NCBI GenBank assembly: GCA_965240325.2
Contig: OZ251234.1
Coordinates: 1,488,001-1,552,000, forward strand
Length of the DNA: 64,000 nucleotides
Direction of reading: 5' to 3'
Source: Rebecca billardiae RCC1528
Taxonomy: Eukaryota; Protista; Haptophyta
The notes below the pieces were generated by a model. It was given only the letters and a program-made list of their open reading frames with translations. It was not told the origin of the DNA and did not search any database. The position numbers and the translations under genes were made by a program. Shown piece after piece: positions 1 to 64,000 of the stretch; position 1 is the first letter of the stretch, and every line of letters starts with the position of its first letter.

Positions 1-1113
1 CTCGTCCGCAAAGACGCACGCGTCGTGCGTGAGCGCGACCTCCACGACGGCTGCCCCCGTCACGGAGGAGAGCTGCACGCTGTCCAGCCCCGCCGCGCGT
101 GCGCCGATGGCGATGAGGCCGTCCTTGGCGGGCAGGCAGAATATGCGGCCGGCGGCCCCGCCGCGCAATTTGGCGAGCTTCTTGGCCACCTCGGGCTGCA
201 TGCGGCACCACGCCTCTGCCCGCTGGAAGCCGTCACGTTCCCGGCCCAGCGCAGTGCAGTCACCCAGCGAGAGCACGGGCGTCTGGCTAAGCTTCGCCAC
301 GGGCGGCACCCACGCGCAGAAATGCCGCAGGTGGCCCGGGTGCAGTCGGCTCGTCGGCGTGACGTTGACGGGCCGGCCGCGCTGGTCGACGTCCGCCGCG
401 GCACGGCAGAACCTGCCGATGGCAGTGCTGCGCGGCATCGACGCGGTGCGGCCGAGGCTGACGTGCACGCCCGATCCGCGCACGGCGTACGCCCAGCAGC
501 CGTACCCGACCCCTTCCGGGAAGACGCGGGGCCACTCGTGCAGCACCTCGACCCGCGCGCCGCTCGGGCTGAGCAGCGCGACCTCGGGCCAGTCGGGCTC
601 CCGCCTCGCCGGGCGCGCGCGCGAACGAAGCGGGTGCATCAGGACCGACGGCCTGGCGTGCTTGACGGAGATGTGCGGCGCGTTCGAGAAGTAGAGCCCT
701 CCACACGTGAGCGATGGGCTGGCACCCTTCTTCGTCGCGTTTGTCTTCACACTCAAAGAGTGGAACACGGTGAAGCGCGAGACATCCACGCGGCCGACCG
801 CCTGTGCGCCATAGATCGTGCGGACGTAGTCACGCCAGGGCGCCCACGCCGCCTTTGCACTCGCCGGTGTGGGGAGTGAGGCCGCGAATGCGGTGGCCAC
901 GGCGCAGCTGTCCAGGAAGTACGTGGAACGCCCGTCGCCCAGCGCAGACAGACACGCCCCCGCGTGCCATCGATGCTCGGCTGGCACGCCCCCGTGAACA
1001 GCCGACGTCAGCAGAATAAGAGCAGCACGGCGCCGCCATAATTGCGCCATGCGCACGCCGCCGTCGTGCACGATACTCGACCTCGGCTGCGGGAACAGCG
1101 CGGTGCTGCTCAT
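1..1113 (-). CDS. Hypothetical protein, 3' end runs off the window start (alternative start ATG at 1050)
   Basis: Hand translation gives an open frame from ATG 1113 to position 1 with no stop. It reads ...WAPWRDYVRTIYG...RVEVLHEWPRVFPEGVGYGCWAYAVRGSGVHVSLGRT...ARAAGLDSVQL...EVALTHDAC. The + strand ORF 29..694 looks like its antisense shadow. It is absent from the ORF track because no stop lies in the window. Confidence 0.7.
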   Translation of the reverse strand, partial: MSSTALFPQPRSSIVHDGGVRMAQLWRRRAALILLTSAVHGGVPAEHRWHAGACLSALGDGRSTYFLDSCAVATAFAASLPTPASAKAAWAPWRDYVRTIYGAQAVGRVDVSRFTVFHSLSVKTNATKKGASPSLTCGGLYFSNAPHISVKHARPSVLMHPLRSRARPARREPDWPEVALLSPSGARVEVLHEWPRVFPEGVGYGCWAYAVRGSGVHVSLGRTASMPRSTAIGRFCRAAADVDQRGRPVNVTPTSRLHPGHLRHFCAWVPPVAKLSQTPVLSLGDCTALGRERDGFQRAEAWCRMQPEVAKKLAKLRGGAAGRIFCLPAKDGLIAIGARAAGLDSVQLSSVTGAAVVEVALTHDACVFADE

Positions 1114-1301
1114 GCTCGCGCACGCGCTGCCACACGCGCGCTGCGTCGGCAGGCGCGCGCCGAGGCGCGGTCGTGCCCGTTGGCTGTCTGAGAGGTTTTA
1201 TTTCGAAAGAATTAATTGATGCTATTTGCCGATATGATCGGCTACGCCGATCCTCGGGTAGTAAACAACGAAGTTGAGGGCGCACGGCCCTGACAGTAGT
1301 T

Positions 1302-2378
1302 GGGAGAGCAGGGAGGTGTCACCAAACCGAGCTCAGAATGAGGAGTGTACAGAGCTAAGCGGATGTACCATGGTACACTTTGGTACATAATTGGTACACT
1401 ATTGGTACACTATTGGTACATGTAAAGATGTACCAAGTGTACCAATAGTGTACCAATAGTGTACCAAAGTGTACCAACGCATCCTGACAATGTACCAAAT
1501 GTCATTGGGTGTACCATGGTACATTTTGGTACATCCACATAGCACATGTTGGTACATTACCTGATGTACCAACTCCTCCCAAATGTACCAACTCGTCCGA
1601 AGAATGTACCAATGTGTCCCAACCGGATGTACCAAATGTACCATGATACCATGTGTACCAACCGTCCCCCAATGTACCATCAAATATCAATGTACCAACT
1701 TTTCATGAATGTACCAATAGTGTACCATCATCGGCGATTCAGAGCTGGTACACTTTCCTGGGTGTACCTGGTACACCCAGAATCCCTGGTACATCGGGGG
1801 TTCAGTAGATGGTACACTCGTGCCGGAGTTGAGTACACTTTTGGTACACCCTGCTGGGCCGAGTTGGTACATTCAGCGGAAATTTGGTACACTTGGTACA
1901 TTTTCAGGACGAGTTGGTACACTGTTGGTACACCCTGGACCAAGTTGGTACATTTCGCGGAAATTTGGTACACTTGGTACATTTTCAGGACGAGTTGGTA
2001 CATTTTTTGGTACACCCTGGGACAAGTTGGTACACTTTGGGGAGCAGTTGGTACATTCAGGGAGGAGTTGGTACACTTGGTACACTTTTTTGTGCAAACT
2101 GGTACATGGTTGGTACACGTTGGTACACTCATGAAATGTACCAAAGTGTACCATTTATGTACCAGAGTGTACATGGTACACCCAATGACATTCGGTACAT
2201 TGTCAGGATGCGTTGGTACACTTTGGTACACTATTGGTACACTATTGGTACACTTGGTACATCTTTACATGTACCAATAGTGTACAAATAGTGTACCAAT
2301 TATGTACCAAAGTGTACCATGGTACATCCGCTTAGCTCGGTACACTCCGGTTCTGAGCTCGGTTTGGTCGATCTACCC
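1302..2378. mobile_element. Foldback/Mutator-like non-autonomous element built from TGTACCA/TGGTACA subrepeats
   Basis: GGG...CCC termini; perfect 10-bp flanking direct repeat GACAGTAGTT (1292-1301 and 2379-2388); ~200-bp near-perfect inverted arms (1321 to ~1518 and ~2172 to 2368); dozens of GTAC cores. Confidence 0.85.
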
Positions 2379-2509
2379 GACAGTAGTTGTCGCGTTCTTC
2401 ACCGAATCACGATGCGCGCGCGCGCCCGGCGCGTCGCCGTGCAGGAGGCGCGGGCGCGAGTAATCGACGCGATCGACGGCCTCGGGGGGCTGCGCCGTGT
2501 CGCGGCTCT

Positions 2510-3900
2510 TCATTCAGTCTTCACGCAGCCGGCTTGCCCCTCGAGCGCGCGCACGCACTCTGACTCGGCGGTGTCCCACGCCCACAGCCGCACGACCGCG
2601 TCGCTGTCGTCGCCCGCGCTCGCCGCGACGCGCCCGTCGGCCGAGAGTGCGACCGCCTCCACCCAGCCGGCGTGCGCTAGCAGCACAGCCTCGCACGGCC
2701 CGCGCGCGGCGAGCAGGGGCGCTCGCGCGCAGTGCTCGCGCCCGCGCGCCCAGCTGGCGCGGGCGGCCGGGTGCGCGGCGCGCGGCGCGCGCCGCGCCCA
2801 CGCGGACTCGTGCGGCGCCGAGCCAACCGGCTGCTCGAGGCACAGCGCGAGGCAGCGGCCCGGCGCCGCGGCGGCGGCGGAGGCGCTCAGCCGCGCGAGC
2901 TGCAGCCAGTCTGCGACGCGCGCGCGCAGCGCTGCAGCCTCCGCGCGTGCGGCCGCGCCCGGCTCGCCGCCGCCGCCGCCGCGCGCGTCGGCGTCGGCGA
3001 GCGCCGCGGCCGTGTCCGCGAGGTCGCGCACGTACTCGGTCTCGAGGCCGTGCCGCGCGCGCGCCTCCCACCCGTCCGCGCCCGCGTCGGTGAGCTCGCG
3101 CGCCGCGTCGGCCGCGCGCCCGGCCGCGAGCAGCGCTTGCGCTAGCTCCTCGCACCGGCGCACATTGAGCACGGCGGCGTTGCGGCCGGCGAAGGCCGAG
3201 GCGCGCGGCGGAGAGGAGCAGGGGCTGCGGCGCGACGCGCCGCCGCCCGTCCTCGCCGCCGGTGGCCTTCGGGTGGCGCAGCGGTTTGGCGGCCTCGCCC
3301 GCCCACGTGCCAGCCCAGAAATCCGCGAGAGCGTGCGCGTCGGCCGGGCGGGCGCACCGTGCCGCCGCCGCCTCGGCCACCTGATGACGGTGGTACCAGC
3401 GCAAAGGGCCGTCGCCGCCGGCGAGCAGCGAGCCGAGCGCGTCGCGCACGGCGAGCCACACGGGCAGCCGCACCACCGCCGGCACCCAGAACTCGAACAC
3501 GGACGCCCAGCACGTCCTCGTGCAGAGGGAGCGAGTCCTCCAGCTCGGCACTCGAGAGGCCGCGGCGCGACGCGCAGATGGCGCCGCACGCACGAGCATC
3601 GCGCCGTGCAGCCGCTCGACGCGCTCGAAGGTGGCGGCGACGGCGGCGCGCGCGTCGGCGGGCAGGTGCGCTGGCGGCGGCTCGCCCGAGCGCCACTCCG
3701 CCGCCGCGTCGGCGAGCAGCACGGCGTGCAGCGCGCTCGGCGTCTCTCCGTGTGCCGAGCGCACCGCCTCGGCCTGCCGCGCGTCGAGCGTGCGCCCCGC
3801 CGCGCCGAGCCGGCCTCGCACCACCGCCTCAGCGTCCGCCGCCGAGAGCCCGCCGAGCTGCAGCGCGGGCACGCCCAGCTGCGCGAGCCGCGTCGCGCAC
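2510..3900 (-). pseudogene. Frameshifted fragment of an NWD1/NWD2-like (NACHT-WD40, TEP1-related) gene
   Basis: Pieces in three frames join into an NWD-like sequence: FERVERLHGAMLVRA / ICASRRGLSSAELEDSL / VFEFWVPAVVRLPVWLAVRDALG...LRWYHR / LNVRRCEEL / WD40 repeat AHAGWVEAVALSADGRVAASAGDD..VRLW. There is no start, no NACHT P-loop, and it lies inside element G. Confidence 0.7.
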
Positions 3901-3969
3901 CCGTAACGGTAGCCGCCAGCGTCACCGCCAGCGTCACCGCCAGCGTCAGCGCCCGCGAGTCGATCTGCG

Positions 3970-4150
3970 CCAAAAGGACAGAGTCAAGAAGCGTGTCGAG
4001 CGGCGCGGTGGAGAGCAGCGCGGAGTAGCGCACGCGCTCGCCGCCCTCAAGCACCGCCTCGTGCTCGTGCGCCGCGAACGAGCGGCTCGCGCCGCCGTCC
4101 TCGCTGGAGCCCGACGTGACGACGCGGCTCCGCGCGCGCGCGCAGCCGCG
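3970..4150 (-). pseudogene. Short fragment resembling an FAD-dependent oxidoreductase (UDP-galactopyranose mutase/PPO-like)
   Basis: VLEGGERVRYSALLSTAPLDTLL resembles the G..v.Y..L.ST.PL..L segment of that fold. It is joined to the NWD fragment by a 12-bp unit (GTCACCGCCAGC) in 2-3 copies. Confidence 0.3.
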
Positions 4151-5362
4151 CAAGCACCTGGGTTTTTTTCGAGCACTCTGTCCCTTAAGTGCGGCAGCTC
4201 AAAAAATGGCGTTTCGCTTCAAAGAATCATGTACGTATAAATCAAGGGACTTAACCAAATAATAACCTGCTTGAATCGCTGTTTTTGAAGTGCGGTTCTC
4301 TTAAGAGGAGAGGGATGCTACTAATCTATGTTCCCGTGTATTACTCGTGTATGAATCAAGGGTTATCATTATCAAGGGGCTTAACAAGGGGCTTAACCTG
4401 ATGATACCCGCCACTGAGAAGCGACGGTTCATGACATCATATCGCGTGCCTAGGCGTTTTTGATTAGGCGAAGATCTAACAAGGTTCATTTCGCGGGTAC
4501 CAATAGACAAACGAGCCGCGATGACGAACGTCGTGCCATAATACGTTGATACTGAAACGTTGTTTTTGAAGTGTGGTTCTCTTCCAGAGGAGAAGGATAA
4601 TTGGAGACGATACTTTACTCTTTGAATTGGAATCAGCAAACCAAGAGTGTATATCAGCAGGAGAATCACGAACGGCCCACCATAATTATCAGAAAGATGC
4701 AGACGCCTTTGTCCTATTCGAGTTCGATTTCTTCTATTACTTACTATCCAAGGATTAAGGAGCAGTACAAACGCAATCATGAGCAGCGATATCGAGTCAA
4801 ATGCGGATTTCACACCTAAATCCACCTACAAAAATCCCCCAAATCCTGCGCGCATCCTCTTTTTTGATTTTGCGGAGCACGTGCGCCGCCCCCCCCGGCT
4901 TTCGCTCACGCTCAGACCTTTCGGGGGGGGCGTGCGCCATTATGTTTTGATCTAATACGACCTGATGGCTGATTGCGACGGCGGACACTGCGCGGACACG
5001 GAGTCTCAGTATGTGTCTCAGGGACGTCACGGGCCATCCGACGAGGTCAGACAGTGCGCCGCCCGCGGCCCTGCCCGTTTATCATCACTATCAGCCACCC
5101 GTGCGCGCGCCGCCCATGGCGAGCGGGCGCGCGCACGCCGCGAGAATAATGGCCGAGCCGATTGGCTCACGCTGCGACCGGCGACTCACGGACTCAGCCT
5201 CTCCGTGTCCGTCACTGTATCTCAGACGACTGTGTCTGTCACACTCACAGACTGGCAGAGTCACAGGCGAGCCTAGGGGGGGCGGGGGCGTCGGAAAGAC
5301 GAAATTGGCCCACGAGGCGTCAGGCCGGCCATTGTGGTACACTCGTACTCCTGGCTGTCGCC

Positions 5363-5812
5363 TCAGATCAACACCGTGCCGTGGTGCTCGTAGGCATCTC
5401 CCAGTGTCTCCGAGGCTGCCAGGCCGCTCGTCGGGCTGACGTGAGGAGTGGGTCTCGCGGCGCCTTTCGGGTCTGGCCTGACGAGGCGGTGTGGCGGGCA
5501 CACAGCCAGAATTCGAGCAAGCACCGTGCTCCCAAGAGGCTCATCGAGCTCTTCCCGCACGTCATCGATCAATTGCTGCCTTGAAGCAGCGAGGGCCTTT
5601 CGCGTGACGTGCACCTCCTCAAGCGACTCGCACACCTCGCCGAGTTCGAGCTGCAGTTGCAATTTGCGCTCGAGGAGCTGATTCGAGCTGCTTTCGAGCA
5701 CATCTCCCGCCGAGCGCAACCTCTCCGCCGTGCGCAGCAGCTCGTCAACGCAGAGCTGTGCGAGGCGTGGCACGTCAGCACGGCCAGCCTGTTTCGGTGC
5801 GCGAGCCGCCAT
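5363..5812 (-). CDS. Small coiled-coil hypothetical protein (149 aa)
   Basis: MAARAPKQAG...LAQLCVDELLRTAERLRSAGDVLESSSNQLLERKLQLQLELGEVCESLEEV... shows a heptad-like L/E pattern. It is divergent from the LC8 gene. Confidence 0.55.
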   Translation of the reverse strand: MAARAPKQAGRADVPRLAQLCVDELLRTAERLRSAGDVLESSSNQLLERKLQLQLELGEVCESLEEVHVTRKALAASRQQLIDDVREELDEPLGSTVLARILAVCPPHRLVRPDPKGAARPTPHVSPTSGLAASETLGDAYEHHGTVLI

Positions 5813-5888
5813 CGTGCGGCTGCCGAATGGCAGAGTGGCAGGTGGTGACCGTTTTCGATTGGGCCCTCGAGCCGCGTCGGCGGCAGCC

Positions 5889-6366
5889 ATGTCGGGCCAA
5901 CCGAAGGCCGTGATCAAAACGGTCGATATGGCCGAGGTGCGCCGAGCCATATGTGCGCGTGTGTGGGCACGTCTTGCCCCAGCCACCAGCGTTGGTTTTG
6001 CGCGTGGCTTATCGCCTGCGCGCGTGCCTGGCGCACCCGCGCCTGCAGGAGATGCAAACAGATGCGATCGAGATTGCCCAGGACGCGATTGTGCAGTTCA
6101 TTGTGGAGAAGGAGATGGCGAACTTCATCAAGAAGGAGTTCGATAAGAAGTACGCCCCAACATGGCACGTCATCATCGGGAAAAATTGGGGAGCATTCGT
6201 GACACACGCCACAAAGTGCGTTTGCATCCGCTGCACGTTACATCCGCTTGCTGTTTGATGTACAGCGGCGCTTATGCCCGGCGAACCCCCCGCCCTCGAC
6301 GCGCGCAGAAATTTCATCTACTTCTACTTGGGTGACATGGCGATCCTCATCTTCAAATCAGGATGA
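5889..6366 (+). CDS. DYNLL: Dynein light chain LC8 (DYNLL family), join(5889..5936,6049..6215,6309..6366), 90 aa
   Basis: Two GT-AG introns. The spliced product is [90 protein letters not shown], with the LC8 signature ([9 protein letters not shown].PTWH...G.N.G..VTH.TK.FIYFYLG..AIL.FKSG). Confidence 0.95.
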
Positions 6367-6779
6367 GTTACCAGCGCTTACGTTGGTGCGCCTGACACGG
6401 CTGCTGTGTTCCCTCGCCAGAATCCGAGGCTGCAGCTGGCGGCCGCACGGGTGACGTACGTGCGTCACAGGCTGTGACCTTTTCACAGCTCGACGATCTG
6501 TCTGGCAATCGACCCAGTGAGCCACTGGGCCCGCGGCCCCGGACTGCATCAACTGTTCAGATCGGAGCTCTCCCCCCCGCAGCGACGGCCGCCGCGGTCC
6601 GTCCGCTCCGCCGCGGGCCGCGGGCCGGACCCGGCGCTCGTCGCCGTCGGCTCTCAGGCACCGAGTGCCGGTGCCCGCCAGGCGGGCTGGGCAGGCGGCC
6701 GGAGTCACTGCCCTTAGAGCCTGAGTCACCGCTGCCTGAGCGGCCTCGAATCGTATATACGACTTCGCGCGTACGTATT

Positions 6780-10322
<3,543 letters not shown>

Positions 10323-10455
10323 AAAGTAATAACGGCGCGTATCAACCGCGTGGCGCTGTCCGCGTGCTCGGCGTCGCTGCGGCGAATGACTGATGGCCGA
10401 TACGGTAGTAGTGACTGATGCTACTTTACTGAGACTGATCGAGTAGTACCGTCTG

Positions 10456-12145
10456 ATGGCCCGCGGTGCAGGGCGGAGCGCGCAGCGTGGAGCCCGCACC
10501 AGCGGGCCCGAACAACGTTTCAAAAAGATCTTTGATCAAGAAAAAAGGGACGGGGGACGATTTTCATGGCTGGAGGAGACCGAGTTTCGAATTTTGAGAC
10601 CCTCTCTAACATGCATCACCAGCATCACGGCCGAAAAAGGTCGCGCCCACGGCAAGTTCATAGTAAAGCGTGGAGTGACGCCCGTCCAAAAAACTTCACG
10701 CCCTTTAGGATCCCTAACGTAACGAACCGTTACAAGCGATTTTTCCGGCCAATGAGATTGCAGCAAGGTCCAAGGAGCGATGACGTATCTGAATAGAGAT
10801 TGCCGCGAACCGATGTGACCATGTACGTCCCTTGAATCAGTTGAATCAACTATTCAATCGCGCCGTGTCTGTATCAGGAGCCGACGAGGCAAGGGTCAGT
10901 AGCCGATGGGCCAACCTCGGCGAATCTCAATACTATCTGACGCGAACGGACTTGGTTGGGCGCGCGCGTGGCCCCGGGCGGCGGCCCACCAGAGGCGGCC
11001 CGCGTTTGGAGGCGAGCCACGGGCACGAGGCTCACGAGCGAGCGACCGACGGGTGAGGACGGCGATGGGCAGGTGCGCGCGGCGAATGGCGCCTGGAGCG
11101 CGCGGCTGCGGCGGGTCCCGACTGCCGTCGACATCGCGTTCGTCGTGCCCCCGCTCACTCCGCGCGCCCCCGCCGCCCCTGCCGCCCTGTCGATGCCTCG
11201 GCGCGGCCTTGCGCGGCCCCGGCGCGTCCGCGAGCCGGCGCCGCAGCCGCCGCCCTGTGTTCGGGCTCTCGCAAGCTCGGGGGCAGCGGCGCCTGATGCC
11301 GGACTGATCGATCTCTGAGCCTTCGACTTCACCACGCGCCGCCCTTGCCATGCCTTTCCGGGGTCTCCCAGAACTCTTCTTGATTGAGAGAGAGCAGGCG
11401 CGCCGACGATCCGAGTCCATCGTCGGTCGACTCTGAGCGAGGGCTACGCCTCGGAACTGAACGGTACTCTACGAGGAGGACGAGCTGCGCGGGCGACGGT
11501 GGTGCGTGACGTCCCCAGAGCTGGCCGTGCCTCTGCAACGCGTGCCGAGCCTGATCGAGGTGTGTCAGCTGCCCGTGCACGCGCGGCGAGTGCGCGAACC
11601 GGATCACCGGTGCCCTCGCACCTCGGCACCGTGCTCCCTCGGGCTGTCAGCTCCGCGTGGCCTGGCGTGCACGTAGAGTTGCGCTCATGCGTCGATCACG
11701 CCTCGCGCCCGCCTGTCGGCCGTCGCGCAGGCGCTGGTCGAACCCTACTCGGACCCTACTCCTCCAGCCCTACTCCCGGGCGCTGCCGGCGCGGGGGGTG
11801 ACCCCGGGGACAGCGGTCAGCAGCAGCGGCCCGAACGAATCCGCGGCCCCGCACCGTGCTCCCTGGCTGTCAGCTCCGCGTGGCCTGGTGTGCACGTGGA
11901 GTCGCGCTCATGCGTCGATCACGCCTCGTCGCATCCGCCTGTACACAATCGGCGCCGCGCGGCGGCGGCTGCAATGGGCCCGCCCGGCGCGGCGGGCGGC
12001 GGCGCGCCGCTGATGCCGATGGAGTCTAGTTGTACGGGCATATGCAACTGGTCTGTCAATAGACGACTGCGACGGAGGGTGCACCGCCACCGCGGGCCCT
12101 GAACTACGTTCGTTCTACGGAAAAAGGACCGCGGAACGCGGTCAT
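10456..12145 (+). mobile_element. Non-autonomous Helitron2/Helentron-like element, copy C
   Basis: Same termini. The body ~11040-12145 is very similar to F ~56750-57834 and homologous to A ~7330-8407. Confidence 0.85.
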
Positions 12146-12874
12146 GTATATACCGTATTATTATTCCGCTATCCGTATCTATGAGGCCCGCGCCAGCCTG
12201 TGAGGCTGAGCGGCTGAGTCAGAGACAGAGTGAGCCGCTGCGACGGTGCTGATGCCAACGGTGCCAGTCAGCAGAGACCAGAGTGTCTATGACCGGCCGA
12301 GTTAGACGACTACGACGAAGTAGTCACTACGATGAATATGCAGCAGCCGCTGATAATCAGGATATCATGATGACGACGATTATTGAATGAATGAAGTGGC
12401 TGACGGAAGGGCGAAGGCGGTACCTACCGCGGCCGCAGCCGGGCCGCGGGCGCAGCATGCAGCGGGGGCGATGTTAGACAGTATACATGATTACATATAT
12501 ATAAATACGCGCGCCTGCTAGCTGCGTCATAAGTATATACAGCTACGCGGCCTGACGCCGTTGTTATGACAGGCAGACCGAGACTGAGGCGGCTCGGCCT
12601 GTCGTCCGCCGCGGACTCAGCCACCGAGTGCTGGCCCTGACTCGGAGTTGTCACTACTGATAACACTTAACGCAATAATAATATTATCACTGACTACATT
12701 CTACAATATTCTGCTGACGATAATGTCAATATGATGCTAGCTTATTATATTATATTACTAATAATTATAGTGCGACAAATACGACTACTAATAATACTAT
12801 ACTCGTACTGAACGTCAGTAGTACGAGTAGTAGTGATGATCATTTATTCAGCGTCTAGCCGCAGCGAGCATATT

Positions 12875-15800
12875 TCATCTGTCTCCGACGTCGCCTGCGG
12901 CTGCGACCTGGGGCTGGCCTGCCGTGAACTCGAGCGGGTGATGCGGATGCCGTTCAACGTGCTCGCGCGCTCCCAGCCCGGCCAAGCTCGCGCTGCCAGG
13001 GCTCAGGCTGTCGCCGCACGCCTGCGCGCCCAGACCCAAGGGCAGGGCCGGGAGTCGGCCGCTGACAGATGCGTCTGCGGAGGCGGGCGTGATCACGCAG
13101 GAATTGTCGGGCTGCGAGCCGGCGGCGCTTGCGCTGCCGTCGCTCGCCGCCGGCGCTCCGCTCGCGCCGCCGCCGCCGCCGCCACCCGCGCGGCTGCTGC
13201 TGCCCGCGCCCGAGTCGTACGCCGCCGCCCCGCCGTCCGCCGACGGCTGCCGCACCGGCTGCGTCGACGCTGCCTCTTCCTCGGGCGCGGCCGCCCGCTC
13301 CTGCTCGGGCGCGACCGCCCGCTCCTCCTCGGGCGCGGCCGCCTGCTCCGCTCGCTCGGCGCACACGGGGCAGCGCCACTCGCCATCGGGCACGGCGTCG
13401 AGCGGGGGAGAGAGGCAGAGCAGGTGGAACGACTAGCGCGGCGGCGCGCGCGGGGCAGGGGCGGGGCGCAGCCGGCGCGCGGCGCGGCGGCGCAGGACAG
13501 GAGAGCGCGCGATGAGCGCGGTGCGCGCGCGCGGGGCCTGCAGGGCGCGGCAACGCGCCCTGTCGCGCATGCGCCGCGCGGCACGCACCCGCGAGCAGCA
13601 GTCGCAGCAGAGCAGGTTGCCAGCGAAGCCGCACAGGGCGCACTCGTCGTCGTTGTGCAGGCTCTCAGTCTGTGCACGCGCCACCGCCGCCCGGACGCAC
13701 CCACCACCACCGCACGCGGGCGCGCGGCGCGCGCGCGGCCAGCGGCGCGCCGCGGGGCGAAGCAGAGTCAAGGGCGGCGGGCGCACACAAAAGCTTGCAC
13801 GCGGCCGCTGCTGCGCCGAGGGCGGCGCGTGCACCGCGCACGACGCGTGCACTGGGCGCAGCGACGGCGCGCAGTGCCCGGGCGCACCCACTCCTGCTCC
13901 GCCTTCTCCTTGAGCTGCGCCGCGAGCTGCCGGTACTCCGGCGTGGCCTTGAAGCAGCCATAGTAGTACTGCAGAGCACAGCCGAGCGAGCACGGCCCTA
14001 GGCCGGCCTCCTCGACCGCTGCCGCCGCGGCGCGCAGGTCTTTCCTGGTGCGCCGCAGCGCGTCCGCGAACGCGCGCGCGCGGGGCTCCGCCCATCCACT
14101 GCCGCGCCGCGCGCGCCGCGCGCGAGGCATGGCGAGAACGCACGCGGCCGCGCGGCGCACACGTGAGAACAGAACCGCGGGCGGCGGCGCGCGCGGCGCG
14201 GCGGCGAGCGCGCATCGGCGCGCAGCGCGCCGCGCGCCGCGCCGCCGCGCCGCGTGCCGCCGTGCGCCCACCTGGACGTGATCTCGGCGCGGGGCGGCGG
14301 CGGCGGCGGCGGCGCGGCGGCGGGCGGCGCGGCGGCCGCGGCCGCCGGCGCGGCCGCCGCCGCCGCGGCCGGCGCGCCGGTGGGGACCGCGCTGCCGCCC
14401 GCCGCCAATCCAGCCGCTGCCGGCGAAAAAGACAAGGGCGCTGGCGCGGGGCGCGCGCCGCCGGGGCGCGCGCCGTCCGCCTCGGCAGGCGACGGCGCCG
14501 TCGGTGGGGCGCGCGGCGGCGTGCGTGTGCGCGGCGAGAGCGGGAGAGGCGCGCGGCGCGTGCGCGCGTGCCGCGTCCCGTCGCTGACGGCCGTCTCGGC
14601 CGCGGGCGCCGCCGCGGACAGCGAGCGCGCGAGGACTTTACCGCGCGAGCGGCCGCGCGCGCCGCGCTGGCCGCCGTGCCCGAGCGAGCCGATCGCCGCC
14701 TCGAGCCTGTGCTCGTGCCGGTGCGCCTCGAGCAGCGCCGCCTCGAGCGAGGCGTGCTGCGCGCGGAACAAGGGCAGCGACAGCGGCGGCGCGGCCGCCG
14801 GCGCGGCCGCCGGTGCCGCCACCGCCGGAGCGGCAGACGCAGTCAGCTGAGCCGCGCATGCGCCCGGAGCGGCCGCGCACGGAGCCGCGCCGATTGCCGC
14901 GCCCGCCTGCGGCGTCGGCGCTGTCGACGCCGAGGGCCCCGCGCCCGGCTCCGCCTTGGGCGTCGCGCGCTGCGCTGCCACCAGCTCACCCGCTGTCCCC
15001 GCCCCACGCGGCCCCGCCGTCGCCACCGCCGCGGCTGAGCCCAAGTGACGCGTTCCCGCCGCAGGCGGTGCCGCGACAGCCGCCGGCCGGAGGCGCGGCG
15101 GCGGCGGCGGCGGCGGCGGCCCGGGGGTTGCTCCGGCCGTGGCGCCGGGCGGCGCAGAGGCCGGCTCGGGCACGGCAGCCCAGGCGGAGGCGCGGGTGCC
15201 GCCGCCCGCGCTCGCAGGCCCCGTGTCCGCCGCGCGCCCACCGCGCCATCCCTCCGGCTGCTCCGACGGCAGCGGTGGCGGCAACGGCACGCACAGCCTC
15301 GACAGATAGCTCTCAAAGCGCGCGCGGGCGCGCGCGGAGACGTGCAGCGGCGCCGGGTCCCACACGCACTCGGGCTCGGCGTCGCAGGCGCGCGGCCCGT
15401 CCTCGCGCGGATCGGCCGCGGCGGGCGGCGCGGCGGGCGCCAGCGGCGCGCACTCGGCAGCGGCCGGCGCGGCCGCTGGCGCAGCGGCGGCCGGGGCGCC
15501 CGTCAGTGAAGGTGCGCGCTGCACGGCGCCCGCGGCTCGGCAGGCGTGCGCCGACAGCCCGCCGCCTCCGCCCGCGCCTGCCACGCGCGCTCCCGCCGCC
15601 GCCGCCGCCGCGGTGCCGTCGGGCCGGGCAAGCAGCGGCCGGCAGGCCGGGATGGACGCCGCGGCCACCTGGAAAGACTCCCCGATCCGGGTGTGGATCG
15701 GCGGGTACTGCCGGCGGAGGAGGCGGCCGTTCTTCGAGCGCGAGGCGGGCTGCGCGCCCGGGCACATCCGCGCCGCCGCCGCCGCCGCGGAGCGCTCGCG

Positions 15801-16358
15801 CGTGATCTCATCCGCGCGCACCGAGATGGCTGCGCGCAAATGCGTGAAGCGCGAATCGCACAGCGCACTCAGGACCTGCTTGACCGAGGTGTAGTAGTCG
15901 ACGCGCGCCTTGAAGGGCGGGCGGCGCGAGACACCCGGCGGGAGGAAGTTGTACTGCGTCCGGCCGTTCACGTCGCGCACGCTCTCCTTGCACCAGCCCT
16001 CCGCCTCGCACTGCGGCCACACCTGCCAGAAGGCCTCATCGTAGGGTGCGCGCGGCGGCGGCTTGCGCGACTGGCGGCGGGGACCCTTCGGGTTGGCCTT
16101 GTGCGATTTGGGGCGCGCGGAAGGGACGGACGGCGCGCGCGCCGAGCCGGCGGCCGCAGCGGGCGCGCCATCCGACGCGGGCGCCAAGCCGACCGCGGCC
16201 GGGCCGGCCGCGGGCGCGCCCGCGCTCGTCGTCGCCGCCGCCGAGAGCTTGCGCCGCTTGACGGGCTCGGCGGCCGGCGGACGGATACCGCCCCGGCGCG
16301 TGCGCCTCGAGTCGTCATCACCGACGGCGGCGGCGGGCGCGCTCGCCTCGCCGCTCAT
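12875..16358 (-). CDS. Multi-exon chromatin protein with ELM2, SANT and PHD finger domains
   Basis: ELM2-like HTRIGESFQVAAASIP; SANT-like GWAEPRARAFADALRRTRKDL...CALQYYYGCFK; PHD NDDECALCGFAGNLLCCDCCSR|SFHLLCLSPPLDAVPDGEWRCPVC split by an intron. GT-AG introns lie near 14271-14100, 13888-13670 and 13588-13434. An N-terminal W..GW...Y.FLPPG...DYYTS..QV module is also present. Confidence 0.8.
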
Positions 16359-17074
16359 CGCAGCCTGCGACGGCGCGCGCTCGATCGAAAGCGCTGGGTG
16401 GCGCGCACCGGTGCACCCTGCCAAGGACCCTCGCGCTTGCGCTGGCCAGTCTGCTTGCGAGCGCACCAGCACGCGTGCGGCGGGCCCCGCGCAGAAATCC
16501 GGACGAAGCGCACGGAATCGGCGCCTTCCGCCCAGGCTCGCGCCTGCGTCTCACCTGAGCAACCGTGATCAAGGACAAGATGCGCAGCCGCAGGCACATC
16601 GATGATCGAACATGACACAGGAGTCAAGACCGGCCGGGACTCGACCCCGGCGTCGGCGGAGGCCATCGAGCTTGAGCTTGAGTGTCAGACCAGTGCCCAG
16701 TGCCCAGTGTCCAGACGGAGTGGATCGAGCCAGCGCCGCTGATCATAACTACTACCGCCGTATCAATCAGGTCGTCATGATGATGATTGATGTCTGATCA
16801 GACAGATCAGTTGCGACTTGAACCGCTCTGCTAAGCGACTGAGCCGACTTAGAGTTAGACTTAGAATGACTGACTGGTGACGACCGAAGTCAAGATGAAA
16901 ACGACGACGATGACAACGTCGTAGTCGATCCAAGGATGATATGTCGTATATATATATATACATATATGGTGGGAAGTGACGCTGACATGACAGCAGCCCG
17001 GGCGCGGTTGCTGCTGGCGTCACGGCGCGGCAGGCAGGCTGCTCAGCTCGCAAGCGCGCAGGCCGCCGCGCTCA

Positions 17075-20000
17075 TCACGCGCTGTACGCATCGTCGGCGC
17101 TATCCTCGTCGTCACCGCTGCCGCCGTCATCTGCCGGGGCGTGCCGCGGCTGCCACGCTGCCGGGTCCTGTGCGCCCGCCTCACCACCGGCACGCACCTC
17201 GGAGGCGGGCGGCTCGGCCCGGTCGGTCGGCGCCAGCGCTCGGTCGGTCAGCTGGGCCGCTGACTCGTCCGTCCCCGGCTCCACCAGCCACTGTGCCCGC
17301 TCGATCGCCTGGGCAAACTCGGCCTGCCCCTCGCCCCGGGCAGACGAGCTCGAGCCTGCGCCCGAGCAGCTGCCGAGGAAGCGCGCGCGCCGCAGTGCGG
17401 GCGGCGTGGTGCGCACGGGCGTCGTCAGGTCGGTCGTGCTCGAGGTGCGCTGCGTCGGCGCGGGCGGGCGCGGAGGGTCGATGCCGTCGTACAGCGTCGA
17501 GCCGCCCCCCAGGCTGCGCTGGCTCCCGAATGACGCGCTGTTCAGCCGGGGGGGGCGAGGCAACGGCGCGACGCGCTCGGCGGCTCCGAACGGCGGCGCT
17601 GGCGAGGAGGACAGTCGGCGTGCGGCGGTCGCCGGCGCGCACGCGCTTGCGTCCGACGGCATCACGTCCCGTGGCGGGGGCGGGCGGATGCGCGCGCGTG
17701 GCGTGGCGGGCTCGTCCACGCCGTGACGCCCGCCGAGCGTCCGATCGGTCGAGCTGCGCGAGAAGGCCGGTGGCGGCGGCTCTGCCGCGCTCCGCACCCC
17801 CACAGCCTTGGCCCCGCCTGCGGTCGATTCGCGCGCGTCACGCTCAGCACCGAGCTGGCGCAGCTGGCGCGCCCAGCGGCCGCACAGCCAGACGACGGCA
17901 CCGAGGAGCAGCGCGTGGTACACGATGATCGCAGCGGCGATCGTGCCCTGCTCGGCGGGCGAGAGCGCGCCCAAGCCCGCGTCGGCGCCACTCAGCTGTG
18001 CGGCGGAGGCTCCGGCCGTGCCGCCGTCGTCAGGGCAGCTCAAGTCACTCGCCGCGTCGCCGCCGCACTCGCCACACGCGTCGATCTCCTTGCCAGAGTA
18101 CGCGACGCCGTCGCAGCCGTTGCAGCTGGCGCCCTCGCCGTCGCACACGCCGCACGCGTCGACGCTGCCGAGGCACGTGAACTCACAGCTGCCGTCGTCG
18201 AGGCCTGCCTCCGAGTCGTAGTTGAGCGCGGCGGGGTCGAGGCAGCCGCTGGTCGCGAGCCGCACCTGGTCGAGCAAGCTCACGTTCAGAGCGGACTCGA
18301 GGGCGGCGGTGGAGACGTTGGCGAGCGTGCCGAGCACCGAGGCCTGGCCGAACGCCTCGGAGACGTCCACGCCCAGCACGACGAGCACGCTCGCCGCGCG
18401 CACGCTCACAATCTCCAGCCGCTCCTCTGGCAGGCGGAAGATGGAGGCAAAGCCCGAGAGGTACCGGGCGCGCGCGGCCCCGTCGAAGTCGGAGACGTCG
18501 CCGCGGTGCAGAGTGCGGAGGAGCACGCGCGTGCCGCCGCTCGGCGGGAGCGCGGGCGGGTAGGAGGGCGGGCCGGGCGGGCTGGGCGGGCTGGGCGGCG
18601 GGCTGGGCGGCGGCGGGCTGGGCGGCGGGCTGGGCGGCGGCGGGCTGGGCGGCGGGCTGGGCGGCGGGCTGGGCGGCGGCGGGCTCGGCGGCGGGAGCGG
18701 GGGCGGCGAGAAGAAGTCGCAGCCGCCGTCGTCCACGACAGAGCTGGCGTCAAAGTTGCGCGCGGTGCTGTCCGTGCAGCCGGCGTGGCGGCAGCTGCCG
18801 TCGTCCGCCGTCGCGTCGCTCACAAAGTTGAGCGCGCGCGTGTCCGTGCAGCCGCGCACCTCGGGTGCGCAGCTGCCGTCGTCGAACGTGGCGGTGGGGT
18901 CGTAGTTGCTTGCGTTGGAGGCGGTGCAGCCAGCGTACGAGCAGCCGCCCGCATGCTCGGTCGCGCCCGAGGCCCAGTTCCACGCGAGCGAGTCGGTGCA
19001 GCCGCTGACGCCGAAGACGCACTGCGCGGTCACGTCGCCCGTCGTCGCGCCGCTGTCGTAGTTGAGCGCGGCGGGCGCGGTGCAGCCGAGCACGGCGTAC
19101 ACGCACGAGCCGTCGTCGAGCGTCGCCGCAGAGTCGTAGTTGAGCGCGGCCGTGTCTGCGCAGCCGTCGACAGGCGAGACGCACGAAGCGTCGCTCTCGG
19201 TCGCGCTCGAGTCGAAGTTGCTCGCGTCGCTGTCCGTGCAGCCCGCGTGTACGCAGCTGCCGTCGTCGACCGACGCGCCCGGCTGGAAGTTGGTCGCCCC
19301 GCTCTCCGTGCAGCCGCTGAGCGGCGCCAGGCAGCTGCCGTCCTCGTCGGTTGCGCTCGGGTCGAAGTTGGCGGCGCTCGAGTCCGTGCAGCCGAGCAGG
19401 ACGCACGAGCCGTCGTCCGCCTCGGCGGCGCTGTCGTAGTTCGCCGCGGCCGGCTCGGTGCAGCCGCTCGGTGGCAGCACGCACCCGCCGTCGGTGTAGG
19501 TCGCCACGCTGTCGAAGTTGGCCGCGGCCGAGTCGGTGCAGCCGCCGAGCTCGCACGTGCCGTCGTCCGCGGTCGCGTCGGCCGCGTAGTTGTCCGCGGC
19601 CGAGTCGGTGCAGCCCGCGACTTCGAACGCGCACGAGCCATCGTTGAACGTCGCCGTCGAGTCGTAGTTGCGCGCGGCCGAGTGCGCGCAGCCCGCATAC
19701 TCGCACGCGGCCGAGCTGGCGTTGGTCCCGTTGGCCAGCGGGTCGTAGTTGTCCGCGGCCGAGTCCGGGCATGCCGCCTCCGCCTCGGCGAGCGCGCGCG
19801 CGCCTCGGCCGTCGAGTCGGCGGCGCGCGGCGGCGTACACGCACGAGCCGACCTCGTGCGTGGTGGCGCTCGAGTCGTAGTTGTCCGCGCTGGGCGACAT
19901 GCAGCCCGCCACCGCGTCGACGCAGCCGCCGTCGTCGGCCGTCGCGCCGGGCCGAAAGTTGAGCGCGCTGCTGTCGGTGCAGCCGAGCACGCCGAACGCG

Positions 20001-23000
20001 CAGCTGCCGTCCGTGCGCGTGGCGCTCGGGTCGAAGTTGAGCGCGGCCGTCGACATGCAGCCGGGCACGTCGGGCACGCAGCTGCCGTCGTCGGCCGTGG
20101 CGGAGGGCTTGAAGTTGAGCGCGGCGCTGTCCGTGCAGCCGCGCACGCCAAACACGCACGAGCCGCTGTCGCGCGTCGCGGACGAGTCGTAGTTGAGCGC
20201 GGCCGTGGCCATGCAGCCGAGCACGGGCTGCTCGCAGCTGCCGTCGTCGACGCCCGCCTCCGAGCGGTAGTTCCGCGCGGCCGAGTCGGTGCAGCCCGAG
20301 AGTGGGAACGTGCAGCTGCCGTCGTTCACCGTCGCGCTCGAGTCGAAGTTGGCGGCACACGGCACGGTGCAGCCGGCGACCGCGGCGACGCACCGCCCGT
20401 TGTCCGTGTTGGCGCTCGGCTTGTAGTTGGTCGCGGTCGAGTCGGTGCAGCCCAGGATTGGGAACACGCAGCTCCCGTCCGACGTGGTGGCCATGGACGC
20501 GTAGTTGAGCGCGGCCGGCGAGGTGCAGCCCGGAGCGGGCAGGATGCAGCTGCCGTCGTCCGCGCCGTATGCCGAGCCATAGTTGGGCGCTGCCGAGTCG
20601 GTGCAGCCGCGCAGCACGTACTCACAGCGCTCTCGCGCGGGCACGGTCGCGGCGGAGTCGTAGTTCGAGGCAGCGGGGTCCATGCAACCGGCCTTTGAGT
20701 GGGCGCAGCTGCCGTCGTCGGCCGTCGCCGCGCCGCGGTAGTTGAGCGCGCTGCTGTTGGTGCAGCCGGCGACCGCATACGCGCAGTCGCTCAGCAGCAC
20801 CGCGCGGCTGTCGTAGTTGAGTGCGAGAGAGTCCCGGCAGCCGAGCACCGGCGGCGGTGAGGGCGAGGGCGGCGGGGGCGGCTGGCTCGGCGGGGACGGC
20901 GGCGGCGACGGCGGCGCGGAGGGCGGCGGCGGCGGGAAGGGCGACACGCGAGGCGGCGGCGGCGGGCGAGGCGGCGGGCTCGGCGGCAGGGAAGGCGGCG
21001 GGGAGGGCGGCGGGCTGGGCGGCGGCGGGCTCGGCGGCGGGCTCGGCGGCGGGCTCGGCGGCGGGCTCGGCGGCGGGGAGGGCGGCGGGCTGGGCGGCGG
21101 GCCGGGCGGCGGGCTGGGAGGCGGGCTGGGCGGTGGTGGGCTGGGCGGCGGCGATGGGGGCGGGCTGGGCGGCGGCGATGGGGGCGGGTTCGGCGGTGGC
21201 GAAGGCGGCGGGCTTGGTGGCGGGCTGGGCGGCGGCGATGGCGGCGGCGGGCTGGGCGGCGGGCTGGGCGGCGGGCTCGGCGGCGGGCTGGGCGGCGGGC
21301 TGGGCGGCGGGCTCGGCGGCGGGCTCGGAGGCGGCGACGGCGGTGGGCTCGGTGGCGGCGGGCTTGGCGGCGGGCTTGGCGGTGGCGAGGGCGGCGGGCC
21401 CGGTGGAGGGCTCGGTGGCGGGCTTGGCGGTGGCGATGGCGGCGGCAATGGCGGCTGGCTTGGCGGTGGCGGGCTCGGAGGTGGGGACGGAGGTGGGCTC
21501 GGTGGCGGGCTCGGCGGTGGGCTCGGCGGCGGCGATGGTGGCGGGCGCGGTGGCGGGCTCGGCGGCGGCGAGGGTGGAGGGCTTGGCGGTGGCGACGGCG
21601 GTGGCGATGGCGGCGGGCTTGGCGGTGGTGGGCTCGGCGGTGGCGATGGTGGCGAGGCCGGAGGTGGACTGGGCGGGGGCGATGGTGGCGGGGGAGAGGG
21701 CGGCGGGCTAGGCGGCGGGCTGGGCGGCGGGCTTGGAGGCGGGCTGGGCGGTGGATGGGGCGGTGGGCTCGGCGGCGGGCTCGGCGGAGGCAAGGGTGGC
21801 GGGCTCGGCGGCGGCGAGGGCGGCGGCGAGGGCGGCGGAATCGGTGGCGGCGGGGAGGGGGGTGGCGAAGGCGGTGGGCTCGGCGGTGGGCTCGGCGGCG
21901 GTGAAGGCGGTGGCAAAGGGGGTGGCGATGGTGGCGGGCTCGGCGGCGGCGATGGCGGTGGCGATGGTGGCGGTGATGGGGGCGGAGAGGGTGGCGGAGA
22001 GGGCGGCGGGCTTGGTGGCGGCGACGGTGGCGGGCTTGGCGGTGGGCTTGGTGGTGGCGGGCTCGGCGGTGGGCTCGGTGGCGGCGATGGAGGTGGCGAT
22101 GGGGGAGGGCTCGGCGGCGGCGGGCTTGGCGGCGGGCTCGGCGGAGGCGAGGGCGGAGGTGAGGGCGGCGGGCTCGGTGGCGGTGATGGCGGCGGCGATG
22201 GTGGCGGCGAGGGCGGCGGGCTGGGCGGCGGCGATGGCGGTGGATGCGGCGGCGGAGATGGCGGCGGGCTTGGCGGCGGGCCGGGTGGCGGCGACGGCGG
22301 CGGGCTCGGCGGCGGCGACGGCGGCGGCGGCGACGGCGGCGGCGAAGGTGGCGGGCTGGGTGGCGGGCTTGGTGGCGGCGATGGTGGCGGGCTCGGTGGC
22401 GGGCTTGGCGGCGGTCGCGGTGGTGGTGAGGGCGGCGGGCTTGGCGGCGGCGAGGGTGGCGGACTTGGGGGCGGGCTTGGCGGCGGCGGGCTTGGTGGCG
22501 GCGACGGCGGCGGACTCGGCGGCGGCGATGGTGGCGGCGAAGGCGGTGGCTTCGGTGGCGGACTGGGCGGCGGCGACGGTGGCGGGCTTGGCGGCGGTGG
22601 GCTCGGCGGTGGAGAGGGAGGCGGTGACGGCGGCGGGCTTGGCGGCGGGGAGGGTGGCGGGCTCGGCGGTGGGCTCGGCGGCGGGCTCGGCGGGGGGCTC
22701 GGTGGTGGACTTGGCGGAGGCGAGGGCGGCGGTGAAGGCGGCGGACTCGGTGGCGGCGGCGAGGGAGGTGGCGAGGGCGGTGGGCTCGGCGGTGGACTCG
22801 GCGGCGGTGAAGGCGGCGGACTCGGGGGTGGACTTGGCGGAGGAGAAGGTGGTGGTGAGGGCGGCGGGCTCGGCGGCGGTGATGGCGGTGGGCTTGGCGG
22901 CGGGCTTGGCGGCGGCGGGCTTGGCGGTGGGCTAGGTGGTGGCGAGGGTGGCGGCGATGGCGGAGGGCTCGGCGGCGGTGGGCTTGGCGGCGGGCTCGGC

Positions 23001-26000
23001 GGTGGCGAGGGCGGCGGCGAGGGTGGCGGGCTCGGCGGCGGCGATGGCGGCGGTGACGGTGGCGGTGATGGCGGCGGGCTTGGTGGCGGTGATGGCGGTG
23101 GGCTCGGAGGCGGCGAAGGCGGTGGGCTCGGTGGCGGGCTGGGCGGTGGCGCTGGTGGCGGGCTTGGGGGCGGCGAGGGCGGCGGTGGTGAGGGCGGTGG
23201 TGAGGGGGGTGGGCTGGGTGGTGGACTTGGTGGCGGGCTGGGCGGTGGGCTAGGAGGCGGCGAGGGCGGCGGGCTGGGTGGTGGACTCGGTGGCGGCGGG
23301 CTTGGAGGTGGCGAGGGGGGCGGGCTTGGTGGCGGGCTCGGCGGCGGCGACGGCGGCGGGCTCGGTGGCGGCGATGGCGGTGGCGAGGGTGGCGGTGATG
23401 GTGGCGGCGGGCTCGGTGGCGGCGACGGTGGCGGCGATGGTGGCGGGCTCGGCGGCGGGCTCGGCGGCGGGGAGGGCGGCGGGCTGGGTGGCGGGCTCGG
23501 CGGCGGGCTTGGCGGTGGGGAGGGCGGTGGGCTGGGCGGCGGGCTCGGCGGCGGGCTAGGTGGCGGGCTGGGCGGTGGCGAGGGTGGCGGGCTCGGCGGC
23601 GGCGATGGCGGCGGCGGCGATGGCGGTGGCGACGGAGGCGGGCTTGGTGGCGGCGATGGTGGTGGGCTTGGTGGTGGGTTGGGTGGTGGTGACGGCGGGG
23701 GACTTGGCGGTGGTGACGGTGGTGGTGACGGCGGTGGCGAGGGCGGCGGGCTGGGCGGCGGGCTCGGTGGTGGCGGCGACGGCGGTGGCGACGGCGGTGG
23801 GCTCGGCGGTGGACTGGGTGGCGGTGATGGTGGCGGGCTTGGAGGCGGCGACGGCGGTGGTGATGGCGGTGGGCTCGGCGGTGGCGGGCTCGGTGGCGGC
23901 GACGGTGGCGGCGATGGTGGCGGGCTCGGCGGCGGGCTCGGCGGCGGGGAGGGCGGCGGGCTGGGCGGCGGGCTCGGCGGCGGGCTCGGCGGTAGGGAGG
24001 GCGGCGGGCTGGGCGGCGGGCTGGGCGGCGGGCTGGGTGGCGGGCTGGGCGGCGGTGACGGTGGCGGGCTGGGCGGCGGCGATGGCGGCGGCGGCGATGG
24101 CGGTGGCGACGGAGGCGGGCTTGGTGGCGGCGATGGTGGCGGGCTTGGTGGCGGGCTGGGTGGTGGTGACGGCGGGGGACTTGGCGGTGGTGACGGCGGT
24201 GGTGACGGCGGTGGCGAGGGCGGCGGGCTCGGTGGCGGCGACGGCGGTGGTGACGGTGGTGGCGAAGGCGGCGGGCTCGGTGGTGGACTTGGTGGCGGTG
24301 GGCTCGGCGGCGGCGATGGCGGTGGGCTCGGCGGTGGACTGGGTGGCGGTGATGGTGGTGGGCTTGGCGGCGGCGACGGCGGTGGTGATGGCGGTGGGCT
24401 CGGCGGTGGCGGGCTCGGCGGTGGCGATGGTGGCGGCGATGGCGGCGGGCTCGGCGGCGGGCTGGGGGGCGGCGAGGGCGGCGGGCTGGGCGGCGGCGAC
24501 GGTGGCGGGCTGGGTGGCGGGCTAGGCGGCGGCGACGGTGGTGGGCTCGGCGGCGGCGATGGCGGTGGCGGCGATGGCGGTGGGGACGGAGGCGGGCTTG
24601 GTGGCGGCGATGGTGGCGGGCTTGGTGGCGGGCTGGGTGGCGGTGACGGTGGCGGGCTCGGCGGTGGTGACGGCGGTGGTGACGGCGGTGGCGAGGGCGG
24701 CGGGCTCGGTGGCGGTGACGGCGGTGGTGACGGTGGTGGCGAAGGCGGCGGGCTCGGTGGTGGACTTGGTGGCGGTGGGCTCGGCGGCGGCGATGGCGGT
24801 GGGCTCGGCGGTGGACTGGGTGGCGGTGACGGTGGCGGGCTTGGCGGCGGCGACGGCGGTGGTGATGGCGGTGGGCTCGGCGGTGGCGGGCTCGGCGGTG
24901 GCGACGGTGGCGGCGATGGCGGCGGGCTCGGCGGCGGGCTGGGCGGCGGCGAGGGCGGCGGGCTGGGCGGCGGGCTGGGCGGCGGGCTGGGTGGCGGGCT
25001 GGGCGGCGGCGACGGTGGCGGACTCGGCGGCGGCGACGGCGGTGGCGGCGATGGCGGTGGGGACGGAGGCGGGCTTGGTGGCGGCGACGGCGGCGGGCTT
25101 GGTGGCGGGCTGGGTGGAGGTGACGGTGGCGGGCTCGGCGGTGGTGACGGCGGTGGTGCCGGCGGTGGCGAGGGCGGCGGGCTCGGTGGCGGTGACGGCG
25201 GTGGTGACGGTGGTGGCGAAGGCGGCGGGCTCGGTGGTGGACTTGGTGGCGGTGGGCTCGGCGGCGGCGATGGCGGTGGGCTCGGCGGTGGACTGGGTGG
25301 CGGTGATGGTGGCGGGCTTGGCGGCGGCGACGGTGGTGGCGACGGCGGTGGGCTCGGCGGTGGCGGGCTCGGCGGTGGCGACGGTGGCGGCGATGGCGGC
25401 GGGCTCGGCGGCGGGCTGGGCGGCGGCGAGGGCGGCGGGCTGGGCGGCGGCGACGGTGGCGGACTGGGTGGCGGGCTGGGCGGTGGCGACGGTGGTGGGC
25501 TCGGCGGCGGCGATGGCGGTGGCGGCGATGGCGGTGGGGACGGTGGCGGGCTTGGTGGCGGCGACGGCGGCGGGCTTGGTGGCGGGCTGGGTGGCGGTGA
25601 CGGAGGCGGGCTCGGCGGTGGTGATGGCGGTGGCGACGGCGGTGGCGAGGGCGGTGGGCTCGGCGGCGGTGACGGCGGTGGTGACGGCGGTGGCGAAGGG
25701 GGCGGACTCGGCGGTGGGCTCGGTGGCGGTGGGGACGGCGGTGGTGACGGCGGTGGGCTCGGCGGAGGACTTGGTGGCGGCGATGGCGGCGGGCTCGGAG
25801 GCGGTGACGGCGGTGGTGATGGCGGTGGGCTTGGCGGCGGCGGACTTGGCGGCGGGCTCGGCGGTGGCGACGGCGGCGGGCTCGGCGGCGGGCTTGGAGG
25901 CGGACTGGGCGGTGGCGACGGTGGCGGACTCGGCGGCGGCGACGGCGGTGGCGGCGATGGCGGTGGGGACGGTGGCGGGCTTGGTGGCGGCGACGGCGGC

Positions 26001-29000
26001 GGGCTTGGTGGCGGGCTAGGTGGCGGTGACGGAGGCGGGCTCGGCGGTGGTGATGGCGGTGGCGACGGCGGTGGCGAGGGCGGTGGGCTCGGCGGCGGTG
26101 ACGGCGGTGGTGACGGCGGTGGCGAAGGGGGCGGACTCGGCGGTGGGCTCGGTGGCGGTGGGGACGGCGGTGGTGACGGCGGTGGGCTCGGCGGAGGACT
26201 TGGTGGCGGCGATGGCGGCGGGCTCGGAGGCGGTGACGGCGGCGGCGATGGAGGGGGGCTTGGCGGCGGCGGACTCGGCGGCGGGCTCGGCGGTGGCGAC
26301 GGCGGCGGGCTCGGCGGCGGGCTTGGAGGCGGGCTGGGCGGCGGCGACGGTGGCGGACTCGGTGGCGGCGATGGCGGTGGCGGCGATGGCGGTGGGGACG
26401 GTGGCGGGCTTGGTGGCGGCGACGGCGGCGGGCTTGGTGGCGGGCTAGGTGGCGGTGACGGAGGCGGGCTCGGCGGTGGTGATGGCGGTGGCGAGGGCGG
26501 TGGCGAGGGTGGTGGGCTCGGCGGCGGTGACGGCGGTGGTGACGGCGGTGGCGAGGGGGGCGGACTCGGCGGTGGGCTCGGTGGCGGTGGCGACGGCGGT
26601 GGCGACGGCGGTGGGCTCGGCGGTGGCGAGGGTGGCGGTGATGGTGGCGGGCTCGGAGGCGGTGACGGGGGTGGTGATGGCGGTGGGCTTGGCGGCGGCG
26701 GACTCGGCGGCGGGCTAGGCGGTGGCGATGGTGGCGGGCTCGGCGGCGGGCTCGGAGGCGGGCTGGGCGGCGGCGACGGTGGCGGACTCGGTGGCGGCGA
26801 TGGCGGTGGCGGCGATGGCGGTGGCGACGGAGGCGGGCTCGGTGGCGGCGATGGTGGCGGGCTTGGTGGTGGGCTGGGTGGTGGTGACGGCGGTGGGCTC
26901 GGCGGTGGTGACGGTGGCGGCGAGGGCGGTGGCGAAGGCGGTGGCGAGGGCGGCGGGCTTGGTGGCGGTGGGCTCGGCGGTGGCGACGGCGGTGGGCTTG
27001 GCGGTGGCGAGGGCGGCGGCGATGGTGGCGGGCTCGGTGGCGGCGATGGCGGTGGTGATGGCGGTGGGCTCGGCGGCGGCGGGCTCGGTGGCGGCGATGG
27101 TGGCGGCGACGGCGGGGGGCTCGGCGGCGGGCTCGGCGGCGGGGAGGGCGGTGGGCTGGGCGGCGGCGATGGTGGCGGGCTTGGCGGCGGGCTGGGCGGT
27201 GGCGACGGCGGCGGGCTGGGCGGTGGCGATGGCGGTGGCGGCGATGGCGGTGGGGACGGTGGTGGGCTTGGCGGCGGCGAGGGTGGCGGGCTTGGTGGTG
27301 GGCTTGGTGGCGGTGAGGGTGGTGGGCTCGGCGGAGGTGACGGCGGTGGCGACGGCGGTGGCGATGGCGGCGGTGACGGCGGTGGTGACGGCGGTGGTGA
27401 CGGCGGTGGCGAAGGCGGCGGGCTCGGTGGTGGACTTGGTGGCGGGGGGCTGGGTGGTGGCGAGGGCGGTGGGCTTGGCGGTGGACTCGGCGGCGGCGAT
27501 GGTGGCGGACTTGGTGGCGGCGATGGCGGTGGTGATGGCGGTGGACTCGGTGGCGGCGGGCTTGGCGGCGGCGATGGCGGTGGCGACGGCGGCGGGCTCG
27601 GCGGCGGGCTCGGCGGCGGGCTGGGTGGCGGAGACGGTGGTGGGCTCGGCGGCGGCGATGGCGGGGGCGGCGATGGCGGGGGCGACGGAGGTGGGCTCGG
27701 TGGCGGAGATGGTGGAGGGCTGGGTGGCGGGCTGGGTGGTGGTGACGGCGGCGGGCTCGGCGGTGGTGACGGCGGTGGTGAGGGCGGTGGTGAGGGCGGT
27801 GGGCTCGGCGGTGGACTTGGTGGCGGTGGTGACGGCGGTGGCGAGGGCGGTGGGCTTGGTGGTGGACTGGGTGGCGGCGATGGTGGCGGGCTCGGCGGCG
27901 GCGACGGCGGTGGCGATGGCGGTGGGCTCGGTGGTGGCGGGCTCGGCGGCGGCGACGGTGGTGGCGATGGCGGTGGACTCGGTGGCGGGCTTGGCGGTGG
28001 GGAGGGCGGTGGCGATGGCGGCGGGCTGGGTGGCGGGCTGGGTGGCGGGCTGGGCGGCGGAGACGGTGGTGGGCTCGGCGGCGGCGATGGCGGTGGCGGC
28101 GATGGCGGGGGCGACGGAGGTGGGCTCGGTGGCGGAGATGGTGGAGGGCTGGGTGGCGGGCTGGGTGGTGGTGACGGCGGCGGGCTCGGCGGTGGTGACG
28201 GCGGTGGTGAGGGCGGTGGTGAGGGCGGTGGGCTCGGCGGTGGACTTGGTGGCGGTGGTGACGGCGGTGGCGAGGGCGGTGGGCTTGGTGGTGGACTGGG
28301 TGGCGGCGATGGTGGCGGGCTCGGCGGCGGCGACGGCGGTGGCGATGGCGGTGGGCTCGGTGGTGGCGGGCTCGGCGGCGGCGACGGTGGTGGCGATGGC
28401 GGTGGACTCGGTGGCGGGCTTGGCGGTGGGGAGGGCGGTGGCGATGGCGGCGGGCTGGGTGGCGGGCTGGGTGGCGGGCTGGGCGGCGGAGACGGTGGTG
28501 GGCTCGGCGGCGGCGATGGCGGTGGCGGCGATGGTGGTGGCGACGGAGGCGGGCTCGGTGGCGGCGATGGTGGCGGGCTTGGTGGTGGGCTGGGTGGTGG
28601 TGACGGCGGCGGGCTCGGCGGTGGTGACGGCGGTGGTGACGGCGGTGGCGAGGGCGGCGGGTTCGGCGGTGGGCTCGGTGGCGGTGGGCTCGGCGGTGGC
28701 GACGGCGGTGGGCTTGGTGGTGGACTTGGTGGTGGTGATGGTGGCGGGCTCGGCGGCGGTGACGGCGGTGGTGATGGGGGTGGGCTTGGTGGCGGCGGGC
28801 TTGGCGGCGGCGATGGCGGCGGCGACGGCGGTGGGCTCGGCGGCGGGCTCGGCGGCGGGAAGGGCGGTGGGCTGGGCGGCGGCGACGGTGGCGGGCTGGG
28901 CGGCGGGCTGGGCGGCGGCGACGGTGGCGGACTCGGTGGTGGCGATGGCGGTGGCGGCGATGGTGGTGGCGACGGAGGCGGGCTCGGTGGTGGAGATGGT

Positions 29001-32000
29001 GGTGGGCTGGGTGGCGGGCTGGGTGGTGGTGACGGCGGCGGGCTCGGCGGTGGGCTTGGTGGCGGTGGGCTCGGTGGTGGCGAGGGCGGCGGGCTCGGCG
29101 GTGGACTTGGTGGCGGTGATGGTGGCGGGCTCGGCGGCGGCGATGGTGGCGGTGACGGTGGTGGGCTCGGCGGCGGCGGGCTCGGTGGCGGTGATGGTGG
29201 CGGCGACGGCGGCGGACTCGGTGGTGGGCTTGGGGGCGGGGAGGGCGGTGGTGACGGTGGTGGGCTGGGCGGCGGGCTAGGCGGCGGATTGGGTGGTGGC
29301 GACGGCGGCGGGCTCGGTGGGGGCGACGGCGGTGGTGGCGAGGGGGGCGGGGAGGGTGGAGGGCTCGGTGGCGGAGACGGTGGTGGCGATGGCGGTGGGC
29401 TTGGTGGCGGGCTCGGGGGTGGGCTCGGTGGCGGTGAGGGCGGTGGTGAGGGCGGTGGTGAGGGCGGCGGGCTTGGCGGCGGGCTTGGCGGCGGCGGACT
29501 GGGCGGCGGCGAGGGTGGTGGGCTGGGCGGTGGACTCGGAGGTGGTGACGGCGGTGGGCTGGGCGGCGGCAATGGCGGTGGCGATGGCGGTGGTGACGGC
29601 GGCGGTGGGCTCGGTGGTGGTGATGGCGGCGGTGACGGCGGCGGGCTGGGTGGCGGGCTCGGTGGCGGCGACGGAGGCGGGCCCGGTGGTGGCGATGGCG
29701 GCGGGCTTGGCGGCGGGCTGGGCGGCGGCGACGGGGGCGGGCTCGGGGGTGGCGAAGGCGGTGGCGGCGACGGCGGCGGTGAAGGAGGCGGGTTCGGCGG
29801 CGGCGACGGCGGTGGGCTCGGCGGCGGGCTTGGCGGAGGGCTCGGTGGCGGGCTAGGTGGCGGTGATGGTGGAGGCGAGGGCGGAGGTGAGGGCGGCGGG
29901 CTCGGCGGTGGACTTGGCGGTGGCGGGCTCGGCGGAGGCGAGGGCGGAGGGCTCGGCGGTGGGCTCGGCGGCGGCGATGGCGGTGGGCTCGGTGGTGGTG
30001 ACGGCGGCGGTGACGGTGGCGGGCTTGGCGGCGGCGGGCTTGGTGGCGGCGATGGTGGTGGTGACGGCGGCGGGCTCGGCGGTGGGCTTGGTGGCGGCGA
30101 TGGAGGCGGGCTCGGCGGTGGCGATGGTGGCGGGCTTGGTGGTGGGCTCGGTGGTGGCGAGGGCGGCGGGCTCGGCGGGGGCGATGGCGGTGGTGGCGAT
30201 GGCGGCGGTGAGGGTGGAGGGCTTGGTGGCGGCGACGGTGGTGGCGATGGTGGCGGGCTTGGTGGCGGGCTCGGCGGTGGGCTTGGTGGCGGCGAGGGCG
30301 GTGGCGAGGGCGGTGGCGAGGGTGGCGGGCTGGGCGGCGGGCTGGGCGGCGGTGGGCTGGGCGGTGGCGAGGGTGGCGGGCTCGGAGGCGGACTGGGTGG
30401 TGGCGAGGGCGGCGGCGAGGGCGGCGGGCTTGGCGGCGGGCTTGGTGGTGGCGAGGGTGGCGGGCTTGGGGGCGGCGAGGGCGGCGGGCTCGGCGGTGGG
30501 CTCGGTGGCGGTGGGCTCGGCGGGGGCGAGGGTGGTGGGCTTGGAGGCGGGCTTGGCGGTGGGCTTGGCGGTGGGCTTGGCGGCGGGCTCGGCGGTGGGC
30601 TGGGGGGCGGCGATGGCGGTGGCGGCGACGGCGGCGGCGACGGTGGTGGGCTGGGTGGCGGACCAGGCGGCGGACTGGGCGGCGGGCTGGGCGGCGGGGA
30701 CGGTGGGGGGCTCGGTGGCGGCGAGGGCGGTGGCGAGGGGGGTGGCGAGGGCGGCGGGCTGGGCGGTGGGCTGGGCGGCGGTGGGCTAGGCGGAGGCGAG
30801 GGTGGTGGGCTCGGTGGCGGGCTTGGTGGCGGGGATGGCGGTGGGCTCGGTGGTGGCGACGGCGGTGGAGACGGCGGCGGGCTTGGTGGAGGTGGGCTGG
30901 GCGGGGGGCTCGGTGGCGGGGACGGAGGTGGGCTGGGCGGAGGCGATGGCGGCGGGCTCGGCGGCGGGCTTGGCGGCGGGCTCGGCGGTGGGCTCGGTGG
31001 CGGGCTCGGCGGCGGTGAGGGCGGGGGCGAGGGCGGAGGACTCGGAGGGGGCGGCGACGGAGGTGGACTGGGTGGTGGGCTTGGCGGCGGACTTGGCGGT
31101 GGCGAGGGCGGTGGGCTGGGAGGCGGTGACGGCGGTGGCGATGGTGGTGGACTGGGCGGCGGCGGGCTTGGTGGCGGTGATGGCGGCGGGCTAGGGGGTG
31201 GGGACGGCGGCGGCGATGGAGGCGGGCTGGGTGGTGGGCTTGGTGGAGGGCTCGGCGGCGGACTCGGCGGCGGCGGGCTTGGGGGCGGGGATGGTGGCGG
31301 CGATGGCGGTGGGCTTGGTGGCGGACTCGGCGGCGGGCTCGGCGGTGGGCTTGGTGGCGGGCTTGGTGGCGGGCTTGGTGGCGGTGGGCTCGGCGGTGGG
31401 GATGGAGGGGGGCTCGGTGGTGGGCCTGGCGGCGGCGAGGGCGGTGGCGACGGCGGCGGACTGGGCGGCGGTGAGGGCGGTGGTGAGGGCGGCGGTGAAG
31501 GCGGTGGCGAGGGTGGAGGGCTCGGAGGCGGGCTTGGAGGCGGTGGGCTCGGTGGTGGGCTCGGTGGTGGCGAGGGCGGTGGCGAGGGCGGTGGCGACGG
31601 AGGCGGTGGGCTCGGCGGCGGCGATGGCGGTGGGCTCGGCGGTGGGCTCGGCGGTGGGCTCGGTGGCGGGCTTGGAGGTGGCGATGGTGGTGGCGACGGC
31701 GGTGGCGATGGCGGCGGACCGGGCGGTGGCGATGGCGGCGGCGATGGAGGCGGGCTGGGAGGCGGTGGTGATGGCGGCGGTGAAGGCGGCGGACTGGGGG
31801 GCGGCGATGGCGGCGGTGACGGCGGTGGGCTGGGCGGCGGGCTGGGCGGCGGGCTGGGCGGCGGGCTTGGTGGGGGCGGGCTTGGGGGCGGGCTGGGCGG
31901 CGGGCTCGGCGGCGGGCTGGGCGGCGGGCTCGGCGGTGGGCTCGGTGGCGGGCTCGGCGGTGGCGAGGGCGGTGGGCTTGGCGGTGGCGGGCTCGGCGGT

Positions 32001-35000
32001 GGCGATGGCGGTGGGCTCGGTGGCGGGCTCGGCGGCGGGCTCGGCGGTGGGCTCGGCGGCGGCGATGGTGGAGGGCTCGGCGGCGGCGAGGGCGGCGGGC
32101 TCGGAGGTGGGGAGGGTGGCGGCGATGGCGGTGGGCTTGGCGGCGGAGGTGACGGCGGCGGGCTAGGTGGCGGGCTTGGCGGCGGCGACGGTGGAGGACT
32201 TGGCGGTGGGCTCGGTGGCGGACTCGGCGGCGGGCTTGGCGGCGGCGAGGGTGGTGGTGGGCTGGGTGGCGGCGAAGGCGGTGGGCTTGGTGGAGGGCTC
32301 GGCGGCGGGCTCGGCGGCGGCGATGGCGGCGGGCTCGGCGGCGGGCTGGGCGGCGGGCTCGGCGGAGGACTTGGTGGTGGCGATGGCGGAGGGCTTGGTG
32401 GTGGCGAGGGCGGCGGAGGCGAGGGCGGTGGGCTCGGCGGCGGGTTCGGTGGTGGGCTCGGCGGCGGGCTCGGCGGTGGGCTCGGCGGCGGCGATGGTGG
32501 AGGGCTCGGCGGCGGCGAGGGCGGCGGGCTCGGAGGTGGGGAGGGTGGCGGCGATGGCGGTGGGCTTGGCGGCGGAGGTGACGGCGGCGGGCTAGGTGGC
32601 GGGCTTGGCGGCGGCGACGGTGGAGGACTTGGCGGTGGGCTCGGTGGCGGACTCGGCGGCGGGCTTGGCGGCGGCGAGGGTGGTGGTGGGCTGGGTGGCG
32701 GCGAAGGCGGTGGGCTTGGTGGAGGGCTCGGCGGCGGGCTCGGCGGCGGCGATGGCGGCGGGCTCGGCGGCGGGCTGGGCGGCGGGCTCGGCGGAGGACT
32801 TGGTGGTGGCGATGGCGGAGGGCTTGGTGGTGGCGAGGGCGGCGGAGGCGAGGGCGGTGGGCTCGGCGGCGGGCTCGGTGGCGGGCTCGGCGGCGGGCTC
32901 GGCGGTGGGCTCGGCGGCGGCGATGGTGGAGGGCTCGGCGGCGGCGAGGGCGGCGGGCTCGGAGGTGGGGAGGGTGGCGGCGATGGCGGTGGGCTTGGCG
33001 GCGGAGGTGACGGCGGCGGGCTAGGTGGCGGGCTTGGCGGCGGCGACGGTGGAGGACTTGGCGGTGGGCTCGGTGGCGGACTCGGCGGCGGGCTTGGCGG
33101 CGGCGAGGGTGGTGGTGGGCTGGGTGGCGGCGAAGGCGGTGGGCTTGGTGGAGGGCTCGGCGGCGGGCTCGGCGGCGGGCTCGGCGGCGGGCTCGGCGGC
33201 GGGCTGGGCGGCGGGCTCGGCGGAGGACTTGGTGGTGGCGATGGCGGAGGGCTTGGTGGTGGCGAGGGCGGCGGAGGCGAGGGCGGTGGGCTCGGCGGCG
33301 GGCTCGGTGGCGGGCTCGGCGGCGGGCTCGGCGGTGGGCTCGGCGGCGGCGATGGTGGAGGGCTCGGCGGCGGCGAGGGCGGCGGGCTCGGAGGTGGGGA
33401 GGGTGGCGGCGATGGCGGTGGGCTTGGCGGCGGAGGTGACGGCGGCGGGCTAGGTGGCGGGCTTGGCGGCGGCGACGGTGGAGGACTTGGCGGTGGGCTC
33501 GGTGGCGGACTCGGCGGCGGGCTTGGCGGCGGCGAGGGTGGTGGTGGGCTGGGTGGCGGCGAAGGCGGTGGGCTTGGTGGAGGGCTCGGCGGCGGGCTCG
33601 GCGGCGGGCTCGGCGGCGGGCTCGGCGGCGGGCTGGGCGGCGGGCTCGGCGGAGGGCTTGGTGGTGGCGATGGCGGAGGGCTTGGTGGTGGCGATGGCGG
33701 CGGAGGCGAGGGCGGTGGGCTCGGCGGCGGGCTCGGCGGCGGGCTCGGTGGCGGGCTCGGCGGCGGGTTTGGCGGTGGCGATGGCGGTGGGCTTGGTGGC
33801 GGGCTGGGTGGCGGAGGGCTCGGAGGTGGGCTTGGTGGTGGGCTCGGTGGCGGCGATGGCGGTGGGCTTGGCGGTGGGCTCGGCGGTGGGCTCGGCGGCG
33901 GCGACGGGGGTGGCGACGGCGGCGGCGGAGACGGCGGTGGGCTGGGCGGCGGGTTTGGAGGTGGGCTTGGCGGAGGGCTTGGCGGCGGTGGGCTCGGTGG
34001 CGGGGACGGCGGCGGCGAGGGTGGTGGGGACGGCGGCGGGCTCGGTGGCGGGCTCGGCGGTGGGCTCGGCGGTGGCGATGGAGGTGGGCTCGGTGGTGGC
34101 GGGCTTGGCGGCGGTGACGGTGGCGGGCTCGGCGGTGGCGACGGCGGCGGGCTTGGTGGCGGGGGCGAGGGCGGCGGTGAGGGCGGCGGTGAGGGCGGCG
34201 GCGAGGGCGGTGGCGAGGGCGGCGGGCTCGGCGGCGGGCTGGGTGGGGGGCTCGGTGGGGGGCTCGGCGGCGGCGGGCTTGGCGGAGGCGACGGCGGTGG
34301 GCTTGGCGGCGGCGAGGGAGGTGGGCTTGGCGGCGGCGGCGACGGCGGGGGCGATGGTGGAGGCGAGGGCGGTGGCGAGGGCGGCGGCGAGGGCGGCGGG
34401 CTGGGAGGCGGGCTCGGCGGTGGGCTTGGTGGCGGGCTTGGCGGTGGCGGGCTTGGTGGGGGCGACGGCGGAGGGCTGGGCGGTGGTGATGGTGGTGGGC
34501 TCGGCGGCGGCGGGCTTGGCGGCGGCGACGGTGGCGGGCTCGGCGGCGGCGATGGTGGCGGGCTTGGCGGTGGGCTCGGCGGGGGTGATGGTGGCGGGCT
34601 CGGCGGGGGCGATGGCGGTGGTGGCGAGGGCGGTGGCGAGGGCGGCGGGCTCGGCGGCGGGAAAGGTGGTGGCGATGGTGGCGGGCTCGGCGGCGGGCTC
34701 GGCGGCGGGCTCGGCGGCGGGCTCGGCGGTGGCGGGCTCGGCGGTGGCGATGGCGGCGGGCTCGGCGGTGGCGATGGCGGCGGGCTTGGCGGCGGCGATG
34801 GTGGCGGGCTTGGCGGCGGCGAGGGCGGAGGCGATGGTGGTGGTGGGCTCGGAGGTGGCGAGGGCGGCGGGCTCGGGGGCGGTGATGGTGGTGGGCTCGG
34901 TGGCGGAGACGGCGGGGGGCTCGGCGGCGGCGAGGGCGGCGGTGACGGTGGCGGGGGCGAGGGCGGGGGTGAGGGAGGCGGCGAGGGCGGCGGCGAGGGC

Positions 35001-38000
35001 GGCGGGCTCGGTGGCGGGCGTGGAGGGGGGCTGGGTGGCGGGCTTGGCGGAGGGCTCGGCGGCGGCGGGCTTGGCGGTGGTGACGGTGGCGGGCTTGGCG
35101 GTGGCGACGGCGGCGGACTAGGTGGTGGTGGTGAGGGCGGCGGCGAGGGCGGCGGTGAGGGCGGCGGTGAGGGCGGCGGCGAGGGTGGCGGGCTGGGCGG
35201 CGGGCTGGGCGGTGGGCTCGGCGGCGGGCTCGGCGGCGGCGGGCTTGGCGGTGGCGAGGGCGGCGGGCTCGGCGGCGGCGATGGCGGTGGGCTCGGCGGC
35301 GGCGAGGGTGGCGGACTTGGTGGCGGCGAGGGTGGCGGCGAGGGTGGCGGTGGGCTCGGCGGTGGCGATGGCGGCGGTGACGGTGGGGGTGACGGTGGCG
35401 GGCTCGGCGGCGGAGACGGCGGCGGGCTCGGTGGTGGCGACGGTGGCGGTGACGGTGGCGGTGGCGAGGGCGGCGGACTCGGCGGCGGCAAGGGCGGTGG
35501 CGAGGGCGGCGGGCTCGGCGGCGGGCTCGGCGGCGGGCTTGGCGGCGGGCTTGGCGGCGGGCTTGGCGGCGGCGGGCTTGGAGGTGGCGAGGGCGGCGGG
35601 CTCGGCGGCGGCGAGGGCGGCGGGCTGGGCGGCGGCGACGGTGGTGGACTTGGCGGCGGCGACGGTGGTGGGCTCGGCGGCGGCGAGGGCGGCGGGCTCG
35701 GCGGCGGCGAAGGCGGTGGGGATGGCGGTGGTGGACTTGGCGGTGGCGACGGCGGCGGGCTCGGTGGCGGTGCCGGCGGTGGGCTCGGCGGCGGCGAGGG
35801 CGGCGGGCTCGGCGGCGGCGAAGGCGGTGGGGATGGCGGTGGTGGTGATGGCGGGGGCGAAGGCGGGGGCGAGGGCGGGGGCGAGGGTGGCGGGCTCGGC
35901 GGCGGGCTTGGAGGCGGGCTGGGCGGCGGGCTGGGCGGTGGGCTTGGTGGTGGCGGGCTCGGCGGCGGTGACGGTGGCGGACTCGGCGGCGGCGACGGCG
36001 GCGGCGACGGCGGCGGTGGTGAGGGCGGAGGCGACGGTGGTGGCGAAGGCGGCGGTGAGGGCGGTGGCGAGGGCGGCGGACTCGGAGGCGGGCTCGGGGG
36101 TGGGCTTGGCGGTGGGCTCGGTGGTGGCGGGCTTGGAGGAGGCGAGGGCGGTGGGCTTGGTGGCGGGGACGGTGGCGGGCTTGGCGGTGGCGAAGGCGGT
36201 GGACTCGGCGGCGGGCTGGGCGGCGGGCTCGGTGGCGGCGGGCTCGGCGGCGGTGACGGTGGCGGGCTCGGCGGCGGCGAGGGCGGTGGGCTTGGCGGTG
36301 GCGGCGAGGGCGGTGGGGAGGGCGGTGGGGAGGGCGGCGGCGAGGGCGGCGGGCTCGGCGGCGGGGAAGGCGGCGGGAAAGGCGGCGGACTCGGCGGCGG
36401 GCTCGGTGGCGGTGGGCTCGGCGGCGGTGACGGTGGCGGGCGTGGCGGCGGCGACGGCGGCGGTGATGGCGGTGGCGGCGATGGCGGCGGCAATGGTGGC
36501 GGTGAGGGCGGCGGTGAGGGCGGTGGAGACGGCGGTGGACTCGGCGGCGGGCTCGGCGGCGGGCTCGGCGGTGGGCTCGGCGGCGGCGGGCTCGGCGGCG
36601 GCGATGGCGGCGGCGATGGCGGCGGTGACGGTGGTGGGCTGGGAGGCGGCGGGCTCGGTGGTGGGCTTGGCGGCGGGCTCGGCGGCGGGCTGGGCGGGGG
36701 CGAGGGCGGCGGGGGCGATGGCGGCGGGCTGGGCGGTGGAGACGGCGGTGGGCTCGGCGGTGGGCTTGGCGGCGGGAACGGCGGAGGGCTTGGCGGGGGT
36801 GATGGCGGCGGGCTGGGCGGCGGTGGGCTTGGTGGCGGGCTCGGTGGTGGGCTCGGTGGCGGGCTCGGGGGCGGCGAAGGCGGCGGCGGGCTGGGCGGCG
36901 GCGAAGGCGGCGGGCTCGGCGGCGGGCTCGGAGGGGGGCTGGGTGGCGGTGAGGGCGGCGGGCTTGGTGGCGGGCTCGGCGGTGGGCTCGGCGGCGGCGG
37001 GCTCGGCGGCGGCGAGGGCGGCGGCGAGGGCGGCGGTGACGGTGGCGGGCTGGGAGGCGGTGGGCTCGGTGGCGGGCTTGGTGGCGGGCTCGGTGGCGGG
37101 CTGGGCGGGGGCGAGGGTGGCGGGTATGGGGGCGGGCTCGGCGGTGGTGAGGGCGGTGCGCCCGGGGGCGGCGGGCTTGGCGGCGGGCTCGGTGGCGGGC
37201 TCGGCGGCGGCGATGGCGGCGGGCTCGGCGGCGGCGATGGCGGCGGGCTCGGTGGAGGGGATGGCGGCGGGTTCGGCGGTGGAGGGCTGGGTGGCGGCGA
37301 GGGCGGTGGGCTCGGCGGCGGGCTCGGCGGCGGTGAAGGAGGCGGCGGGCTCGGAGGCGGACTGGGCGGCGGGCTGGGCGGCCGGGCCGGCGGCGGTGAG
37401 GGCGGTGGTGAGGGCGGTGGTGAGGGCGGTGGGCTTGGCGGCGGGCTCGGTGGCGGCGGGCTTGGTGGCGGCGAAGGCGGCGGCGATGGCGGGGGGCGTG
37501 GGGGCGGGGAAGGCGGCGGCGAGGGCGGCGGGCTCGGTGGCGGGCTGGGCGGTGGCGCGGGCGGCGGCGGACTTGGCGGCGGTGATGGCGGTGGCGAGGG
37601 CGGCGGACTCGGCGGCGGCGACGGTGGTGGTGGGCTTGGTGGCGGGCTTGGTGGCGGGCGTGGTGGCGGGCTCGGCGGCGGTGACGGCGGCGGGCTGGGC
37701 GGCGGTGACGGCGGCGGTGACGGCGGCGGGGATGGTGGCGGGCTCGGTGGCGGAGGGCTCGGCGGAGGCGATGGCGGGGGCGATGGCGGCGGCGACGGTG
37801 GCGGCGACGGCGGAGAAGGCGATGGCGGTGGCGAGGGTGGCGGCGAGGGTGGCGGCGACGGCGGTGGCAACGGCGGCGGCGACGGTGGTGGCGACGGCGG
37901 GGGGCTCGGGGGTGGTGACGGTGGTGGTGATGGCGGCGGCGATGGCGGCGGGCTGGGCGGCGGCGACGGTGGCGGCGGGCTGGGCGGCGGCGATGGCGGT

Positions 38001-41000
38001 GGCGATGGCGGCGGAGAGGGCGGCGGCGATGGCGGCGGTGGGCTCGGTGGCGGGCTCGGCGGTGGGCTCGGTGGCGGCGACGGCGGCGGCAGCGGAGGCG
38101 GCGGGCTCGGCGGTGGCGCCGGTGGCGGGCTCGGCGGCGGGCTGGGCGGCGGGCTGGGCGGCGGGCTGGGCGGCGGCACGGGCGGCGGGCTGGGCGGCGG
38201 CGATGGCGGCGGCGGCGATGGCGGCGGGCTCGGCGGAGGGCTGGGCGGCGGCGAGGGCGGCGGGCTCGGCGGCGGCGAGGGCGGCGGGCTCGGTGGCGGC
38301 GAGGGTGGCGGGCTCGGCGGCGGGCTCGGCGGCGGGCTTGGCGGCGGCGAGGGCGGCGGGCGCGGCGGCGCCGGCGGTGGGAAGGGAAACTGTCGCGGCG
38401 GCGGTGGCGGCAGCGGCGGCGGGGAGGGCGGTGGCGAGGGCGGCGGGGAGGGCGGTGGGCTGGGGGGGGGAGCAGGGGGGGGAGAGGGCGGCGGTGATGG
38501 CGGCGTCGACGGTGGCGGCGGGCTGGGGGGCGGCGAGGGTGGTGGGCTCGGCGGCGGCGACGGCGGCGGCGACGGCGGTGGCGACGGCGGCGGGCTGGGC
38601 GGTGGCGACGGTGGCGGCGGGCTGGGCGGCGGGGAAGGCGGTGGCGATGGTGGTGGGCTCGGGGGCGGCGTGGGCGGTGGGGGGCTCGGCGGTGGACTCG
38701 GCGGCGGGCTTGGTGGCTGCGTCGGCGGTGGCGCCGGTGGCGGCGGGCTCGGCGGCGGCGAGGGCGGCGGTGATGGCGGCGGAATCGGCGGAGGCGATGG
38801 CGGTGGTGAGGGCGGCGGGCTCGGCGGCGGGCTCGGCGGCGGCGTGGGCGGCGGGCTCGGCGGCGGCGAGGGCGGCGGCGGCGAGGGCGGTGGTGAGGGC
38901 GGCGGGCTAGGCGGCGGGCTGGGCGGCGGTGAGGGCGGCGGTGAGGGCGGCGGGCTGGGCGGTGCCGAGGGCGGCGGCGAGGGCGGCGGGCTCGGCGGCG
39001 GGCTCGGAGGCGGTAGCGGCGGCGGCGGCGAGCGCGCGGTGCCCTGCAGGTCGATCAAGCTGAGCCCCTGCGTGTACACGGCGCTCACCTCCGCGGCGGT
39101 CAGCACGCCCGTGTACACGCCCACGTCGTCGATCGCCCCCGAGAACTGGTCGCTGCTCGAGGCGACGGACGTGCACAGCTTGAGCGCGCTCGCCCCCGTG
39201 CTGAGCGCCGCGCCGAGCGCGCGCGTGCCGTACTTGCCGCCGTGCGCCGCGCCGCCGTCGACGGCGAAGGAGAGCGTGGTCACGCCGTCGTACGTGACGG
39301 CGGCGTGTATCCACACGCCCGCGCTGCGCCCGTCCTCCCCGGAGCCCTCCGTCGCGCCGCAGTGCGTGTTCGCGATCCCGCCCGCCCACACGCACAGCCC
39401 GGCGCTCGTCGACACCAACACGTCAAATTGACCGTTGGTCACGCCCGGACTGCCCCACGAGACGACGGAGTCGGCGCCGCCGCCGCCCGCGCGCTTGAAC
39501 CACACCATCACCGAGCGCGCCACGGAGCCGCCGAGGGTTCCCGCCGCGACCGCACCGTCGCCCGTCGCCGAGTCCGCCGAGCCGCACTGCAGCGCAGAGC
39601 CAATCCGCCCCTCGGCCGGGCTGCTCTGCGACGCGCCCGCGCTGAGCGTGAGGCCGATGGCGGCGGGGCCGAGGTCGAGGCCGGGCATGCCGGACGCGTC
39701 GAAGGCGTAGTGGTGCTGCAGGCTCGCCGCGACGGGCGGCGGCGGGCTCGGCGGCGGCGGCGGCGGCGCGGGCGGCGGGCTGGGCGGCGGAGCGGGCGGC
39801 GGTGGGCTCGGCGGCGGCGAGGGCGGCGGGCTTGGCGGCGGGCTCGGCGGCGGGCTCGGCGGCGGCAGCGGCGGCGGCGGGCTGGGCGGCGGGCTGGGCG
39901 GCGGCAGCGGCGGCGGCGGCGCGAGCGCCGCCCCGGTCAGATCGAGCCCGCTCGCCGCGTTGCTCACGATCGTCGCCAGCTGCGCCGCGGTGAGCACCCC
40001 GTAGAAAATACCCACGTCGTCCAGCTCGCCTCGGAAGAAGTCCGGTAGGAATCCGGCGGTGGGGCCTCCGACCGAGAGCACCGTGCTCGCGCCGTTGCCC
40101 GTGTTGAGCGCGCGCGCCTGGCTCACGCTCAGCGCGCCGTCCCGGTAGATCCGCACGTCCGAGCCGTCGTACGTCACGGCGACGTGCAGCCACACAGAGG
40201 CGCCCACCGCACCCGCCTGCGTGCCCGCGCCGAGGAACCCAAAGTGCGCCACGAGCACGTCGCTGCTCAGCCCGAGCTCGAAGGCCTGCGCCGAGGCGGC
40301 CGAGCCGTACGAGAGCGCGGCGGGCTGCTCGCCCGTCCCCGTCGCGTTGAGCCGCAGCCACAGCGCCACCGAGCGCGCCGCCGCGCCCGAGATCGTGTCA
40401 GTAAGGCCTGCGGGCGCGCTCAGCCGTGTGGAGCCGTCCAGCTGTAGCGCGCGCCCGACGCGGCCGTCGTCGGCGTACGCGACGGCGCCCGAGGCGAGGG
40501 TGAGCCCGTCCACCTGCCCGTTCAGGCTGTACTGCGCGAGCAGCGCCGCGGCGGGCGCCGCCGACGAGTCACCGTTCGCCGACACCTCCGCAAGGCCGTT
40601 GGAGTAGAGAGATGCCGCCTGCGTCGAGTTGAGCGCGGCCGAGTAGAGCGCCACGTCGTCGAGCAGGCCGGTCCAGCGCTGCGTGCGGACGAGGCCGGCG
40701 CAGACGTACAAGAACTCGCCCTGCGTCTCGAGGCTCGTCGACGACGCGCTCGCGCGCTCGACGCCGTCCAGAAAGAGCGTCGTCGTGGTGCTCGGCGCGT
40801 CATATGCGACAGCGACGTGGTACCAGCTGCTGCCGTCGTAGCTGAGCAGGCCGGAGGCGGTCGTGAGCAGCGAGGCGAAGAAGTTGGGGTAGAAGGTGAG
40901 CCCGCCGTTTGTCAGCGCGCGCAGCTCGAAGTACGCGTTGCCCGACGCGAAGCCCGGGCCCACTGCCGCGATGCCCACCTCCTGGCTGAGCGATGTCGAC

Positions 41001-41356
41001 GGCGGCCGCAGCCAGAGCGAGAGGGTCTTGGAGGCCGAGCCGCCGTTGAACTCGGGGATCGCGTCGCTCCCGCCGTCATCCTTCTCGAGCGTGACCCCAG
41101 AGCAGTCGACGGCCTCGCCGATCTGGCCGGTCGCGTACGCGACGGTACCGGACTGCACGGCGAGCGCGCTCGGACCGCTCAGTGCCGAGGTGAGGTCCTC
41201 GTCGAGCTGGTAGAGGTAGGCGAGCGAGCTCGAGGAGGCGTGGTGCACGGGGACGCGTGAAGCGAAGAGCACGAGTGCGAGGAGACCGCGGGCAGTGCTG
41301 AGCACCGCCGGCGTGCGCGCGCGCCGCGCCTGCGGCGCAGCAGCCGGTGCAGCCAT
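17075..41356 (-). CDS. Giant (~8,093 aa) predicted type I membrane glycoprotein: signal peptide, 3 LamG-like domains, ~6,000-aa (SPPP/SPPPP)n, 28 GCxD..NYD..AT.DDGSC repeats, Cys-rich segment, TM helix, cytoplasmic tail
   Basis: Uninterrupted 24.3-kb ORF from ATG 41356. N-terminal hydrophobic GLLALVLFA. Three W.H.AV.YD...G.(L/I)DDV..(Y/F)...L concanavalin/LamG motifs at ~40600-41230, ~39950-40540 and ~39050-39720. TM segment IAAAIIVYHALLLGAVVWLCG at ~17880-17945. Confidence 0.9.
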   Translation of the reverse strand: MAAPAAAPQARRARTPAVLSTARGLLALVLFASRVPVHHASSSSLAYLYQLDEDLTSALSGPSALAVQSGTVAYATGQIGEAVDCSGVTLEKDDGGSDAIPEFNGGSASKTLSLWLRPPSTSLSQEVGIAAVGPGFASGNAYFELRALTNGGLTFYPNFFASLLTTASGLLSYDGSSWYHVAVAYDAPSTTTTLFLDGVERASASSTSLETQGEFLYVCAGLVRTQRWTGLLDDVALYSAALNSTQAASLYSNGLAEVSANGDSSAAPAAALLAQYSLNGQVDGLTLASGAVAYADDGRVGRALQLDGSTRLSAPAGLTDTISGAAARSVALWLRLNATGTGEQPAALSYGSAASAQAFELGLSSDVLVAHFGFLGAGTQAGAVGASVWLHVAVTYDGSDVRIYRDGALSVSQARALNTGNGASTVLSVGGPTAGFLPDFFRGELDDVGIFYGVLTAAQLATIVSNAASGLDLTGAALAPPPPLPPPSPPPSPPPPLPPPSPPPSPPPSPPPSPPPSPPPPAPPPSPPPAPPPPPPSPPPPVAASLQHHYAFDASGMPGLDLGPAAIGLTLSAGASQSSPAEGRIGSALQCGSADSATGDGAVAAGTLGGSVARSVMVWFKRAGGGGADSVVSWGSPGVTNGQFDVLVSTSAGLCVWAGGIANTHCGATEGSGEDGRSAGVWIHAAVTYDGVTTLSFAVDGGAAHGGKYGTRALGAALSTGASALKLCTSVASSSDQFSGAIDDVGVYTGVLTAAEVSAVYTQGLSLIDLQGTARSPPPPLPPPSPPPSPPPSPPPSAPPSPPPSPPPSPPPSPPPSPPPSPPPSPPPPSPPPSPPPTPPPSPPPSPPPSPPPSPPPIPPPSPPPSPPPSPPPPAPPPTQPPSPPPSPPPSPPPPTPPPSPPPSPPPSPPPSPPPPSPPPSPPPSPPPSPPPSPPPSPPPSPPPSPPPPSTPPSPPPSPPPAPPPSPPPSPPPSPPPSPPPLPPPPPRQFPFPPPAPPRPPPSPPPSPPPSPPPSPPPSPPPSPPPSPPPSPPPSPPPSPPPSPPPSPPPPSPPPSPPPVPPPSPPPSPPPSPPPSPPPAPPPSPPPPLPPPSPPPSPPPSPPPSPPPPSPPPSPPPSPPPSPPPSPPPPSPPPSPPPSPPPSPPPSPPPSPPPSPPPSPPPLPPPSPPPSPPPSPPPSPSPPSPPPSPPPSPPPSPPPSPPPPSPPPSPPPSPPPSPPPSPPPSPPPSPPPRPPPSPPPSPPPPSPPPSPPPSPPPSPPPSPPPPAPPPSPPPSPPPSPPPSPPPRPPPSPPPSPPPSPPPPSPPPSPPPSPPPSPPPSPPPARPPSPPPSPPPSPPPPSPPPSPPPSPPPSPPPSPPPPNPPPSPPPSPPPSPPPSPPPSPPPSPPPSPPPSPPPPGAPPSPPPSPPPYPPPSPPPSPPPSPPPSPPPSPPPPSPPPSPPPSPPPSPPPSPPPPSPPPSPPPSPPPSPPPSPPPSPPPSPPPSPPPSPPPPSPPPSPPPSPPPSPPPSPPPPSPPPSPPPSPPPFPPPSPPPSPPPSPPPSPPPSPPPPSPPPSPPPSPPPSPPPSPPPPSPPPSPPPSPPPSPPPSPPPPSPPPSPPPSPPPSPPPSPPPSPPPSPPPLPPPSPPPPSPPPSPPPRPPPSPPPSPPPPSPPPSPPPFPPPSPPPSPPPSPPPSPPPSPPPSPPPPSPPPSPPPSPPPSPPPSPPPPSPPPSPPPSPPPSPPPSPPPSPPPSPPPSPPPSPPPPSPPPSPPPSPPPSPPPSPPPSPPPSPPPSPPPSPPPPSPPPSPPPSPPPSPPPSPPPPSPPPSPPPSPPPSPPPSPPPSPPPSPPPSPPPSPPPPSPPPSPPPSPPPSPPPSPPPAPPPSPPPSPPPSPPPPSPPPSPPPSPPPSPPPSPPPSPPPSPPPSPPPSPPPSPPPSPPPSPPPSPPPPSPPPSPPPSPPPSPPPSPPPSPPPLPPPSPPPSPPPPSPPPSPPPSPPPSPPPSPPPSPPPSPPPSPPPSPPPPSPPPSPPPSPPPSPPPSPPPSPPPSPPPSPPPSPPPPSPPPSPPPSPPPSPPPSPPPSPPPSPPPSPPPSPPPPSPPPSPPPSPPPSPPPSPPPPSPPPSPPPSPPPRPPPSPPPSPPPSPPPSPPPSPPPPSPPPSPPPSPPPSPPPSPPPSPPPSPPPSPPPSPPPPSPPPSPPPSPPPSPPPSPPPSPPPSPPPSPPPSPPPPSPPPSPPPSPPPSPPPSPPPFPPPSPPPSPPPSPPPPSPPPSPPPSPPPSPPPSPPPSPPPSPPPSPPPSPPPPSPPPSPPPSPPPSPPPSPPPPSPPPSPPPSPPPSPPPSPPPSPPPSPPPSPPPSPPPPSPPPSPPPSPPPSPPPSPPPPSPPPSPPPSPPPSPPPSPPPSPPPSPPPSPPPSPPPPSPPPSPPPSPPPSPPPSPPPPSPPPSPPPSPPPSPPPSPPPSPPPSPPPSPPPSPPPPSPPPSPPPNPPPSPPPSPPPPSPPPSPPPSPPPSPPPSPPPSPPPSPPPSPPPSPPPPSPPPSPPPSPPPNPPPSPPPSPPPSPPPSPPPSPPPPSPPPSPPPSPPPSPPPSPPPSPPPSPPPSPPPSPPPSPPPSPPPSPPPSPPPPSPPPSPPPSPPPSPPPSPPPSPPPSPPPSPPPSPPPPSPPPSPPPSPPPSPPPSPPPSPPPSPPPSPPPSPPPSPPPSPPPSPPPSPPPPSPPPSPPPSPPPSPPPSPPPSPPPSPPPSPPPSPPPSPPPSPPPSPPPSPPPPSPPPSPPPSPPPSPPPSPPPSPPPSPPPSPPPSPPPPSPPPSPPPSPPPSPPPSPPPSPPPSPPPSPPPSPPPSPPPSPPPSPPPSPPPPSPPPSPPPSPPPSPPPSPPPSPPPSPPPSPPPSPPPSPPPSPPPSPPPSPPPPSPPPSPPPSPPPSPPPSPPPSPPPSPPPSPPPSPPPPSPPPSPPPSPPPSPPPSPPPSPPPSPPPSPPPSPPPSPPPNPPPSPPPSPPPPSPPPSPPPSPPPSPPPSPPPSPPPSPPPSPPPSPPPSPPPSPPPSPPPSPPPPSPPPSPPPSPPPSPPPSPPPSPPPSPPPSPPPSPPPPSPPPSPPPSPPPSPPPSPPPSPPPSPPPSPPPSPPPSPPPSPPPSPPPSPPPPSPPPSPPPSPPPSPPPSPPPSPPPSPPPSPPPSPPPPSPPPSPPPSPPPSPPPSPPPSPPPSPPPSPPPSPPPPSPPPSPPPSPPPGPPPSPPPSPPPSPPPSPPPSPPPSPPPSPPPSPPPSPPPPSPPPSPPPSPPPSPPPSPPPPSPPPSPPPSPPPSPPPSPPPSPPPSPPPSPPPSPPPGPPPSPPPSPPPSPPPPSPPPSPPPSPPPSPPPSPPPSPPPSPPPSPPPSPPPPSPPPSPPPSPPPSPPPSPPPSPPPSPPPSPPPSPPPPSPPPSPPPSPPPSPPPSPPPSPPPSPPPSPPPSPPPPSPPPSPPPSPPPSPPPSPPPSPPPSPPPSPPPSPPPSPPPSPPPSPPPSPPPPSPPPSPPPSPPPSPPPSPPPSPPPSPPPSPPPSPPPPSPPPSPPPSPPPSPPPSPPPSPPPSPPPSPPPSPPPGPPPSPPPSPPPSPPPPSPPPSPPPSPPPSPPPSPPPSPPPSPPPSPPPSPPPPSPPPSPPPSPPPSPPPSPPPSPPPSPPPSPPPSPPPSPPPSPPPSPPPSPPPPSPPPSPPPSPPPSPPPSPPPSPPPSPPPSPPPSPPPSPPPSPPPSPPPSPPPPSPPPSPPPSPPPSPPPSPPPSPPPSPPPSPPPSPPPSPPPSPPPSPPPSPPPPSPPPSPPPSPPPSPPPSPPPSPPPSPPPSPPPSPPPPSPPPSPPPSPPPSPPPSPPPSPPPSPPPSPPPSPPPSPPPNPPPSPPPSPPPPSPPPSPPPSPPPSPPPSPPPSPPPGPPPSPPPSPPPSPPPSPPPSPPPSPPPPSPPPSPPPLPPPSPPPSPPPSPPPSPPPSPPPSPPPPSPPPSPPPSPPPSPPPSPPPSPPPSPPPSPPPSPPPSPPPSPPPSPPPSPPPPSPPPSPPPSPPPNPPPSPPPSPPPSPPPSPPPSPPPSPPPSPPPSPPPSPPPPSPPPSPPPSPPPSPPPSPPPSPPPSPPPSPPPSPPPPSPPPSPPPSPPPSPPPSPPPSPPPSPPPSPPPSPPPPSPPPSPPPSPPPSPPPSPPPSPPPSPPPFPPPSPPPSPPPSPPPSPPPSPPPPSPPPSPPPSPPPSPPPSPPPSPPPSPPPSPPPSPPPPSPPPNPPPSPPPSPPPSPPPSPPPSPPPSPPPSPPPSPPPSPPPSPPPSPPPPSPPPSPPPSPPPSPPPSPPPSPPPSPPPSPPPSPPPSPPPSPPPSPPPSPPPPSPPPSPPPSPPPSPPPSPPPSPPPSPPPSPPPSPPPPSPPPSPPPSPPPSPPPSPPPSPPPSPPPSPPPSPPPSPPPSPPPSPPPSPPPPSPPPSPPPSPPPSPPPSPPPSPPPSPPPSPPPSPPPSPPPSPPPSPPPSPPPPSPPPSPPPSPPPSPPPSPPPSPPPSPPPSPPPSPPPPSPPPSPPPSPPPSPPPSPPPSPPPSPPPSPPPSPPPSPPPSPPPSPPPSPPPPSPPPSPPPSPPPSPPPSPPPSPPPSPPPSPPPSPPPPSPPPSPPPSPPPSPPPSPPPSPPPSPPPSPPPSPPPPSPPPSPPPSPPPSPPPSPPPSPPPSPPPSPPPSPPPSPPPSPPPSPPPSPPPSPPPSPPPSPPPSPPPPSPPPSPPPSPPPSPPPSPPPSPPPSPPPSPPPSPPPSPPPSPPPSPPPSPPPPSPPPSPPPSPPPSPPPSPPPSPPPSPPPSPPPSPPPPSPPPSPPPSPPPSPPPSPPPSPPPSPPPSPPPSPPPSPPPSPPPSPPPSPPPPSPPPSPPPSPPPSPPPSPPPSPPPSPPPSPPPSPPPPSPPPSPPPSPPPSPPPSPPPSPPPSPPPSPPPSPPPPSPPPSPPPSPPPSPPPSPPPSPPPSPPPSPPPSPPPSPPPSPPPSPPPSPPPSPPPSPPPSPPPSPPPPSPPPSPPPSPPPSPPPSPPPSPPPSPPPSPPPSPPPPSPPPSPPPSPPPSPPPSPPPSPPPSPPPSPPPSPPPPSPPPSPPPSPPPSPPPSPPPSPPPSPPPSPPPSPPPSPPPSPPPSPPPSPPPSPPPSPPPSPPPSPPPPSPPPSPPPSPPPSPPPSPPPSPPPSPPPSPPPSPPPPSPPPSPPPSPPPSPPPSPPPSPPPSPPPSPPPSPPPPSPPPSPPPSPPPSPPPSPPPSPPPSPPPSPPPSPPPSPPPSPPPSPPPSPPPSPPPSPPPSPPPSPPPPSPPPSPPPSPPPSPPPSPPPSPPPSPPPSPPPSPPPSPPPSPPPSPPPSPPPPSPPPSPPPSPPPSPPPSPPPSPPPSPPPSPPPSPPPPSPPPSPPPSPPPSPPPSPPPSPPPSPPPAPPPSPPPSPPPSPPPSPPPSPPPSPPPSPPPSPPPSPPPPSPPPSPPPSPPPSPPPSPPPSPPPSPPPSPPPSPPPSPPPSPPPSPPPSPPPPSPPPSPPPSPPPSPPPSPPPSPPPSPPPSPPPSPPPPSPPPSPPPSPPPSPPPSPPPSPPPSPPPSPPPSPPPSPPPSPPPSPPPSPPPSPPPSPPPSPPPSPPPPSPPPSPPPSPPPSPPPSPPPSPPPSPPPSPPPSPPPSPPPSPPPSPPPSPPPPSPPPSPPPSPPPSPPPSPPPSPPPSPPPSPPPSPPPPSPPPSPPPSPPPSPPPSPPPSPPPSPPPSPPPSPPPSPPPSPPPSPPPSPPPSPPPSPPPSPPPSPPPPSPPPSPPPSPPPSPPPSPPPSPPPSPPPSLPPSPPPSPPPSPPPSPPPSPPPSPPPSPPPSPPPSPPPPSPPPSPPPSPPPSPPPSPPPSPPPSPPPSPPPSPPPPSPPPSPPPSPPPSPPPSPPPSPPPSPPPNPPPSPPPSPPPSPPPSPPPSPPPPSPPPSPPPSPPPSPPPSPPPSPPPSPPPSPPPSPPPSPPPSPPPSPPPSPPPSPPPSPPPSPPPSPPPPSPPPSPPPSPPPSPPPSPPPSPPPSPPPSPPPSPPPPSPPPSPPPSPPPSPPPSPPPSPPPSPPPSPPPSPPPPSPPPSPPPAPPPSPPPSPPPSPPPSPPPSPPPSPPPSPPPSPPPSPPPSPPPSPPPSPPPSPPPSPPPPSPPPSPPPSPPPSPPPSPPPPSPPPSPPPSPPPSPPPSPPPSPPPSPPPSPPPSPPPSPPPSPPPSPPPSPPPPSPPPSPPPSPPPSPPPSPPPSPPPSPPPSPPPSPPPSPPPSPPPSPPPSPPPPSPPPSPPPSPPPKPPPSPPPSPPPSPPPSPPPSPPPPSPPPSPPPSPPPSPPPSPPPRPPPSPPPSPPPSPPPSPPPSPPPSPPPSPPPPSPPPSPPPSPPPGPPPSPPPSPPPHPPPSPPPSPPPSPPPSPPPSPPPSPPPSPPPSPPPSPPPSPPPPSPPPSPPPSPPPSPPPSPPPPSPPPSPPPSPPPSPPPSPPPSPPPSPPPSPPPSPPPSPPPSPPPLPPPSPPPSPPPSPPPSPPPSPPPPIPPPSPPPSPPPSPPPLPPPSPPPSPPPHPPPSPPPSPPPSPPPSPPPSPPPPSPPPSPPPASPPSPPPSPPPPSPPPSPPPSPPPSPPPSPPPSPPPRPPPSPPPSPPPSPPPSPPPSPPPSPPPPSQPPLPPPSPPPSPPPSPPPGPPPSPPPSPPPSPPPPSPPPSPPPSPPPSPPPSPPPSPPPSPPPSPPPSPPPPSPPPSPPPSPPPSPPPNPPPSPPPSPPPSPPPSPPPPSPPPSPPPGPPPSPPPSPPPSPPPSPPPSPPPSPPPPSPPPSPPPSLPPSPPPRPPPPPRVSPFPPPPPSAPPSPPPSPPSQPPPPPSPSPPPVLGCRDSLALNYDSRAVLLSDCAYAVAGCTNSSALNYRGAATADDGSCAHSKAGCMDPAASNYDSAATVPARERCEYVLRGCTDSAAPNYGSAYGADDGSCILPAPGCTSPAALNYASMATTSDGSCVFPILGCTDSTATNYKPSANTDNGRCVAAVAGCTVPCAANFDSSATVNDGSCTFPLSGCTDSAARNYRSEAGVDDGSCEQPVLGCMATAALNYDSSATRDSGSCVFGVRGCTDSAALNFKPSATADDGSCVPDVPGCMSTAALNFDPSATRTDGSCAFGVLGCTDSSALNFRPGATADDGGCVDAVAGCMSPSADNYDSSATTHEVGSCVYAAARRRLDGRGARALAEAEAACPDSAADNYDPLANGTNASSAACEYAGCAHSAARNYDSTATFNDGSCAFEVAGCTDSAADNYAADATADDGTCELGGCTDSAAANFDSVATYTDGGCVLPPSGCTEPAAANYDSAAEADDGSCVLLGCTDSSAANFDPSATDEDGSCLAPLSGCTESGATNFQPGASVDDGSCVHAGCTDSDASNFDSSATESDASCVSPVDGCADTAALNYDSAATLDDGSCVYAVLGCTAPAALNYDSGATTGDVTAQCVFGVSGCTDSLAWNWASGATEHAGGCSYAGCTASNASNYDPTATFDDGSCAPEVRGCTDTRALNFVSDATADDGSCRHAGCTDSTARNFDASSVVDDGGCDFFSPPPLPPPSPPPPSPPPSPPPSPPPPSPPPSPPPPSPPPSPPSPPGPPSYPPALPPSGGTRVLLRTLHRGDVSDFDGAARARYLSGFASIFRLPEERLEIVSVRAASVLVVLGVDVSEAFGQASVLGTLANVSTAALESALNVSLLDQVRLATSGCLDPAALNYDSEAGLDDGSCEFTCLGSVDACGVCDGEGASCNGCDGVAYSGKEIDACGECGGDAASDLSCPDDGGTAGASAAQLSGADAGLGALSPAEQGTIAAAIIVYHALLLGAVVWLCGRWARQLRQLGAERDARESTAGGAKAVGVRSAAEPPPPAFSRSSTDRTLGGRHGVDEPATPRARIRPPPPRDVMPSDASACAPATAARRLSSSPAPPFGAAERVAPLPRPPRLNSASFGSQRSLGGGSTLYDGIDPPRPPAPTQRTSSTTDLTTPVRTTPPALRRARFLGSCSGAGSSSSARGEGQAEFAQAIERAQWLVEPGTDESAAQLTDRALAPTDRAEPPASEVRAGGEAGAQDPAAWQPRHAPADDGGSGDDEDSADDAYSA
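18715..20845 (-). repeat. 27 tandem ~24-28-aa Cys-rich coding repeats (GC[T/M]D..A.N[Y/F]D..AT.DDGSC); a 28th copy lies near 18180-18250
   Basis: Counted by hand in the translation. Confidence 0.9.
20848..39030 (-). repeat. Coding extensin/pherophorin-like Ser-Pro3/Ser-Pro4 array with 429-bp and 477-bp higher-order units
   Basis: 12/15-bp units. Landmarks recur at 32167/32596/33025/33454 and 27631/28060/28489 (429 bp) and at 24581/25058/25535 (477 bp). Confidence 0.95.
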
Positions 41357-42797
41357 GGCTTCCGGCTGCCACCCGCGCTCGCGCGCCTGCAGCTTCGAAG
41401 CAGCGATGAGCTGAAAGCCGCACCGGCCACCGGTCAATGCACAGCTAAATTTGGGCTCCAAACCGCGCCGCGGTTGTTTGTGGTTTCGTCTGGCATAGGT
41501 GGCCGAGTACCCGCATCTGTCGTCAGATACTGTACAGGTAGGCCATCTTGAAACGTCGGGGATCCTTTGCAAGCACGGTGCGCAAACTGCAAAAGCGAGT
41601 CAAAAGCTGCACGTGTACCTGCCTGGCTGCCAGTGCTGCCACCTGGGCTCGGCCTCGGCACGCATGCGGCGAGTGCCGGCGACTCACGACGCCGCGTGCG
41701 CGCCATCAATTCATCACTCTTGAGAGGCTAGTGACCTACTCCTAAAAGATGCGGACCAGCAACGGTCAGCAGGGCGCCAGGCTCATCAGGGCTGCGCGCG
41801 TACGGGCTACGGCGTAGCGCTTACTGGCGCAGCGCAGCCAATAAGGCAGATGGCGTCGACCGATAGTCTCGGTGAGTCGGCTGACGCCGACGGACCGAGC
41901 CCGAGGCGGACATTGCCAATGCCACTTAGTGGCATTGCACATCGCGCTGGGTTACACAGGCTTCCGGTAACACCGCCGGGACGCAGCCGCAGGACGCCGG
42001 ACGGCGGCCTGACGGCTGACTCACCCGTCACCGGCCAGGACGGGCCTCGTAGCTGGGCAGACGGCCAGGCCGCAGAGTCCGCAGACCGCTGCCAGGCAGT
42101 TGTGTCATGCGTTAGTGTACGCGTGTGTCGTGTCACGTGTGCGGCCGCGAGTGGCGACCGGCGTGTCCGTCACTCCGTGACCGCGTGCGTGACACGGCAC
42201 GACAGCCGGACGTGGAGGGACGTCGAAGTCGAAACGACGCGTCGCTTCGTCGTGGATTGTCGTCACTGAGTCATTGCAGGGCCGCGCCGACGATCGTGCG
42301 GACGAGCCGGTGAGCCGCGTGCGTGATGCATCCGGTCCGGAGTCCGGACGAGCTGCCCGGACGAGCGTCGGGGCTTGCTGCCACAGCGCAGACGAAGGCA
42401 CCGAGCGCGGGCCATGGGAGCTGTGAGGCAAAGGGGGTCGCTCTGGTCGTGTGGCGGTGTGCGCTGCGCAGCTTGGAGCTGGATTCGAGCGCGGCGGCAC
42501 GGCGGGGCCGAGCCTTCGCCGGCCGGCGGCCGCGTGCACCGTCGTCGTCGTACACCCATCCCCGGCCGAGACCGCGAGCGCGCGCGCGAGCGCTGGCGTG
42601 GAGGCGCGGGCGGCCGGCGCCGATCGGACCGCGCCTGTGCTGGCATGGCGGCGCGGGCGGCCGGCGCCAATCCGGCCGCACCTGGGTGGATCCGCGTTGG
42701 GCCACGCGCGCGCGCACTGCCCGCACGCGGCTGAGCGCCAGCACGGCGTATGGCCGCGCGGCCGGCTGCCGCGGCGCACGCGGCGTCGGCCACGCGG

Positions 42798-43973
42798 TCA
42801 CAACGCGGCGATGCGCAGCCGCAGCTGCGACTCCGAGACCACCTCGACACGCGTGCGCACGAGCTCGCGGCCGCGCGGCGGCGCTGCCGCCGCTGCCGCC
42901 GCTGCCGCCGGCTGGGCGCGGCCATCCGGCTGCGCCAGCGGCGAGCGCGCGTCGGAGGAAGCGGCGCATCGCGACGGTACAGCCGCGCGTGGCTCCGCCT
43001 TCGTGGCGCGGCCGCCGGCCGCACCCGGCGGCGCCGTCGCGTTGCCTCGCGCCGCCGCGCCGCCCTTGCCGTCGGCAGCCAGCGCGCGGCGCAGCGCGGC
43101 CTCGATCGCTTCATCATCCTCCGCCTCCTGGGCCGCCTCGGCGCCGGCGAGGCGGAGCGTGAGGAGGACGAGGTCGGGCTCGCCGAGGGCAGGCTCCTGT
43201 AGCATGAGCTCGAGGGCGTCCGGAGGCTCGAGCACGTCCAGGGAGACGGCGACGAGGTCGGCGCCGCCGGGCGGCAGCGGCGGCGCCCGAGGCTTGGCAG
43301 GCTGAGCGGCCGCGCGCTCGCATGCGTCCGCGCGCGGCGGTGCTGGCATCGGCTGGGGTGCGGGTTGTGGGGCGGCGGCGACGGACGCGGGCGCAGGTGG
43401 CCGTGTGCGCGCGGCGGAGGGTGCCGCCGTCGGCGCCCGCTCCCGCCCACTCGCGCGATCAGGCGCCGGCCCGGCAGCGACCGCGCGAGCCCAGCTTGGG
43501 AGCGTGCTCCAGCCGCCACCCGGCCCCGCGGGCGGAGGCGGCGCAGCTGGAGGGTCGGAGGGCTGGTCGGGCACGCGTGGGGGCGGCGGCGGCGCTTTAT
43601 GCGCGCGCGTCGCGCGCCCGCCCGCCGCGCTTAGCGCCCAGCCGGGCAGGGCGGCCCACGCGCTCGTGCCGTGCTCAGCGCCTGCGCAGCGCGCGCCGGC
43701 CTCGCTCTCGTCCTCGACGGCGGGCGCGGCGCCGGCGGGGCGCAGGCTGCCGAGCTGCACGGCGAACAGGCGCACCAAGCTCCACACCACACGCGCTGCG
43801 GATAGGAGCGCGACCGCCCAGGCCGAGCGCTGCGCCGTGCGGCTCGGAGGCATCGGAGATGCGACCGCGAAGCGGCGGAGGCGCGGAGGCGTGAACGCGA
43901 CTGTCGAGACATACTTATCGTCCGGACCCGGTCCGGCGGCAGGAGCACTGGTTCCGTCGCTCATCGTGCTCAT
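42798..43973 (-). CDS. Hypothetical protein (~391 aa), possible hydrophobic segment
   Basis: ORF from MSTMSDG. It has globular-looking blocks (DLVAVSLDVLEPPDALELMLQEPALGEPDLVLLTLRL; ELVRTRVEVVSESQLRLRIAAL) between low-complexity linkers. Confidence 0.6.
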   Translation of the reverse strand: MSTMSDGTSAPAAGPGPDDKYVSTVAFTPPRLRRFAVASPMPPSRTAQRSAWAVALLSAARVVWSLVRLFAVQLGSLRPAGAAPAVEDESEAGARCAGAEHGTSAWAALPGWALSAAGGRATRAHKAPPPPPRVPDQPSDPPAAPPPPAGPGGGWSTLPSWARAVAAGPAPDRASGRERAPTAAPSAARTRPPAPASVAAAPQPAPQPMPAPPRADACERAAAQPAKPRAPPLPPGGADLVAVSLDVLEPPDALELMLQEPALGEPDLVLLTLRLAGAEAAQEAEDDEAIEAALRRALAADGKGGAAARGNATAPPGAAGGRATKAEPRAAVPSRCAASSDARSPLAQPDGRAQPAAAAAAAAAPPRGRELVRTRVEVVSESQLRLRIAAL

Positions 43974-44016
43974 CGTTCGGGCGGCGTGAACACGACTGCT
44001 GGGCGCGCGCGCTGCG

Positions 44017-45869
44017 ATGCCACCTCGCGTCGCGCTTGGCGTGGCCGTCGCGCTCGGCGTGCTCGCGAGTTGCGCGCACGCGTGGGGCCCGCTCGCGAGC
44101 CGAAGCGCCCTGCGACCCCGCCCCGAGGCGCGCGTCGCGCGCCGGAGCGCTGTCGCACACGTGCACGCGGCCGCCAAGAAGAAGAAGGGCGGCGGCAAGA
44201 AAAAGGCTGGCGCCAAGCCAAAGGGCGCGCCTGCGCCGCCGAGCGCCGCGCAGGGCGTGGCGCCCGCGGGCGTAGAGCCGCCCACGCCTCCGTCCGCCGC
44301 CGCTGCGCCGCCGCCGCCGTCGGCCACGCCCGTCGCGGCCGCGGCGCCGCCGGCGGTCGCGCCGAGCAGCGGCACTGGCGGCGATCTCGAGAGCAATCTC
44401 GGCTTCGCCTCGGCGGTGGAGGAGATGGAGGAGGTCGAGGCCGAGGGCGACGGCGCGTCCTCCTTCGTCCCGCCCGACGCCGCGCCGAACACGCAGCTCA
44501 GCACCGACGGCGTCCTCAACCTGCCTTCCTATGACGACTGGAAGGCGAAGCAGGGGCAGGCGGTGCAGGAGGGTGGCGGCGGCGCGCTCACGCCCGAGCA
44601 GGTCGCCGAGCGGCGGCGCCGACGACGGGCGGCGCGAGAGGGGGGCGCCGCCGCCGCGCCCGCCGCGCCCGCTGCTCCAGGCGCGGCCCCGGTCTCGGCG
44701 GACGCCGGGCCGCCCGCCCCGGCCGCCGCCGACGTCGCCGCCGCTCCCGCCGCCGCCGCCGCCGCAAACACCGCAGACGCCGGCGATGCTCCGTCGGCTG
44801 ATGGGCCGACCCCGGCGGGCGACACAGCCGCCACCTTTGCCGAGCGCGCCGCACGCCGCCGCGAGCGGCGCGCGGACGCGGAGCGTGCCGCCGCGGAGGA
44901 GGCGGCCGTCGAGGCCGAGCTCGCGGCGAAGGCCGCGCGCGCCGCCGCCGCCGCCTCGGAGGGCGTGTCGACACCCATCGACCCTCGCGCGCTCGCCGCC
45001 GCCGCCGCCGCGACTGAGGAGCGCAAGCGTCGGCAGGAGCTGCTGCTGCTCGACCCGACGGCGGACGTGTTCGCGCGCGAGCCGACGGCGAGCGGCGGCG
45101 CGGCGCGGCGCGGCGCGGACGACGGCGCCGACGGGTACGACTGGTTCTCGGCCATCCTCGGCGAGGGCCAGCGCACCGGCGTCGGCAATTTCTTCCTCAC
45201 GCCGTATCTGCAGTCAGGGTACGTAGTAGTGCCGCGCCGGACCGCGCCGCGCCGCGCGCGTGCCGAGCCGAGCCGAGCCGCGCGGCGCGCGCGCCGAGCG
45301 GCCGGCCGCGCGGCGCGCGTGTGGCGCACGTGCAGCGCGACTCGTCGGGCGGAGAGCCAGCCGCCGCCCGGCGGCGAGGCCGCCCCCGGGGCTCCGGGCG
45401 CGTCGGCTCGCTCTCCGCCGTGCGCCGTGCTTTTGTCACACCGCGCGAACGCGTTCGCGCGCGCGTGCACGCTGGCGTGCGGCCCGTGCGCGCTGACCTG
45501 CTGACCCGCCCGCCCTGCCCGTCGCGCTGCCCTGCCAACCGGCCGCGCCGACCGCGCCCGCTCGCCCCCGCCCCCGCGCCGCGCGCCTCCAGCCACATCA
45601 TCCTGCTGCTGGTGTCCCTCCTCACCGCCAACGTCTACTCACCGGACTTTCCGCTCACGGCGATTCCGCAGGAGTACCGCGAGCTGATCAAGCTCGCGCT
45701 CGTGATCACGTACGCCATCAACACGCTGGTCGCCGGGTATGCCGGCTTCGAGGCGAAGGCGCGCGGGCTGTCGGTGCCGTTCTGGGTCGGCAAGTGCTTC
45801 GTGCTCGGAGGCGTCGCGCTCAGCGAGCTCACGAGCATCTCGCGCAGCAAGGGCGACGAGCGCAACTGA
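44017..45869 (+). CDS. Predicted plastid-targeted membrane protein, join(44017..45218,45593..45869)
   Basis: Bipartite-type N-terminus (signal MPPRVALGVAVALGVLASCAHA-W, then an R/S/A-rich transit-like region). A GT-AG intron joins PYLQSG|HIILLLVSLL in frame. There are 2-3 C-terminal hydrophobic helices. Confidence 0.8.
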
Positions 45870-46248
45870 GGCGAATCGAAAGTCGAAACGACACTACTGT
45901 CTACTCACTACTACTAGCTACGACGACAGCGACACCGTTGTGGTGTGCCCAGGGCCGTCGGTCACCAAGTCACTGCTGGCAGACACTCACTGGCACTTGC
46001 CGACTTGGGCAGTGAGTCATCAGTGACTTGCCCGCCAAAGGCAAAGTGACTTGGCAGCAGCGCGCAACTGCAAGTGCACCGTTACTGTACAGCTCTGTCA
46101 TCAAGCATTATATTGAGACTACCGTCGCGTAGCAGTAGTTCTAGTGGCGCGAGACGTTATATAGCACGCGGTGCCACTGAGGCTGTCAGCCCGCGAGCGT
46201 GGCCGTGCGCCCGGCCCCGGTGGCGCTGATGACAGATGAGTCGTGATG

Positions 46249-47465
46249 TCAGTTACCACTGCTGGCACCGTCACTAAGCAGCAGTCGACCCATGCGCGCA
46301 AACGGGCAGCCGCCGCCGGCGGCAGAGCGGCCGGTGCTGCCGCTCGTCGTCCCGCGAGCGCGTCGCGCGCGCGTTGGCGACGCATCGAGCCGCCGCGCCG
46401 CCGTCGCGGCGCTCGCGCCCGCAGCGCGCTCAGCGGATGCGCCGCCGCCACGCGCGCTGCCCGTCTTGACGAGCCACGCCGCCGGCGCGGCCCCCGGCTC
46501 TGACTCCGTCGAGGTCATGCGGCACGCGTCCGGCACCTCGAACGCGGCCGGGTCGACGTGCGCGTGCCAGTCGGTCACGGCGTGGTCGACGACCCACGAG
46601 CCGTCGGGCGAGGCGAGGGAGTGCCACAGCGGCACGCCGAGCGCGTGCCGGGCCGCGCCGCCCGCGCCGCGCGCGCCGCGCTCCGGCGGCGGCGCGTGCA
46701 CAGGTTCAAAGGAGACGTTGAGAACGGACCCTGGTGGCATCTGCGAGCCGGGGAAGCCCGGCCAGGTCTGCGTCCAGAGCTGCGCGCGCGCGGAGCCGAT
46801 GCTCGTCGAGCCGGCGTGGGTCATGTTGATCAGCTCGGTCTGCGTGCACAGACCCGGGTACGGCGGGTGCTCGAGCGTGGGCGTGGCGACACGCGTGCAG
46901 CTCGTCTGCGCCGTCTTGTCCGTGCGCATCATGTACAGCACGTCGCCGCGCGCCGCGGACCAGAACTCCAGGAGCGAGAGGGACTGCACGCCCCAGTGCA
47001 GGTCGAAGCGCATGCTCACGTGCGTGTCGTTCTCCACCGTGTACGCCACGCCGTCCACGGCGCTCTCGATCTTGACGTCGAACAGTGAGGACCAGTAGCC
47101 TTGGAACTGCGGGCCGGCGCGCGCGGGAGGCAGGCGGGCGCGGGCGGGGTCGTGGGCTGCGTGATCGATCGCAGGCGCAGCACGTGACGATCCTCCCCGC
47201 GCAGGCTCACCCGGAGAGTCGACGGCGAGAGCACGCACATGTTGCCCGCCGCCTCCTCCTCCTGCTGCTGCTGCTTGGCCCGGTGCAATTGAGCAGGCGC
47301 GCTCAAAGAAGAATGCTGGAGGGAGCCCGCCGTGAGGACGCCGGCAGCGAACGCGAGACCGAGAGACGCCGCGAGGAATAGCGGCTTGCGCTCGGCACGG
47401 ATATGCCCACCACGCCGTGAGTTGAAGGCCTCGTCTCTCAGAGGATCGCGGAGCGAGTCCGGCAT
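46249..47465 (-). CDS. Ependymin-related (EPDR/LolA-fold-like) protein, join(complement 47211..47465, 46249..47106)
   Basis: N-terminal anchor LFLAASLGLAFAAGVL; in-frame GT-AG intron; MRFD, SC, G...IG...AQLW and terminal VDPAAFEVPDAC, matching the ependymin DP..F..P..C motif. Confidence 0.65.
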
Positions 47466-48463
47466 GCTGATGACGACGATGAATAATAAGATTGATGACC
47501 GCGTTCCGCGGTCCTTCCGTAGAACCAACGTAGTTAGAGGCCCGCGGTGCACCCTCCGTTGCGCCTCGTGCCGGCAGAGCGAGAGCGCGCGCCACTGCTG
47601 CGGCCCCGCCCCCCGGGCCCGTGCGCTCACTCACGGCGCTGCGCAGCCGCGCACCGAGAGGCGAGACCGAGCGCGGAGCTCGGGGTGGAACGAGGCGAGC
47701 GGCGGGTCGCGCCTGCCGCCGCGCGTGCGCGCCTGCTCCACCGCGCCACCGTGCAGCGTGCTCGCCCGCCGCCTCCTCCGCCGCGTCGGCCTCGAAGCAG
47801 CGGCGGCCAGCCAGCCGACCGAGGCTGAGCCCGTGCGTGCTCACTCACCCGGCGCGGTGGCGCCCTCGAGTCGACGGCCGTCTACTCCACAGCTGGCTGC
47901 TCGAGCTGCTGCACGGGGCGTCGCGACGAGGGCGCCGCGCGCGCCCAGCCAGCGCGTCCGTCGCCGCGTCGCGCACGGCGCAGCGCGTCGAGCTCGGCGC
48001 CGCGCTTCCGGGCCAGCTCGGCGCCCAGCGCCTGCGCGCGCACGTGCTCCGATGCACGGCCCGAGTCAGCTGGGCGCCCGGCTGCGCGACCGAACGGGAA
48101 CCGGCGCGCGTTCCACGACTGTCACTGCTCCTGCTTGTCCTCACGCTGCTGCACCTCCACGCCGCCGTCGACCGAGTTGCTAAGGAGGAGCTCGCGCTCG
48201 ACGTCACGAGGAGCGAGCTCGCGTGCTCGAGCTCGCCCTTCAGCCGCGCTAGCTCCGGGCGCATCCGTTGCGTGCTCGCGGCGCGCTCCTCCTCTAGCAA
48301 CGAACGAGCTTACGCGTAGTGCTCCGGACTCGGCTCGCCCTTGCGCGCTCCTCCTCGAGGACGAACGCGCCCGCGCGGGCAGGGCCCGCGCCCGGGTAAA
48401 AAACCAGGTGCATCTAATCTCCCGTAACGGTCGAGCACCCCTCGCTGGGCGAGGGGTGCGGCG

Positions 48464-49217
48464 GAAAGGACAGTGGGACACAGGGGACTTTGGTCCCGCG
48501 CCCCTCTCGCGGGCTCTGGCGCGCGAACGCTTCGTCACTACTGGCCGCCGAGCCGGAGATTGGCGCTCCGTGCACCAACAAAGACATCCCCAGCCGCATG
48601 TTGCCACTCGACACCTCGTCTCGCCTCGCGCGGAGCCAACTTGTGGTGTGCGGGAGCCACCCGTAGCACACTGGGCCGTGTAGCGACGCGCGTGGCGGGT
48701 CAACAGTGCATCGCGAGGGTGTCGCACGCGCAATCCGTTGAGTACATACTCATGTCTGTCCCATGGCACGTCATGCACCGCCTGTCGACACCTCGTCTCG
48801 CTTCGCGCGGCGCCAACTTGTGGTGTGCGGGAGCTACCCGAAGCACAGGCTGTGCTGCACGCGGCGCGTCGCGAGTCGGGAGTGCATCGGCGCACACGGC
48901 GGCGCACGACGTGCCATGGGACAGACATGAGTATGTACTCAACGGATTGCGCGTGCGACGCCTTCGCGATGCACTGTTGACCCGCCACGCGCGTCGCTAC
49001 ACGGCCCAGTGTGCTACGGGTGGCTCCCGCACACCACAAGTTGGCTCCGCGCGAGGCGAGACGAGGTGTCGAGTGGCAACATGCGGCTGGGGATGTCTTT
49101 GTTGGTGCACGGAGCGCCGCTCTCCACCTCGGGGATCCAGTAGTGACAAAGCGTTCGCGCGCCAGAGCCCGCGAGAGGGGCGCGGGACCAAAGTCCCCTG
49201 TGTCCCACTGTCCTTTC
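48464..49217. repeat. Long inverted repeat (~320-bp arms, ~115-bp spacer), foldback/MITE-like
   Basis: GAAAGGACAGTGGGACAC... at 48464 pairs with ...GTGTCCCACTGTCCTTTC at 49217. The spacer holds a third, diverged copy of part of the arm. No TSD found. Confidence 0.9.
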
Positions 49218-49380
49218 TGTTGGCGGTGTCGCAGAGCGACCCGCCGGCCGTTTCAGGGCCATTAGAAGGCGGTGGTAAAAAACCTGCTGTGTTCGGCCTC
49301 CATCCAATACCGGGTGCCGTTCGTCATAGTTCAGACTCGGCCAATCGGTAATCGGATGCGACGCATCATACTCGCCGGGA

Positions 49381-49712
49381 GCGCAAAGGTTCGTCGTCAG
49401 TACAGTTTACTATGTTTTAACGTGCACACTTGGTTAAGGCGTGATTGACGCCATCCAACACTGCACAAAGACACCGCCACAAAACAGAACAGTTGAGTAC
49501 TTGACGGATTTTTGGTAGGACCTCCATGCATCACTGCGCTTGGGTCTCGTCCCATTTGGCAGCGCGCAAAGGTTCGTCGTTAGTAAAGTTGAGTAATTTG
49601 GCAGCGCGCAAAGGTTCGTCGTTAGTAAAGTTGAGTACTTGACGAGACTTTTTGCCAGGAGCCCAGGACCTCCATCGCACGCGCTTGCAAGGGTCCTCGT
49701 CCTATTTGGCAA
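49381..49712. repeat. Degenerate tandem repeat (GCGCAAAGGTTCGTCGTYAGTAMAGTTGAGTA..., 3 copies); the first copy is interrupted by an 81-bp insert
   Basis: Unit starts near 49381, 49564 and 49605. The insert 49408-49488 is flanked by ACAGTT direct repeats. Confidence 0.85.
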
Positions 49713-50227
49713 CATTATGGTCGTATGAAGATTTACAACAAATCGCAGATTCGTTCACCCAGATATACTGACAAATGCACGTCCACAGGCTCACGTCCGT
49801 CCGTAGATACGGAATTGGAGCGGGCGCGGCTATTTCGTCAATCGAGTCTTGCTAATGCAAAGCAATGGGCCAATGTACCCCTCGAAAAAGCGAAAACTCA
49901 CCCTCCAACAGCCCTCAAAATCGTCCCCCGTCCCCTTTTCTTTGATCAAAAGATCTTTTTGACAACGTAGTGAGGGCCCCCGGCGGGGCTCCACGCTACG
50001 CGCTCCGCCCTGCACCGCGGGCCATAATATTGAATCGATCTAGTAGTAGCAGTAGTACAGATAATTTTATTATTGGAATAATCTCCGCCATATTATTCCA
50101 AGTGGTCGGCGGGCCCTGACTCTGCCGTCGTTGACCGTAGTCGTCATGCGGCAGAGGCTCGGCCGGCCGACGAGTCGACTCGCCAGCCAGCAGTACATAG
50201 CGGCGCTTAGCCAGTGCCGCCCACCGC

Positions 50228-52457
50228 TCACCGCCGCCTGGATGCGACCGACGCCGACGAACGCGCCGCCGACGCCGCCTGCCTACCCGCGGCTGAGATC
50301 GAGTTGGCTGTGACTGTGAATGGGAAGAAGACATCGTCCGGCAGCGGGGCGAAGATGCCTGGGGGCGGCGGGACAAACTCGGCCGCGGCGCCCGCGGGCA
50401 CGTCGACGAACGAGACCGTGACCGTGTACAGCTGGCGCGGGGACTGCACCCAGCGCCAGGTCGACTTGGAGAACGAGAGCCGCGCGCCGATCACCTGCCG
50501 CTGCAGGTCGACCGCCGCGCCGAACGACGAGGTGAGCACGGTGATGTTGGCGGCGGTCACCAGGTTGGAGCACGACAGCTCGTCCTCGTCCCACTCCGGG
50601 TCGCCGACCGAGTCGTCCTTGAGCAGCTGGAGCCAGTCGTCCGGGCTGGAGCCCTGCGAGTCGCCGTACCGGCCGATGCGCTCGTCCGTGATGTTCTGCG
50701 AGTAGGGCTGCTCCTCCGACTGAGCGCCGCCACGCGCGCGCGCAAGCGCGCGCGCAGGACGCACATGCGCACCGCGCGCGCGCGTGAGCGCGTGGCGCAG
50801 GGACCGCCGGCACAGGCAGGGTGCGCGGGGGCCCGCGCCGCGCGCGCGTGCGCGCGCGCACCTCGCAGTTCGAGCGCAGCGCGCCCAGCCCCCAGCCCAG
50901 CTCGCACGTGTACACGGCGTCCTCGCCGAAGAGCACGCGGTGAACAAGCTGCTCCGCGCCGAACGGCGGCCGGGCGTCGAAGGCGCACCGGCCGTCGGCG
51001 GCGCGCGAGACCAGAGCGATCAGGCCGTGCGTGGACTGGCGGACCTGGTCGTCGCCTTTCTCCTCACCCGAGAGCACGGGCAGCCCGGGCAGGTACCCCG
51101 GCCTCCCCGAGCGCGGCCGCCAGTCGCCCTCGGCGCTCTCGTCCTCGAAGAAGACGCCGAACGCGCGCTCGATAGCGGTCACGCCCGCGGGAACGTCCGC
51201 CAGCACCAAATACGCCTCGGCGGCGGTGATCGTGCCGCCCGCGTCGAAGTCGAGGCGCAGCGTGGCCTCGAGGAGCGTGTTGAGGCAGGTGGTCCCGTTG
51301 AACACCGAGGGCTCGGGCACGCCGCCGAGAGCGTCCAGATCGAGCTCCGACCTGCGGCGCGGCGGCGGCCGCCATCAGTATATCATTGGCGCGGCGCACG
51401 CGGCGGTCAATTCACGGCAGCCGTGCGGCGCGCGCGCAGCGTGGCGCGTCAGACGCGCGCGCGGAGGGCTGGGCGGCGAGCGCATGGGGAGGGAAGGCGG
51501 GGCGTGGGCCGGCGCGCGCGCGCGAGCGCACCTCTCGCGCGCCACGTCGCCGTACACCACCTTCTCCACCCGCTTGACCGACACGCCGATCGATTCGTAT
51601 CCGTTGGTGTCGGGCGCGTCCGAGGTGGCGCCGATGCGCAGCCCGTCGTACTGGGAGCCGTCGAGCTCGGTGCCGGCGGCGCAGCGGGAGAGGAGCGAGC
51701 GCGCGCCGGTGGGCGTGAAGTACGACGCGCAGCGCGACACCGGCTCGTTGTGCAGGAAGCGGATCGGCGCCGCCTCGTCGCACGCGCCCGACAGAGCGCC
51801 GAGACCGCCGCCGCCTGCCGATGGCAGCAGCAGGGGCCCCCACTGCTCGACGGACGCGCTGCCTGACGCGCCGCGGCGCAGCGGCTGGCCGGGCGCGTAG
51901 TTCGAGTCGTTCGGGTCTGCCTCGACCCCGGCCTCCACGTACTGCCCAAACGACGAGTTCAGCCGCAGCGCCTCGTCAAAGTCGGCGTCCTCCTCAATCG
52001 TGCCGAGCGGCGCGATGAAGTCACCATATGAGGCCGAGTTGTCGACGACGACGCAGAGCACGTGGTCGAGTGGGTTCTCGGGGCTCTGCTCCCACGCCGC
52101 GCGGGTGAGCACCGTGTCGGGCAGGCTGCCGTCCACCACCGCGTCCGTGCACATGCGCACGGACGCGCGCGCGCGCGGCACCGCCTGCTCGGCGCAGTTC
52201 CACAGCTCGTTTCGAAGCTTGTCCGAGCACGACGAGTCGCAGCAGCAGTTGGGGTCGCACGCGGAGGCGGTGAGGTCGCAGGCGCACGACGTGTTGCCCT
52301 GCGTGACGAAGCCAGAGTCGGTCGGCGTCCCCGCGAAGCGCACCTCGTCCTCGCTGCCCTCGTCTGAGAAGTAGCGCGAGCCCAGCCACGGCCATTCGGC
52401 GCGCGTGCGGCCGACGAGCACGGCGCCGGCGAGCGCGAGCAGCACAGCGTGGCGCAT
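50228..52457 (-). CDS. TCTN: Tectonic (ciliary transition zone), join(complement 51532..52457, 50862..51351, 50228..50719)
   Basis: Signal peptide; CACDLTASACDPNCCCDSSC signature; RSGRPGYLPGLP motif; C-terminal LPDDVFFPF; two GT-AG introns that keep frame. Confidence 0.92.
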
Positions 52458-52790
52458 GCTCACTGAGCAGGGGGCGGCGGTGGTCCTGCGCTACGCACGA
52501 CGCGTGGCGCCAACACCGCCACGCGGACGCGCGAGGCTGCGTTGTCGGCGGGTGGGCTTGCCAGCGGCGGCTGGGCGAAAGCCAAGGGCTGCAAGAAAGG
52601 CAGCAGCCGCCACGCTCTTGCAAGCCCAACCTAACGGTCGCGCGCGGCGCGGCAGCCATCGTCGGGCGGCGGCAGACGGTTGCGGCAGCGCCCCCGCCGG
52701 CAACCCAGGCCGCGTGCGCAGGGCCGAGCGGCGGCTGCCCCGTGGCCCTCGCGCGGCGCCTGGCAGTGCGCCCGCCACGCGTCGGGCCCC

Positions 52791-53393
52791 ATGCCCCCCA
52801 ACGACGCGTTCGGCGCCGACCCGGCCGTGGCCAAGGCGTCGTACGTCGGCAAGGTCGCCACGCTGTACGTCCTGCTCTTCGTCGATGCCACGCTCAACGC
52901 GGTGGCGGACACACAGCAGACGACGCTGGAGCTCGCCATCTTCGTCACATTCTTGCAGATCCTCCTGCGCTTCCTTTCGCTGATGATGCTCTTCTTGCTC
53001 GCCACGACGACGTTGCTCTTCCGGGTGCGCACGCGGCCTCTGCGCCCACCGACCCCGCCTTCGTGCCGCGCGCGCGTCTGATTCGGCGTGCGCGCTGCCC
53101 TGCGTGGCCGCCCGCAGGCCGGGATGCTCGACGTGCTCCTGCGCCAGTTCGCCAACGTCATCGCCTCTTCGGTGGTGGGCATGCTGCTCATGCTCGCGCT
53201 GCGCATCTTCCGCATCCTCCTGCTCTTCTATCGGGTGGAGCCCGCCACCTATTTTGCGGTCGACGGGTACATGGCGCTGTACGTGATCCACAACCTGTTC
53301 AGCGTGCTGCTGTACTGGCTGAGCATCGCTGCGACGTTCAGGCTGAGCGACCCTTCGTTCTACGACCCCGGTGTGTGGCGCCGAGTGGGCTGA
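52791..53393 (+). CDS. TMEM138: TMEM138 (ciliary membrane protein), join(52791..53024,53118..53393), 169 aa
   Basis: Tetraspan pattern with D...N, Q, T..FRAG....L...F, DG...L, RLSDP.FY...W, matching recalled human TMEM138 (TFVFQAGL..LL..KF; RLGDPHFY...W). Confidence 0.88.
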
Positions 53394-53636
53394 TGTCGTG
53401 GACCAACGCCGTCCGGTCCGTAGGCCAGCTCCGGGCAACTACGCGCCGTGGATATTGCCGACTTGCCGAGTGCGGAGTGGCTGCTCCGAACGCAGATGAG
53501 GCGCGAGCGCCGGTCAGAGGTCACTAGGTCAGCCGTCGCTGAGGCCGTCGCCGTCGATGCGGATCGCATCATCGATCGGACCGTCGTCACACTAGCTGCT
53601 ACGGCAGATCTCCTTTATTAGTATTATAATAAAATT

Positions 53637-55823
53637 ATGGCCCGCGGTGCAGGGCGGAGCGCGCAGCGTGGAGCCCGCACCAGCGGGCCCGAACCACGTT
53701 TCAAAAAGATCTTTGATCAAGAAAAAAGGGACGGGGGGCGATTTTTTGGCCCGCGGTGCAGGGCGGAGCGCGCAGCGTGGAGCCCGCACCAGCGGGCCCG
53801 AACCACGTTTCAAAAAGATCTTTGATCAAGAAAAAAGGGACGGGGGGCGATTTTTAGGGCTGGCGGAGACCGAGTTTCGAGTTTTTGAGATCGCATAGAG
53901 AGGTCTATTAGGCCGAAAATAAGCGCGTCCAGCTGATTCCCTTAAGTAAAGTGCGATCTGGACGTCAGCTGGACGTGACATTAGTGTAACGGTTCGTTAC
54001 GAGCGCGATTTTAAGTATGAGATTGCCGCCAACCGCCAACCGATAACTAAACGGCAAGGCAAGGGCTCGGGAAACTTGATCACTTGTAAATGTGAATAGT
54101 AAAATGCTCTCCCCGAGCGCGCCTGTCGCCTCGCAGGCGCACGGGAAACTTGATCACTTGTAAATGTGAATGGTAAAATGCTCTCCCCGAGCGCGCCTGT
54201 CGCCTCGCAGGCCGCGCGTCTCGCCCTCTCCTCCGTCCTCGCTCCGCTCTCCCCGAGGCTGAGCTCGCGGCCCGCCTGTCACCTCGCAGGCGCGCGCCAC
54301 GGACACATGCGCGACGAGATCGCGGCGGGGGCGGCGAGATCGCGGCGGGGGCGACGGGCAACAACCTGCCCGCGGGCGCGTTCGTCACTCGAGGAGCAGC
54401 GCGCAAGGGCGAGCCGAGTCCGGAGCACGCGAGCTCGTCGCTCGCCGACCGGAGCAGAGCGCGCCGCCCGCCGCCGCCGAGCGAGCGGCGCGGCAGAGCT
54501 GATGAGCCGGATGCGCCCGGAGCTCGCGCGGCTGAAGGGCGAGCTCGAGCACGCGAGCTCGCGCCTCGACGCCGAGCCCGAGCTCCTCCTCAACTCAGTC
54601 GACGGCGGCCCGGAGCAGAGCGCGCCGCTGCGAGCGAGCGGGCAGCGCGGCAGAGCTGATGAGCCGGATGCGCCCGGAGCTCGCGCGGCTGAAGGGCGAG
54701 CTCGAGCACGCGAGCTCGCGCCTCGACGCCGAGCGCGAGCTCCTCCTCAACTCGGTCGACGGCGGCGCGGAGGTGCAGCAGCGTGAGGACGAGCAGGAGC
54801 ATCAGTGAAACGCGCGCCGGTTCCGGGTCGCGCAGCGGCGCCCAGCTGCCTGCCACGCGAGCGGCGGCCACGTGGCGCGAGGAGGCTGCGTGGGGAAATC
54901 GCCGCGCGCGTCGACGCGGCGATCACCGGGCTGCAGGCCTCGGCAATCGACGCGGTGCGCACCCTCGCCGCCAGCCGCGACGACTCCGCCGTCGAGCTGC
55001 AGCAGCTGCGCGCGCAGATGCCAGAAGTGCCGATGGGCGGCGGCGTATCAGCAGGCTGACGTGCACGAGCACGTGACACGCGGAGGCGCTAGGCGCCAAG
55101 CTGGCGAAGTGCGGCGCCGAGCTCGACGAGCTGAGCGACGCGGCAACGGACGCGCTGGGCGCCCGCGCCGCCATCGTCGCGGCGCCCTCCAGCAGCTCGA
55201 GCAGCTGTGGATAGTTGGCCGTCGAGGCGACCGCGGGTGTGACTCACAGTGTGAGTGAGCCGGCGCGCGGCTCAGCCTGCCGCTGGCAGCCGCCGTCTTC
55301 GAGGCCGACGCGGCGGAGGATGCGGCGGGCGAGCACGGCGGCGCGGTGGAGCAGGCGCGCACGCGCGGCGGCAGGCGCGACGCGCCGCTCGCCTCGTTCC
55401 ACCGCCCCGAGCTCCGCTCGGTCGGTCTCGGTGCGAGGCTGCGCAGCCGGCAGGCCGGGGCCAGCAGTGGCGCGCGCTCTCGCTCTGCCGGCACGAGCGA
55501 CCAGCGGCCCGTCGTCGAGCGCATGGCGCAGGGCGAGTACCTCAAGCAGGTGCGCCCGCTCGCGCGCACGCGCCGGCTCGCGCCGCGCCAGCGCCTCTCG
55601 CCCTGCCTGCGCGCGCGCGCCGGCCGCTAGTCCCCGCGGCGGCCCGCGGACCCGCGGCGACAGTCCTCGGCCCGCCGGCCCGGTGGGCGGCAGTGACTGA
55701 GTTGGCGGTGGCAGCTCAGGCGAACTGTTACACATGTCAGACTGAGACAGCAGCCGACGGAGGGTGCGCCGCGGGCCCCGAACTACGTTCGTTCTACGGA
55801 AAAAGACCGCGGAACGCGGTCAT
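53637..55823 (+). mobile_element. Non-autonomous Helitron2/Helentron-like element, copy E, with a tandem-duplicated 5' end
   Basis: Same termini. The first 109 bp are duplicated (53638 and 53747). Internal direct repeats of 74 bp (54068/54142) and ~160 bp (54449/54610). The 5' module is shared with A and the body with D. Confidence 0.85.
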
Positions 55824-56244
55824 TCTCCTTATTAATACATTACTACTACCGCAGATCTCCTTATAGTTATTATAATAATATTGTCCTTATTATATATACA
55901 GTCACCGTAGACCAGTGACAGATAAGCTAGAGTTGGTCTGGCCCGGTCTTGATCCTCTGCAGCACTGTCGACTGTGCCGGCCGTGCGGAAGCTAGCCGCT
56001 AGGCCTGCGGACTAGACTGATCAGATCCTATACTAAGTCTAAGGGACCGGCGACGCAGTCAGTGCCGGGGGGCAGCAGTAAGTATATAGCTGGTGAATCG
56101 TTCCGAGGATAAGTACTATATAGCTACATATATATAGTGTCCGGTCGTCATCAGCTTATTATATGTTCCGACACTGATTATATATATATATGTAATATTC
56201 GTCATCAATTTCATCAGATATTGGCAGCGGGCGCGCCGGTCATA

Positions 56245-57834
56245 ATGGCCCGCGGTGCAGGGCGGAGCGCGCAGCGTGGAGCCCGCACCAGCGGGCCCGA
56301 ACCACGTTTCAAAAAGATCTTTGATCAAAGAAAAAAGGGACGGGCCACGGGGGACGATTTTAGGGCTGGAGGAGACCGAGTTTCGAATTTTGAGACTCCC
56401 TTACAGGTGCATCCTCGTCGAAAAAGGACGCGTCCGCCGTCTTGAATAGTGAACAGAGGAATCAACGAAACCCACGCCCAAGTGTGCGAGGCAGGGTAAT
56501 TGTGGGTAGACTCTCCTTAATGTAGTGTGACCATAGTAAAATAATATGGCCTCGCCGCTGCAAGATGCCAAGAACGACCGTTGACATAATCGTCCAACCA
56601 ACTTCAATAGTGCGAGACATTGAAAATACCCGCCGCAGCTATCCGTATAGTCGGAGCCGGAGGGGGCGCGGCGCGCGCGGCGTGTTAGTTAGCGGCCCGC
56701 GTTTGTACGCCGCGGCTGCGGCGCCAGGAGCTCCGAGGAGGCGAGCCACGAGCGACCGACGGGTGAGGACGGCGATGGGCAGGTGCGCGCGGCGAGTGGC
56801 GCCTGGAGCGCGCGGCTGCGGCGGGTCCCGACTGCCGTCGACATCGCGTTCGTGCCCCCGCTCACTCCGCGCGCCCCCGCCGCCCCGTGTCGATGCCTGC
56901 GCGCGGCCGCGCGCCCGGTCGCCGCGGGGCGCCCCGGCCGCGCCGCGGCAGCCGCCCTGTATTCGGGCTCTCGCAAGCTCGGGGGCAGCGGCGCCTGATG
57001 CCGGACTGATCGATCTCTGAGTCTTCGACTTCACCACGCGCCGCCCTTGCCATGCCTTTCCGGGGAGCGCCGACGATCCGAGTCCATCGTCGACGGTCGA
57101 CTCTGAGCGAGGGCTACGCCTCGGAACTGAACGGTACTCTACGAGGAGGACGAGCTGCGCGGGCGACGGTGGTGCGTGACGTCCCCAGAGCTGGCTGTGC
57201 CTCTGCAACGCGTGCCGAGCCTGATCGAGGTGTGTCAGCCCGTGCACGCGCGGCGTGCGCGAACGATCCGTGACTGGTGCCCGCTCGCACATCCGACCTC
57301 GGCACCGTGCTCCCTCGGGCTGTCAGCTCCGCGTGGCCTGGCGTGCACGTAGAGTTGCGCTCATGCGTCGATCACGCCTCGCGCCCGCCTGTCGGCCGTC
57401 GCGCAGGCGCTGGTCGAACCCTACTCGGACCAGTGCAAATCATCTACTATCCCGTGGCGCTGCCGGTGCGCGGTGACCCGCGGGACAGACAGCGCCACAG
57501 CGGTCAGTCAGCAGCAGCGGCCCGAACGAATCCGCGGCCCCGCACCGTGCTCCCTGGCTGTCAGCTTCGCGTGGCCTGGCGTGCACGTGGAGTCGCGCTC
57601 ATGCGTCGATCACGCCTCGTCGCATCCGCCTGTACATAATCGGCGCCGCGCCGGCGGCTGCGAAGTGCGATGGGCCCGCGCCCGGCGCGGCGGGCGGCGG
57701 CGCGCCGCTGGAGTCTAGTTGTACGGGCATGCAACTCCGGGTCTGTCAATAGACGACTGCGATGGAGGGTGCACCGCCACCGCGGGCCCTGAACTACGTT
57801 CGTTCTACGGAAAAGGACCGCGGAACGCGGTCAT
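56245..57834 (+). mobile_element. Non-autonomous Helitron2/Helentron-like element, copy F
   Basis: Same termini. The 5' module is shared with B and the body with C/A. A short (AT)n follows. Confidence 0.85.
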
Positions 57835-58397
57835 TCTATTATTCATATATATATATATATAAAGACTGGCCGCGGCAGAGAGCCTCCGGATGGAGGCCGT
57901 TTTGAACGCGCTCGCGCCCGCCCGCGCGGCGAGGTGAGCCGTGCAGGGTTGTTCGGCGCTGCATGCGGGCACCTCGCGAGGGCGTCAAGGACAAGGTAGA
58001 CCGCGCCCAAGCGGCTGTCGCCCCATGGAACGGCCTAGTCTGCGCCGTGCGAGGCCGCGGCGCGCGCGTGGTACATGACCTCCTGTCTGAGTGTCTGCTG
58101 TGACGGCCGAAGGCGGAAGGTCCGAGTGGTCAGCCCCCAGTGCGTTTCGCCAGCGGCGCACGCCAGCCAGACGAGCGCCTGACGCACGTGACGCTGACGG
58201 GCTGGCCGCCAGCGGCCCCGCCCCCCGGCGCGGGCCCGCGTTTATTCCGCAATAATATAATTTTAAATATATGCGCGCGAAAATATTAATAATGTTTTTG
58301 CCGCACGTCGATTTCACGGTAGGCGCGACCACTCGGACCTGGCGCAGTCAGGAACAAGCTATCAGAGAGCCGCCGAAGCGGCCAGTCTTTATGGCGG

Positions 58398-60830
58398 TCA
58401 TCCCCATGCGCCATACATGCCATCTGCGCCGCCGCCCGTGAGACCAGCTTGATGGTCACCGCATGCGCCCGGGCTACGCCCTCGCTGTGGGCCGGCGCCC
58501 GTGCCAACGTCGCCATCATCCAACGCTGCGCGCGGGAGCGGCGCCGCGGGCGATGCAGCGTGCGAGCCCCCCGCCCGTCGTGCCGTCGTCGCAGACGTGC
58601 TGCCGCCGTCGCCAGCGCGGCGCTGGCGCAGCCCATCCCGCGGGGCCCCGCCCTCTGCCGCGGCCGAGCGCGCGGCGAGCTCGGTTGCAGCTGCCAGGAT
58701 ATCCTCCAGCGCACCGCACGCGCCCACCCCACCCTCTGCGCCCCCCGCCGCGTCCTGCGGCCTCGCGCCGCCGTGCGCGCTCGCCGTGCGCCGGCCGACG
58801 CGCGCGAGTGCGATCAGCTCGTAAGGCGAGGCCCGACCGCACTCGAAGGCGACGAGCACCTCGGCAGCCTCGGCTGCCGCCGCAGCCCCGTGAGTGGCTG
58901 CCCCGGGCTCAGCGCCAGCGCTCTGGGCGCCGTGCGGCGGAGCGGCCGGCTGCATGCTGCTATAAGCGGCCGGGCCCGCGTGCAGCAGCGCGTGCGTGCG
59001 CAGCGCGCCCTCGCCCTCGCCCTCGCCCTCCGTCTCGACTGCTCGCGCCGAGCCAACTGACGGCCAGCTCGCGCCGCCGTCAGTGCTCCACCGCACGGTC
59101 AGCCGCGCGCGCGCGCCCGAGGCCGGGTTGCAGAACGCCACGACGGCGGCCCGGGCGCGCGGGGCGTCCTCCGCGCTGCCCAGTGCCGGGCTGTGGAGCG
59201 GCCACGAGGCGAGCGATGCGTGGCAGCCATGCATCTCCGGCTCTCGAAGCTCCGGCCGCTGCCGGCAGCCGTGCCACGACGCGCCGCCGTCGGCGGAGAG
59301 CGCCTGCCAGCGGCGGCACGCGCCCGACATGTCGCGCGCGCTCAGCAGCACGCCCCCACCGCCCACGTGCGCGAGCGCGCACTCGTTGGTCCAGGGGGGC
59401 AGCGTGCTCACGATGGTACAGCGCACGCGCACGCCGCCGACGCGCACCCACGGGTATGGGCGCGGCGCGTGAGCGTCAGACTGCGAGCGCGCCTCAGCGC
59501 CTGCCTCGCCCTCGTCGGCGCACGGCGGCTCGCCCGCCGGCGCGGCCTCGATGCGCAGCACGTGTGCCCGCCGCCGCACGAAGCCCCCGCCCGTGCGCTC
59601 CGCGCCGCCCGCCTCCGCCTCGCCCGCCGCCGCCACTTCGCACAGCTGAGCGTGGTTGCACGGCACAAGCATCTCGGCAGCGCGCAGCGACAGCGCGCCG
59701 CCCGGGCCGGTGGCGCACCATGTCCAGCCGGCGCGCTTCGCCCCGGCGGCGCTGAGCTCGGCCGGCGCGCTCCACGAGCGCCCGCAGTCCGCGGACACGG
59801 TCACGAACACCCGCCGCGTGTCCTGCGCCACGCCCGAGAGAATGGCCGCCTCCGAGTCGCCCGCGCGGTTCGCGGTGAGCAGCAGTAGCACGTGTCCCGT
59901 GTGCGCGTCGAACGCGCCGCTCGGGTTGCCCACGGTCCACTCGGCATCCGTGCCGCCCAGCCCCAGGTCGGCGCCGCCGAGCACGCGCGTGCGCGGCCCC
60001 CACGTCCGGCCGTCGTCCGCCGACGCTCGACAGCACACGCTGATCTCGCCCCAGTCCCGGACCGAGCGCCGAGCTTCAGCGAACGCTAGCAACACGCCCG
60101 GACCGGGTGCGCCGGGGTCGTGCGCGCGGATGAGGACCGGGATGCGGTACACGACGCCCTCGGGCTCGCCCGCGCGGAAGAGGACGCCTGCCTCCACCGC
60201 ATCGCCACCCTCGGCGCCGGCGGCCGCGGCCGCGCCCCGTGCCTCCCTGCCGCGCGGCGCGGAGGCACCGCCGCCGATGCCGCCCCGGCGGCGCGCGCGC
60301 GCGATCAGGGCGAGCGTTGGGATGGCGAGCGCGATGAGGGATGCGAGCATGCGCGGCGCGATGGCGCCGACGAGCAGCAGCTGCGGCACCGTGATGAGCA
60401 CGACCACCGCGCGCCGCGTCATGGCCTGCGACCACGCGCAGCGCGCGCACCGACACTTGAACCACAAGCCTCGCACGAGCAGCGCGCCCTCCGCGTAGTC
60501 GATGGTGAGCTCGTCGCCCGCGCGGATGGGCTCGAGCGTGACCAGCTCGACCGCCCGCTCCGAGACGCGCTCGACGCGGCAGTTGGGCTCGCACGCGTGG
60601 TTGACGCAGTAGAGCTCGGACGCGCGGATGTCGAAGCCAATGGTGCGCGCGGGAGCGCCCGCGCTGCGCTCGACAAACCACAGGGCCGAGCCCGGTGGCA
60701 GCTCCTGCGCGCGCGCCGCGGCGATGCGCGGGGGCTCGAACGTCCGCACGATCGCCTCGGCGTCCAGGTCGGCCGTCGCGAAGCCGCCCAGCTGCCCATT
60801 GCCGAGCAGCGACGAGCGGCCGACCTCCAT
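58398..60830 (-). CDS. SET domain - transmembrane hairpin - GH33 sialidase fusion protein (~810 aa)
   Basis: SET motifs G.GGFA, VNHACEPNC, GDELTIDY and post-SET CRCARC. Two hydrophobic segments follow. The sialidase part has YRIP, AFAEAR, four Asp-boxes (SADDGRTW, SADCGRSW, SADGGASW, STDGGASW), NEC, LSAR, AAYSS and FECG. Confidence 0.85.
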   Translation of the reverse strand: MEVGRSSLLGNGQLGGFATADLDAEAIVRTFEPPRIAAARAQELPPGSALWFVERSAGAPARTIGFDIRASELYCVNHACEPNCRVERVSERAVELVTLEPIRAGDELTIDYAEGALLVRGLWFKCRCARCAWSQAMTRRAVVVLITVPQLLLVGAIAPRMLASLIALAIPTLALIARARRRGGIGGGASAPRGREARGAAAAAGAEGGDAVEAGVLFRAGEPEGVVYRIPVLIRAHDPGAPGPGVLLAFAEARRSVRDWGEISVCCRASADDGRTWGPRTRVLGGADLGLGGTDAEWTVGNPSGAFDAHTGHVLLLLTANRAGDSEAAILSGVAQDTRRVFVTVSADCGRSWSAPAELSAAGAKRAGWTWCATGPGGALSLRAAEMLVPCNHAQLCEVAAAGEAEAGGAERTGGGFVRRRAHVLRIEAAPAGEPPCADEGEAGAEARSQSDAHAPRPYPWVRVGGVRVRCTIVSTLPPWTNECALAHVGGGGVLLSARDMSGACRRWQALSADGGASWHGCRQRPELREPEMHGCHASLASWPLHSPALGSAEDAPRARAAVVAFCNPASGARARLTVRWSTDGGASWPSVGSARAVETEGEGEGEGALRTHALLHAGPAAYSSMQPAAPPHGAQSAGAEPGAATHGAAAAAEAAEVLVAFECGRASPYELIALARVGRRTASAHGGARPQDAAGGAEGGVGACGALEDILAAATELAARSAAAEGGAPRDGLRQRRAGDGGSTSATTARRAGGSHAASPAAPLPRAALDDGDVGTGAGPQRGRSPGACGDHQAGLTGGGADGMYGAWG

Positions 60831-61099
60831 CGCAGGCACGCCTTCGCCGCGCTTGGGCCTTGGCCGGCCGATGCCAGTGGTCCGGTCCGGGGCACAGTCT
60901 GGCCGCCTGACGCCTCCGACTCCGAGGGCGCTGGCGGCTCTCGCCTCTGATGACGTGGCCGTCGTACGGTCGTGATCGCGCCTGATCGCGGTATATCGTC
61001 CGTTGCAGTGGGACCATAGTATCCCACGCCTTGGCTTTGCAGCCTCAGGCGGCACCTCGCCGCGCGTGCGACGCGCCGTGCGGTGCTGACGGCCGCGGC

Positions 61100-62050
61100 T
61101 CACGCGCCGCTGGCTGCAGCGGCCAGCTCCTCCGCCCACGCCAGGCCCTCCCCGTCTACGGCGCGCAAGCAGCCCGCGGGCAGCTCGCTCTCGTCGAGCC
61201 GCACCGCGCCGAAGCGCGCGCGATGCAGCGCGAGCACGGGGTGCCCAGCGTTCGCGAGCATGCGCCGCACCATGCGATGCTTCCCCTCTCGCACGATCAG
61301 CCGTAGCGTCGCGACCGGAGCAGGCGCGCTGTCGGCTGTGTTCGCCGCGCCTGGCGCACGGCCGAGTGCGGCGGTCTCCTCGACCGCCTCGAGGCTCGCC
61401 GCGTCGGGCGCGCTCGCCTCGAGCAGCTCGGCCGTGTGCCTCCCCTCCGTCGTCGCGACGCCCGCGCGCAGCTGCGCGCGCAGCGCCTCGCCGCCATCGT
61501 CGAGCACGTGCACGTCGCCGCCGACCGTGGCCAGGTACTCCTTCTCGACCGCGTGCCGGGGGTGCAGCAGCCGCTGCGTGAGCTGCCCGTCGCGGGAGAA
61601 GAGGAGGAGGCCGCTGGTGTCCGCGTCGAGCCGGCCGACGGGGTGCAGCAGCGCGCTCCACGACGGCGGCGCCTCGCCGAGCGCCTCCGACAGGTCGTCG
61701 CGCCCCCAGCTGTCCGACATCGTCGAATGCACGCCCACGGGCTTGTGGTACTCGACCAGCAGCGGCGGCGGGGAGAGGTCGAGCGGCTCGCCGTCGACGA
61801 GCGTCGAAGCGAGCTCGAGGGCGGAGAAGCGCTTGCCGCCGTCCACGATCGGCTCGCCGCCGACGGTGACCCGCCGCTGCTTGAGCAGCCGCGTCGTGTC
61901 CTTGCGCGAGAGGCCGGTGGCGCGCGAGACGAGCCGGTCGATGCGGTCGGCGCCCTTGGCGGAGGAGGCGAGGCACGCGCGCGCACCCGACTGCGCGAGG
62001 GCGAACGCGAGCCACACGCCCCGCGCGCGCAGCCGCAAACCGCCTTCCAT
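61100..62050 (-). CDS. RsuA/RluB/E/F-family pseudouridine synthase with S4 domain, probably organelle-targeted (316 aa)
   Basis: S4-like RIDRLVSRATGLSRK...RVTVGG; YHKPVGV; catalytic GRLDADTSGLLLFSRDG; EKEY; EGKHRMVRRM...GHPVLALHRARFG; N-terminal extension. Confidence 0.93.
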   Translation of the reverse strand: MEGGLRLRARGVWLAFALAQSGARACLASSAKGADRIDRLVSRATGLSRKDTTRLLKQRRVTVGGEPIVDGGKRFSALELASTLVDGEPLDLSPPPLLVEYHKPVGVHSTMSDSWGRDDLSEALGEAPPSWSALLHPVGRLDADTSGLLLFSRDGQLTQRLLHPRHAVEKEYLATVGGDVHVLDDGGEALRAQLRAGVATTEGRHTAELLEASAPDAASLEAVEETAALGRAPGAANTADSAPAPVATLRLIVREGKHRMVRRMLANAGHPVLALHRARFGAVRLDESELPAGCLRAVDGEGLAWAEELAAAASGA

Positions 62051-62128
62051 CGCGGCGAGGCGCGCAGATCGGAGCCGCGAGCTGAGCGAACGGCGATTCG
62101 GCGATGGCGGACCCGCGGCCGGGTGTTC

Positions 62129-63067
62129 ATGCGCGGAATCTCGGATCTCGACGTGGGAATGGCGCGCTCCAAGCTGCACACAGCGTACGACCTCCTCGGC
62201 GTGCGCGAGGGCGCGAGCGACGACGAGCTCAAGTCGGCGTACCGCTCGCTGGCCAAGCGGCTACACCCGGATGTGTACGTGCACGACGGCCTGGAGGAGG
62301 ACCATCCATGGCTCCCCGTCTCACGCGCGTACGCGCTGCTCACGGACGAGCGCCGCCGGTTTGTGTACGACCAGATGGTGCTGGAGGCGCGTGTGATGCG
62401 GCTGGCTGACCCCGAGCGCTTCGAGCGCTGGTTCGAGGGGCACGTCAACGTTGACTACGAGCGCGGCATCGTGTACCGCGGCAGCGACGTCCTGCACAGG
62501 ATGGGCGAGGGCGAGCGGTTCGTCATCCGTCACCGGCACGCGCTCGGCTGGGCGCTCACAGGCGCGCTCGTCGGCGGCTTCGCCGCGCGCACGGCATGGG
62601 GCTGGCGGCCAGCGCCGGCGGTCGATGACGCCGCCGCCACCGAGGCGCGCGAGGACCCCGCGCGTGTGCGCCGCGAGCGCACCGCCTTCATCGGCGGCCT
62701 GCTGAGCGGCACAGGCGCGGCCACTGGCTGGGCGCTCTACCTGCCGCCCGCGAGATCGTGGCGGGGCGGGGCGCTGGTGGGCGGCTCGTCGGTGCTCGCC
62801 GCGGCGGCGGGGCACCTGAGTCTCCGCCCGCTATTCGTCGCCGCCGCGGGGCACGAGCCTCGCCAAGCGGATGAGCCCCTCGTTGTGAGCGCGCACGCAA
62901 ACAGTCGGCGCACGCACCAGGCAGCGGGCGTGGCGCTCGGCGCGCTGCACGGCCTTCTCGGCGCGCGCCCGCTGGCGCTCGGGTACGGGCGCGTGGCGGC
63001 GTGCGCGGCGATGGGCTGGCTATCCGGCTCCCTGGCGGACAGCCTGCTCGCGCGGCTGCCCGTCTAG
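62129..63067 (+). CDS. DnaJ (J-domain) protein with C-terminal Gly-rich hydrophobic segments (312 aa)
   Basis: YDLLGV..GASDDELKSAYRSLAKRLHPD...RAYALLTDERRRFVYD. Confidence 0.88.
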   Translation: MRGISDLDVGMARSKLHTAYDLLGVREGASDDELKSAYRSLAKRLHPDVYVHDGLEEDHPWLPVSRAYALLTDERRRFVYDQMVLEARVMRLADPERFERWFEGHVNVDYERGIVYRGSDVLHRMGEGERFVIRHRHALGWALTGALVGGFAARTAWGWRPAPAVDDAAATEAREDPARVRRERTAFIGGLLSGTGAATGWALYLPPARSWRGGALVGGSSVLAAAAGHLSLRPLFVAAAGHEPRQADEPLVVSAHANSRRTHQAAGVALGALHGLLGARPLALGYGRVAACAAMGWLSGSLADSLLARLPV

Positions 63068-63074
63068 CGCCAGC

Positions 63075-63128
63075 GGCGATGACTGTTACTCGACACAAGT
63101 AGGCGATGACTGTTACTCGACACAAGTA
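63075..63128. repeat. 27-bp perfect tandem duplication in the DnaJ 3' flank
   Basis: GGCGATGACTGTTACTCGACACAAGTA x2. Confidence 0.95.
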
Positions 63129-63446
63129 GCCAATGCTGTAGCAGCAGGCGCGTGCGCGACGCCGCGTCGGGGCCGCGTGCCAGTAGTTACTACGTATCTC
63201 GCCTGCCTGGGCTGTCGTGTGGGTCTCTTATTCTGCTTAGCTGAGTTAGCAATAATTTAATAATTATAAGCTGTCTAGGACTAGGAGTGTTGACGACATC
63301 CAGGTGCAGCACCCTCACGTCCGGCTCCCCGTGTGGTGTCAGAGCGCGCTCCCGAGCGCGTGCCTCCGAGCGCGGGGCGGCCGCTTGCTGCAACTTTGGC
63401 CGCCTCGATGAGGTGCGGCAACGCGCCCCTCACCTGCCTGCGCCGG

Positions 63447-63535
63447 TCTGTTTTGTGGCGGTGTCTTTGTGCAGTGTTGGATGGCGTTAATCACGCCTTA
63501 ACCAAGTGTGCACCGTTAAAACATAGTAAACTGTA
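63447..63535 (+). repeat. Dispersed repeat; reverse complement of 49401-49488
   Basis: TCTGTTTTGTGGCGGTGTCTTTGTGCAGTGTTGGATGGCG...CATAGTAAACTGTA matches with about 2 differences. Confidence 0.9.
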
Positions 63536-64000
63536 ATACTGCTACTCCCGACTCCGTCACTTCCGTGAGTAGTACAGCAGTATTCACCGCTCCTAAGAGC
63601 CACCGATCAGTCTGATGAGGCGGCAAGGGCGGGCGCCTATTGTAGTCAAGATTCTGACCGCGTTACACTAAAAATATTATAAAACGTCGTGCTCTTCCTC
63701 AGGGCGGCATGGGGCATGACAACCGCAACCGGGGCAGGTGTCAGAATCAGCAAGCAGTAGATAGCAGCAGATCGGGCAGCAGGGACAAACACCAGGACCA
63801 GCGCTCTTCGCCGTCGTGCCCCCGGCCCCTGGCCCTCGTAGTCGCAGGCTATCACTCCATCGCCGGGCGGATAAGCCCGCGTCGTCACTCGTCAGCACCG
63901 TCTGTCACAGTCAGTGTCAATCGGTCACGACGTGCGCGCGCCACCGCGGTGGTTGCGGTGCCAAGCGTCGTCAGCCATCGCCTCGGAGTAGTCGTCATGC

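What the first reader, a model, noticed from the sequence alone, without database searches (positions are those of the whole stretch)
17075..41356. Giant membrane-anchored lectin-on-a-stalk: ~6,000-aa polyproline rod, potentially ~1.9 micrometres long
Seen: a single 24-kb ORF with signal peptide, three LamG-like domains, ~6,060 aa of SPPP/SPPPP, 28 Cys repeats, one TM helix and a tail. Established: SPn motifs are hydroxyproline-glycosylation substrates in plant extensins and volvocine pherophorins, and polyproline II rises ~0.31 nm per residue. Inference: one polypeptide could form a micrometre-scale surface filament tipped with glycan-binding domains, a candidate for fine hairs, scale-associated fibres, adhesion, prey capture or a virus decoy. 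An extensin-like array of this size in what appears to be a non-green alga would be remarkable.
Basis: partly seen in the sequence, partly recalled or inferred. Interest (0 to 1): 0.8.

Follow-up and report, generated by a model that had tools for sequence, protein, structure and literature searches.

The report
Giant membrane-anchored Ser-Pro rod protein
A very GC-rich, haptophyte-like alga has one unbroken 24-kb gene for a 778-kDa surface protein: three LamG-type binding heads on a 6,000-residue Ser-Pro-Pro-Pro stalk, tied to the membrane through a mucin-style SEA-like domain, but no data yet show that it is expressed.

Summary
A minus-strand ORF runs from ATG 41356 to the stop at 17075-17077 (8,093 aa). 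In order it has:
- a signal peptide;
- three Laminin_G_3 domains, each above Pfam's cut-off;
- a 6,003-aa array of 1,257 SPPP and 142 SPPPP units;
- 27+1 two-cysteine modules;
- one TM helix and a 266-aa tail.

New here:
- The membrane-proximal domain is SEA-like by fold and has an invariant Ser in an [G/A]-S-V-x-V-V motif.
- The Cys module is the "truncated EGF-like" module of perforin-2/MPEG1.
- Two ADAMTS-type CGxC motifs follow.

The array is constrained as protein. All six Ser codons are used, 155 different 12-mers occur, and only 1.2% of residues are not Ser or Pro. There is no frameshift in 18 kb.

Most of the array is too diverged to be an assembly expansion. About 6 kb of 429/477-bp higher-order repeats (95-99.6% identical) still needs spanning reads.

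Paralogs share the head, with rods of about 300-6,000 aa. Paralog C14 has the same end-to-end layout, which argues for one gene.

"Lectin", hydroxyproline glycosylation, the 1.9-µm length and expression are all untested; no RNA run exists.

The scan has already noted giant SPPP-rod surface proteins at other loci of this genome, so this is one member of a class. Its rod is the longest single uninterrupted one among the earlier notes I read.

The parts
17075..41356 (-). Whole coding sequence: ATG at 41356, stop at 17075-17077, 8,093 aa, no stop and no frameshift
   Evidence: GC3 is 0.93-0.95 against GC2 0.56-0.64 in the non-repeat ectodomain parts (tail 0.86 against 0.70), the signature of coding sequence in this frame
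41234..41356 (-). Probable signal peptide (aa 1-~41): RRAR n-region, hydrophobic GLLALVLFA, then VHHA/SSSS
   Evidence: Read from the sequence; similar leaders in paralog C24 and in P0004; no signal-peptide predictor was available
40619..41056 (-). Laminin_G_3 domain 1 (aa 101-246)
   Evidence: Pfam PF13385, E 4.1e-19, 69.7 bits against cut-off 27.6
39977..40390 (-). Laminin_G_3 domain 2 (aa 323-460)
   Evidence: Pfam PF13385, E 8.4e-17; weak PDB sequence matches to arabinanase and S-layer accessory domains
39734..39922 (-). Short Ser-Pro linker between LamG2 and LamG3 (aa 479-541)
   Evidence: Its Pro codons are 82% CCG and 4% CCA, unlike the big array
39083..39550 (-). Laminin_G_3 domain 3 (aa 603-758)
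   Evidence: Pfam PF13385, E 5.1e-13
20957..38965 (-). Ser-Pro array, aa 798-6800: 1,257 SPPP + 142 SPPPP + ~67 variant units, with one ~40-aa irregular Pro-rich stretch at aa 950-991
   Evidence: All six Ser codons used, 155 distinct 12-mers, non-Ser/Pro residues 0-23 per 500 aa, third-position diversity 0.55-0.64 in every bin
23959..28459 (-). Younger zone of the array: 429/477-bp (143/159-aa) higher-order repeats, mostly 90-98.6% identical (two 500-bp windows 87-90%)
   Evidence: TRF periods 429 and 477
31959..33459 (-). Youngest zone of the array: about four 429-bp copies at 95.5-99.6% identity (most windows 99.2-99.6%), the part most open to a copy-number error
   Evidence: the longest exact repeat in the array is 473 bp
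18707..20842 (-). 27 two-cysteine modules of ~24-26 aa (G-C-T-D-S-x-A-x-N-Y-D-x-x-A-T-x-D-D-G-S-C), aa 6839-7550, in two blocks
   Evidence: AF2 model of four modules has pLDDT 94.6. The same module is in perforin-2/MPEG1 res 329-354. More than 7,000 database proteins carry it
19772..19834 (-). Conserved basic linker (A-R-R-R-L ... A-R-A-L) between the two Cys-module blocks, aa 7175-7195
   Evidence: Also present in paralog C14, so it is coding and not an intron; a cleavage role is inference only
18551..18706 (-). Second short Ser-Pro linker (aa 7551-7602)
18248..18535 (-). SEA-like juxtamembrane domain (aa 7608-7703), beta-alpha-beta-beta-alpha-beta
   Evidence: AF2 pLDDT 86. VIA-align top rows include dystroglycan, cadherin-23 and PCDH15 membrane-adjacent domains, MUC16 SEA, TMPRSS6 and IA-2 at Z 6.5-9.6. 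Weaker Foldseek hits are of the same kinds. The module is in ~35 giant ORFs of this genome
18389..18391 (-). Ser7656, invariant in 12 paralogous domains, in the motif A-S-V-L-V-V at the beta2-beta3 turn
   Evidence: Alignment A1. MUC1 cleaves at G/SVVV and MUC16 has DSVLV (PMC4456727). Cleavage was not tested here
18179..18247 (-). 28th Cys module, directly after the SEA-like domain (aa 7704-7726)
   Evidence: the SEA-like plus one-module pairing is kept in all 12 aligned paralogs
18041..18172 (-). Two CGxC-type Cys-rich motifs (D-A-C-G-V-C-D-G-E-G-A-S-C and D-A-C-G-E-C-G-G-D), aa 7729-7772
   Evidence: Homologs found with this stretch match the last 25-30 positions of Pfam ADAMTS_CR_3; this protein's own stretch gave no Pfam hit
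17879..17944 (-). Single transmembrane helix (aa 7805-7826), followed by basic residues
   Evidence: Kyte-Doolittle maximum 2.34 over 19 aa; the only such segment apart from a SEA-like beta strand
17078..17875 (-). Cytoplasmic tail of 266 aa, low complexity, Pro/Arg/Ser-rich with an acidic end
   Evidence: only weakly similar to the C14 tail (27% identity)

Best explanation
This is one intact, intron-free gene for a type I membrane protein built like a cross between a plant/algal hydroxyproline-rich glycoprotein and an animal transmembrane mucin. After removal of the signal peptide, three LamG-type jelly-roll heads sit at the far end. They are carried on a ~6,000-residue Ser-Pro3-4 array that most likely adopts polyproline-II geometry and is probably hydroxylated and O-glycosylated in the Golgi. 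The array joins a second, disulfide-stapled stalk of 27 mini-modules. An SEA-like domain, one more module, two CGxC knots, one TM helix and a 266-aa cytoplasmic tail follow. The likely role is a very long surface fibril, part of the cell coat or a flagellar or body 'hair'. It would hold binding heads hundreds of nanometres to at most ~1.9 µm from the membrane, for adhesion or capture of a still unknown ligand. The SEA-like domain may serve as a mechanical or proteolytic release point next to the membrane. Shown: the ORF, the domains, protein-level constraint on the array, the paralog family, and growth of the array by in-frame tandem duplication. Inferred: rod geometry, glycosylation, location, ligand, cleavage and expression.
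For: One frame links all parts. Three Laminin_G_3 domains pass Pfam's cut-off. The array is constrained as protein: 98.8% Ser/Pro, both the AGY and TCN Ser codon families (AGC 658, TCG 404, TCA 156, AGT 85, TCC 44, TCT 21), 155 different 12-mers, third-position diversity ~0.6 in every 500-aa bin, and no frameshift in 18 kb. It is not a collapsed or expanded perfect repeat: 68% of 31-mers and 89% of 151-mers are unique. The flanks of the array are only 75-84% identical to any other part. All internal offsets are multiples of 3. Head paralogs carry rods of ~300 to ~6,000 aa. Paralog C14 has the same full order from heads to tail, with 56% identity in the juxtamembrane part, so head and anchor belong to one gene. 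The Cys module is modelled with confidence and matches the perforin-2 EGF-like module. The genome holds many members of the enzyme families that hydroxylate and arabinosylate such motifs in plants: 54 PF13640 matches, 42 GT77 and 64 GT47. Precedents are the outward-facing heads on Chlamydomonas agglutinin fibrils (PMC2113723) and a Ser-(Pro)3-4 protein in E. huxleyi (PMC10290126).
Against: There is no expression evidence. No RNA run holds the locus, and the single run found gave only one perfect 219-bp contig. At 80% GC a long open frame is cheap, and the plus strand also has a 6,204-aa ORF. Head divergence from paralog C24 gives dN/dS about 0.66, which is only modest purifying selection. The head family has a single good outside relative, at 41% identity and without a giant rod; the tools mask the source genome and its near kin, so absence is weak evidence. 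The SEA-like Z-scores (~8) lie near the tool's stated noise level, Pfam SEA does not match, and the residue before the Ser is Ala, not Gly. P4H, GT77 and GT47 are broad families, so their presence does not show Hyp-arabinosylation. About 6 kb of the array is 95-99.6% identical higher-order repeat whose copy number could be wrong.
Confidence: 0.6

Rival explanations
1. The gene is real but the mature product is much shorter. Either part of the array is removed as one or more stop-free GC-rich introns, or the assembled copy number of the young 429/477-bp repeats is inflated or varies between cells.
For: No RNA data exist. Other family members do have introns: the C15 ORFs end inside the juxtamembrane region, and the C14 head is split over two frames. 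About 6 kb of the array is 95-99.6% identical higher-order repeat.
Against: Every 500-aa bin shows the same tight Ser/Pro constraint and third-position diversity, with no frameshift, which intronic DNA would not keep. More than half of the array's 500-bp windows have no other copy above 85% identity. The assembly has 41 contigs for 72 Mb, which suggests long reads. Even without every young repeat, about 12 kb (~4,000 aa) remains.
Confidence: 0.15
2. The protein works mainly as a shed or matrix-forming coat polymer, a mucin-like barrier or a scale or wall scaffold, and not as a membrane-held binding stalk. Cleavage at the SEA-like domain or at the conserved A-R-R-R-L linker would release the rod, and the LamG heads would link it to other matrix polymers.
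For: The SEA-like domain with an invariant Ser sits next to the membrane, as in MUC1 and MUC16 (PMC4456727). The basic linker is conserved in paralog C14. SPPP-coding sequence is extremely abundant in the genome, as expected for a bulk coat material. An E. huxleyi Ser-(Pro)3-4 protein is proposed to act in base-plate assembly (PMC10290126).
Against: Ala, not Gly, precedes the Ser, so autoproteolysis is doubtful. The long cytoplasmic tail and the TM helix suggest the protein stays at the membrane or signals. The array has no Tyr cross-link motifs.
Confidence: 0.2
3. The locus is not a working gene. It would be a Ser-Pro-coding satellite that expanded inside a decaying or silent family member, and the frame is open only because the sequence is so GC-rich.
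For: Stop codons are rare at 80% GC, and the opposite strand is also open for 6,204 aa. There is no expression evidence. dN/dS of the head against C24 is 0.66.
Against: Neutral decay would bring frameshifts and first- and second-position changes; only 70 of 6,003 codons are not Ser or Pro. The use of both Ser codon families points to selection on the amino acid. The heads, Cys modules, SEA-like domain and TM are all intact with GC3 far above GC2. Synonymous differences exceed the neutral share (93 against 72 expected, my chi-square about 8.5 from the figures).
Confidence: 0.05

Closest known systems
Chlamydomonas sexual agglutinins and related flagellar HRGP fibrils (cane-shaped molecules; PMC2113723)
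   Same: A globular head faces outward on a long hydroxyproline-rich, polyproline-type shaft whose base is at the (flagellar) membrane. The head is thought to carry recognition and adhesion.
   Different: The agglutinins come from a green alga and, as I recall, have about 3,400-3,900 aa and shafts of a few hundred nm. As I recall they also have no TM helix. Here the array alone has 6,003 aa, the heads are LamG domains, and there is a TM helix, an SEA-like domain and a Cys-module stalk. No sequence homology was tested.
Animal transmembrane mucins (MUC1, MUC13, MUC16, MUC17)
   Same: The order is: giant Pro/Ser-rich, presumably O-glycosylated domain, then small Cys modules flanking an SEA-type domain, then a single TM helix and a cytoplasmic tail. 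The motif A-S-V-L-V-V lies where MUC1 has G/SVVV and MUC16 has DSVLV (PMC4456727). MUC16 SEA domains are among the best fold matches.
   Different: The repeat is a strict Ser-Pro3-4 with almost no Thr, which is plant/algal Hyp chemistry and not GalNAc-Ser/Thr mucin chemistry (inference). Pfam SEA does not match. The tip carries LamG heads. The Cys modules are the perforin-2 type, not classical EGF.
Plant extensins and chimeric extensins (LRX, PERK)
   Same: Repeated Ser-Pro3-5. LRX proteins put a binding head (LRR) on an extensin stalk, and PERKs have a TM helix below an extensin-like ectodomain (from my own knowledge).
   Different: There are no Tyr cross-link motifs (1 Tyr in the array). The array is far longer than those of plant extensins (from my own knowledge). 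The organism is not a green plant. The heads and the anchor are different.
Emiliania huxleyi EhG42278.1, a Ser-(Pro)3-4 repeat protein (PMC10290126)
   Same: A haptophyte protein with Ser-(Pro)3-4 repeats that its authors liken to extensins.
   Different: It is reported as a candidate luminal protein of the coccolith vesicle. Its size and domain layout were not compared here, and no giant rod, LamG head or SEA-like anchor is described.
Other giant SPPP-rod surface proteins noted by this scan in the same genome (s1-346290, s1-371904, s1-343718, s1-341030, s1-338727)
   Same: The same design principle: binding heads, then a Ser-Pro rod, then a membrane base. One of them has arrays of SEA-like domains.
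   Different: Those carry LRR or FG-GAP heads, or polycystin-1-type REJ/GAIN bases, and have rods of ~2,500-3,000 aa each. This one has LamG heads, one uninterrupted ~6,000-aa rod, and a simple SEA-like plus single-TM base.

Membership tests
Laminin_G_3 / concanavalin A-like jelly roll (Pfam PF13385) | Match to the family profile above the gathering score | tested here: met
   Three separate domains at 69.7, 62.1 and 49.9 bits against cut-off 27.6
Lectin (carbohydrate-binding head) | Demonstrated or residue-level predicted sugar binding | not testable with these tools
   Only the fold family is known. There are weak sequence matches to arabinanase and S-layer accessory domains (E 1e-5 to 5e-5)
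Extensin (strict sense) | Repeated Ser-Pro3-5 motifs | tested here: met
   1,257 SPPP and 142 SPPPP units
Extensin (strict sense) | Tyr-containing cross-link motifs (YXY, VYK) between the SPn blocks | tested here: not met
   1 Tyr, 1 Lys and 1 Val in 6,003 aa
Extensin (strict sense) | Secreted wall protein without a membrane anchor | tested here: not met
   Single TM helix at aa 7805-7826 and a 266-aa tail
Hydroxyproline-rich glycoprotein (broad sense) | Prolines hydroxylated and O-glycosylated | not testable with these tools
   The genome has 54 PF13640 (P4H-type), 42 GT77 and 64 GT47 matches. These are broad families. GT95 (HPAT) and GT96 (SGT) were not searched because I had no profile or reference sequence
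SEA domain / SEA-like membrane-adjacent domain | Ferredoxin-like beta-alpha-beta-beta-alpha-beta fold placed next to the TM helix | tested here: met
   AF2 pLDDT 86 with that strand and helix order. Most of the top 20 VIA-align rows are SEA or SEA-like juxtamembrane domains at Z 6.2-9.6. The Z values are near the tool's noise level, so the support lies in this enrichment and in the domain's position
SEA domain / SEA-like membrane-adjacent domain | Match to the Pfam SEA profile | tested here: not met
   No SEA hit at E <= 0.1 on the C-terminal 1,305 aa
SEA domain / SEA-like membrane-adjacent domain | Autoproteolysis at G/S-V-V-V in the beta2-beta3 turn | tested here: inconclusive
   The Ser is invariant in 12 paralogous domains. 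The residue before it is Gly in 3, Ala in 8 (including this protein) and Ser in 1. Cleavage itself cannot be tested here
Transmembrane mucin | Long Pro/Thr/Ser tandem-repeat domain, SEA domain, single TM helix and tail | tested here: inconclusive
   The order of parts matches. The repeat has 4 Thr in 6,003 aa and no sequence homology to mucins, so this is an analogy, not membership
Perforin-2/MPEG1-type 'truncated EGF-like' two-Cys module | Sequence and structure match to MPEG1 res ~329-354 | tested here: met
   Profile matches at E 0.004 and 0.012 with G-C-T-D ... N-F ... D-D-G-S-C aligned. MPEG1 accounts for two of Foldseek's only three PDB rows, at 41% identity over 29 columns but non-significant E (2.1 and 3.7); the third row is unrelated. 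The module is named in PMC6989145
ADAMTS cysteine-rich domain (Pfam PF19236), C-terminal CGxC part | Profile match | tested here: inconclusive
   Six homologs of the stretch match profile positions ~88-115 (E 2e-8 to 8e-16). The window's own stretch gave no hit

The most novel reading that the evidence does not exclude
A single polypeptide forms a micrometre-scale, membrane-anchored surface or flagellar hair of a haptophyte. It would be an extensin-mucin hybrid whose length is tuned by in-frame amplification of 143/159-aa higher-order repeats, whose LamG tip captures a ligand far from the cell, and whose SEA-like domain acts as a force-sensitive release point. It would be one member of a large, undescribed set of 'receptors on a pole' that use interchangeable heads, rods and bases.
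Probability: 0.3. Interest if true: 0.8.

Novelty: new variant of a known kind. Interest (0 to 1): 0.6.

Why it matters
If the gene is expressed as written, it would carry, to my knowledge, one of the longest uninterrupted polyproline-type arrays in any protein. It would be a one-gene candidate for the fine surface or flagellar hairs of haptophytes. It would also show that two designs were combined outside plants and animals: Ser-Pro rods, known from green algae and plants, and SEA-type juxtamembrane modules, known from animal mucins, cadherins and receptors. The paralog series, with the same head on rods from ~300 to ~6,000 aa, is a natural experiment on how stalk length is set and evolves. 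The widespread two-Cys module is shared with marine Bacteroidota T9SS cargo and with perforin-2, has no Pfam name, and has no solved tandem structure. The gene also warns annotators, because automatic pipelines are likely to break or mask genes of this kind.

Tried and rejected
- **Expression.** Laying that run on window 38900-42400 gave one perfect 219-bp contig at 41085-41303 plus short generic Ser-Pro-coding pieces. This says nothing about expression, splicing or array length.
- **Giant orthologs.** A search limited to 4,450-14,160-aa proteins found only generic LamG hits in prokaryotic giants. The head alone found one relative at 41% identity (P0004). A metagenome scan found only weak LamG matches. 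The tools state that the source genome and its near kin may be masked, so I make no claim of absence.
- **Cys region against PDB.** A single-sequence search of the Cys region against PDB chains found nothing. Only the profile searches found MPEG1.
- **Technical failures.** Whole-array self-BLAST returned only the diagonal and was replaced by 500-bp chunks. Alignment A2 of overlapping windows came out staggered and was dropped in favour of A3. One search failed on the server and was rerun.
- **Opposite-strand Gly-rich ORF (20817-39431).** Rejected. The variable sites would fall on its first codon positions, and it has no flanking domains.
- **Intron at the irregular linker between the Cys blocks.** Rejected, because the linker is conserved in paralog C14.
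- **P0148.** It was looked up for an organism clue and turned out to be from a bacterial genome.
- **Organism identity.** Not verified. 'Haptophyte' rests on the Atlas cluster labels and on database hits from Prymnesium, Chrysochromulina and Emiliania. 'Pavlovophyte' comes only from earlier scan notes. The published Diacronema lutheri genome is 43.5 Mb at 73% GC (PMC8379373), so this 72-Mb genome is not that assembly.
Full report
**Observation.** The window is G000:C17:1488001-1552000 of a 72-Mb, 41-contig assembly.
- Composition jumps to ~80% GC with strong GC skew between about 20 and 39 kb.
- The ORF listing shows a minus-strand ORF at 17075..41572 of 8,165 aa. Because the repeat is so GC-rich, the plus strand also carries a 6,204-aa ORF.
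- From the first ATG (41356) the product is 8,093 aa and 778 kDa.
- It starts with a basic and then hydrophobic leader.
- It has three Laminin_G_3 domains, each above Pfam's gathering score (E 4e-19, 8e-17, 5e-13).
- The array at aa 798-6800 has 4,527 Pro, 1,406 Ser and only 70 other residues. It parses into 1,257 SPPP, 142 SPPPP and ~67 variant units.
- It has 27 two-cysteine modules plus one more after the juxtamembrane domain, and a single hydrophobic TM segment followed by basic residues.

**Is the array coding, and in this frame?** Openness alone is not evidence at 80% GC. Four other observations are.
- The array joins the LamG heads to the Cys/TM end in one frame across 18 kb, although 142 units have 15 nt instead of 12.
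- All six Ser codons occur, from both the AGY and TCN families, which are two to three substitutions apart (AGC 658, TCG 404, TCA 156, AGT 85, TCC 44, TCT 21). There are 155 different DNA versions of the SPPP unit.
- In every 500-aa bin, third-position diversity of Pro codons is 0.55-0.64, while non-Ser/Pro residues number 0-23. No part of the array looks relaxed or intronic.
- In the non-repeat ectodomain parts GC3 is 0.93-0.95 against GC2 0.56-0.64, and 0.86 against 0.70 in the tail.

On the opposite strand the variable sites would be first codon positions, so the plus-strand ORF is a by-product.

**Is the array an assembly artefact?**
- 68% of 31-mers, 89% of 151-mers and 93% of 251-mers in the array are unique, and the longest exact repeat is 473 bp.
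- Comparing 500-bp chunks shows satellite-like layering. The edges and large parts of the interior match any other part at only 75-84%.
- Two interior zones (window 23,959-28,459 and 31,959-33,459) are 429/477-bp higher-order repeats (143/159 aa) at about 90-99.6% identity.
- All offsets are multiples of three.
- Most of the 18 kb therefore cannot be produced by assembler expansion. Only the copy number of about 6 kb of young repeats needs spanning reads.
- The array evidently grew by in-frame tandem duplication of 143/159-aa blocks. SPPPP units recur every 5, 9, 13 or 17 units. The scan also recorded this as a separate note on the same stretch (s1-372179).

**The membrane-proximal end.** Pfam and NCBIfam name nothing in the last 1,305 aa.
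- *The Cys module.* It is about 25 aa with two Cys (consensus G-C-T-D-S-x-A-x-N-Y-D-S-x-A-T-x-D-D-G-S-C). More than 7,000 database proteins carry it, including Bacteroidota T9SS cargo and proteins from Prymnesium, Chrysochromulina and Emiliania. Well over 25 other giant ORFs of this genome carry it too.
- Profile searches of PDB sequences find one copy in perforin-2/MPEG1, residues 329-354. That region is described as a truncated EGF-like module (PMC6989145).
- A four-module AF2 model has pLDDT 94.6. MPEG1 accounts for two of Foldseek's only three PDB rows, but at non-significant E-values of 2.1 and 3.7. No tandem array of this module has been solved.
- *The juxtamembrane domain.* The ~100-aa domain between the second Ser-Pro linker and the 28th module occurs in ~35 giant ORFs here.
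- It has an invariant Ser in a [G/A]-S-V-x-V-V motif and models as beta-alpha-beta-beta-alpha-beta with pLDDT 86.
- A Foldseek-independent search puts SEA and SEA-like juxtamembrane domains in most of the top 20 rows. They include CELSR1, dystroglycan, cadherin-23 MAD28, PCDH15 MAD12, MUC16 SEA, TMPRSS6, IA-2 and GPR126, at Z 5.8-9.6.
- Foldseek and the Atlas give weaker hits of the same kinds.
- Z of about 8 is near the tool's noise level. The assignment therefore rests on that enrichment, the domain's position next to the TM helix, and the motif, which aligns with MUC1 GSVVV and MUC16 DSVLV (PMC4456727). I call it SEA-like, not SEA.
- *After the 28th module.* Two CGxC motifs follow. Their database homologs match the end of Pfam ADAMTS_CR_3.

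**Family context.** The head has paralogs on contigs C24, C15 (a head-to-head pair), C14, C12, C7 and C16. Rod lengths are:

| Paralog | Rod length (aa) |
|---|---|
| C17 (this gene) | ~6,000 |
| C24 | ~3,950 |
| C15, plus-strand copy | ~3,450 |
| C14 | ~1,200 |
| C15, minus-strand copy | ~950 |
| C12 | ~350 |
| C7 | ~300 |

(Lengths.)
- C14 repeats the whole order: heads, rod, Cys modules with the same basic A-R-R-R-L linker, SP linker, SEA-like domain, module, CGxC, TM and tail. Identity is 56% in the juxtamembrane part.
- This is the best available argument that head and anchor are one gene. After the array there is also no leader sequence that could start a separate secreted product.
- C24 has the closest head (84% aa identity) but a different C-terminal ectodomain, which shows module shuffling.
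- Array interiors of the paralogs are only 76-79% identical, while the first ~1.5 kb next to the head is 95-96% identical to C24. The rods therefore expanded independently.
- Head dN/dS against C24 is about 0.66. This is weak purifying selection, which is common for surface proteins. It is also partly an effect of constrained GC3.

**Mechanism.**
- Shown: a type I membrane topology by sequence logic, distal LamG heads, and two serial stalk segments.
- Established knowledge: polyproline II rises about 0.31 nm per residue, so the array's contour length is at most 1.86 µm.
- My inference: over such a length the chain will bend. If the persistence length is tens of nm (an assumption), the mean reach would be a few hundred nm and not 1.9 µm.
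- Ser-Pro3-4 is the substrate motif for prolyl 4-hydroxylation, Hyp-arabinosylation and Ser-galactosylation in plants (PMC5371791). Haptophytes have ExAD-like GT47 genes (same paper). This genome has 54 P4H-type, 42 GT77 and 64 GT47 matches. That is consistent with such modification but not specific for it.
- The array has no Tyr, so extensin-type cross-linking is excluded.
- 'Lectin' remains a guess; only weak matches to arabinanase and S-layer accessory domains exist.
- The nearest functional analogues are the Chlamydomonas agglutinin canes, with heads outward and bases at the flagellar membrane (PMC2113723), and the animal transmembrane mucins.

**What is not known.** Expression, splicing, modification, location and ligand are all unknown. 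No RNA run exists in the index. The one run found contributes a single perfect 219-bp contig. Organism identity was not verified here.

**Novelty and score.** Ser-(Pro)3-4 proteins in haptophytes are published (PMC10290126). The scan has already noted several giant SPPP-rod surface proteins at other loci of this genome, one of them with SEA-like domains. SPPP-coding DNA is everywhere in this genome (14,013 first-look places). This gene is therefore a new variant of a known kind, not a new category. Four things distinguish it:
- the longest uninterrupted rod among the earlier notes I read (~6,000 aa in one exon);
- LamG heads;
- a simple SEA-like plus single-TM base;
- a clean paralog series in rod length.

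Interest 0.6.

Noticed in passing
window 20957-38965 compared with the rest of the CDS: Codon use in the giant array differs from the rest of the same gene. CCA is 30% and CCC 10% of Pro codons in the array. In the heads, the C-terminal part and both short Ser-Pro linkers, CCA is 0-12% and CCC 14-44%. TCA is 12% against 2-4%, and GC3 is 0.69 against 0.93. This may limit long C/G runs (G-quadruplex or i-motif formation, slippage) in a very long repeat.
   Followed up: partly
window 19772-19834 (aa 7175-7195): A basic linker (A-R-R-R-L ... A-R-A-L) interrupts the Cys-module array and is conserved in paralog C14. It is a candidate convertase-type processing site.
   Followed up: partly
window 20957-38965: SPPPP units are spaced 9 (65 times), 13 (37), 5 (20) or 17 (12) units apart, that is 5+4k units. 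This matches higher-order periods of 429 and 477 bp. The scan also recorded it as a separate note (s1-372179).
   Followed up: partly
window ~37459-38965 and G000:C24 ~229,760-230,260: The part of the array next to the head is 95-96% identical to the start of paralog C24's array, while the array interiors are 76-79% identical and the heads themselves differ more. This suggests a shared duplication boundary or gene conversion ending inside the rod.
   Followed up: partly
G000:C15:923001-957000 (L018-L021): Two family members lie head to head (minus-strand ORF 3,712 aa, plus-strand ORF 6,172 aa) with near-identical Cys-module blocks but rods of ~950 and ~3,450 aa. Both ORFs end just after the second Ser-Pro linker, probably at an intron.
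   Followed up: no
genome-wide: The two-Cys module, the SEA-like module and SPPP-coding DNA recur in dozens of open frames of 1,600 to 16,357 aa on most contigs. This is a very large repertoire of giant modular surface proteins.
   Followed up: no
database proteins P0029-P0147 and L039: The same two-Cys module is abundant in Bacteroidota T9SS cargo proteins and other bacterial proteins, as well as in haptophytes and in vertebrate perforin-2, yet it has no Pfam family. Its distribution between marine bacteria and algae is unexplained.
   Followed up: no
window 13998-16472 (minus strand): The next ORF downstream (824 aa, 82% GC) has only a sub-threshold match to DUF7650. Its status as a gene is unclear.
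   Followed up: no
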